This document shows positions 1 to 64,000 of a stretch of DNA of 64,000 bases, piece by piece. The stretch lies in assembly GCA_964016885.1 (NCBI GenBank), contig OZ024744.1, forward strand, positions 118,606,001 through 118,670,000, written 5' to 3'. A program made the position numbers and the translations under genes. A model generated the notes under the pieces. The model had not been told where the DNA came from. It saw only the letters and a program-made list of their open reading frames with translations, and did no database searches. Numbering within the stretch: the stretch's first letter is position 1; the number at the start of each line of letters is the position of its first letter. This DNA is from Eledone cirrhosa (Eukaryota).

Positions 1-12769: not shown

Positions 12770-12980
12770 CTCGTATACGAGAGACGTGTGTTGACGTGTG
12801 TGAACAAGCTCGGCTACCGAGTCGGATTTACTTACTCAAAAAGTGAGTTTTGATTAATTTTTTTATACTGTAATATACGTTAACCCCTTGCCTTGGTCGT
12901 CAAACTTTGAGTTTATTTATTTTCGCCCCTTTTTGGGGCGAATTTTCCAGTTAAAAATTTATTACGGCAAACTAATAGAA

Positions 12981-14716
12981 ATGGACGGAATTTTCACATC
13001 TCATCCTAACGTGAAAGCCACGCCCCCTAAGAAAGGTGATACAGAGAAGCTAGAAGCACAAGGCTCTAAGTCTTCCCTCCTGACTTCTGCAAAAGAAACA
13101 TGGAACACGGAATTAAAAGAAAAATTTGTAAAAATGGGTGAAAACCCAGAAAGTCACATAAACGCAGACAAAAACAACAACGACAATAACAGCAATAGTC
13201 ACAACACCAACCAAGGAAAAAATAACGATAACACCAAACAAAGCGAACCCACTACTGGTGCCTCCTTTGCACAGGCGGTCCGGAAAACACAAACCTGCAA
13301 GCAACTGGACATTACAACTCTGAGAGAAAAGATGAAGGAAGCGAAACAGTATGTAACTTTCAAAGAAGGAGGAGACTTCACAATCACCTCCCCACAAGAA
13401 ATCAAAAGAGACACGACGCTAAGAACGATATCTTTCAGAACAATTTCCAACATAACAAGGAAACCAACTCAATTATCCCAAAAAGAGATTGAGCTGGTCC
13501 TAAAAAATGTGTGGAGTGATATATCGTTCATACAAAAAGGGCCACTCTATGGGAATATAACGGTCCTAATGAAGGATCAATTGACGGCCAGGAAATACTC
13601 TGTGGCACCAATTGTTTCCAAGCTACATACATTTTTCCCCACATATTTAGGGAAAAGAACGCAGAAGATAAGGGTCTCCGGAATCCGGCCAAATGCATGC
13701 ATTTCCTGGGTACTAACAGGATTTTTAGAAGACGAGGACGGAATCCTCTCAGTAGGAGAAGTCACCACAGACGTTTTCGGCGGTTTGAGCGTGGAGGTTC
13801 TGGTCCAAATGAGACCAGAACGAATAGCTAGAATACCACAGAGGGTGTCCCTCGATGGAGAAACATTTATATACATTTCAGCCGAGGGTAGGAGGCCCAT
13901 ATGTTACTACTGTTCAAGCAGGGGTCATCTAAGGGCTGCTTGTCCTCAATTGACAAAAAAAAGGCTCTTTTGCCTACACCCCACACACCACCACCGCCAC
14001 CACCACCACCACCTCCACCACCACCACCACAACAACAACAAAAACAACAGGGAAAAATAACACAGGACACGGCCCCACCCAAAACAACTCCCAAAACACA
14101 CACAAATACAACAAAACCCCAAAATACACCACTACCCGACAGCACGGACGAGGACCCAGCGGAAACGGCACCTAGTGACGAAGAGGGGGAACCCTTCCAA
14201 CCTGTAAAAAGGAAAAAAAGAAAGCACCACTCGAACATAAACGAAACAAACACACAACCACCAACAAAAACAAAACAAACAGAACAAACAAAATCCGCCC
14301 CACCCCAAAACATAACACATACAACAAAACGTAAGCACACACAAGAACAACAAACAAACACAACACAAATAAAACAGTATACATACATTAACACAAATAA
14401 CAAAGAACTAGTAAAAACAATACACAAAGACCCTTTGGTGGAAACTGAAGGGCAATTCTTTGCAAGCGCGGCCAACAAACCGCAATTAAAAATGATAAGA
14501 CTCCCAATGGACACCTATGCAAAACTAAGAGAGAACTTTCCTGAGGACGTGGGGAAAACATGTACTCGACCCTATAACCGCGTCCTCTTGAAACGTTTCC
14601 CCACCCACACCTCACCAAACACCCCCACTCCACCACAGAACAACACCCCACCAAACAACCCCTCCAATACGCCCATGGATATTGTGCAACCTGCTCCTCA
14701 GGAGCCGAACAGGTAG
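12981..14716 (+). pseudogene. LINE ORF1 (gag-like, CX2CX4HX4C knuckle), -1 frameshift in an A-run
   Basis: ATG 12981; CYYCSSRGHLRAAC; A8 at 13955-13962 versus A9 in copy 2 splits the ORF (real slippage or homopolymer sequencing error). Confidence 0.85.
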
Positions 14717-14737
14717 GTCCTTCCTCTTTTAACCAAC

Positions 14738-17700
14738 ATGGCTGATATAAGAGTTGGGTGTCTGAATGTACGTGGCCTGGGACTGTCTTGGAAACAAGGC
14801 AAACTTTTAAACGATCTCAGGTCGCATAGAATGGATGTAATGGCTATTTGCGAGTCCAGGATCAGCAGCGAGCACCAACTGGCGCCCCTCTTCGACGACT
14901 TTGAGATCTTCGCATCTCTCTGTCAACCGGGGGGTGGGGGTGGAGTTGTCGTTCTGCTGCGAAAACACCTGGGCCTCGCCATACAGAAGGTGCACCTGGA
15001 CCCGGAGGGTCGACTGGTGGTTTTAGACGTCGGCAGTAGTGAAAGTGGAGCCCTTAGACTAATAGCTGTGTACTCCCCTTTTTGGGCAGCGCGGCCGGAA
15101 TACTTCCAACGTCTGGAAACTTTTCTGGGAACGTCCCGCTCCTTGCTTTTAGTGGGGGACTGGAATGGTATCCTGGATGCACGTTGGGACTATGTAGGGG
15201 CATGTGCCAATAGAGGGGGGTGTAAAAGCCTCAAAAGGTTAATCGGCCGATTTGACCTGGCCGATAGATATCGACTAGATTTTCCGACTGTACCACTATG
15301 GACGTGGACCAATCGCAGTGGAACATCTAGGTCGTACCTAGATAGGGTCCTAGTTAGAGAGAACGATAGGGACACATTTAGCTGTCCAAAAATGTTCATG
15401 GTTGACTATTCGGATCACAAGTTAGTGACCTGCATAGCCAACCTTGATAGAACCCATAGACAGGGACCCGGTTACTGGAAGCTGAACTTGTCCTTACCGA
15501 GAAGCAAAGCTTACAGTAAACGGATTAGCACGTTAGTTAAGCAGAGTTTGACAGGGGCAATTGTCAACAACAGGTGGTGGAGCTCTCTTAAGAGAGCAAT
15601 TAGAATAGAATCGATAGGTTTTAGTCAGGAATTAGCAAGGGATAGGAACAAGACGGAAAGGGAATTAGTAGATAGAGTAGAAGAGGCGATTAGGAGTGGC
15701 AATGTAGCCGGCGTGCTGGCATCAAGAATGGCCTTAGACCAGTTCTTTGAGGTGAAGCATGAAGGCTGCGTTGTCAGGAGTAAAATACGTGCTCTGGGTA
15801 ATGAGGGAGCCAAAGCTGTGAGCTGGGCCCGAGTGACAGAGGCAAAAAGTGGGAACAAGTCCACGATTCGGTCTTTGAAGGACCAGGATGGGCGTGTGAT
15901 CCTTGAACCTGGGCAGATGTGTGCGGCCTTTCAGCGGCACTTTGCACGACTGTTCGAGAGGGGCGGCGCGCCGGGTGAGACTATGGATTTCAATCCATAC
16001 CTCGACGGTCTGCCGCGCCTCTCGGACGCGGAGGCGAAGTCCTGCGAAAGGACGATTTCAGCTGCTGAGATAGGGGCGGCGCTGAGCCAATGCGGCAAAC
16101 GCAAATCCCCGGGTCTCGATGGTCTACCATACGAGCTATATGTAGCGATGCCGGACTTGTTCTCCGATATCCTCGAAGCGGTCTACTGCAACTGGCAGCA
16201 GAACGGGAGAATTCCCAGTTCTGTGACCAAGGGCGTAGTTACGCTGGTGAGGAAGGATGAGAACAAGGGGGATGACATAAGTAACTTCAGGCCCATAACA
16301 CTGCTAAATACAGAGTTAAAGATTTTGGCCAAGGTGTTAGCGAAGAGGTTGGCGCTTGTCGTTGGAAACCTGGTGGGAGAAGCGCAGACATGCGCAATCC
16401 CGTCCAGGTCCATTCACGACAATCTCCACCTTATGCGATACATCATAGAGAGGGTAGGGAATGAACACGGCTTTGGTGGGGCCCTGATCAACTTGGATCA
16501 ATCTAAAGATTTCAATAGGGTTGACCATCGTTACCTGGATGCGGTGCTCGCGGCGGCAGGCTTCGGACCCGTTTTCAGGGGTTGGATTGCTGCGATGCAC
16601 AGCAGCAACGTCTGCTCAAGGGTCAAGGTGAACGGCCACCTCTCGGAGCCGTTCCAAATCATGCGATCCATCCGACAGGGATGCCCTCTCTCCTCCCTAC
16701 TGTATGTGCTGGCTCTTGAGCCACTACTGCGGAAGTTGGAGCGGTTGCAGGGCATCCCTTTGGAACCGGGATTGCAGAAAGCGGCGTCGGCCTACGCAGA
16801 TGACGTGACAGTAATGGTGTCGAAAACCTCGCAAATCGGTGAGATCGGCACCTTACTGGAGGAATATGAAAGGTTTACAGGAGCCAAGCTGAACCGGGAC
16901 AAGTCCGTCGGTTTGCAACTCGGAACATGGAGAGGCAAACCGATGCCCTCCAACGACGTCGTCGGACGCTGGACGGAGGGCCCGGTGAAGCTGCTTGGGG
17001 TCTGGTTCGGACCAGACCTCCAGGTGGAGAAAAACTGGAACGAGGTAACGGCCAGGGTGTTTGCACTCACCCAGAAGTGGGCCCAGTGCAAACTATCCCT
17101 GAAAGGTCGAGCGGAGGTGGCGAATATTTATATAGCATCCGTCATCTACTACCGCTTGACCGTCGTGCCTTGCCCAGTGAAAAGACTCGCCAAAATGGAG
17201 TGCGCGCTGTTCCAATTTCTTTGGAACAAGCGGACCCCTTTGGTGAGGAGATCCATCTGCTGTCAACACCCTTCGAAAGGAGGGCTGGGGATGCCGTGGC
17301 TACAGATGCGTAAACACGCATTAAGGCTACGGCACCTCCAGGTATTCCTCACCGGTCAACCGGTGTGGGCCCCGTTTGTGAGGCGAGCCTTTCCCAGACT
17401 CGTCTCGCTCACCGAGCTGCAATCCTGGGTCAAGCAAAGACCGAGAAAAGTGGGCGACTGGCACATTGAATGTGCCCAGGCGCTCACGGCCCTCTGGAAA
17501 GCGGACCCGGCAATCAGTGGAGACTCCACGTCGACATTCTATAGAGGGTTGGTACGCAGCAGGTGCGACGATGCTCTCGGAGAAGCTCTAGGCATGGAGG
17601 AAGATGAACTGGCCAGTCTGTTCGGTAGGACGTTTGGCCCTGGACCGATGGACAACTTCCAAAAGTCCCTGGCTTGGCAGTGCTACCGAGGGGCTCTACC

Positions 17701-18175
17701 CGTTCGAGACAAGCTCCACAGGCATGGGAGCCTGGGTAGAGATCCTTTGAATAAGATCTGTCCGAGATGCGTGCATGATGACGAAACCGTTGCGCACGCA
17801 TTCGTACACTGCCCAGGCATTGCTGACCTGTGGGGCTATGTGGAACGACTACTGTCGAGGGTGGGACCAATCCGGTTGACCACCGAGTCCATTGTCACGA
17901 TCAAACCGCCTCCCCCTTTCAAAAACGAAGGAGAGGCGGTTTTTCTCTGTGTGGTAGCCATGGCTAAAGAAGTTGTATGGTGGACGAGGCTGAAAGGGCT
18001 GAGGTCAGACACCTTTCTCTCCGGCCAACAACTGGTCCCCTTTTTCAAATACCATTTTAAAAGAAGGATCAGAATGGAGAGAGAGGTGCTCTACCCCAGC
18101 AAGTTTTATGAAAGGTGGGTGAAAGTAGGGAGAATGGCCAGAGTGAATGGGTCTTCTCTCTATATCAGCCTGTAG
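14738..18175 (+). CDS. LINE ORF2: APE endonuclease, reverse transcriptase, C-terminal CCHC (1145 aa)
   Basis: APE motifs LNVRGL, GDWN, YLDRV, YSDH; RT motifs SPGLDG, NFRPITLLN, RQGCPL, YADD; LSLKGR, GGLG and CPRC..ETVAHAFVHC typical of Tx1/L1. Confidence 0.95.
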   Translation: MADIRVGCLNVRGLGLSWKQGKLLNDLRSHRMDVMAICESRISSEHQLAPLFDDFEIFASLCQPGGGGGVVVLLRKHLGLAIQKVHLDPEGRLVVLDVGSSESGALRLIAVYSPFWAARPEYFQRLETFLGTSRSLLLVGDWNGILDARWDYVGACANRGGCKSLKRLIGRFDLADRYRLDFPTVPLWTWTNRSGTSRSYLDRVLVRENDRDTFSCPKMFMVDYSDHKLVTCIANLDRTHRQGPGYWKLNLSLPRSKAYSKRISTLVKQSLTGAIVNNRWWSSLKRAIRIESIGFSQELARDRNKTERELVDRVEEAIRSGNVAGVLASRMALDQFFEVKHEGCVVRSKIRALGNEGAKAVSWARVTEAKSGNKSTIRSLKDQDGRVILEPGQMCAAFQRHFARLFERGGAPGETMDFNPYLDGLPRLSDAEAKSCERTISAAEIGAALSQCGKRKSPGLDGLPYELYVAMPDLFSDILEAVYCNWQQNGRIPSSVTKGVVTLVRKDENKGDDISNFRPITLLNTELKILAKVLAKRLALVVGNLVGEAQTCAIPSRSIHDNLHLMRYIIERVGNEHGFGGALINLDQSKDFNRVDHRYLDAVLAAAGFGPVFRGWIAAMHSSNVCSRVKVNGHLSEPFQIMRSIRQGCPLSSLLYVLALEPLLRKLERLQGIPLEPGLQKAASAYADDVTVMVSKTSQIGEIGTLLEEYERFTGAKLNRDKSVGLQLGTWRGKPMPSNDVVGRWTEGPVKLLGVWFGPDLQVEKNWNEVTARVFALTQKWAQCKLSLKGRAEVANIYIASVIYYRLTVVPCPVKRLAKMECALFQFLWNKRTPLVRRSICCQHPSKGGLGMPWLQMRKHALRLRHLQVFLTGQPVWAPFVRRAFPRLVSLTELQSWVKQRPRKVGDWHIECAQALTALWKADPAISGDSTSTFYRGLVRSRCDDALGEALGMEEDELASLFGRTFGPGPMDNFQKSLAWQCYRGALPVRDKLHRHGSLGRDPLNKICPRCVHDDETVAHAFVHCPGIADLWGYVERLLSRVGPIRLTTESIVTIKPPPPFKNEGEAVFLCVVAMAKEVVWWTRLKGLRSDTFLSGQQLVPFFKYHFKRRIRMEREVLYPSKFYERWVKVGRMARVNGSSLYISL

Positions 18176-18412
18176 GTGAAAGAAGAGGAAAAAGAGGAGA
18201 CGAGGGAAGCACCTACTCTTTGTGCTCCTGAGGAGAAGGGTTACACATTTTTTCCGGGGTGTGTGCGACCCATGTTAATGCCCCCTCCCTATTGAGGACT
18301 TCGTTTGTTGTTGTTATTTCATTGTTATATTTTTGTACTCATTAATTATATGTAAACTTCCCCCCTTGTATCTGTCCCTACCTTTTGTGCCCTAGTGGCA
18401 AATAAAGAAACC

Positions 18413-19038
18413 ACTCTATATATACTATTGTATTTTCACAGTAAAGGCTTTACCTCACATAACATTTACATTACTCTATATATACTATTGTATTTTCACA
18501 GTAAAGGTTTTACCTCACATAATACCTCACATAACATTTACATTACTCTATATATACTATTGTGTTTTCACAGTAAAGTCTTTACCTGACATATTATTTC
18601 ACATAACATTTACATTACTCTATATATATACCATTGTGTTTTCACAGTAAAGTCTTTACCTCACATAATATCTCACATAACATTTACATTACTCTATATA
18701 TACTATTGTGTTTTCACAGTAAATGCTTTATCTCACATAGCATTTACAGTACTCTATATATATTATCACATCTTCACAGTTTAAGGCTTTAGCTCCCATA
18801 ATATCTCACTTAACATTTACATTACTCTATATATACTATTGTATTTTCACAATAAAGGCTTTACCTCACATAATATCTCACATAACATTTACATTACTCT
18901 ATATATACTATTGTATGTTCACAGTAAAGGCTTTACCTCACATAATATCTCACATAACATTTATGTTACTCTATGTATACTATTGTATTTTCACAGTAAA
19001 GCCTTTACATCACATAATATCTCACACAACATTTACAT
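18413..19038. repeat. 72-bp satellite, right of LINE copy 1
   Basis: Same unit resumes at ACTCTATATATACTATTG. Confidence 0.95.
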
Positions 19039-19040
19039 CA

Positions 19041-22000
19041 TTTTGTTGTGACATCTACATGACCACTTTACAGTGTGGACTGGCTACATTTTGTTGTGAG
19101 ACGAAGATGACAACTTTAGTTTTTATTTGGTACTTTTTATCGATGACCACTTTACAATGTGGACTGGGTACTTTTTGTTGTGACAGCTACATAACCACTT
19201 TAGTTTGTACTGGGTAACTTTGTTGTGACTCCTACATGACCACTTTGCAGTGTGTACACGTTACTTTTTGTTGTGACATCTACATGACCACTTTACAGTG
19301 TGGACTGGGTGTTTTTTGTCATGACACCTTCATGACCACTTTACAGTGTGTACTGGGTATATTTTGTTGTGACATCAACATGACCACTTTACAGTGTGTA
19401 CGGGGTACTTTTTGTTTTGACACATACATGAGCACTTTACAGTGTCTACTAGGTACTTGTTGTTGTTACACCTACATGACTACTTTACAGTGTGTACTGG
19501 GTACTTTTTGTTGTGACACCTACATGACGACTTTACAGGGTGTAGTGTGTACTTTTTGTTGTGACACCTACATGACCACTTTACAGTGTGGACTGGGTAC
19601 TTTTTGGTGTGACAGCTACATGACCACTTTACAGTGTACTGTGTACTTTTTGGTGTGACACCTACATGACCACTTTACAGTGTACTGTGTACTTTTTGTT
19701 GTGACATCTACATGACCACTTTACAGTTGTTGTGTACCTACGTAACCACTTTACAGTTGTTGTGTACCTACGTAACCACTCTACAGTGTGGACTGGTTAT
19801 CTTTTGTTGTGACACTTACATGACCACTTTACAGAGTGTACTGGGTACTTTTTGTTGTGACACCTACATGACCACTTTACAGTGTGTACTGGGTACTTTT
19901 TGTTGTGACACCTACATGACCACTTTACAGTGTGTACTGGGTACTTTTTGTTGTGACACCTACATGATCTCTTTACAGTGTGTACTGGGTACTTTTTGTT
20001 GTGACACCTACATAACCACTTTACAGTATGTACTGGGTAGTTTCTGTTGTGACACATACATAACCCCTTTACAGTGTGTACTGGGTACTTTTTGTTGTGA
20101 CACCTACATGACCACCTTACAGTATGTACTGTGTACTTTTTGTTGTGACATCTACATGACCACTTTACAAGGTGTACTGGGTAATTTTTGTTGAGACACC
20201 TACATGATCCCTTTACAGTGTATACTGGGTACTTTTTGTTGTGATACCTACATGACCACTTTACAGTGTGTACTGTGTACTTTTTGTTGTGACACCTACA
20301 TGACCACTTTACAGTGTGTACTGGGTACTTTTTGTTGTGACACCTACTTGACGACTTTACAGTGTGTACTGGGTACTTTTTATCGTGACACCTACATGAC
20401 CACATTACAGTTTGTACTGGGTACTTTTTGTTGTGACACCTACATGACCACTTTGCAGTGTGTACTGGGTACTTTTTGTTGTGACATCTACATGACCACC
20501 TTACAGTGTGGACTGGGTTCTTTTTGTTGTGACACCTACATGACCACTTTACAGTGTGTACTGGGTACTTTTTGTTGTGACATCTACATGACCACCTTAC
20601 AGTGTGGACTGGGTTCTTTTTGTTATAACACCAACATAACCACTTTACAGAGTATACTGGGTACTTTTTGTCATAACATCCACATGACCACCTTAGTGTA
20701 TGTACTGGGTACTTTTTGTTGTGACAGCTACATAACCACTTTACAGTGTGTACTGGGTACTTTTTGTTGTGACACCTACATGACCACCTTACAGTATGTA
20801 CTGTGTACTTTTTGTTGTGACACCTACATGACCAGTTTACAGTGTGTACTGGGTACTTTTTGTTGTGACATCTACATGACCACCTTACAGTGTGGACTGG
20901 GTTCTTTTTGTTATGACACCATGACCACTTTACAGTGTGTACTGGGTACTTTTTGTTGTGACATCTACATGACCACTTTACAGTGTGGACTGTGACCTTT
21001 TTGTCATGTCACCTACATGACCACTTGACAGTGTGTACTGGGTACTTTTTGTTGTGACACTTACATGACCACTGTACAATGTGTACTGGTTACTTTTTGT
21101 TGTGACACCTACATGACCACTTTACAGTGTGTACTGGGTACTTTTTGTTGTGACATCTACATGACCACGTTATAGTGTGGACTGGGTTCTTTTTGTTGTG
21201 ACACCGACATGACCACTTTACAGTGTGTACTGGGTACTTTTTGTTGTGACACCGACATGACCACTTTACAGTGTGTACTGGGTACATTTTGTTGTGACAC
21301 CGATATAACCACTTTACAGTGTGTACTGGGTACTTTTTGTCATAACATCCACATGACCACCTTACTGTATGTACTGGGTACTTTTTGTTGTGACATCTAC
21401 ATGACCACTTTACAGTGTGTACTGGGTTCTTTTTGTTGTGACACCTACATGACCATTTTACAGTGTGGACTGGGTACTTTTTGTTGTGACATCTACATGA
21501 CCACCTTACGGTGTGGACTGGGTTCTTTTTGTTATGACACCGACATGACCACTTTACAGTGTGTACTGGGTACTTTTTGTTGTGACATCTACATGACCAC
21601 TTTACAGTGTGGACTGTGACCTTTTTGTCATGTCACCTACATGACCACTTTACAGTGTGTACTGGGTTCTTTTTCTTGTGACACCTACATGACCACTTTA
21701 CAGTGTGTACTGGGTACTTTTTGTTGTGACATCTACATGACCACCTTACAGTGTGGACTGGGTTCTTTTTGTTATGTCACCGACATGACCACTTTACAGT
21801 GTGTACTGGGTACTTTTTGTTGTGACATCTACATGACCACTTTACAGTGTGGACTGTGACCTTTTTGTCATGTTACCTACATGACCACTTTACAGTGTGT
21901 ACTGGGTACTTTTTGTTGTGACAGTTACATGACCACTGTACAATGTGTACTGGTTACTTTTTGTTGTGACACCTACTTGACGACTTTACAGTGTGTACTG

Positions 22001-25000
22001 GGTACTTTTTATCGTGACACCTACATGAACACATTACAGTTTGTACTGGGTACTTTTTGTTGTGACACCTACATGACCACTTTGCAGTGTGTACTGGGTA
22101 CTTTTTGTTGTGACATCTACATGACCACCTTACAGTGTGGACTGGGTTCTTTTTGTTGTGACACCTACATGACCACTTTACAGTGTGTACTGGGTACTTT
22201 TTGTTGTGACATCTACATGACCACCTTACAGTGTGGACTGGGTTCTTTTTGTTATAACACCAACATAACCACTTTACAGTGTGTACTGGGTACTTTTTGT
22301 CATAACATCCACATGACCACCTTACTGTATGTACTGGGTACTTTTTGTTGTGACAGCTACATAACCACTTTACAGTGTGTACTGGGTACTTTTTGTTGTG
22401 ACACCTACATGACCACCTTGCAGTATGTACTGTGTACTTTTTGTTGTGACACCTACATGACCACTTTACAGTGTGTACTGGGTACTTTTTGTTGTGACAT
22501 CTACATGAACACCTTACAGTGTGGACTGGGTTCTTTTTGTTATGAGAGCATGACCACTTTACAGTGTGTACTGGGTACTTTTTGTTGTGACATCTACATG
22601 ACCACTTTACAGTGTGGACTGTGACCTTTTTGTCATGTCACCTACATGACCACTTGACAGTGTGTACTGGGTACTTTTTGTTGTGACACTTACATGACCA
22701 CTGTACAATGTGTACTGGTTACTTTTTGTTGTGACACCTACATGACCACTTTACAGTGTGTACTGGGTACTTTTTGTTGTGACATCTACATGACCACGTT
22801 ATAGTGTGGACAGGGTTCTTTTTGTTGTGACACCGACATGAACACTTTACAGTGTGTACTGGGTACTTTTTGTTGTGACACCGACATGACCACTTTACAG
22901 TGTGTACTGGGTACATTTTGTTGTGACACCGACATAACCACTTTACAGTGTGTACTGGGTACTTTTTGTCATAACATCCACATGACCACCTTACTGTATG
23001 TACTGGGTACTTTTTGTTGTGACATCTACATGACCACTTTACAGTGTGGACTGTGACCTTTTTGTCATGTCACCTACATGACCACTTTACAGTGTGTACT
23101 GGGTACTTTTTGTTGTGACATCTACATGGCCACCTTATAGTGTGGACTGGGTTCTTTTTGTTATGACACCGACATAACCACTTTACAGTGTGTACTGGGT
23201 ACTTTTTGTCATAACATCCACATGACCACCTTACTGTATGTACTGGGTACTTTTTGTTGTGACATCTACATGACCATCTTACAGTGTGGACTGGGTTCTT
23301 TTTGTTATGACACCGACATGACCACTTTACAGTGTGTACTGGGTACTTTTTGTTGTGACGTCTACATGACCACTTTACAGTGTGTACTGGGTTCTTTTTG
23401 TTATGACACCGACATGACCACTTTACAGTGTGTACTGGGTACTTTTTGTTGTGACATCTACATGACCACTTTATAGTGTGTACTGGGTACTTTTTGTCAT
23501 AACATCCACATGACCACCTTACTGTATGTACTGGGTACTTTTTGTTGTGACAGCTACATAACCACTTTACGGTGTGTACTGGGTACTTTTTGTTGTGACA
23601 CCTACATGACCACCTTACAGTATGTACTGTGTACTTTTTGTTGTGACACCTACATGCCCACTTTACAAGGTGTACTGGGTTCTTTTTGTTGTGACACCTA
23701 CATGACCCCTTTACAGTGTATACTGGGTACTTTTTGTTGTGATACCTACATGACCACTTTACAGTGTGTACTGTGTACTTTTTGTTGTGACACCTACATG
23801 ACCACTTCACAGTGTGTACTGGGTACTTTTTGTTGTGACACCTACTTGACCACTTTACAGTGTGTACTGGGTACTTTTTATCGTGACACCTACATGACCA
23901 CTTTACAGTGTGTACTGGGTACTTTTTGTTGTGACACCTACATGACCACTTTGCAGTGTGTACTGGGTACTTTTTGTTGTGACATCTACATGACCACCTT
24001 ACAGTGTGGACTGGGTTCTTTTTGTTATGACACCTACATGACCACATTACAGTTTGTACTGGGTACTTTTTGTTGTGACACCTACATGACCACTTTGCAG
24101 TGTGTACTGGGTACTTTTTGTTGTGACATCTACATGACCACCTTACAGTGTGGACTGGGTTCTTTTTGTTGTGACACCTGCATGACCACTTTACAGTGTG
24201 TACTGGGTACTTTTTGTTGTGACATCTACATGACCACCTTACAGTGTGGACTGGGTTCTTTTTGTTATAACACCAACATAAGCACTTTACAGTGTGTACT
24301 GGGTACTTTTTGTCATAACATCCACATGACCACCTTACTGTATGTACTGGGTACTTTTTGTTGTGACAGCTACATAACCACTTTACAGTGTGTACTGGGT
24401 ACTTTTTGTTGTGACACCTTCATGACCACCTTACAGTATGTACTGTGTACTTTTTGTTGTGACACCTACATGACCACTTTACAGTGTGTACTGGGTACTT
24501 TCTGTTGTGACATCTACATGACCACCTTACAGTGTGGACTGGGTTCTTTTTGTTATGACACCATGACCACTTTACAGTGTGTACTGGGTACTTTTTGTTG
24601 TGACACCTACATGACCACTTTACAGTGTGTACTGGGTACTTTTTGTTGTGACATCTACATGACCACGTTATAGTGTGGACTGGGTTCTTTTTGTTGTGAC
24701 ACCGACATGACCACTTTACAGTGTGGACTGGGTACTTTTTGTTGTGACACCGACATGACCACTTTACAGTGTGTACTGGGTACATTTTGTTGTGACACCG
24801 ACATAACCACTTTACAGTGTGTACTGGGTACTTTTTGTCATAACATCCACATGACCACCTTACTGTATGTACTGGGTACTTTTTGTTGTGACATCTACAT
24901 GACCACTTTACAGTGTGTACTGTGTTCTTTTTGTTGTGACACCTACATGACCACTTTACAGTGTGTACTGGGTACTTTTTGTTGTGACATCTACATGACC

Positions 25001-28000
25001 ACCTTACAGTGTGGACTGGGTTCTTTTTGTTATGACACCGACATGACCACTTTACAGTGTGTACTGGGTACTTTTTGTTGTGACATCTACATGACCACTT
25101 TACAGTGTGGACTGTGACCTTTTTGTCATGTCACCTACATGACCACTTTACAGTGTGTACTGGGTTCTTTTTCTTGTGACACCTAAATGACCACTTTACA
25201 GTGTGTACTGGGTACTTTTTGTTGTGACATCTACATGACCACCTTACAGTGTGGACTGGGTTCTTTTTGTTATGTCACCGACACGACCACATTCCAGTGT
25301 GTACTGGGTACTTTTTGTTGTGACATCTACATGACCACTTTACAGTGTGGACTGTGACCTTTTTGTCATGTCACCTACATGACCACTTTACAGTGTGTAC
25401 TGGGTACTTTTTGTTGTGACACTTACATGACCACTGTACAATGTGTACTGGTTACTTTTTGTTGTGACACCTACTTGACGACTTTACAGTGTGTACTGGG
25501 TACTTTTTATCGTGACACCTACATGACCACTTTACAGTGTGTACTGGGTACTCTTTATCGTGACACCTACATGACCACTTTACAGTGTGTACTGGGTACT
25601 TTTTGTTGTGACACCTACATGACCACTTTGCAGTGTGTACTGGGTCCTTTTTGTTGTGACATCTACATGACCACCTTACAGTGTGGACTGGGTTCTTTTT
25701 GTTATGACACCTACATGACCACATTACAGTTTGTACTGGGTACTTTTTGTTGTGACACCTACATGACCACTTTGCAGTGTGTACTGGGTACTTTTTGTTG
25801 TGACATTTACATGACCACCTTACAGTGTGGACTGGGTTCTTTTTGTTGTGACACCTACATGACCACTTTACAGTGTGTACTGGGTACTTTTTGTTGTGAC
25901 ATCTACATGACCACCTTACAGTGTGGACTGGGTTCTTTTTGTTATAACACCAACATAACCACTTTACAGTGTGTACTGGGTACTTTTTGTCATAACATCC
26001 ACATGACCACCTTACTGTATGTACTGGGTACTTTTTGTTGTGACAGCTACATAACCACTTTACAGTGTGTACTGGGTACTTTTTGTTGTGACACCTACAT
26101 GACCACCTTACAGTATGTACTGTGTACTTTTTGTTGTGACACCTACATGACCACTTTACAGTGTGTACTGGGTACTTTCTGTTGTGACATCTACATGACC
26201 ACCTTACAGTGTGGACTGTGTTCTTTTTGTTATGACACCATGACCAGTTTACAGTGTGTACTGGGTACTTTTTGTTGTGACATCTACATGACCACTTTAC
26301 TGTGTGGACTGTGACCTTTTTGTCATGTCACCTACATGACCACTTGACAGTGTGTACTGGGTCCTTTTTGTTGTGACACTTACATGACCACTGTACAATG
26401 TGTACTGGTTACTTTTTGTTGTGACACCTACATGACCACTTTACAGTGTGTACTGGGTACTTTTTGTTGTGACATCTACATGACCACGTTATAGTGTGGA
26501 CTGGGTTCTTTTTGTTGTGACACCGACATGACCACTTTACAGTGTGTACTGGGTACTTTTTGTTGTGACACCGACATGACCACTTTACAGTGTGTACTGG
26601 GTACATTTTGTTGTGACACCGACATAACCACTTTACAGTGTGTACTGGGTACTTTTTGTCATAACATCCACATGACCACCTTACTGTATGTACTGGGTAC
26701 TTTTTGTTGTGACATCTACATGACCACTTTACAGTGTGTACTGGGTTCTTTTTGTTGTGACACCTACATGACCACTTTACAGTGTGTACTGGGTACTTTT
26801 TGTTGTGACATCTACATGACCACCTTACAGTGTGGACTGGGTTCTTTTTGTTATGACACCGACATGACCACTTTACAGTGTGTACTGGGTACTTTTTGTT
26901 GTGACATCTACATGACCACTTTACAGTGTGGACTGTGACCTTTTTGTCATGTCACCTACATGACCACTTTACAGTGTGTACTGGGTTCTTTTTCTTGTGA
27001 CACCTACATGACCACTTTACAGTGTGTACTGGGTACTTTTTGTTGTGACATCTACATGACCACCTTACAGTGTGGACTGGGTTCTTTTTGTTATGTCACC
27101 GACATGACCACTTTACAGTGTGTACTGGGTACTTTTTGTTGTGACATCTACATGACCACTTTACAGTGTGTACTGGGTACTTTTTGTTGTGACATCTACA
27201 TGACCACTTTACAGTGTGGACTGTGACCTTTTTGTCATGTCACCTACATGACCACTTTACAGTGTGTACTGGGTACTTTTTGTTGTGACACTTACATGAC
27301 CACTGTACAATGTGTACTGGTTACTTTTTGTTGTGACACCTACTTGGCGACTTTACAGTGTGTACTGGGTACTTTTTATCGTGACATCTACATGACCACC
27401 TTACAGTGTGGACTGGGTTCTTTTTGTTATGACACCATGACCACTTTACAGTGTGTACTGGGTACTTTTTGTTGTGACATCTACATGACCACTTTACAGT
27501 GTGGACTGTGACCTTTTTGTCATGTCACCTACATGACCACTTTACAGTGTGTACTGGGTACTTTTTGTTGTGACATCTACATGACCACCTTATAGTGTGG
27601 ACTGGGTTCTTTTTGTTATGACACCGACATAACCACTTTACAGTGTGTACTGGGTACTTTTTGTCATAACATCCACATGACCACCTTACTGTATGTACTG
27701 TGTACTTTTTGTTGTGACACCTACATGACCACTTTACAGTGTGTACTGGGTACTTTTTGTTGTGACATCTACATGACCACTTTACAGTGTGGACTGTGAC
27801 CTTTTTGTCATGTCACCTACATGACCACTTTACAGTGTGTACTGGGTACTTTTTGTTGTGACACTTACATGACCACTGTACAATGTGTACTGGTTACTTT
27901 TTGTTGTGACACCTACTTGACGACTTTACAGTGTGTACTGGGTACTTTTTATCGTGACATCTACATGACCACCTTACAGTGTGGACTGGGTTCTTTTTGT

Positions 28001-31000
28001 TATGACACCATGACCACTTTACAGTGTGTACTGGGTACTTTTTGTTGTGACATCTACATGACCACTTTACAGTGTGGACTGTGACCTTTTTGTCATGTCA
28101 CCTACATGACCACTTTACAGTGTGTACTGGGTACTTTTTGTTGTGACATCTACATGACCACCTTATAGTGTGGACTGGGTTCTTTTTGTTATGACACCGA
28201 CATAACCACTTTACAGTGTGTACTGGGTACTTTTTGTCATAACATCCACATGACCACCTTACTGTATGTACTGTGTACTTTTTGTTGTGACACCTACATG
28301 ACCACTTTACAGTGTGTACTGGGTACTTTTTGTTGTGACACCTACATGACCACTTTACAGTGTGTACTGGGTACTTTTTGTTGTGACATCTACATGACCA
28401 CCTTACAGTGTGGACTGGGTTCTTTTTGTTATGTCACCGACATGACCACTTTACAGTGTGTACTGGGTACTTTTTGTTGTGACATCTACATGACCACTTT
28501 ACAGTGTGGACTGTGACCTTTTTGTCATGTTACCTACATGACCACTTTACAGTGTGTACTGGGTACTTTTTGTTGTGACACTTACATGAGCACTGTACAA
28601 TGTGTACTGGTTACTTTTTGTTGTGACACCTACTTGACGACTTTACAGTGTGTACTGGGTACTTTTTATCGTGACACCTACATGACCACATTACAGTTTG
28701 TACTGGGTACTTTTTGTTGTGACACCTACATGACCACCTTACAGTGTGGACTGGGTTCTTTTTGTTGTGACACCTACATGACCACTTTACAGTGTGTACT
28801 GGGTACTTTTTGTTGTGACATCTACATGACCACCTTACAGTGTGGACTGGGTTCTTTTTGTTATAACACCAACATAACCACTTTACAGTGTGTACTGGGT
28901 ACTTTTTGTCATAACATCCACATGACCACCTTACTGTATGTACTGGGTACTTTTTGTTGTGACAGCTACATAACCACTTTACAGTGTATACTGGGTACTT
29001 TTTGTTGTGACACCTACATGACCACCTTACAGTATGTACTGTGTACTTTTTGTTGTGACACCTACATGACCACTTTACAGTGTGTACTGGGTACTTTTTG
29101 TTGTGACATCTACATGAACACCATACAGTGTGGACTGGGTTCTTTTTGTTATGACAGCATGACCACTTTACAGTGTGTACTGTGTACTTTTTGTTGTGAC
29201 ATCTACATGACCACTTTACAGTGTGGACTGTGACCTTTTTGTCATGTCACCTACATGACCACTTGACAGTGTGTACTGGGTACTTTTTGTTGTGACACTT
29301 ACATGACCACTGTACAATGTGTACTGGTTACTTTTTGTTGTGACACCTACATGACCACTTTACAGTGTGTACTGGGTACTTTTTGTTGTGACATCTACAT
29401 GACCACGTTATAGTGTGGACTGGGTTCTTTTTGTTGTGACACCGACATGACCACTTTACAGTGTGTACTGGGTACTTTTTGTTGTGACACCGACATGACC
29501 ACTTTACAGTGTGTACTGGGTACATTTTGTTGTGACACCGACATAACCACTTTACAGTGTGTACTGGGTACTTTTTGTCATAACATCCACATGACCACCT
29601 TACTGTATGTACTGGGTACTTTTTGTTGTGACATCTACATGACCACTTTACAGTGTGGACTGTGACCTTTTTGTCATGTCACCTACATGACCACTTTACA
29701 GTGTGTACTGGGTACTTTTTGTTGTGACATCTACATGGCCACCTTATAGTGTGGACTGGGTTCTTTTTGTTATGACACCGACATAACCACTTTACAGTGT
29801 GTACTGGGTACTTTTTGTCATAACATCCACATGACCACCTTACTGTATGTACTGGGTACTTTTTGTTGTGACATCTACATGACCATCTTACAGTGTGGAC
29901 TGGGTTCTTTTTGTTATGACACCGACATGACCACTTTACAGTGTGTACTGGGTACTTTTTGTTGTGACGTCTACATGACCACTTTACAGTGTGTACTGGG
30001 TTCTTTTTGTTGTGACACCTACATGACCACTTTACAGTGTGTACTGGGTACTTTTTGTTGTGACATCTACATGACCACCTTACAGTGTGGACTGGGTTCT
30101 TTTTGTTATGACACCGACATGACCACTTTACAGTGTGTACTGGGTACTTTTTGTTGTGACATCTACATGACCACTTTATAGTGTGTACTGGGTACTTTTT
30201 GTCATAACATCCACATGACCACCTTACTGTATGTACTGGGTACTTTTTGTTGTGACAGCTACATAACCACTTTACAGTGTGTACTGGGTACTTTTTGTCG
30301 TGACACCTACATGACCACCTTACAGTATGTACTGTGTACTTTTTGTTGTGACACCTACATGACCACTTTACAAGGTGTACTGGGTAATTTTTGTTGTGAC
30401 ACCTACATGACCCCTTTACAGTGTGTACTGTGTACTTTTTGTTGTGACACCTACATGACCACTTTACAGTGTGTACTGGGTACTTTTTGTTGTGACACCT
30501 ACTTGACCACTTTACAGTGTGTACTGGGTACTTTTTATCGTGACACCTACATGACCACTTTACAGTGTGTACTGGGTACTTTTTGTTGTGACACCTACAT
30601 GACCACTTTGCAGTGTGTACTGGGTACTTTTTGTTGTGACATCTACATGACCACCTTACAGTGTGGACTGGGTTCTTTTTGTTATGACACCTACATGACC
30701 ACATTACAGTTTGTACTGGGTACTTTTTGTTGTGACACCTACATGACCACTTTGCAGTGTGTACTGGGTACTTTTTGTTGTGACATCTACATGACCACCT
30801 TACAGTGTGGACTGGGTTCTTTTTGTTGTGACACCTACATGACCACTTTACAGTGTGTACTGGGTACTTTTTGTTGTGACATCTACATGACCACCTTACA
30901 GTGTGGACTGGGTTCTTTTTGTTATAACACCAACATAACCACTTTACAGTGTGTACTGGGTACTTTTTGTCATAACATCCACATGACCACCTTACTGTAT

Positions 31001-34000
31001 GTACTGGGTACTTTTTGTTGTGACAGCTACATAACCACTTTACAGTGTGTACTGGGTACTTTTTGTTGTGATACCTACATGACCACCTTACAGTATGTAC
31101 TGTGTACTTTTTGTTGTGACACCTACATGACCACTTTACAGTGTGTACTGGGTACTTTCTGTTGTGACATCTACATGATCACCTTACAGTGTGGACTGGG
31201 TTCTTTTTGTTATGACACCATGACCACTTTACAGTGTGTACTGGGTACTTTTTGTTGTGACATCTACATGACCACTTTACAGTGTGGACTGTGACCTTTT
31301 TGTCATGTCACCTACATGACCACTTGACAGTGTGTACTGGGTACTTTTTGTTGTGACACTTACATGACCACTGTACAATGTGTACTGGTTACTTTTTGTT
31401 GTGACACCTACATGACCACTTTACAGTGTGTACTGGGTACTTTTTGTTGTGACATCTACATGACCACCTTACAGTGTGGACTGGGTTCTTTTTGTTATGA
31501 CACCATGACCACTTTACAGTGTGTACTGGGTACTTTTTGTTGTGACATCTACATGACCACTTTACAGTGTGGACTGTGACCTTTTTGTCATGTCACCTAC
31601 ATGACCACTTTACAGTGTGTACTGGGTACTTTTTGTTGTGACATCTACATGACCACCTTATAGTGTGGACTGGGTTCTTTTTGTTATGACACCGACATAA
31701 CCACTTTACAGTGTGTACTGGGTACTTTTTGTCATAACATCCACATGACCACCTTACTGTATGTACTGGGTACTTTTTGTTGTGACAGCTACATAACCAC
31801 TTTACAGTGTGTACTGGGTACTTTTTGTTGTGACATCTACATGACCACTTTACAGTGTGTACTGGGTTCTTTTTGTTGTGACACCTACATGACCACTTTA
31901 CAGTGTGTACTGGGTACTTTTTGTTGTGACATCTACATGACCACCTTACAGTGTGGACTGGGTTCTTTTTGTTATGACACCGACATGACCACTTTACAGT
32001 GTGTACTGGGTACTTTTTGTTGTGACATCTACATGACCACTTTATAGTGTGGACTGTGACCTTTTTGTCATGTCACCTACATGACCACTTTACAGTGTGT
32101 ACTGGGTACTTTTTGTTGTGACATCTACATGACCACTTTATAGTGTGGACTGTGACCTTTTTGTCATGTCACCTACATGACCACTTTACAGTGTGTACTG
32201 GGTACTTTTTGTTGTGACATCTACACGACCACGTTACGGTGTGTTCTGGGTTCTTTTTGTTGTGATACCTACATGACCACTTTACAGTGTGTACTGGGTA
32301 CTTTTTGTTGTGACATCTACATGACCACCTTACAGTGTGGACTGGGTTCTTTTTGTTATGACACCGACATAACCACTTTACAGTGTGTACTGGGTACTTT
32401 TTGTCATAACATCCACATGACCACCTTACTGTATGTACTGGGTACTTTTTGTTGTGACAGCTACATAACCACTTTACAGTGTGTACTGGGTACTTTTTGT
32501 TGTGACACCTACATGACCACCTTACAGTATGTACTGTGTACTTTTTGTTGTGACACCTACATGACCACTTTACAAGGTGTACTGGGTAATTTTTGTTGTG
32601 ACACCTACATGACCCCTTTACAGTGTATACTGGGTACTTTTTTTTGTGATACCTACATGACCACTTTACAGTGTGTACTGTGTACTTTTTGTTGTGACAC
32701 CTACATGACCACTTTACAGTGTGTACTGGGTACTTTTTGTTGTGACACCTACTTGACCACTTTACAGTGTGTACTGGGTACTTTTTATCGTGACACCTAC
32801 ATGACCACTTTACAGTGTGTACTGGGTACTTTTTGTTGTGACAGCTACATAACCACTTTACAGTGTGTACTGGGTACTTTTTGTTGTGACATCTACATGA
32901 CCACTTTACAGTGTGTACTGGGTTCTTTTTGTTGTGACACCTACATGACCACTTTACAGTGTGTACTGGGTACTTTTTGTTGTGACATCTACATGACCAC
33001 CTTACAGTGTGGACTGGGTTCTTTTTGTTATGACACCGACATGACCACTTTACAGTGTGTACTGGGTACTTTTTGTTGTGACATCTACATGACCACTTTA
33101 TAGTGTGGACTGTGACCTTTTTGTCATGTCACCTACATGACCACTTTACAGTGTGTACTGGGTACTTTTTGTTGTGACATCTACATGACCACTTTATAGT
33201 GTGGACTGTGACCTTTTTGTCATGTCACCTACATGACCACTTTACAGTGTGTACTGGGTACTTTTTGTTGTGACATCTACACGACCACGTTACGGTGTGT
33301 TCTGGGTTCTTTTTGTTGTGATACCTACATGACCACTTTACAGTGTGTACTGGGTACTTTTTGTTGTGACATCTACATGACCACCTTACAGTGTGGACTG
33401 GGTTCTTTTTGTTATGACACCGACATAACCACTTTACAGTGTGTACTGGGTACTTTTTGTCATAACATCCACATGACCACCTTACTGTATGTACTGGGTA
33501 CTTTTTGTTGTGACAGCTACATAACCACTTTACAGTGTGTACTGGGTACTTTTTGTTGTGACACCTACATGACCACCTTACAGTATGTACTGTGTACTTT
33601 TTGTTGTGACACCTACATGACCACTTTACAAGGTGTACTGGGTAATTTTTGTTGTGACACCTACATGACCCCTTTACAGTGTATACTGGGTACTTTTTTT
33701 TGTGATACCTACATGACCACTTTACAGTGTGTACTGTGTACTTTTTGTTGTGACACCTACATGACCACTTTACAGTGTGTACTGGGTACTTTTTGTTGTG
33801 ACACCTACTTGACCACTTTACAGTGTGTACTGGGTACTTTTTATCGTGACACCTACATGACCACTTTACAGTGTGTACTGGGTACTTTTTGTTGTGACAC
33901 CTACATGACCACTTTGCAGTGTGTACTGGGTACTTTTTGTTGTGACATCTACATGACCACTTTACAGTGTGTACTGGGTTCTTTTTGTTGTGACACCTAC

Positions 34001-34782
34001 ATGACCACTTTACAGTGTGTACTGGGTACTTTTTGTTGTGACATCTACATGACCACCTTACAGTGTGGACTGGGTTCTTTTTGTTATGACACCGACATGA
34101 CCACTTTACAGTGTGTACTGGGTACTTTTTGTTGTGACATCTACATAACCACTTTACTGTGTGGACTGTGACCTTTTTGTCATGTCACCTACATGACCAC
34201 TTTACAGTGTGTACTGTGTACTTTTTGTTGTGACACTTACATGACCACTGTACAATGTGTACTGGTTACTTTTTGTTGTGAGACATACATAACCACTTTA
34301 CAGTGTGTACTGGGTACTTTTTGTTGTGAGATGTAGATGACCACTTTAGATTGTACTGGGTACTTTTTGTTGTGACACCTACATGACCACTTTACAGTGT
34401 GTACTGTGTCCTTTTTGTTGTGATACCCATATGACCACTTCACAGTGTGTACTTGGTACTTTTTGTTATGACACGTACGTGAGTACTTTACAGTGTGTAC
34501 TGGGTACATTTTGTTGTGACACCTACATCACCACCTTACTGTGTGTACTGGGTACTTTTATTTGTGACACCTACATGACCACTTTACAGTGTGTACTGGG
34601 TACTTTTTGTTGTGAGACGTAGATGACCACTTTAGTTTGTACTGGGTACTTTTTGTTGAGACACCTACATGACCACTTTACAGTGTATCGTGTGTACTTT
34701 TTGTTGTGACACCCACATGATCACTTTACAGTGAGTGCTGGGTACTTTTTGTTGTGACACCTACATGACCACTTTACAGTGT
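19041..34782. repeat. 48-bp satellite, ~15.7 kb (~325 copies) with higher-order duplications
   Basis: Unit TTTTGTTGTGACACCTACATGACCACTTTACAGTGTGTACTGGGTACT; recurrent variant monomers, including a 45-bp unit. Confidence 0.98.
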
Positions 34783-35305
34783 AGAATCGAGCCTTCACTG
34801 GATGTATACTTCAGCTTGTTCATAGTCATCTTAGGTGGGATGACTACTTTTCTGCTTCTTCTCCAAATATTAGAGCATTAAAACCCTTTCAGAAATTCCC
34901 TTTCTCTCTGTTCCCTTTAAACAACAGCCAGCCTTTTTTTACAGATTTTAGAATAAACCAAAAGACAGAAATATCTTAGCAGTTTTGTCTGTGTGTTGCA
35001 GCCCAAACACCACCCCGCACCAACCATAGACCTTATCTCCCCCTCCCTTCCTATACAGTCAGATCTTCCCCCTCTTTACCTCTTCCCAACCCCTTTTCCT
35101 TGTTTTTCTCCTTTTTCTCTTTTTCTTTCATATTTCCATCAATATTTCTGTTATTTATACAACTGGGAATTGGTTTGGTAAATTATAATCAAGTCAGAAT
35201 ATACTGTAAATGTGGGAAATTCTTTAAATTATGGATTTTTTAGAAATTCCCACAATCCGATTATTTATATATATATTTTGTTATGTAATAAAGAATAGTA
35301 AGGAA

Positions 35306-35380
35306 CTTACTATTCTTTCTGATGACTGAAGACAGATATAAATATCTGTCCTCAAGAAACCACTGGTAAATGTAATAATT
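35306..35380 (+). ncRNA. Second-family hammerhead-like motif (degenerate)
   Basis: CUGAUGA (35319-35325), stem II UGAAGACAGAUA/UAUCUGUCCUCA, GAAA (35356-35359), near-palindromic CCACUGG, GUA^; stem I weak and 10.1-11.1 pair non-canonical. Confidence 0.4.
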
Positions 35381-35484
35381 ATCTTATATTGTTTATTACA
35401 TAATTAAAAAGCTCTGTAGCCTACATAGAGCACTCTCTTTTTCTTTACCTTTCCTATGGAAATACTTCATTTATATACATATAT

Positions 35485-35600
35485 ATTATATTATATATTA
35501 TATTATATATTATATTATATATTATATTATATTATATTATATTATATTATATATTATATTATATTATATTATATTATATTATATTATATTATATTATATT
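35485..35600. repeat. (ATATT)n pentanucleotide microsatellite
   Basis: Direct reading. Confidence 0.95.
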
Positions 35601-35849
35601 ACATATATATATAAATATATAATATATATATATTATATATATATATAAAATATTAGTAGAAGTTGTATTTAATTTGTTGGAAGTCCAAACATAAATGTTT
35701 ATAACTGAATTAAGAGCACTCAACAGATACTGGCGTAAATATTCAATGATATTAAATGTTGTCTTGGTTACCCTTGAAATATATATCATAAAATAAATAT
35801 GGTTTTATAAATATAGTTTCCATTTATTTAATATCCTTGTATATATAAA

Positions 35850-36022
35850 ATATATATATTATTCAAAATATTAACAAATGAAAAATATTCTCATAATCAA
35901 AATATGTTTTATTATATATATTTCAAAGGTACTGTGTTGTTTTTTCAGTACGTCCTCATTAGACAAAATCTATGTTTTGGATATATGACGTACTGCTATG
36001 ATCTTGATTATACAATTCCAGT
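35850..36022 (-). mobile_element. Further copy of the hammerhead-bearing Penelope-like repeat, core mutated
   Basis: Collinear with 7690-7865; the minus-strand core reads CUAAUGA instead of CUGAUGA, with stem II and GAAAUAUAUAUA retained. Confidence 0.6.
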
Positions 36023-36451
36023 ATTGGCAGTGATTTATTCATCAAATCTCAACATTTATATACCACAAATAATAATATGATAAACTTAAAGAAAAGGACG
36101 TAGAGCAAATTAGAGATATTAGAGGGGATGTAAAGAAGAGAAAAGGCAAGAAAAAATAAATAAATACATACATAAATAGATAAATGAATAAAAAATAAAT
36201 AAATGGATGAATGAATAAAAGAAATATGTAAAAAAAGAAAAGAGGAATAACGACAAAAGAGATGGACGGTTTGGGGAAAGTAAAGGGAATGAAGTGGGGT
36301 AAAGAAAATAAAGAAAACTAAGGGAACATCAAATAGAGGGGGATAGAGAAACCATTGTTTTCAAATGTTAGATCAAATAGGACATCTAATCAATTCACAT
36401 AAACAATTGAATATCTCTTGTATTTGATTATGCCTTAGCTAATTATCATTA

Positions 36452-36478
36452 TCTATAAAAGGCAGATTGTTGTTGCTG

Positions 36479-36519
<41 letters not shown>

Positions 36520-37166
36520 CATGTTCCATGTTTATACATTTGCATAATTTCAAACCGATTCGACTCAAAGTCTGTGAGAATGTTGTAAATGGTCTAACTT
36601 AGGTCAACGACTATTTATTCCATTCAAACTCACCCACAATTATGGAAATAATCGATAAAACTAAATACATGACGCTTTACCCCTCTAATAGAATCTGCTT
36701 ACCTCTCTCTACTCCCCTTTAAATTCGATAAAACTACATACATGCTTACAAACTTCCTTTAGGAACGCTGAAGAGAGAGAGAGAAGAGAGTGAGAGGGAG
36801 AGAGACAGAGAACATTTGTTTTTGAGTGTGGAACGGTCAAACATTTATTTACTTCAATGACAAAGAGAACTTAACTCTCACCCATATCACACCCCTCCCT
36901 ACTGTCTTAAATTTACTTGTGAATTTACTGTGAATTTACTGTGAATTTACTGTGAAACAATAAATTTCAACACTTCTTTGCACAGAGATAATATCCATAG
37001 GCGAAACTACAATTGTCACTGCTGGCGCAGCTCCTGCTTCGGCAGTCCAGGTCTGCAATTCATTCACCCAGTGCCTGGCAGACAAAAAAGTGCTGCCATA
37101 AAATGGGTGGTGCAACCTAACTTTGGTAACTTACTGACCCCGAGCAACGCCGAGCTTTAATGCTAG
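36452..37166 (+). mobile_element. Non-autonomous Helitron-like element
   Basis: A|TCTATAAAA start, internal (GT)n, subterminal GC-rich imperfect hairpin CCCGAGCAACGCCGAG, ends CTAG|T; no TSD. Confidence 0.65.
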
Positions 37167-37306
37167 TACTTATATATTATATCAAAATTAATCAGTATAC
37201 CCAAATTATTTTATTTAATTAAGATAATCTCTTTATAAAATCTTTACTATTTTTTAATTTTCATTTAATTCCTAGGATTAAACTGTTTTATTTCATTAAT
37301 TTAATT

Positions 37307-37492
37307 GTTTCTACTTTAGGCACAAGGCCAGCAATTACCCAGAGCATTACTGGTTCTTTATTTTATTGACCCCGTAAGGATGAAAGGCAAAGTAAACCTC
37401 AGCGGGATTTGAACTCAGAATGGCAAGGGCCGTAACTCTATACGTCAAAGCATAGCGTCCGACCCTCTACCGATACTGCCAATCCACCACTC
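37307..37492 (-). mobile_element. tRNA-derived SINE, full length with TSD
   Basis: Box A TGGCAGTATCGG, box B GAGTTCAAATCC, core GCCTTTCATCCTTACGGGGTC; flanked by a 21-bp direct repeat TTTTATTTCATTAATTTAATT (37286-37306 / 37493-37513). Confidence 0.88.
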
Positions 37493-37587
37493 TTTTATTT
37501 CATTAATTTAATTAAAGGTTATATTTACTTCTGTATTTACTTATTTTCATATATAGTTTCCTTTTAATGATAGTCTTATATTATTAA

Positions 37588-37770
37588 GATTGGCAGTATC
37601 GGTAGAGTCGGACACCATACTTTACGGCAAAGTTACATCCCTTTACGGATTGAGTTCAAATCCCGCCGAGGTTAACTTTGCCTTTCATCCTTACGGGGTA
37701 GATAAAATAAAGTACTAGTAATACACTGTGATAATTGCTGGCCTTGTGTCAAAAGTAGAAACAATTATTA
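37588..37770 (+). mobile_element. tRNA-derived SINE, same family
   Basis: Boxes A and B, same core, tail GCCTTGTGTCAAAAGTAGAAACAATTATTA. Confidence 0.85.
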
Positions 37771-37913
37771 AGAGTTATGGCCCTTTATGGTCTGAGTTCA
37801 AATCCCACCGAGGTTAACTTTGCCTTTCATCCTTACGGGGTCGATAAAATAAAGTACCAGTAATGCACTGATTTATTGCTGGCCTTGTGCCAAAAGTAGA
37901 AACAATTATTATT
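37771..37913 (+). mobile_element. 5'-truncated SINE copy in tandem
   Basis: Box B, core and (ATT)n tail; lacks box A. Confidence 0.82.
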
Positions 37914-38328
37914 CTACATATTTCATATCTAATATAATTTTAGCAAGCTAGTCAAAAAGAAAAGAAATTTTTACGGACAATGTAGACAAAAGGAAGATAA
38001 CTCATTCACCATATACAAATATTTAAAACTTAAAAACTTAAAATATATAAATATATATATTATATATGTTATATATATATAACATATATAAAATATATAA
38101 AATTATTATAATTAGACTGAAATAGTTCAATATAAAACAAGAAATTTAATTACTGCATTAATTAGTAATACAAAATTGTACTTGCTAATTATATGAAATA
38201 ATTATAAGACTTAATTGCAGACCAACACAGCAAGTAAATTAGAATAATAAACTATTTGAGTTAGGTAAAAAATATTGTTATTTAGGTTAGTGTAACCTAT
38301 TTATGATTGGTAAAATGGAGATTTACTA

Positions 38329-41300
38329 GAGTTGATGGGTTAAAGTGTCTGACAGTTGACGGTTTATAATGTATTACAGTTGATGGTTTAAAGTGAATTA
38401 CAGTTGATGGTTTATAGCGTATTACAGTTGATGGTTTCTAGTGTAGTATAGTTGATGGTTTATAGTGTATTACAGTTGATGATTGAAACTATTACAATTG
38501 GTGGTTTAAAGTGTATTACAGTTGACGGTTTAAAGTGTATTGCAGTTGACGGTTTAAAGTGTATTGCAGTTGATGGTTTAATGTGTATTGCAGTTGATGG
38601 TTTAAAGTGTATTACAGTTGACGGTTTAAAGTGTATTGCAGTTGATGGTTTAATGTGTATTACAGTTGATGGTTTAAAGTGTATTACAATTGGTGGTTTA
38701 AAGTGTATTACAGTTGACGGTTTAAAGTGTATTGCAGTTGATGGTTTAATGTGTATTAAAGTTGATGGTTTAAAGTGTATTACAGTTGATGGTTTAAAGT
38801 GTATTACAATTGGTGGTTTAAAGTGTATTACAGTTGACGGTTTAAAGTGTATTGCAGTTGATGGTTTAATGTGTATTACAGTTGATGGTTTAAAGTGTAT
38901 TACAGTTGATGGTTTAAAGTGTATTACAGTTGATGGTTTAATGTGTATTACAGTTGGTGGTTTAAAGTGAATTACAGTTGATGGTTTAAAGTGTATTACA
39001 GTTGACGGTTTAAAGTGTATTGCAGTTGATGGTTTAATGTGTATTACAGTTGATGGTTTAAAGTGTATTACAGTTGACGGTTTAAAGTGTATTGCAGTTG
39101 ATGGTTTTATGTGTATTACAGTTGATGGTTTAAAGTGTATTACAGTTGATGGTTTAAAGTGTATTACAGTTGACGGTTTAAAGTGTATTGCAGTTGATGG
39201 TTTAATGTGTATTACAGTTGACAGTTTAAAGTGTATTACAGTTGATGGTTTAAAGTGTATTACAGTTGATGGTTTAAAGTGTATTACAGTTGATGGTTTA
39301 AAGTGTATTGCAGTTGATGGTTTATAGTGTATTACAGTTGATGGCTTAAAGTGTATTACAGTTGATGGTTTAATGTGTATTACAGTTGATTGTTTAAAGT
39401 GTATTACAGTTGATTGTTTAATGTGTATTACAGTTAATGGTTTCAAGTGAATTACAGTTGATGGTTTATAGTGTATTACAGTTGATGGTTTAATGTGTAT
39501 TACAGTTAATGGTTTAAAGTGAATTACAGTTGATGGTTTATAGTGTATTACAGTTGGTGGTTTATAGTGTATGACAGCGGATGGTTTATAGTGTATTACA
39601 GTTGATGGTTTAAAGTGTATTACAGTTGGTGGCTTAAAGTGTATTATAGTTGATGGGTTATAGTGTATTACAGTTGGTGGTTTAAAGTGTATTACAGTTG
39701 ATGGTTTAATGTGTATTACAGTTGGTGGTTTAAAGTGTATTACAGTTGGTGGTTTATAGTGTATTACAGTTGATGGTTTAAAGTGTATTACAGTTGACGG
39801 TTTAAAGTGTATTGCAGTTGATGGTTTAATGTGTATTACAGTTGATGGTTTAAAGTGTATTACAGTTGATGGTTTAAAGTGTATTACAGTTGACGGTTTA
39901 AAGTGTATTGCAGTTGATGGTTTAATGTGTATTACAGTTGACAGTTTAAAGTGTATTACAGTTGATGGTTTAAAGTGTATTACAGTTGATGGTTTAAAGT
40001 GTATTACAGTTGATGGTTTAAAGTGTATTGCAGTTGATGGTTTATAGTGTATTACAGTTGATGGCTTAAAGTGTATTACAGTTGATGGTTTAATGTGTAT
40101 TACAGTTGATTGTTTAAAGTGTATTACAGTTGATTGTTTAATGTGTATTACAGTTAATGGTTTCAAGTGAATTACAGTTGATGGTTTATAGTGTATTACA
40201 GTTGATGGTTTAATGTGTATTACAGTTAATGGTTTAAAGTGAATTACAGTTGATGGTTTATAGTGTATTACAGTTGGTGGTTTATAGTGTATGACAGCGG
40301 ATGGTTTATAGTGTATTACAGTTGATGGTTTAAAGTGTATTACAGTTGGTGGCTTAAAGTGTATTATAGTTGATGGGTTATAGTGTATTACAGTTGGTGG
40401 TTTAAAGTGTATTACAGTTGATGGTTTAATGTGTATTACAGTTGGTGGTTTAAAGTGTATTACAGTTGGTGGTTTATAGTGTATTACAGTTGATGGTTTA
40501 AAGTGTATTACAGTTGGTGGTTTAAAGTGTATTACAGTTGATGGTTTAATGTGTATTACAGTTGATGGTTTAATGTGTATTACAGTTGGTGGTTTAAAGT
40601 ATATTACAGTTGGTGGTTTAAAGTGTATTACAGTTGATGGTTTAAAGTGTATTACAGTTGGTGGTTTATAGTGTATTACAGTTGATGGTTTAAAGTATAT
40701 TACAGTTGGTGGTTTATAGTGTATTACAGTTGATGGTTTAAAGTGTATTACAGTTGGTGGTTTATAGTGTATTACAGTTGATGGTTTAAAGTGTATTACA
40801 GTTGGTGGTTTAAAGTGTATTACAGTTGATGGTTTAATGTGTATTACAGTTGATGGTTTAATGTGTATTACAGTTGGTGGTTTAAAGTATATTACAGTTG
40901 GTGGTTTAAAGTGTATTACAGTTGATGGTTTAAAGTGTATTACAGTTGATGGTTTAAAGTGTATTACAGTTGGTGGTTTAAAGTGTATTACAGTTGGTGG
41001 TTTAAAGTGTATTACAGTTGGTGGTTTATAGTGTATTACAGTTGATGGTTTAAAGTGTATTACAGTTGGTGGTTTAAAGTGTATTACAGTTGATGGTTTA
41101 AAGTGTATTACAGTTGATGGTTTAAAGTGTATTACAGTTGATGGTTTAAAGTGTATTACAGTTGGTGGTTTAATGTGTATTACAGTTGATGGTTTAAAGT
41201 GTATTACAGTTGGTGGTTTAAAGTGTATTACAGTTGGTGGTTTAAAGTGTATTACAGTTGATGGTTTAATGTGTATTACAGTTGGTGGTTTAAAGTGTAT

Positions 41301-43990
41301 TACAGTTGGTGGTTTAAAGTGTATTACAGTTGATGGTTTAAAGTGTATTACAGTTGATGGTTTAATGTGTATTACAGTTGATGGTTTAATGTGTATTACA
41401 GTTGGTGGTTTAAAGTGTATTACAGTTGGTGGTTTAAAGTGTATTACAGTTGATGGTTTAATGTGTATTACAGTTGATGGTTTAATGTGTATTACAGTTG
41501 GTGGTTTAAAGTGTATTACAGTTGATGGTTTAATGTGTATTACAGATGATGGTTTAATGTGTAGTAGAGTTGGTGGTTTAAAGTGTATTACAGTTGGTGG
41601 TTTATAGTGTATTACAGTTGATGGTTTAAAGTGTATTACAGTTGGTGGTTTAAAGTATATTACAGTTGGTGGTTTAAAGTGTATTACAGTTGATGGTTTA
41701 AAGTGTATTACAGTTGGTGGTTTAAAGTGTATTACAGTTGGTGGTTTAAAGTGTATTACAGTTGATGGTTTAATGTGTATTACAGTTGATGGTTTAATGT
41801 GTATTACAGTTGGTGGTTTAAAGTGAATTACAGTTGGTGGTTTGTAGTGTATTACAGTTGATGGTTTAAAGTGTATTACAGTTGGTGGTTTAAAGTATAT
41901 TACAGTTGGTGGTTTAAACTGTATTACAGTTGATGGTTTAAAGTGTATTACAGTTGGTGGTTTAACGTGTATTACAGTTGGTGGTTTAATGTGTATTACA
42001 GTTGATGGTTTAAAGTGAATTACAGTTGGTGGTTTATAGTGTATTACAGTTGGTGGTTTAAAGTGAATTACAGTTGGTGGTTTGTAGTGTATTACAGTTG
42101 ATGGTTTAAAGTGTATTACAGTTGGTGGTTTAAAGTATATTACAGTTGGTGGTTTAAACTGTATTACAGTTGATGGTTTAAAGTGTATTACAGTTGGTGG
42201 TTTAACGTGTATTACAGTTGGTGGTTTAATGTGTATTACAGTTGATGGTTTAAAGTGAATTACAGTTGGTGGTTTATAGTGTATTACAGTTGATGGTTTA
42301 AAGTGTTTTACAGTTGATGGTTTAAAGTGTATTTCAGTTGATGGTTTATAGTGTATGACAGCGGATGGTTTATAGTGTATTACAGTTGGTGGTTTAAAGT
42401 GTATTACAGTTGGTGGTTTAAAGTATATTACAGTTGGTTTAAAGTGAATTACTGTTGATGGTTTAAAGTGTATTTCAGTTGATGGTTTATAGTGTATGAC
42501 AGCGGATGGTTTATAGTGTATTACAGTTGGTGGTTTAAAGTGTATTACAGCGGATGGTTTATAGTGTATTACAGTTGATGATATATAGTGTATTACAGTT
42601 GATTGTTAAAGTGTGTTACAGTTGATGGTTTGTAGTGAATTACATTTGATGGTTTAAAGTGTATTATATTTGATGGTTTAAAGTGTATTACAGTTAACGG
42701 TTTAATGTGTATTACAGTTGATTTTTTTCTAGTGTATTACAGTTAATGGTTTAAATTGTCTGCCAGTTGATGGTTTATAGTGTATTGCAGTTGATGGTTT
42801 AAAGTGTATTGCAGTTGATGGTTTAAAGTGTATTACAGTTGGTGGTTCATAGTGTATTACAGTTTATGGTTTAAAGTGTATTTCGGTTGATGGTTTAAGG
42901 TGGACTACAGTTGATGGTTTATAGTGTTTTACACTTGTTAGTTTAAAGTGTATTACAGTTGATGGTTTAAAGTGTATTAAAGTTGATGGTTTAAAATGTA
43001 TTACAGCTGATAGTTTAAATTGTATTACAGTTGATGGTTTAAAGTGTATTGCAGTTGGTTTAAAGTGTATTACAATTTATGGTGTAAAGTGTATTACAGT
43101 TGATGGTTTAAATTGTATTACAGTTGATGGTTTATAGTGTATTACATTTGATGGTTTAAAGTGTATTATATTTGATGGTTTAAAGTGTATTACAGTTGAT
43201 GATTTATTGTGTATTACAGTTGATTGTTTATAGTGTATTACATTTGATGGTTTAAAGTGTATTATATTTGATGGTTTAAAGTGTATTACAGTTGATGATT
43301 TATTGTGTATTACAGTTGATGGTTTATAGTGTATTACATTTGATGGTTTAAAATGTATTATATTTGATGGTTTAAAGTGTATTACAGTTGATGATTTATT
43401 GTGTATTACAGTTGATGGTTTATAGTGTATTACATTTGATGGTTTAAAGTGTATTATATTTGATGGTTTAAAGTGTATTACAGTTGATGATTTATTGTGT
43501 ATTACACTTGATGGTTTATAGTGTATTACATTTGATGGTTTAAAATGTATTATATTTGATGGTTTAAAGTGTATTACAGTTGATGATTTATTGTGTATTA
43601 CAGTTGATGGTTTATAGTGTATTACATTTGATGGTTTAAAGTGTATTACAGTTGATGGTTTATAGTGAATTACAGTTGATGGTTTAAAGTGTAATACAGT
43701 TAATGGTTTATTGTGTATTACAGTTGATTATTTCTAGTGTATTACAGTTAATGGTTTAAATTGCTGCCAGTTGATGGTTTATAGTGTATTGCAGTTGATG
43801 GTTTAAAGTGTATTACAGTTGGTGGTTTAAAGTGTATTACAGTTGGTGGTTCATAGTGCATTACAGTTGATGGTTTAAAGTGTATTACAGTTGATCGTTT
43901 AAGTGTATTACAGTTGATGGTTTATAGTGTATTACAGTTGATGGTTTAAAGTGTATTACAGTTGATGGTTTAAAGTGTATTACAGTTGAT
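38329..43990. repeat. 24-bp minisatellite, ~5.7 kb (~235 copies)
   Basis: Unit GTGTATTACAGTTGATGGTTTAAA; 720-bp (39121 vs 39841) and 240-bp (41821 vs 42061) internal duplications. Confidence 0.98.
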
Positions 43991-44081
43991 GCTTTATCTC
44001 ACATAACATTTACATTACTCTATATATACTATCGTATTTTCACAGTAAAGGCTTTACCTCACATAATATCTCACATAACAT
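43991..44081. repeat. Short stub of 72-bp satellite, left of LINE copy 2
   Basis: ~1.3 units between the 24-bp array and the LINE. Confidence 0.92.
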
Positions 44082-44291
44082 CTCGTATACGAGTGACGTG
44101 TGTTGACGTGTGTGAACAAGCTCGGCTACCGAGTCGGATTTACTTACTCAAAAAGTGAGTTTTGATTAATTTTTTATACTGTAATATACGTTAACCCCTT
44201 GCCTTGGTCGTCAAACTTTGAGTTTATTTATATTCGCCCCTTTTTGGGACGAATTTTCCAGTTAAAAATTTATTACGGCAAACTAATAGAA

Positions 44292-46019
44292 ATGGACGGA
44301 ATTTTCACATCTCATCCTAACGTGAAAGCCACGCCCCCTAAGAAAGGTGATACAGAGAAGCTAGAAGCACAAGGCTCTAAGTCTTCCCTCCTCACTTCTG
44401 CAAAAGAAACATGGAACACGGAATTAAAAGAAAAATTTGTACAAATGGGTGAAAACCCAGAAAGTCACATAAACGCAGACAAAAACAACAACGACAATAA
44501 CAGCAATAGTCACAACACCAACCAAGGAATAAATAACGATAACACCAAACAAAGCGAACCCACTACTGGTGCCTCCTTTGCACAGGCGGTCCGGAAAACA
44601 CAAACCTGCAAGCAACTGGACATTACAACTCTGAGAGAAAAGGTGAAGGAAGCGAAACAGTATGTAACTTTCAAAGAAGGAGGAGACTTCACAATCACCT
44701 CCCCACAAGAAATCAAAAGAGACACGACGCTAAGAACGATATCCTTCAGAACAATTTCCAACATAACAAGGAAACCAACTCAATTATCCCAAAAAGAGAT
44801 TGAGCTGGTCCTAAAAAATGTGTGGAGTGATATATCGTTCATACAAAAAGGGCCACTCTATGGGAATATAACGGTCCTAATGAAGGATCAATTGACGGCC
44901 AGGAAATACTCTGTGGCGCCAATTGTTTCCAAGCTACATACATTTTTCCCCACATATTTAGGGAAAAAAACGCAGAAGATAAGGGTCTCCGGAATCCGGC
45001 CAAATGCATGCATTTTCTGGGTACTAACAGGATTTTTAGAAGACGAGGACGGAATCCTCTCAGTAGGAGAAGTCACCACAGACGTTTTCGGCGGTTTGAG
45101 CGTGGAGGTTCTGGTCCAAATGAGACCAGAACGAATAGCTAGAATACCACAGAGGGTGTCCCTCGATGGAGAAACATTTATATATATTTCAGCCGAGGGT
45201 AGGAGGCCCATATGTTACTACTGTTCAAGCAGGGGTCATCTAAGGGCTGCTTGTCCTCAATTGACAAAAAAAAAGGCTCTTTTGCCTACACCCCACACAC
45301 CACCACCGCCACCACCACCACCACCACCACAACAACAACAACAAAAACAACACGGAAAAATAACACAAGACACGGCCCCACCCAAAACAACTCCCAAAAC
45401 ACACACAAATACAACAAAACCCCAAAATACACCACTACCCGACAGCACGGACGAGGACCCAGCTGAAACGGCACCTAGTGACGAAGAGGGGGAACCCTTC
45501 CAACCTGTAAAAAGGAAAAAAAGAAAGCACCACTCGAACATAAACGAAACAAACACACAACCACCAACAAAAACAAAACAAACAGAACAAACAAAATCCA
45601 CCCCACCCCAAAACATAACACATACAACAAAACGCAAGCACACACAAGAACAACAAACAAACACAACACAAATAAAACAGTATACATACATTAACACAAA
45701 TAACAAAGAACTAGTAAAAACAATACACAAAGACCCTTTGGTGGAAACTGAAGGGCAATTCTTTGCAAGCGCGGCCAACAAACCACATTTAAAAATGATA
45801 AGACTCCCAATGGACACCTATGCAAAACTAAGAGAGAACTTTCCTGAGGACGTGGGGAAAACATGTACTCGACCCTATAACCGCGTCCTCTTGAAACGTT
45901 TCCCCACCCACACCTCACCAAACACCCCCACTCCACCACAGAACAACACCCCACCAAACAACCCCTCCAATACGCCCATGGATATTGTGCAACCTGCTCC
46001 TCAGGAGCCGAACAAGTAG
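44292..46019 (+). CDS. LINE ORF1, gag-like with CCHC zinc knuckle and Pro/Thr/Gln-rich C-terminus
   Basis: First ATG at 44292 within ORF 44199-46019; CYYCSSRGHLRAAC; basic KRKKRK stretch. Confidence 0.88.
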   Translation: MDGIFTSHPNVKATPPKKGDTEKLEAQGSKSSLLTSAKETWNTELKEKFVQMGENPESHINADKNNNDNNSNSHNTNQGINNDNTKQSEPTTGASFAQAVRKTQTCKQLDITTLREKVKEAKQYVTFKEGGDFTITSPQEIKRDTTLRTISFRTISNITRKPTQLSQKEIELVLKNVWSDISFIQKGPLYGNITVLMKDQLTARKYSVAPIVSKLHTFFPTYLGKKTQKIRVSGIRPNACIFWVLTGFLEDEDGILSVGEVTTDVFGGLSVEVLVQMRPERIARIPQRVSLDGETFIYISAEGRRPICYYCSSRGHLRAACPQLTKKKALLPTPHTPPPPPPPPPPQQQQQKQHGKITQDTAPPKTTPKTHTNTTKPQNTPLPDSTDEDPAETAPSDEEGEPFQPVKRKKRKHHSNINETNTQPPTKTKQTEQTKSTPPQNITHTTKRKHTQEQQTNTTQIKQYTYINTNNKELVKTIHKDPLVETEGQFFASAANKPHLKMIRLPMDTYAKLRENFPEDVGKTCTRPYNRVLLKRFPTHTSPNTPTPPQNNTPPNNPSNTPMDIVQPAPQEPNK

Positions 46020-46040
46020 GTCCTTCCTCTTTTAACCAAC

Positions 46041-49000
46041 ATGGCTGATATAAGAGTTGGGTGTCTGAATGTACGCGGCCTGGGACTGTCTTGGAAACAA
46101 GGCAAACTTTTAAACGATCTCAGGTCGCATAGAATGGATGTAATGGCTATTTGCGAGTCCAGAATCAGCAGCGAGCACCAACTGGCGCCCCTCTTCGACG
46201 ACTTTGAGATCTTCGCATCTCTCTGTCAACTGGGGGGTGGGGGTGGAGTTGTCGTTCTGCTGCGAAAACACCTGGGCCTCGCCATACAGAAGGTGCACCT
46301 GGACCCGGAGGGTCGACTGGTGGTTTTAGACGTCGGCAGTAGTGAAAGTGGAGCCCTTAGACTAATAGCTGTGTACGCCCCTTTTTGGACAGCGCGGCCG
46401 GAATACTTCCAACGTCTGGAAACTTTTCTGGGAACGTCCCGCTCCTTGCTTTTAGTGGGGGACTGGAATGGTATCCTGGATGCACGTTGGGACTATGTAG
46501 GGGCATGTGCCAATAGAGGGGGTTGTAAAAGCCTCAAAAGGTTAATCGGCCGATTTGACCTGGCCGATAGATATCGACTAGATTTTCCGACTGTACCACT
46601 ATGGACGTGGACCAATCGCAGCAGAACATCTAGGTCGTACCTAGATAGGGTCCTAGTTAGAGATAAGGATAGGGACACATTTTGCTGTCCAAAAATGTTC
46701 ATGGTTGACTATTCGGATCACAAGTTAGTGACCTGCATAGTCAACCTTGATAGAACCCATAGACAGGGACCCGGTTACTTGAAGCTGAACTTGTCCTTAT
46801 CGACAAGCAAAGCTTACAGTAAACGGATTAGCACGTTAGTTAAGCAGTGTTTGACAGGGGCAATTGTCAACAACAGGTGGTGGAGCTCTCTTAAGAGAGC
46901 AATTAGAATAGAATCGATTGGTTTTAGTCAGGAATTAGCAAGGGATAAGAACAAGACGGAAAGGGAATTAGTAGATAGAGTAGAAGAGGCGATTAGGAGT
47001 GGCAATGTAGCCAGCGTGCTGGCATCAAGAATGGCCTTAGACCAGTTCTTTGATGTGAAGCACGAGGACTGCGTTGTCAGGAGTAAAATACGTGCTCTGG
47101 GTAATGAGGGAGCCAAAGCTGTTAGCTGGGCCCGAGTGACAGAGGCAAAAAGTGGGAACAAGTCCACGATTCGGTCTTTGAAGGACAAGGATGGGCGTGT
47201 GATCCTTGAACCTGGGAAGATGTGTGCGGCCTTTCAGCGGCACTTTGCACGACTGTTCGAGAGGGGCGGCGCGCCGGGTGAGACTATGGATTTCAATCCA
47301 TACCTCGACGGTCTGCCGCGCCTCTCGGACGCGGAGGCGAAGTCCTGCGAAAGGACGATTTCAGCTGCTGAGATAGGGGCGGCGCTGAGCCAATGCGGCA
47401 AACGCAAATCCCCGGGTCTCGATGGTCTACCATACGAGCTATATGTAGCGATGCCGGACTTGTTCTCCGATATCCTCGAAGCGGTCTACTACAACTGGCA
47501 GCAGAACGGGAGAATTCCCAGTTCTGTAACCAAGGGCGTAGTTACGCTGGTGAGGAAGGATGAGAACAAGGGGGATGACATAAGTAACTTCAGGCCCATA
47601 ACTCTGCTAAATACAGAGTTAAAGATTTTGGCCAAGGTGTTAGCGAAGAGGTTGGCACTTGTCGTCGGAAACCTGGTGGGAGAAGCGCAGACATGCGCAA
47701 TCCCGTCCAGGTCCATTCACGACAATCTCCACCTTATGCGATATATCATAGAGAGGGTAGGGAATGAACCCGGCTTTGGTGGGGCCCTGATCAACTTGGA
47801 TCAATCTAAAGACTTCAATAGGGTTGACCATCTTGACCTGGATGCGGTGCTCGCGGCGGCAGGCTTCGGACCCGTTTTCAGGGGTTGGATTGCTGCGATG
47901 CACAGCAGCAACGTCTGCTCAAGGGTCAAGGTGAACGGCCACCTCTCGGAGCCGTTCCAAATCATGCGATCCATCCGACAGGGATGCCCTCTCCCCTCCC
48001 TACTGTATGTGCTGGCTCTTGAGCCACTACTGCGGAAGTTGGAGCGGTTGCAGGGCATCCCTTTGGAACCGGGATTGCAGAAAGCGGCGTCGGCCTACGC
48101 CGATGACGTGACAGTAATGGTGTCGAAAACCTCGCAAATCGGTGAGATCGGCACCTTACTGGAGGAATATGAAAGGTTTACAGGAGACAAGCTGAACCGG
48201 GACAAGTCTGTCGGTTTGCAACTCGGAACATGGAGAGGCAAACCGATGCCCTCCAACGACGTCGTCGGACGCTGGACGGAGGGCCCGGTGAAGCTGCTTG
48301 GGGTCTGGTTCGGACCAGACCTCCAGGTGGAGAAAATCTGGAACGAGGTAACGGCCAGGGTGTTTGCACTCACCCAGAAGTGGGCCCAGTGCAAACTATC
48401 CCTGAAAGGTCGAGCGGAGGTGGCGAATATTTATATAGCATCCGTCATCTACTACCGCTTGACCGTCGTGCCTTGCCCAGTGAAAAGACTCGCCAAAATG
48501 GAGTGCGCGCTGTTCCAATTTCTTTGGAACAAGCGGACCCCTTTGGTAAGGAGATCCATCTGCTGTCAACACCATTCGAAAGGAGGGCTGGGGATGCCGT
48601 GGCTACAGATGCGTAAACACGCATTAAGGCTACGGCACCTCCAGGTATTCCTCACCGGTCAACCGGTGTGGGCCCCGTTTGTGAGGCGAGCCTTTCCCAG
48701 ACTCGTCTCGCTCACCGAGCTGCAATCCTGGGTCAAGCAAAGACCGAGAAAAGTGGGCGACTGGCACATTGAATGTGCCCAGGCGCTCACGGCCCTCTGG
48801 AAAACGGACCCGGCAATCAGTGGAGACTCCACCTCGACATTCTATAGAGGGTTGGTACGCAGCAGGTGCGACGATGCTCTCGGAGAAGCTCTAGGCATGG
48901 AGGAAGATGAACTGGCCAGTTTGTTCGGTAGGACGTTTGGCCCTGGACCGATGGACAACTTCCAAAAGTCCCTGGCTTGGCAGTGCTACCGAGGGGCTCT

Positions 49001-49478
49001 ACCCGTTCGAGACATGCTCCACAGGCATGGGAGCCTGGGTAGGGATCCTTTGAATAAGATCTGTCCGAGATGCGTGCATGACGTCGAAACCGTTGCGCAC
49101 GCATTCGTACACTGCCCAGGCATTGCTGACCTGTGGGGCTATGTGGAACGACTACTGTCGAGGGTGGGACCAATCCGGTTGACCACCGAGTCCATTGTCA
49201 CGATCAAACCGCCTCCCCCTTTCAAAAACGAAGGAGAGGCGGTTTTTCTCTGTGTGATAGCCATGGCTAAAGAAGTTGTATGGTGGACGAGGCTGAAAGG
49301 GCTGAGGTCAGACACCTTTCTCTCCGGCCAACAACTGGTGCCCTTTTTCAAATACCATTTTAAAAGAAGGATCAGAATGGAGAGAGAGGTGCTCTACCCC
49401 AGCAAGTTTTATGAAAGGTGGGTGAAAGTAGGGAGAATGGCCAGAGTGAATGTGTCTTCTCTCTATATCAGCCTGTAG
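46041..49478 (+). CDS. LINE ORF2: APE endonuclease, reverse transcriptase, CCHC (1145 aa)
   Basis: Same motifs as copy 1; about 30 amino-acid differences by manual comparison. Confidence 0.95.
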   Translation: MADIRVGCLNVRGLGLSWKQGKLLNDLRSHRMDVMAICESRISSEHQLAPLFDDFEIFASLCQLGGGGGVVVLLRKHLGLAIQKVHLDPEGRLVVLDVGSSESGALRLIAVYAPFWTARPEYFQRLETFLGTSRSLLLVGDWNGILDARWDYVGACANRGGCKSLKRLIGRFDLADRYRLDFPTVPLWTWTNRSRTSRSYLDRVLVRDKDRDTFCCPKMFMVDYSDHKLVTCIVNLDRTHRQGPGYLKLNLSLSTSKAYSKRISTLVKQCLTGAIVNNRWWSSLKRAIRIESIGFSQELARDKNKTERELVDRVEEAIRSGNVASVLASRMALDQFFDVKHEDCVVRSKIRALGNEGAKAVSWARVTEAKSGNKSTIRSLKDKDGRVILEPGKMCAAFQRHFARLFERGGAPGETMDFNPYLDGLPRLSDAEAKSCERTISAAEIGAALSQCGKRKSPGLDGLPYELYVAMPDLFSDILEAVYYNWQQNGRIPSSVTKGVVTLVRKDENKGDDISNFRPITLLNTELKILAKVLAKRLALVVGNLVGEAQTCAIPSRSIHDNLHLMRYIIERVGNEPGFGGALINLDQSKDFNRVDHLDLDAVLAAAGFGPVFRGWIAAMHSSNVCSRVKVNGHLSEPFQIMRSIRQGCPLPSLLYVLALEPLLRKLERLQGIPLEPGLQKAASAYADDVTVMVSKTSQIGEIGTLLEEYERFTGDKLNRDKSVGLQLGTWRGKPMPSNDVVGRWTEGPVKLLGVWFGPDLQVEKIWNEVTARVFALTQKWAQCKLSLKGRAEVANIYIASVIYYRLTVVPCPVKRLAKMECALFQFLWNKRTPLVRRSICCQHHSKGGLGMPWLQMRKHALRLRHLQVFLTGQPVWAPFVRRAFPRLVSLTELQSWVKQRPRKVGDWHIECAQALTALWKTDPAISGDSTSTFYRGLVRSRCDDALGEALGMEEDELASLFGRTFGPGPMDNFQKSLAWQCYRGALPVRDMLHRHGSLGRDPLNKICPRCVHDVETVAHAFVHCPGIADLWGYVERLLSRVGPIRLTTESIVTIKPPPPFKNEGEAVFLCVIAMAKEVVWWTRLKGLRSDTFLSGQQLVPFFKYHFKRRIRMEREVLYPSKFYERWVKVGRMARVNVSSLYISL

Positions 49479-49714
49479 GTGAAAGAAGAGGAAAATGAGG
49501 AGACGAGGGAAGCACCTTCTCTTTGTGCTCCTGAGGAGAAGGGTTACACATTTTTTCCCGGGTGTGTGCGACCCATGTTAATGCCCCCTCCCTATTGAGG
49601 ACTTCGTTTGTTGTTGTTATTTCATTGTTATATTTTTGTACTCGTTAATTATATGTAAACTCCCCCCTTGTATCTGTCCCTACCTTTTGTGCCCTGGTGG
49701 CAAATAAAGAAATC

Positions 49715-50325
49715 ACTTTATATATACTATTGTATTTTAACTGTAAAAGCTTTACCTCACATAATATCTCACATAATCTTTACATTACTCTATATATAGT
49801 ATTTTAATATACTATTTTAACAGTAAAGGCTTTACCACACATAATATCTCACATAACATTTACATTACTCTATATATACTATTCTATTTTCACAGTAAAT
49901 GCTTTATCTCACATAAGATTTACATTACACTATATATACTATTATATCTTGACAGTCAAGGCTTTACCTCACATAATATCTCACATAACATTTACATTAT
50001 TCTATAAATACTATTGTATTTTCACAGTAAAGGCTTTACCTCACATATTATCTCACATAACATTTACATTATTCTATAAATACTATTGTATTTTCACAGT
50101 AAAGGCTTTACCTCACATAATATCTCACATAACATTTACATTACTCTATATATACTAATGTATTTTCACAGTAAAGGCTTTACCTCACATAACATTTACA
50201 TTATTCTATATATACTATTGTATTTTCACAGTAAAGGCTTTACCTCACATATTATCTCACATAACATTTACATTATTCTATAAATACTATTGTATTTTCA
50301 CAGTAAAGGCTTTACCTCACATAAT
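49715..50325. repeat. 72-bp satellite, right of LINE copy 2
   Basis: Unit resumes at ACTTTATATATACTATTG; more diverged monomers. Confidence 0.95.
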
Positions 50326-52654
50326 CAGGAAAATCAATGATGGATTTGACTTTCTCCTTAAGTGGGCGAATACCATCTTTGTCAATGATGTGTCCCAGAA
50401 AATGAAGGGACACAACTCCGAACTCACATTTGCTGGGGTTGATAACAATTCCGTATTCACGCAAACGGGTGAATAGGAGAACCAGGTGTTTCTCATGTTC
50501 TTCATCAGAGCCGCTGGCCACCAGTAAGTCGTCAATGTATGCGTATACAAAAGGTAGATCTCTGGTGACTGTATCGATGAATCACCGGAATGTCTGTGCT
50601 GCATTACGCAAACCGAAAGGCATACGCAGAAATTCGAACATTCCAAAGGGTGTCGTGACGGCAGTCTTAGGGATATCTGCGGGCTCAACGGGTATCTGAT
50701 TGTAAGCTCGCACAAGATCGATCTTCGAAAATATGCGAGCCCCGTGCAGCGAGCAAGAGAAGTCCTGTAAATGAGGCACTTCATAAGAGTCAGGAACGGT
50801 GCAGTTGTTCAGTGCACGGTAGTCGCCACAGATTCACCAGTCGTTCGACGACTCTTTGGGTACTGTGTATGGGTGAGGACCAGTTGCTGCTGGACGGACG
50901 TATGATGCCGAGATCCAGCATGTGCTGAAATTCTTGTTTGACGGACTTCAGCCGGTCTGGTGGTAGCCTTCTAGGTCGTGTAGCGACAGGTGGGCCGTGT
51001 GTTTTATGTGGTGTGTGACATCATGTTTTACAGGGCAAGCGTTGAATAGGGGTTGTTGTTGCTGATCGTGAAATGACTGGACTGACTGTGGCTGTCCTAG
51101 CGGCTATGCCGCGCACAGTGAGACCGTGGAGTTGTCAACGAGCTGTTGGTTTTTCAGGTCCACTAGCAGTGAGAAGTGCTGAAGAAAATCAGCTCCTAAA
51201 ATAGGGGTCGGCAGCTTAGCCACAACGAATACCCACTGGAAAGTGCGGCGTAGTCCCAAATTTAATGTCAGGGACTGTTCTCCGTAGGTCGGAATATGTG
51301 AGTGATTCACCGCATGGAGCCATATTGGTGTCTCTTTCTTTTTCCAGGAAAGCAGGAAACCGAGATGATGCTGACTTCAGCACCGGTGTCGACCAGGAAA
51401 CGCGTGTCTGTAACGCGATCCTGAATGAAAAATAGGCGACTTTGATTATGAGGGCCAGAAACGTCCGTCGCATTCAGTTTCTGGCTGTGACATTTCCCTG
51501 ATTCGACAAATGAACAGGGATGGCTGCACTTTTGCGCTCGTCTCCCGAATTTTTGGTGGTACCAACACATTTCTGGTGAATCTCGAGATGCGCTCGGACT
51601 TCTTGAGCGACCACCAAATCAGCGAGTTCGACTGTTGGACCGACGCGTGGCAGGGTTATCCAGTGACAAGGCCTGAATTTGTTGCGTCAAGGCCTGTATC
51701 TGTTTTGCCTGCTGTGCCAGTAACTGGTGTAGATCGGACATCTCTGTGGCACTGGAGGGCTGAAGAAAAGGATTGGTGGGAGGCACGGCTGGCGTCACAT
51801 TCGCTAAAGTTGAGTGCGGATGTGGTACCTTCAAGATCTTATCTGCCAGCTCGGCGAGTTCTTCTATGGTGGTGGACTCCCTGGTGGATGCTAGTACAAC
51901 TTGTGTGGCAGAAGGTAAACGTTGGAGGAAGAGTTGCTTGAAAATTTCATCTGGGAGTTTATGTTCTCCCAGGAGCTGCTTCATTCACCGTAGGAGTTGC
52001 GTCGGCTTTTTATCTCCTAATTCCTCCAATATGAGGAGATGGTGCAAACGCTTCTGCTGCGACTCCAACGTCCTCTTAATTAATGTTGTTTGACACAGAG
52101 CCGGGTGGTGCTAAAATGAGGTCTCGAACCTCATTCATAATCTCCGGAGACATCGAACCGATGAGATGTGTGAGACGGGATGCCTCGCTAACGATCCGGT
52201 TCGATGGGAACTGCGCTTCGATGTGCGTGAACCACGGGTTTGGATCGTGCACCCAGAATGGTGGAATTCTTAATGTAAATGCCGCCCGGACTGCCATTTC
52301 TGCCGTAGATGAATCGTCGTGGGCTAGAAACATCGTTTGTAGTGGATATTCAGTAGGTTGTGTGTCTGTTTTACGGGGTCACCAGTTGTAACGAATTGAA
52401 GGGTTGAAGTCAGAAGGATAGATATATCCTCTGACCTTTGGTTAGTATCTCCCAAGGGATTGGTTTGCCAAGTGTAGACAACTCAGAAAGATGGATATAA
52501 CCTCTGACCTATTTTCTGCTAGGCGTAAAACACCCCTGACCTGTGTTTAGCATCTCCCAAGGGATTAGACTGTTGAGCGTAAACAACTTACCAAGGCTTG
52601 TCACAGATGCGGGAAAGCTCAGATTCGATTTCGAATTTTCGCCGCCTTTATACA
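50326..52654 (-). mobile_element. Ty3/Gypsy LTR retrotransposon, decayed 5' half (LTR, PBS, gag, protease, RT)
   Basis: gag LRIPPFWVHDPNPWFTHIEAQF and CWYHQKFG..AQKC; protease FLVDTGAEVS; [46 protein letters not shown]; multiple frameshifts; truncated before RNase H/integrase; LTR ~52387-52654. Confidence 0.93.
52374..52384 (-). promoter_or_regulatory. Primer-binding site, tRNA-Trp type
   Basis: TGGTGACCCCG 2 nt after the LTR end (...TTACA); complementary to the 3' end of animal tRNA-Trp (CGGGGUCA-CCA). Confidence 0.8.
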
Positions 52655-53965
52655 GGATTAGAAGAGACTGGACGTTTAGAGAGCTGATACCTCTGTGGAG
52701 GAGGATAGTCTCATAGTGTGATAGCCAGGATTAGAACAGACTGGATGTTTAGAGAGCTGATACCTCTGTGGAGGGGGATAGTGTCATAGTCAGGATTAGA
52801 ACAGACTGGATGTTTAGAGAGCTGATACCTCTGTGGAGGGGGATAGTGTGATAATGTGATAGCCAGGATTAGAACAGACTGGATGTTTAGAGAGCTGATA
52901 CATCTATGGAGGGGGATAGTCTTATAGTGTGATAGCCAGGAATAGAAGAGACTGGAAGAAGTTTAGAGAGCTGATACCTCTGTGGAGGGGGATAGTCTTA
53001 TAGTGAGAAAGCCAGGATTAGAAGAGACTGGGAGAAATTTAGAGAGCTGATAGCTCTGTGGAGAAGGATAGTGTGATAGTGTGATAGCCAGGATTAGAAG
53101 AGACTGGAAGAAATTTAGTGAGCTGATGCCTCTGTAGAGGGTGATAGTGTGATAGTGTGATAGCCAGGATTAGAAAAGACTGGAAGTTTAGAGAGCTGAT
53201 ACCTCTGTGGAGGAGGATAGTGTGATAGTGTGATAGCCAGGATTAGAAAAGACTTCAAGATTAGAGAGCTGATACCTCTGTGGAGGGGGATAGTGTGATA
53301 GTGTGACACCCAGTATTAGAAGAGACTGGAAAGAAATTTAGAGCGCTGATAGTTCTGTGGAGGAGGATAGTCTGATAGTGTCATAGACAGCATTGGAACA
53401 GACTGGAAGTTTAGAGAGCTGATGCCCCTGTGGAGGAGGATTGTCTGACAGTGTGATAGCCAGAATTAGAACAGACTAGAAGAAGTTTAGAGAGATGATA
53501 GCTCTGTGAAGGGGGATTGTCTGACAGTGTGATAGCCAGAATTAGAACAGACTAGAAGAAGTTTAGAGAGATGATACCTCTGTGGAGGGAGAGAGTAAGA
53601 TAGCCAGGACTAGAACAAGTTTAGCGGGCTGATACCTCTGTGGAGGGGGATAGTGTGATAGTGTGACACCCAGTATTAGAAGAGACTGGAAGAAGTTTAG
53701 AGAGCTGATAACTCTGTGGAGGAGGATAAGCTGATAGTGTGATAGCCAGGATTAGAAGAGACTGGAAGAAATTTCAAGAGCTGATACCTCTGTTGAGGGG
53801 GATAATGTGATAGTGTGATAGCCAAGATTAGTACAGACATGAACTTTAGAGAGCTGATCACTTTATAGAGGAGGATTATCTGATAGTGTGATAGCCATGA
53901 TTAGAACAGAATGGAAGAAGTTTATAGAGGTGATACCTCTGTGGAGGAGGATAGTGTAATAGTGT

Positions 53966-54365
53966 TATAACAAAATACTGGTGTGTATGAATATAACAAG
54001 AGACGTGGTTATGTGTATAAAGTTTAATTAACAAGTTGAAGTTATGTAGAATAGTATAGTTGACATGTCCATGAGTAGATGAAAGAATGAAGTAAAGTTA
54101 TTTGTTACCGTTTTGAAGTTAGCTCGCAAGTTACCATGTTAGGGTTGCCAGTCGAACGGCCAGGCAGGTTAGAAGGCCAGGAGCCGAGCCGAAAGGCAAA
54201 TGAGAGGTAGAGAGCTGAAAGTTATTCTCTTTATAGGTCCTGGGACGGAAGTGACAAAAAGGGCTCTGCCACCCCAACGGGAAGCAACTCCAGCTACTTC
54301 CTGTCTAGAGAGCGTTACTCTATTGGTGATGTGATCGTCACATCAAGGAGGCAACTCTTGCTACA
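53966..54365 (-). mobile_element. Solo LTR (400 bp) with 4-bp TSD
   Basis: Minus strand TGTAGC...GTTATA; TSD GTGT (53962-53965 / 54366-54369); CCAAT, then TATAAA, then ATTAAA in order on the minus strand; homologous to 58168-58503. Confidence 0.8.
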
Positions 54366-55980
54366 GTGTGATAGCCAGGATAAGAAGAGACTCAAAGAAA
54401 TTTAGTTGAGGAGGATAGTCTGTTGAGGAGGATAGTCTGATAGTGCGATAGAACAGACTGGAAGTTTAGAGAGCTGATACCTCTATGGAGGAGGATAGTG
54501 TGATACTCTGATGGCCAGGATTAGTACAGACTGGAAGTTTAGAGAGCTGATAACTTTGTGGAGGAGGATTGTCTGATAGGGTGATAGCCATGATTAGAAC
54601 AGAATGGCAGTAGTTTAGAGAGCCCATACCTCTATGGAGGGGGATAGTCTGATAGTGTGATAGCCAGAATTAGAAAGACTGGAAGTTGAGAGAGCTGATA
54701 CATCTGTGGAGAGGTATAGTCTGATAGGTTTATAGCCAGGATTAGAACAGACTTGAAGTTTAGAGAGCTGATACCTCTCTGGAAGAGGTTAGTGTGATTG
54801 TGTGATAGCCAGGAATAGAAGAGACTAGAAATTTAGAGAACTTATACCTCTGTCGGGAAGGATAGTATGATAGTGTGATAGCCAGGATTAGAAAAGACTG
54901 GAAGTTGAGAGAGTTGATACCTCTGTGGAGGAGGATAGTTTGATAGCTAGGATTATAACAGGCTAGAAGTTTAGAGAGCTGATACCTCTGTGGAGGAGGA
55001 TATTGTGATAGTGTGATAGCCAGGATTAGAAAAGACTGGTAGATGTTTAGAGAGCTGATTCTTCTGTGGAGGAGGATAGTCTGACAGCGTGATAGCCAGG
55101 ATTATAACAGGCTAGAAGTTTAGAGAGCTGATACCTCTGTGGAGGAGGATACTCAAGATAGTGTGATAGCCAGGATTAGAAGAGACTGGAAAAAATTTAG
55201 AGAGCTGATACCTCTATGGAAGGGGATAGTGTGATAATTTGACGCCCAGGATTAGTACAGACTGGAACATTAGAGATCTGATAACTTTGTGGAGGGGGAT
55301 TTTCTGATAGCCATGATTAGAACACATTGGCAGTAGTTTAGAGAGCCCATACCTCTGAGCAGGAGGATAGTCTGATAGTGTGATAGCCAGGATTAGAACA
55401 GACTAGAAGAAGTTTAGAGAGCTGACACCTGTTTGGGGGAGGATAGTCTGATAGTGACATAGACAGGATTAGAAAAGACTGGAAGTTTTTAGAGCTGATA
55501 CCTCTCTGGAGGGGGATAGAGTGATAGTGTGATGGCCAGGATTAGTACAGACTGGAAGTTTAGAGAGCTGATAACTTTGTGGAGGAGGATTGTCTGATAG
55601 TGTGATAGCCAGGATTAGAACAGCATGGCAGTAGTTTAGAGAGCCCATACCACTGTGGAGGAGGATACTCTGATAGTGTGATAGCCAGAATTAGAAAGAC
55701 TGGAACTTGAGAGGGCTGATACCTCTGTGGAGAGGTATAGTCTGATAGGTTTATAGCCAGGATTAGAACAGACTTGAAGTTTAGAGAGCCGATACCTCTG
55801 TGGAGGAGGATAGTGTGATAGCCAGGATTTCAACAGACTAGAAGTTTAGAGAGCTGAAACCTCTGTGGAGGAGGATAGTCTGATAGTGTGATAGCCAGGA
55901 TTAGAACAGAATCGAAGAAGTTTAGAGAGCTGATACCTCTGTGGAGACCTAATATCTTTGTGGAAAGGGATAATGAGATA

Positions 55981-57349
55981 TATTTCTTTATTAGCCACAA
56001 GGGCGCACAAGAAAAGAGGACAATACAAACACATGCCGGGGATTTTACATAGTCGTGTAAAAAATATAAAAACAAACAATTACAACAATCGAAATCCCCA
56101 ATAGGGGGGAGGCGCCACAAATGGGTTGTTTAATACCCCGTCGATAGAACAACCCTCAACTCAAGGAGCGTGTTGTGCAAGTGCTCCTTTCTTCCTTTTG
56201 CTCTCTTCCTCAACCTACAGGCTTATAAACAGAGAAGGCCCAATCACTCGGGCCATTTTTGCTTCATTCACCCACCTTTCAGTAAATTTACTGGGGTGCA
56301 GTGCCTCTCTCTCCACCCTGATTCTCCTTCTAAAGTGATATTTAAAGAAGGGAATCAATTGTTGTCCGGAGAGAAAGGCATCTGTCCTCAGTCCTCTCAA
56401 CCTTGTCCACCATATAACTTCTTTCACCATAGCCACCGTACAGAGGAAAACCGCCTCTCTTTCGTTTTTGAAAGAGGCTGGCGGTTTGATCCTTACTATG
56501 GACTTGGCAGTCAACTGGATTTGTCCCATACATGACAGCAGTTGTTCTGCATAGTTCCACAGGGACAGGTCAGTTGCGTCCGGGCAGTGTACAATTGCAT
56601 GCAGGACTGTTTCAATGTTCTGCGCGCATATTGGACACGTCCTCTTGGAAGGATCCCTGCCGGGGCGTCCGTGGCTGTAGATCTTGTCACGAACTGGTAG
56701 AGCTCCTCGGTAGCACTGCCAGGCCAGGGACCTCTGGAAGTTGTCCATAGGAAAGTCCTACCAAACAGACTGGTGAGCTAATCGTCTTCGACGCCCCTAG
56801 TCTCTCCGAGCACGTCGTCGCCCTTGTAACGTACAATCCCTCTATAGAATGTCGAAGTCGAGTCTCCACAGATTGTTGCGCCCGCTTGCCAGAGGACTGT
56901 GAGCGCCTGAGCGCATTCAATGTGCCAGGCGCCCATCGTTTTCGGTCTTTTCTTGACCCAGGATTGCAGCTCGGTCAGCGAGACGAGCTGTGGGAAAGCC
57001 GGTCTCACAAACTGTGCCCACACCGGTTGGGAGTCAGTGAGGAATACCTGGAGATGCCGCAGCCTCAGCGCATGTTTGCACATCATCAGCCACGGCATTC
57101 CCAACCCTCCGTTGTAAGGGGGCTGACAGCAGACGGACCTCCTCACCAGCAGAGCCTGCTTCTTCCACAGAAACTGGAAGAGCATGCGTTCCATCTTGGT
57201 GAGGTGTTCACGGGGACAAGGCACGACAGTCAAGCGGTAGTAGATGACGGACGCTATGAAAGTGTTTGCCACCTCCGCTCAACCTTTCAAGGACAGTTTG
57301 CACTCCACCCACTTCTGGGTGAGTGGAAACACCTTGGCCGTGACCTCGT
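55981..57349 (-). mobile_element. 5'-truncated, decayed Tx1-group LINE of a sister family
   Basis: ORFs 56778-57272 and 56215-56748 align to the ORF2 C-terminus of the full-length copies (IASVIYYRLTVVPCP, DNFQRSLAWQCYRGALPVRD, CPIC..H..HC); 3' end AATAAAGAAATA; 11-bp TSD ATAATG(A/T)GATA at 55970-55980 / 57350-57360. Confidence 0.92.
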
Positions 57350-57545
57350 ATAATGTGATAGTGTGATAGCCAGGATTATAACAGACTGGAAGTTTAGAAA
57401 GCTGATACCTCTGTGGGGAAGGATAGTCTGATAGTATGATAGCCAGGACTAGAAAAGACTGGAAGAAGTTTATAGGGCTGATACCTCTGTGGAGGGGGAT
57501 ATGCTGATAGTGTGATAGCCAGGATTAGAAGAGACTGGATGAAGT

Positions 57546-58503
57546 TATAGCATTTTACTGGGTTGTATAAGTATAACAAGAGACGTGGTTTGTGTGTATA
57601 ATATTTAATTAACAACGTTATCTCTGGCGTGTGGTTATCTCCGTGATTCGAGAATTCTGCTGCCTACACGTGCCAAAACAAGGTTAAGTTGAAAAAAAAA
57701 AATTTCTATTGCACGAAAATGATAGTGCAACAGGTCGTTGGCAGCCATTTTGAAAAAATGTGTGTGTGAAAGTGACAATGATGAAAAGAAAGAAAGGCTT
57801 CACTTAGTATAACAAATATGGCGAGTTCAATTTTTTTTTTGTGAACGATGAAAAAAAACTTGAACGATGAAGAAAACGATGAAAAAAAGCAATAGTTGAG
57901 ATTCATCGAAAATAAATGTTCATGTTGAAATGTTTAAAAAAAAAAATCAAATTTCTTTTTGTTTTTGAAGTGTTCGTTGTAAGAAGAAACGAAAAACATA
58001 TATATATACAGTGAAATGCGACAGTTAGTTGCTGCGTGAGAGAAAAAGAATCTGCCTGAACGAGAATTTCACATGTGCGTGTGTTCGTTTCTGTGTCTGC
58101 GTATTTTTATGTTTGTCAATAAAATTTGCAGATTCTGCTATTTTTTTCTTTTTTCGGGGTCAACACTTATAGCATTTTACTGGGTTGTATAAGTATAACA
58201 AGAGAGGTGGTTTGTGTGTATAATATTTAATTAACAATTTGTGGATATATAGAACAGTATAGTTGACATGTCAATGAATAGATGAGAGAATGAAGCAAAG
58301 TTATTAGTTACCGTTTGGTTGCCAGGCGAACGCACCTGGGCGAAGGCCAGGAGCCGAAAGGGCAAATGAGAGATAGGGAGCTTAAAGTTATTCCCTTTAT
58401 AGGGTTGGAACGGAAGTTACAGAAAGGGTTCTACTTCCTATCTAGAGAGCGTTAATCTATTGGTGATGTGAGCGTCACAACACGGGAGGCAACTCCTGCT
58501 ACA
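57546..58503 (-). mobile_element. Internally deleted LTR retrotransposon (5' LTR 58168-58503, PBS 58155-58165, leader, last ~70 bp of 3' LTR at 57546-57615)
   Basis: 57546-57615 duplicates 58168-58237; PBS TGTTGACCCCG (1 mismatch to tRNA-Trp PBS); TSD AAGT (57542-57545 / 58504-58507). Confidence 0.8.
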
Positions 58504-59782
58504 AAGTTTATAAGGCTGATACCTGTTTGGAGGAGGATAGTGTGATAGTGTAAAAGCCAGGATTAGAACAGACTCGAAGTTTTTAGAGCTGATACCTCTC
58601 TGGAGTGGGACAGAGTGATAGTGTGATAGCCGGGATTGGAAAAGAATGGAAGTTTAGAGAGCTGATACCTCTCTGGAGGAGAATAGTGTGATAATGTGAT
58701 GGCCAGGATTAGTACAGAGCTGATAACTTTGTGGAGGAAGATTGACTGATAGTGTGATAGCCAGGATTAGAACAGAATGGCAGTAGTTTAGAGAGCCCAT
58801 ACCACTGTGGCGGAGGATAGTCTGATAGTGGATAGCCAGGATTAGAACAGACTGGAAGTTTAGAGAGCTGATATATCTATGGAGGAGGATAGTGTGATTG
58901 TGTGATAGCCAGGATTAGAAGAGACTGGAAGAAATTTAGAGGGCTGATACCAATGTGGAGGAGGATAAGGTGATAGTGTGATAGCCAGGATTAGAACAGA
59001 CTAGAAGTTTAGAGAGCTGATACCTCTGTGGAGGGGTATAGTCTTATAGTGTGATAGCCTTGATTAGAACAGACTGGACGTTTAGAGAGCTGATACCTCT
59101 GTGGAGGGGTATAGTCTTATAGTGTGATAGCCTTGATTAGAACAGACTGGACGTTTAGAGAGCTGATACCTCTCTGGCGGGGGATAGTGTGATAGCCAGG
59201 ATTTGAACAGACTTGAAGTTTAGAGAGCTGATACCTCTGTGGAGGAGGATAGTCTGATAGTGTGATAGCCATGATTAGAACAGAATCGAAGAAGTTTAGA
59301 GAACTGATACCTCTGTGGAGGAGGATAGTGTCATAGTATGATAGCCAGGATTAGAACAGACTAGAAGTTTAGAGAGCTGATACCTCTTTCAATCAGGATA
59401 GTCTGATAGTGTGATAGCCAGGATTAGAAGAGATTGGAAGAAGTTTAGAGAGCTGATTCCTCTGTGGAGGAGGATAGTGTGATAGTATGATAGCCAGGAT
59501 TAGAGGAGACTGGAAGAAATTTAGAGGGCTGATTCCTCTGTGGAGGAGGATAAGGTGATTGTGTAATAGCCAAAATTAGAACAGATGGAGGGGGATAGTC
59601 ATATAGTGTGATAGCCAGGATTAGAACAGACTGGATGTTTAGAGACTTGATACCTTTGTGGAGGAGGATAGTGTGATAACCAGGATATGAACATATGGAG
59701 GTTTAGAAAGCTGATATCTCTGTGGAGGGGGATAATGTGACAGTTTCATAACCAGGATTGGAACAAACTTGAAGTTTAGAGA

Positions 59783-60185
59783 CAATCTCCATCTTGTTAA
59801 TTTATCCGACTCACTGTAAAAACAACAAATGGAACTGGACCTTATCAGCATTTCCACCTTTTCTATGGATTCGCCAGAATTATGGAATTTACATTTCAAC
59901 TAATACCTACCAACAGATTTAACTTGCTTTTTTCTTTTCAAAGCAATCAGCCATTTTTTCCTGGCTGCCTAGCACTTTCAGCAATACATCTGGGAGGCCG
60001 ACATTTTCTCGCCTACCCATCATCTTCTTGCCACCACTGGTAAACTACCATAACAGCTTTACCCACAGCTACTGTACAACATTTACCATTAACATTTAAT
60101 GCAAGAACAGCAACTTCGCCCATGTCAGACTTTATCCGTTTTCTGTTAGACCTTTGGTGGTCACGTATAAACTACAAAACAGCTA
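59783..60185 (-). mobile_element. Relic THAP-domain DNA transposon end (PIF/Harbinger/ISL2EU-like)
   Basis: Minus strand from ATG 60089 gives frameshifted KCCTVAVG ... RKKWLIALKRK ... CKFHNSGES ... DKV(P)SI, the order expected for THAP motifs; terminus TAGCTGTTTTGTAGTTATACGTGACC. Superfamily assignment is inference. Confidence 0.5.
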
Positions 60186-60343
60186 GTCATTTGACACAGC
60201 GGCTCAACACAGCCCTTAACGCCTCATTTTTCTTCTTGCGTGCATTCTTCTGTTGAATTATTTTTTCACTGATGTGCTCTGTCAGCATTTTCCTCTGCTG
60301 ATTCAATAATCTGTATCATCTTAATGACTAGAGGGGGAGTATT

Positions 60344-60740
60344 CTACATTCCGCGGGCTCACATACATTCTCTGTGCGTGATTTGGCTGAGCTCAGCCAA
60401 TCAGCACCGGTGGAAGAGAATGTATCTCTACGCGCCCCGAGGGAAAAATTCCCACGTGAATTTGAGAAATCACTCTCTTACACGCTGACTTCGAAAAGGT
60501 AAACACCTAACTTTCTTTCGTCATGAAATCACTAGCCAACATGTAACACAACAACTTAACCACGGCCTGGCAACACTTCAGCCAGTAGACCGAGCCTCCT
60601 GAATTCTTAATTTGTTTGTTTTATCTCTCTTGGCATGCCAGCTACTCAGCTATTCAGCTCTACTCAGCACAACCTTATTAATAAATAAGGTAAAACAAGC
60701 CAAAGTCGTTGTCGATATTCCAAATATCTTACTACCAAAC
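60344..60740. repeat. Dispersed repeat with internal palindrome, copy A
   Basis: ~400 bp collinear with 62207-62604; hairpin at 60363-60425. Confidence 0.75.
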
Positions 60741-62199
60741 TTTTACCACAGCAATGGCTTTAAATGTGATATGGAAGGATTCCTTCCAGGAGTATTATCA
60801 CAGCAGCAGCCTAACCTCAATTCTTCGTGGTGATACATCTACTCTTAAAACAGTCCTGTTAAAAACTGATGATCTTCGATGCAGGAGTATTTAGCCATGA
60901 AAAGCTAATTAAAAATATATATATACATCAATCCAGCTTTCTGTAAAAGGCTGATACCTCTGTGGAGGTGGATAGTGTGATAGCCAGGATTATAACAGAA
61001 TGGAGAAGTTTAGAGGGCTGTTACCTCTATGGTGGGGGATAGTCTTATAGTGTGATAGCCAGGATTAGAACAGACTGGCAGAAGTTTAGAGTGCTGATAC
61101 CTCTGTGGAGGAGGATACTGTGATAGTGTGATAGCCAAGAATAAAAGAGACTGCAAGAAATTTCGAGAGCTGATACCTCTGTGGAGGAATATACTGTGAT
61201 AGTGAAATAGCCAGGATTAGAAGAGACTGGAAGAAATTTAGAGAGCTGATAACTCTTTGGAGGAGGATAGTCTAATGATGTGATAGCCAGGATTAGAACA
61301 GACTAGAAGTTTAGAGAGCTGATACCTCTGTGGAGGGGGATAGTGTTATAGTGTGATAGCCAGGATTAGAAGAGGCTGGGAAGAAGTTTAGAGAGCTGAT
61401 ACCTCTGTGGAGGGGGATAGTGTCATAGTCAGGATTAGAAGAGACTGGAAGTTTAGAGAGCTGATACCTCTGTGGAGGAGGATGGTATGATAGCCAGGAT
61501 TGGAACAGATTAGAAGAAATTTAGAGAGCTGATACCTCTTTGTAGGAGCATTGTCTAATAGTGTGATAGCCAGGATTAGAACAGACTGGAAGTTTAGAGA
61601 GCTGGTACCTCTAAAGAGGAGGATAGTGTGCGAGCTGATACCTCTGTGGAGGGAAATAGTCAGATAGTGTGATAGCCAGGATTAGAACGGACAAGAAGTT
61701 TAGAGAGTTGATACCTTTGTGGAGGGGGATAGTGTGATAGCCTGGATTAGAAGAGCCTGGAAGAAGTTTACAGAGTTGATATCTCTGTGCAGGAGGATTG
61801 TCTTATAGTGTGATAGACAGGATTAGAACAGATGGGAAGTTTAGAGAGCTGATACCTCTGTAGAGAGTGATAGTTTGTTAGTGTGATAGCCAGAATTAAA
61901 CAGACTGGAATATTTGAGAGTTGATACATCTATAGAGGAGGATAGTGCGATAACCAGGATTAGAACAGACTGGAAGATTTTAGAGCTGATACCTCTCTGC
62001 AGGGGGATAGTTTGATATCAAGGATTAGAACAGACTGGAAGTTTAGAGAGCTGATACTTCTGTGGAGGGGATAGCGTGATAGCCAAGATTAGAACAGACT
62101 AGAAGTTTCGAGTGCTGATACCGCTGTGGAGAGGGATAGTCTTATAGTGTGATAGCCATGATTAAAACACACTGGAAGTTTAGAGAGCTGATACCTCTG

Positions 62200-62604
62200 T
62201 AGTGACCTACATTCCGCGGGCTCACATACATTCTCTGTGCGTGATTTGGCTCAGCTCAGCCAATCAGCGCCAGGGGAAGAGAATGTATCCCTACGCGTTC
62301 TGGGGGGAGAAATAGCCCGCGAAGATTTGAGAAATTAAAAAACTTGCAGCTTGACCATGCTAAGGTAAACACCACTTGTTCTTTTGCTCCGTAAGCACAA
62401 ACAATATGTAACGACCAACAATTTTACTACGGACCTGGCCAAATGCCTCAGCCAGTCGACCGTATTTTCTCTTGTAACCTTAATTGAATTATTTCATTAT
62501 TCTTGGCATGCCAACTTAATTCACTTCTTAACCTTTGTTAATAAATTATGTAAAAACAAGCTAAAGTCATTGTCGATATTCTTCTACCATATCTTTCTAC
62601 CAAA
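62200..62604. repeat. Dispersed repeat with internal palindrome, copy B (start of a ~1.7-kb non-satellite insert, probably DNA-transposon derived)
   Basis: Begins TAGTGACCTACATTCCGCGGG directly in the 73-bp satellite; no matching right terminus found. Confidence 0.7.
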
Positions 62605-64000
62605 GATGGTTCCTCGTGGCAACCTTACCAACTTCTAAACATAACTCTCTGCTAAATTGGTGACCCTCGACGATTAAGTATGAAAATGCAGCCTATTTGA
62701 ATTCGCCATTCGTTTTAATGTCTATGTGGCGTGGCTTAACATTTGGAATGTTCGAATTGGGTAGCTAGACTCACTTAGCGTAAGTCCATAAAATTCATAA
62801 TATTCCATTTGTTGAAGCACGCGGCCTGCACAATATTTCTGTCATAACTTTCATGGTAATACTAGTAACTCACGCATACAGACGAACACGAAAGAGTTTT
62901 TACGACGACTAACAAAAAATTTCTCTTTTGGATTGAAAATTATGCGATGTCTTCTATCCGGTTGAGGTGGTTTGGTATATTTCAGTTAGTTGAAAAAATG
63001 AGTACGGTGACCACCGATTAAGAACAACTTGCCTTGCAAGCATAGTTTGATAGAAACAAAAAAAAAATTTTTTAAAAAGGATTTCTCTGGCTATAAAATT
63101 TTGCTTTCAAACTGTTAAAGTTACAAAATGGAGACTCAAAAATTTTGTTTTCCCGCGTACAGCTTGTCTTCTGCAATCCCAGCCATCTGATTGGCTACAT
63201 CGTGCCACATGACGGCTTCTTCGTCGCAGGCACATTTTTCAATCGGCCATCTTCGGATTTTCTTGCCGAATAATTTTCATGGAAAATAATTTTTTTTATT
63301 ATTCAAATTTTCTTTAGAATATTTTTAGAAAAAAAATTAGCAGTATTTCAAAAACTTTACGCCACGAGGAAATTTCAAAACGGCTACCATCAGCAACAAC
63401 ACATGGCTAACTATTAACCAACACCAGGGAACGGCTTGTAACTTTACTGACGCAACCACCATACCTTCTGTCTCGTTACCACAAGGAATCGAGAAATTAA
63501 GACATTAGTTTTCTCACCATTATGGCGTCAGACGTGGCTGCCATATTGGTGACGCTAGGTTCTTCAACGCTAGACTTCGACTCTACAGAAGATTCATTGT
63601 GACTTTGCTTTAACAACAACAACAACTCTACTAGCTCCCTAGTAAGAGCGTTCCCAAAGAAAAAAGAAGCGAACTTTTTGTTAAAAGAAAAGAAACAATT
63701 CTTTCTTCCTTTTTTTTCAGGCATTTATTTTGGACATTTATTTTTTTTTTTAAACTGTATTATATAAAAATTCATTTCTCTCTATCATTGTATATGTGAC
63801 CGCACGCACACATTTTCTTTGCTGTATTACATGCCTGCATATATACACACACCAACATGTTGTTGTCTATGGTATGTGATCTTCAAGCGTCGTAATATTC
63901 TGTGAGATCCCTTTTCACCTTCTGGAGGTACCTAAACCTCTAAGGAGGAGAATAGTGTGATAACGTGATAGCCATGATTAGACAGAATGGAAGAAGTTTA

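What the first reader, a model, noticed from the sequence alone, without database searches (positions are those of the whole stretch)
12770..49714. Two full-length Tx1-group LINEs at the identical position of a 72-bp satellite: candidate satellite-targeting retrotransposon
Seen: both copies, 31 kb apart and in the same orientation, start after ...TCTCACATAACAT (12769, 44081) and end before ACT(C/T)TATATATAC (18413, 49715). About 7 nt of the unit (TTACATT) is missing and there is no TSD. The flanking monomers differ between the two sites (60-bp vs 72-bp unit on the right). Known: the Tx1 clade contains sequence-specific families (Keno/U2, Mutsu/5S, Dewa/tRNA spacer, Kibi and Koshi/microsatellites). 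Inference: this could be a family specific for a species-level satellite, which I do not know to have been described. The equally serious alternative is one insertion followed by duplication of a satellite-LINE block (see next finding).
Basis: partly seen in the sequence, partly recalled or inferred. Interest (0 to 1): 0.75.

Follow-up and report, generated by a model that had tools for sequence, protein, structure and literature searches.

The report
LINE targets repeats inside piggyBac MITE
Both copies belong to a young jumping-gene family whose roughly 340 copies sit almost all at one exact base of a 72-letter repeat inside a small piggyBac-type DNA transposon, and its RNA likely carries about 29 letters of that landing site to seal each insertion, a new example of a habit already known from frogs.

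Summary
Observation confirmed; interpretation partly revised. The two LINEs (98.6% identical) belong to a family of about 340 copies: 339 of 343 exact 3' ends and 275 of 281 exact 5' ends sit at the same phase of the 72-bp unit. The 'satellite' is the tandemly expanded interior of a ~228-bp TTAA-flanked non-autonomous piggyBac (at least 7,918 copies). Insertions are independent: LINEs 98.5% alike lie in MITE bodies 83% alike, and three 5'-truncated copies use the same 3' phase with 2-9 nt overlaps. The RNA likely carries target sequence at both ends: an inherited TT/TC/CC dinucleotide at the 3' side, and about 29 nt overwriting local variants at the 5' side, as in R2Bm. 72 of 77 copies keep their 5' end, against 3 of 37 in a sister family that targets (TATC)n. 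Closest known case: Xenopus Tx1L in Tx1D; satellite-targeting Tx1 families are already listed in print. Tx1 membership itself was not tested by phylogeny. The window pair shares three rare variants, so some local exchange is possible. This scan found the same family before on other DNA of this genome.

The parts
10482..12769 (+). Left array: about 32 units of the 72-bp (some 60-bp) repeat, the expanded interior of a non-autonomous piggyBac MITE; only a worn remnant of the left terminal repeat (TAGCATTTACATT) at its start
12741..12769 (+). Last ~29 nt of the unit before copy 1; inferred to be carried at the front of the element RNA and to overwrite the local target; predicted to pair with the element's first 45 nt
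   Evidence: inference from other copies
12770..18410 (+). LINE copy 1 (young CC subfamily, 7 private substitutions), 5641 bp, ends AATAAAGAAA
12981..14716 (+). ORF1 of copy 1, frameshifted near 13954
14738..18175 (+). ORF2 of copy 1, 1145 aa: APE endonuclease, RT, C-terminal zinc finger; RT motif reads KDFN where 58 of 63 other copies read KAFD
18411..18412 (+). CC in place of target TT; inherited with the subfamily, so likely copied from RNA that runs into the target
18413..19038 (+). Right array of copy 1, about 8 units, cut off by a 48-bp satellite
43991..44081 (+). About 1.3 units before copy 2, preceded by a 24-bp satellite
44082..49712 (+). LINE copy 2 (older, TC type, 46 private substitutions)
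44292..46019 (+). ORF1 of copy 2, 575 aa, weak zinc-knuckle match (E 0.0068, below Pfam's cut-off)
46041..49478 (+). ORF2 of copy 2, 1145 aa, same KDFN change as copy 1
49713..49714 (+). TC in place of target TT
49715..50325 (+). Right array of copy 2, about 8.7 units, cut off by a broken Gypsy-like LTR element
55983..57349 (-). 5'-truncated copy of the sister family (76% DNA identity) that elsewhere targets (TATC)n; here in a TATC-like spot of the 73-bp satellite

Best explanation
The two elements are copies of a young LINE family of about 340 members that sits at one base of the tandemly expanded 72-bp interior unit of a non-autonomous piggyBac MITE, and that likely inserts there by target-primed reverse transcription from an RNA carrying a copy of the target at both ends. 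Steps: (shown) fixed target phase, host is a TTAA/CCC piggyBac derivative, copies entered old hosts one by one. (Inferred) The APE endonuclease nicks the bottom strand within the first ~9 nt of ACTCTATAT; the RNA runs a few bases into the downstream target and primes there, which is why TT/TC/CC is inherited. (Inferred) The RNA begins about 29 nt or more upstream of CTCG, inside the previous unit; full-length cDNA anneals to or invades the upstream unit and overwrites it, giving an invariant 5' junction with a net 5-nt loss and no true TSD. This needs an upstream unit, so arrays rather than single-unit MITEs are filled. Truncated cDNA joins at a top-strand break 2-9 nt downstream and seldom succeeds. 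(Inferred) The family descends from relatives that target (TATC)n, with which it shares a TCTAT core.
For: 339 of 343 3' ends and 275 of 281 5' ends at target phase; 3 of the 4 misses were examined and are sister-type elements, 77-91% identical. MITE termini and body match autonomous piggyBacs of the same genome (21 of 22 nt at the left end; 68-69% over MITE 82-228). In 35 loci with a complete host body, LINEs are 98.5% and bodies 83.3% alike, against 86.1% among 15 empty MITEs; Mantel rho -0.03, p 0.61. Truncated copies L147, L195, L177 (about 950, 50 and 41 nt) share the 3' phase and show 9, 6 and 2 nt overlaps; L177 sits in a single-unit MITE beside the terminal repeat and still carries CC. 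TT/TC/CC clusters on the tree: 9 changes vs 24 shuffled, 0 of 200. The unit 5' of the LINE keeps 17 of 35 local variants at positions 10-36 but 0 of 15 at 37-65; the control unit keeps 18 of 33 and 7 of 12 (p 0.0009). The last 29 nt are exact in 87 of 101 adjacent units vs 339 of 852 others. No full-length copy directly follows the terminal repeat (0 of 72; 0 pattern matches genome-wide). 72 of 77 copies keep the 5' end vs 3 of 37 in the sister family. R2Bm keeps 27 nt of upstream target on its RNA, with strand invasion proposed (PMC6895275 passages).
Against: No RNA, nick or transcript end was observed; every RNA step is inferred from DNA junctions. Only three clean truncated junctions. The variant test rests on 15 sites, some in duplicated loci (L045/L046, L050/L051). 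Target selection could give part of the same pattern. The two window copies share three rare variants (16509, 16514, 17127; 0 of 65, 1 of 65, 1 of 69 other copies) that independent insertion alone does not explain. Tandem LINE-plus-spacer duplications exist elsewhere (L064/L065 share an identical spacer), so not every copy is a separate insertion. A 94% full-length share is also what DNA-level copying would give. The tree has weak support (2 of 60 branches starred).
Confidence: 0.8

Rival explanations
1. One or a few insertions were spread at the DNA level (block duplication, unequal exchange or ectopic gene conversion between arrays); the window pair is one insertion duplicated.
For: Three rare variants shared by the pair, two of them in an RT motif; other neighbouring pairs (L151/L152, L179/L180) top the list of shared rare variants; head-to-tail runs with identical spacers on C1 and C10; almost all copies are full length.
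Against: The pair differs at 26 subfamily sites and has 46 vs 7 private changes; 36 of 63 copies elsewhere are closer to copy 1 than copy 2 is. Donor-type sequence is one-sided, long at 5' and under ~10 nt at 3', which fits target-primed reverse transcription and not two-sided conversion tracts. Truncated copies with short overlaps exist.
Confidence: 0.07
2. The LINE rides inside the MITE and the composite is moved by piggyBac transposase.
For: Intact 561-aa piggyBac transposase frames with matching termini are present; many hosts keep their termini (left in 35, right in 37 of 72).
Against: 45 pairs of LINEs at least 99.3% alike sit in MITE bodies only 84% alike (77-96%), with no correlation.
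Confidence: 0.02
3. Targeting is real, but the conserved upstream 29 nt reflect target choice (the protein needs a consensus upstream unit), not sequence carried on the RNA.
For: The LINE follows arrays rather than single-unit MITEs: arrays in 7 of 17 distal vs 1 of 41 interior MITEs on C1, and LINE copies on C1 lie at 0.5-31 and 431-434 Mb.
Against: L177 was nicked with no upstream unit at all. In L149 and L150 arrays of 60-bp units have a 72-bp unit just before the LINE. L129 has a consensus 5' unit with no terminal repeat and a diverged 3' unit; L130 shows 5' flanking sequence carried along.
Confidence: 0.08
4. The arrays are a product of the LINE: its enzyme, copying read-through or array RNA at a MITE's first unit, creates the first duplication, so the element manufactures its own target.
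For: All arrays share one junction (34,895 exact matches) although host bodies are 83-86% alike. Two-unit L304 and three-unit L102 duplicate local variants yet carry the common junction; L169 has one unit on each side sharing four local variants.
Against: Only 1 of 72 full-length copies is a clean one-plus-one case, though single-unit MITEs are 50 of 58 sampled. L099 and L167 have first and last units that differ, which fits import by recombination. Most arrays hold no LINE. MITE-internal arrays arise without LINEs in other animals (PMC12628747 passages).
Confidence: 0.15

Closest known systems
Tx1L of Xenopus laevis in Tx1D (PMC4494074 passages; PMC1950540 passages; PMC6719617 passage)
   Same: APE-type LINE inserted at a specific site of a non-autonomous piggyBac family. 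That the Tx1D site lies in internal tandem repeats is recalled, not read here.
   Different: Different host and target. Here full-length copies show no TSD but a homology-type 5' junction (Tx1L's 23-bp TSD is recalled; the primary paper was not held). Closest sister here targets a microsatellite, so the habit likely arose independently.
Crocodilian Tx1-Mar, Tx1-9_AMi and the satellite-targeting Tx1 families of Kojima 2015 (PMC4494074 section 15)
   Same: Tx1 families aimed at abundant DNA transposons or satellites; independence shown there by truncated copies, as here.
   Different: Those are described as preferences in old hosts; this family is near-absolute (339 of 343) and young. Names of the satellite-targeting families were not visible (figure and supplements not held).
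R2Bm 5' joining (PMC6895275 passages)
   Same: RNA retains upstream target (27 nt there, about 29 nt inferred here), proposed to join by strand invasion.
   Different: R2 has a restriction-like endonuclease, one ORF and an HDV-like ribozyme; this element is APE-type with two ORFs and no Rfam ribozyme match.
Kibi, Koshi and crocodilian microsatellite-targeting Tx1 (PMC4494074)
   Same: The sister family in this genome targets a microsatellite, (TATC)n.
   Different: Different repeat unit; relationship not tested by phylogeny.
MITE-internal tandem arrays such as miDNA4 and Xstir of Xenopus (PMC12628747 passages)
   Same: A MITE unit found as a single monomer or as arrays of variable length.
   Different: Here the host is piggyBac-derived and the array is the target of a LINE.

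Membership tests
L1-group LINE (APE type) | ORF2 with APE endonuclease, RT and C-terminal zinc finger | tested here: met
   PF03372, PF00078, PF13966; best solved match human L1 ORF2p, E 2e-51, vs R2 1e-22 or weaker
Tx1 clade | RT phylogeny groups it with Tx1L, Keno, Kibi, Koshi, Mutsu, Dewa | not testable with these tools
   No named Tx1 sequence was returned: of 80 homologues one carried a name (a plant protein); members of 15 clusters gave no Tx1 name; Atlas clusters unnamed
Tx1 clade | ORF1 with a CCHC zinc knuckle (feature recalled) | tested here: inconclusive
   One knuckle at aa 307-323, E 0.0068, 16.9 bits, under the cut-off of 20.8
Sequence-specific non-LTR retrotransposon | Fixed 3' insertion point across copies | tested here: met
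   339 of 343
Sequence-specific non-LTR retrotransposon | Independent insertions (truncated copies at the same site; hosts older than the element) | tested here: met
   L147, L195, L177; LINE 98.5% vs host 83.3%
Sequence-specific non-LTR retrotransposon | Endonuclease nicks the target in vitro | not testable with these tools
   needs protein
Non-autonomous piggyBac (host) | TTAA on both sides and CCC...GGG terminal inverted repeats | tested here: met
   Left ends TTAACCCTTTAGCATT, right ends AATGCTAAAGGGTTAA, unrelated flanks
Non-autonomous piggyBac (host) | Termini shared with an autonomous piggyBac | tested here: met
   PF13843 elements of about 2.6 kb with the same termini and homologous subterminal sequence
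Non-autonomous piggyBac (host) | Terminal repeats and body present around the window's own arrays | tested here: not met
   Only a worn left-end remnant at 10482; no match to MITE positions beyond 95 in the window. The window's arrays are assigned by unit identity.
Tx1C-like composite moved as one transposon | LINE and host identities correlate | tested here: not met
   Mantel rho -0.03, p 0.61, 35 loci
R2-like 5' joining | Upstream target overwritten by element-type sequence | tested here: met
   0 of 15 vs 7 of 12 local variants kept at unit positions 37-65
R2-like 5' joining | Self-cleaving ribozyme that sets the RNA 5' end | tested here: inconclusive
   No Rfam match near a gathering score in 12650-13050; an unknown fold is not excluded

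The most novel reading that the evidence does not exclude
A LINE that builds its own niche: after switching from TATC microsatellites to a piggyBac MITE, it folds a carried 29-nt piece of the target into a hairpin with its own 5' end, integrates almost only at full length, and its enzyme seeds the genome-wide 72-bp arrays from single-unit MITEs, so that a satellite family of some 35,000 units is the product of the retrotransposon that inhabits it.
Probability: 0.15. Interest if true: 0.75.

Novelty: new member of a known kind. Interest (0 to 1): 0.4.

Why it matters
It is a clean natural pair for studying how LINE target choice changes: two families with ORF2 78% identical, one aimed at (TATC)n and mostly truncated, the other at a piggyBac-derived repeat and 94% full length. 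The endonuclease hairpin loop studied in L1 and Tx1L is nearly unchanged between them, while a loop near residues 112-118 differs, which names the parts to swap. If the carried 29 nt explain the full-length rate, an APE-type LINE has reached the R2 solution for precise 5' joining, which matters for RNA-templated gene insertion. As a kind of system it is known from Xenopus and crocodilians.

Tried and rejected
Expression: no RNA holder listed; contigs of two runs laid on the element gave nothing on transcript ends. Naming relatives for a Tx1 phylogeny failed. Rfam scan of the 5' end gave two chance-level matches (E 1.6 and 2.5). The idea that the window's truncated sister copy marks a second satellite-specific family was rejected: 26 of 29 other copies run into TATC-type sequence and 3 into TCAATA (read by eye). 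The idea that the whole 65-nt unit is a long TSD was rejected: 5' and 3' adjacent units differ in most one-unit cases, L169 being the exception. The idea that internal deletions replace 5' truncations is open: 17 of 72 copies have deletions of 60 nt or more, mostly in older copies, which fits later decay equally well. A genome-wide count of two-unit MITEs was not obtained; a sample of 58 left ends and 12 array regions, all on C1, stands in for it. The primary Tx1L paper was not held and the supplements of PMC4494074 could not be read; they may name a similar satellite- or piggyBac-targeting family. Literature searches for Tx1 with octopus (6 listed) and Tx1 with cephalopod and piggyBac (2 listed) showed no description of this family in listings; only PMC13282606 was opened (passages: counts of L1-Tx1 families, no targets in the passages shown). 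Repbase and Dfam were not available.
Full report
Observation. The copies are 98.6% identical, each with an open 1145-aa ORF2 carrying APE, RT and zinc-finger domains; ORF1 is whole only in copy 2. The element proper ends at AATAAAGAAA (18410, 49712). The window is G000:C28:118606001-118670000 in a 3.0-Gb genome. That this is an octopod is my inference from recalled repeat content and from earlier notes of this scan, not a tool result.

Family-wide targeting. An exact 29-nt 3' motif occurs 343 times, 339 of them followed by YYACT. Three of the four misses were fetched and are sister-type elements, 77-91% identical, ending in TATC-like sequence; the fourth was not seen. An exact 27-nt 5' motif occurs 281 times, 275 of them preceded by CATAACAT. 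These counts are lower bounds, since exact motifs miss older copies.

The target is a piggyBac MITE interior. Following arrays to their ends gave TTAACCCTTTAGCATT on the left and a shared ~130-nt body ending AATGCTAAAGGGTTAA on the right. The left end occurs 7,918 times exactly. Of 58 sampled on C1, 50 hold a single unit in a ~228-bp element and 8 hold arrays; arrays are distal (7 of 17 vs 1 of 41, p 0.0004), as are the LINEs. The array junction occurs 34,895 times. Autonomous piggyBacs of about 2.6 kb with 561-aa frames share the termini and subterminal sequence. Against this: the window's own arrays keep only a worn left-end remnant and no body; other satellites and a broken Gypsy-like element cut them off.

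Independent insertion. I fetched both ends of 77 on-target copies from the first 100 listed, skipping most tandem neighbours. In the 35 with a complete host body, LINE 3' ends are 98.5% alike and bodies 83.3%, close to 15 empty MITEs (86.1%), with no correlation; this rejects hitchhiking on piggyBac. Three truncated copies (L147, L195, L177) share the 3' phase and show 9, 6 and 2 nt of target on both sides. Two others are unclear (L172 joins the full-length junction to position 3867; L176 is rearranged). For the window pair, copy 1 has 7 private changes and copy 2 has 46, and they differ at 26 subfamily sites; 36 of 63 copies elsewhere are closer to copy 1 than copy 2 is. They do share three rare variants, two of which change the RT motif KAFD (58 of 63 other copies) to KDFN; 10 of 2,556 other pairs share three or more, neighbours among them. 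Short gene conversion or a polishing artefact is the likely cause; it is unexplained. Tandem duplication of LINE plus spacer does occur at other loci.

Mechanism. At the 3' side the two bases before ACTCT are CC in 42, TC in 20 and TT in 15 of 77 copies and cluster on a weakly supported tree of 65 rows (9 changes vs 24 shuffled), so they likely come from RNA that runs into the target; local variants appear from unit position 9-11 on (L129, L169, L177), which bounds the nick. At the 5' side the adjacent unit keeps local variants on its left (17 of 35, control 18 of 33) and none at positions 37-65 (0 of 15, control 7 of 12; p 0.0009); it is of the short 60-bp type in 2 of 72 cases against 120 of 810 non-adjacent units. 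No full-length copy follows the terminal repeat directly, though L177 shows that the first unit can be nicked. I infer that the RNA carries at least 29 nt of upstream unit and that the cDNA joins by homology, as proposed for R2Bm's 27 nt (PMC6895275, passages). 72 of 77 copies keep the 5' end, and 20 of 20 more do (these were 20 of the 29 loci L002-L030, chosen by 3' identity; L007, seen to be rearranged, was among the 9 left out). The carried piece is predicted to pair with the element's first 45 nt (z -2.75 with it, -1.21 without; 3 of 371 sliding windows and 17 of 1,000 shuffles gain as much). This is post hoc, and one of two sister 5' ends gains -6.0 of the -9.0 kcal, so it is a lead only. 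No Rfam ribozyme matched.

Sister family. The truncated element at 55983-57349 (76% DNA identity) belongs to a family that ends in TATC-type sequence in 26 of 29 other copies (by eye) and is full length in 3 of 37 (4 if L267, whose 5' end was not checked, counts). ORF2 is 78% identical: endonuclease 72.8%, RT 85.3%. The hairpin loop that aligns with L1's (PMC1950540 passages) differs at one position, while the loop after VYAP differs with a two-residue gap. Both targets contain TCTAT. The direction of the switch is inferred, not rooted.

Comparison and novelty. Tx1L inserts into Tx1D, a non-autonomous piggyBac family; crocodilian Tx1 families prefer Mariner and Harbinger elements; and satellites are listed among Tx1 targets (PMC4494074: passages and section 15; PMC6719617 passage; PMC4640811 passages). 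MITE-internal arrays are reviewed in PMC12628747 (passages). So the element works like Tx1L, with an R2-like 5' junction. Membership of the Tx1 clade was not tested, as no named sequence was returned. Two searches showed no description of this family in their listings; Repbase, Dfam and the supplements of PMC4494074 were not seen. Earlier agents of this scan reached the same reading on other DNA of this genome; one disagreed, and contradict it if it concerns this family. Verdict: real, site-specific, a new member of a known kind; the seeding of arrays by the LINE remains possible but unproven (for: L304, L102, L169; against: L099, L167, and only 1 of 72 one-plus-one cases).

Noticed in passing
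window 16509, 16514, 17127 and the matching sites in copy 2: Three rare variants shared by both window copies; two change a conserved RT motif (KAFD to KDFN), so both open ORF2s may be inactive.
   Followed up: partly
window 12741-12815: Two CACAU repeats of the carried target piece are predicted to pair with two GUGUG repeats in the element's first 45 nt.
   Followed up: partly
window 50326-52620, minus strand: Broken Gypsy-like LTR retrotransposon (gag, protease and RT pieces with stops and frameshifts) cuts the last array.
   Followed up: no
window 1-2585, 4109-7430, 19041-34782, 38330-43996, 52653-62202: Five other tandem arrays (64, CAC-rich, 48, 24 and 73/76 bp units); whether they too derive from transposon interiors was not tested.
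   Followed up: no
window 3942-4091: Short coding-like stretch before the CAC array that recalls a MORN-repeat protein exon (recalled; no Pfam match).
   Followed up: partly
L129 (C1:10.98 Mb) and L130 (C1:11.03 Mb): A piece of an LTR element plus one unit precedes the LINE at both loci; in L130 it sits behind a 170-nt LINE 5' fragment, which looks like 5' transduction with a template switch.
   Followed up: partly
G000 C1:4.22-4.26 Mb and C10:40.72-40.75 Mb: Head-to-tail runs of five or six LINE copies separated by one to a few units; some spacers are identical.
   Followed up: partly
L206, L228, L230, L278, L279: Sister-family copies followed by TCAATA in AT-rich sequence rather than (TATC)n: possibly a third target preference.
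   Followed up: no
L304 second array (C1:0.80 Mb region): A MITE of the same family expanded into a 16-bp repeat made of the target site itself (23 units).
   Followed up: no
L232-L260: Several near-identical autonomous piggyBacs of about 2.6 kb with open 561-aa frames.
   Followed up: partly
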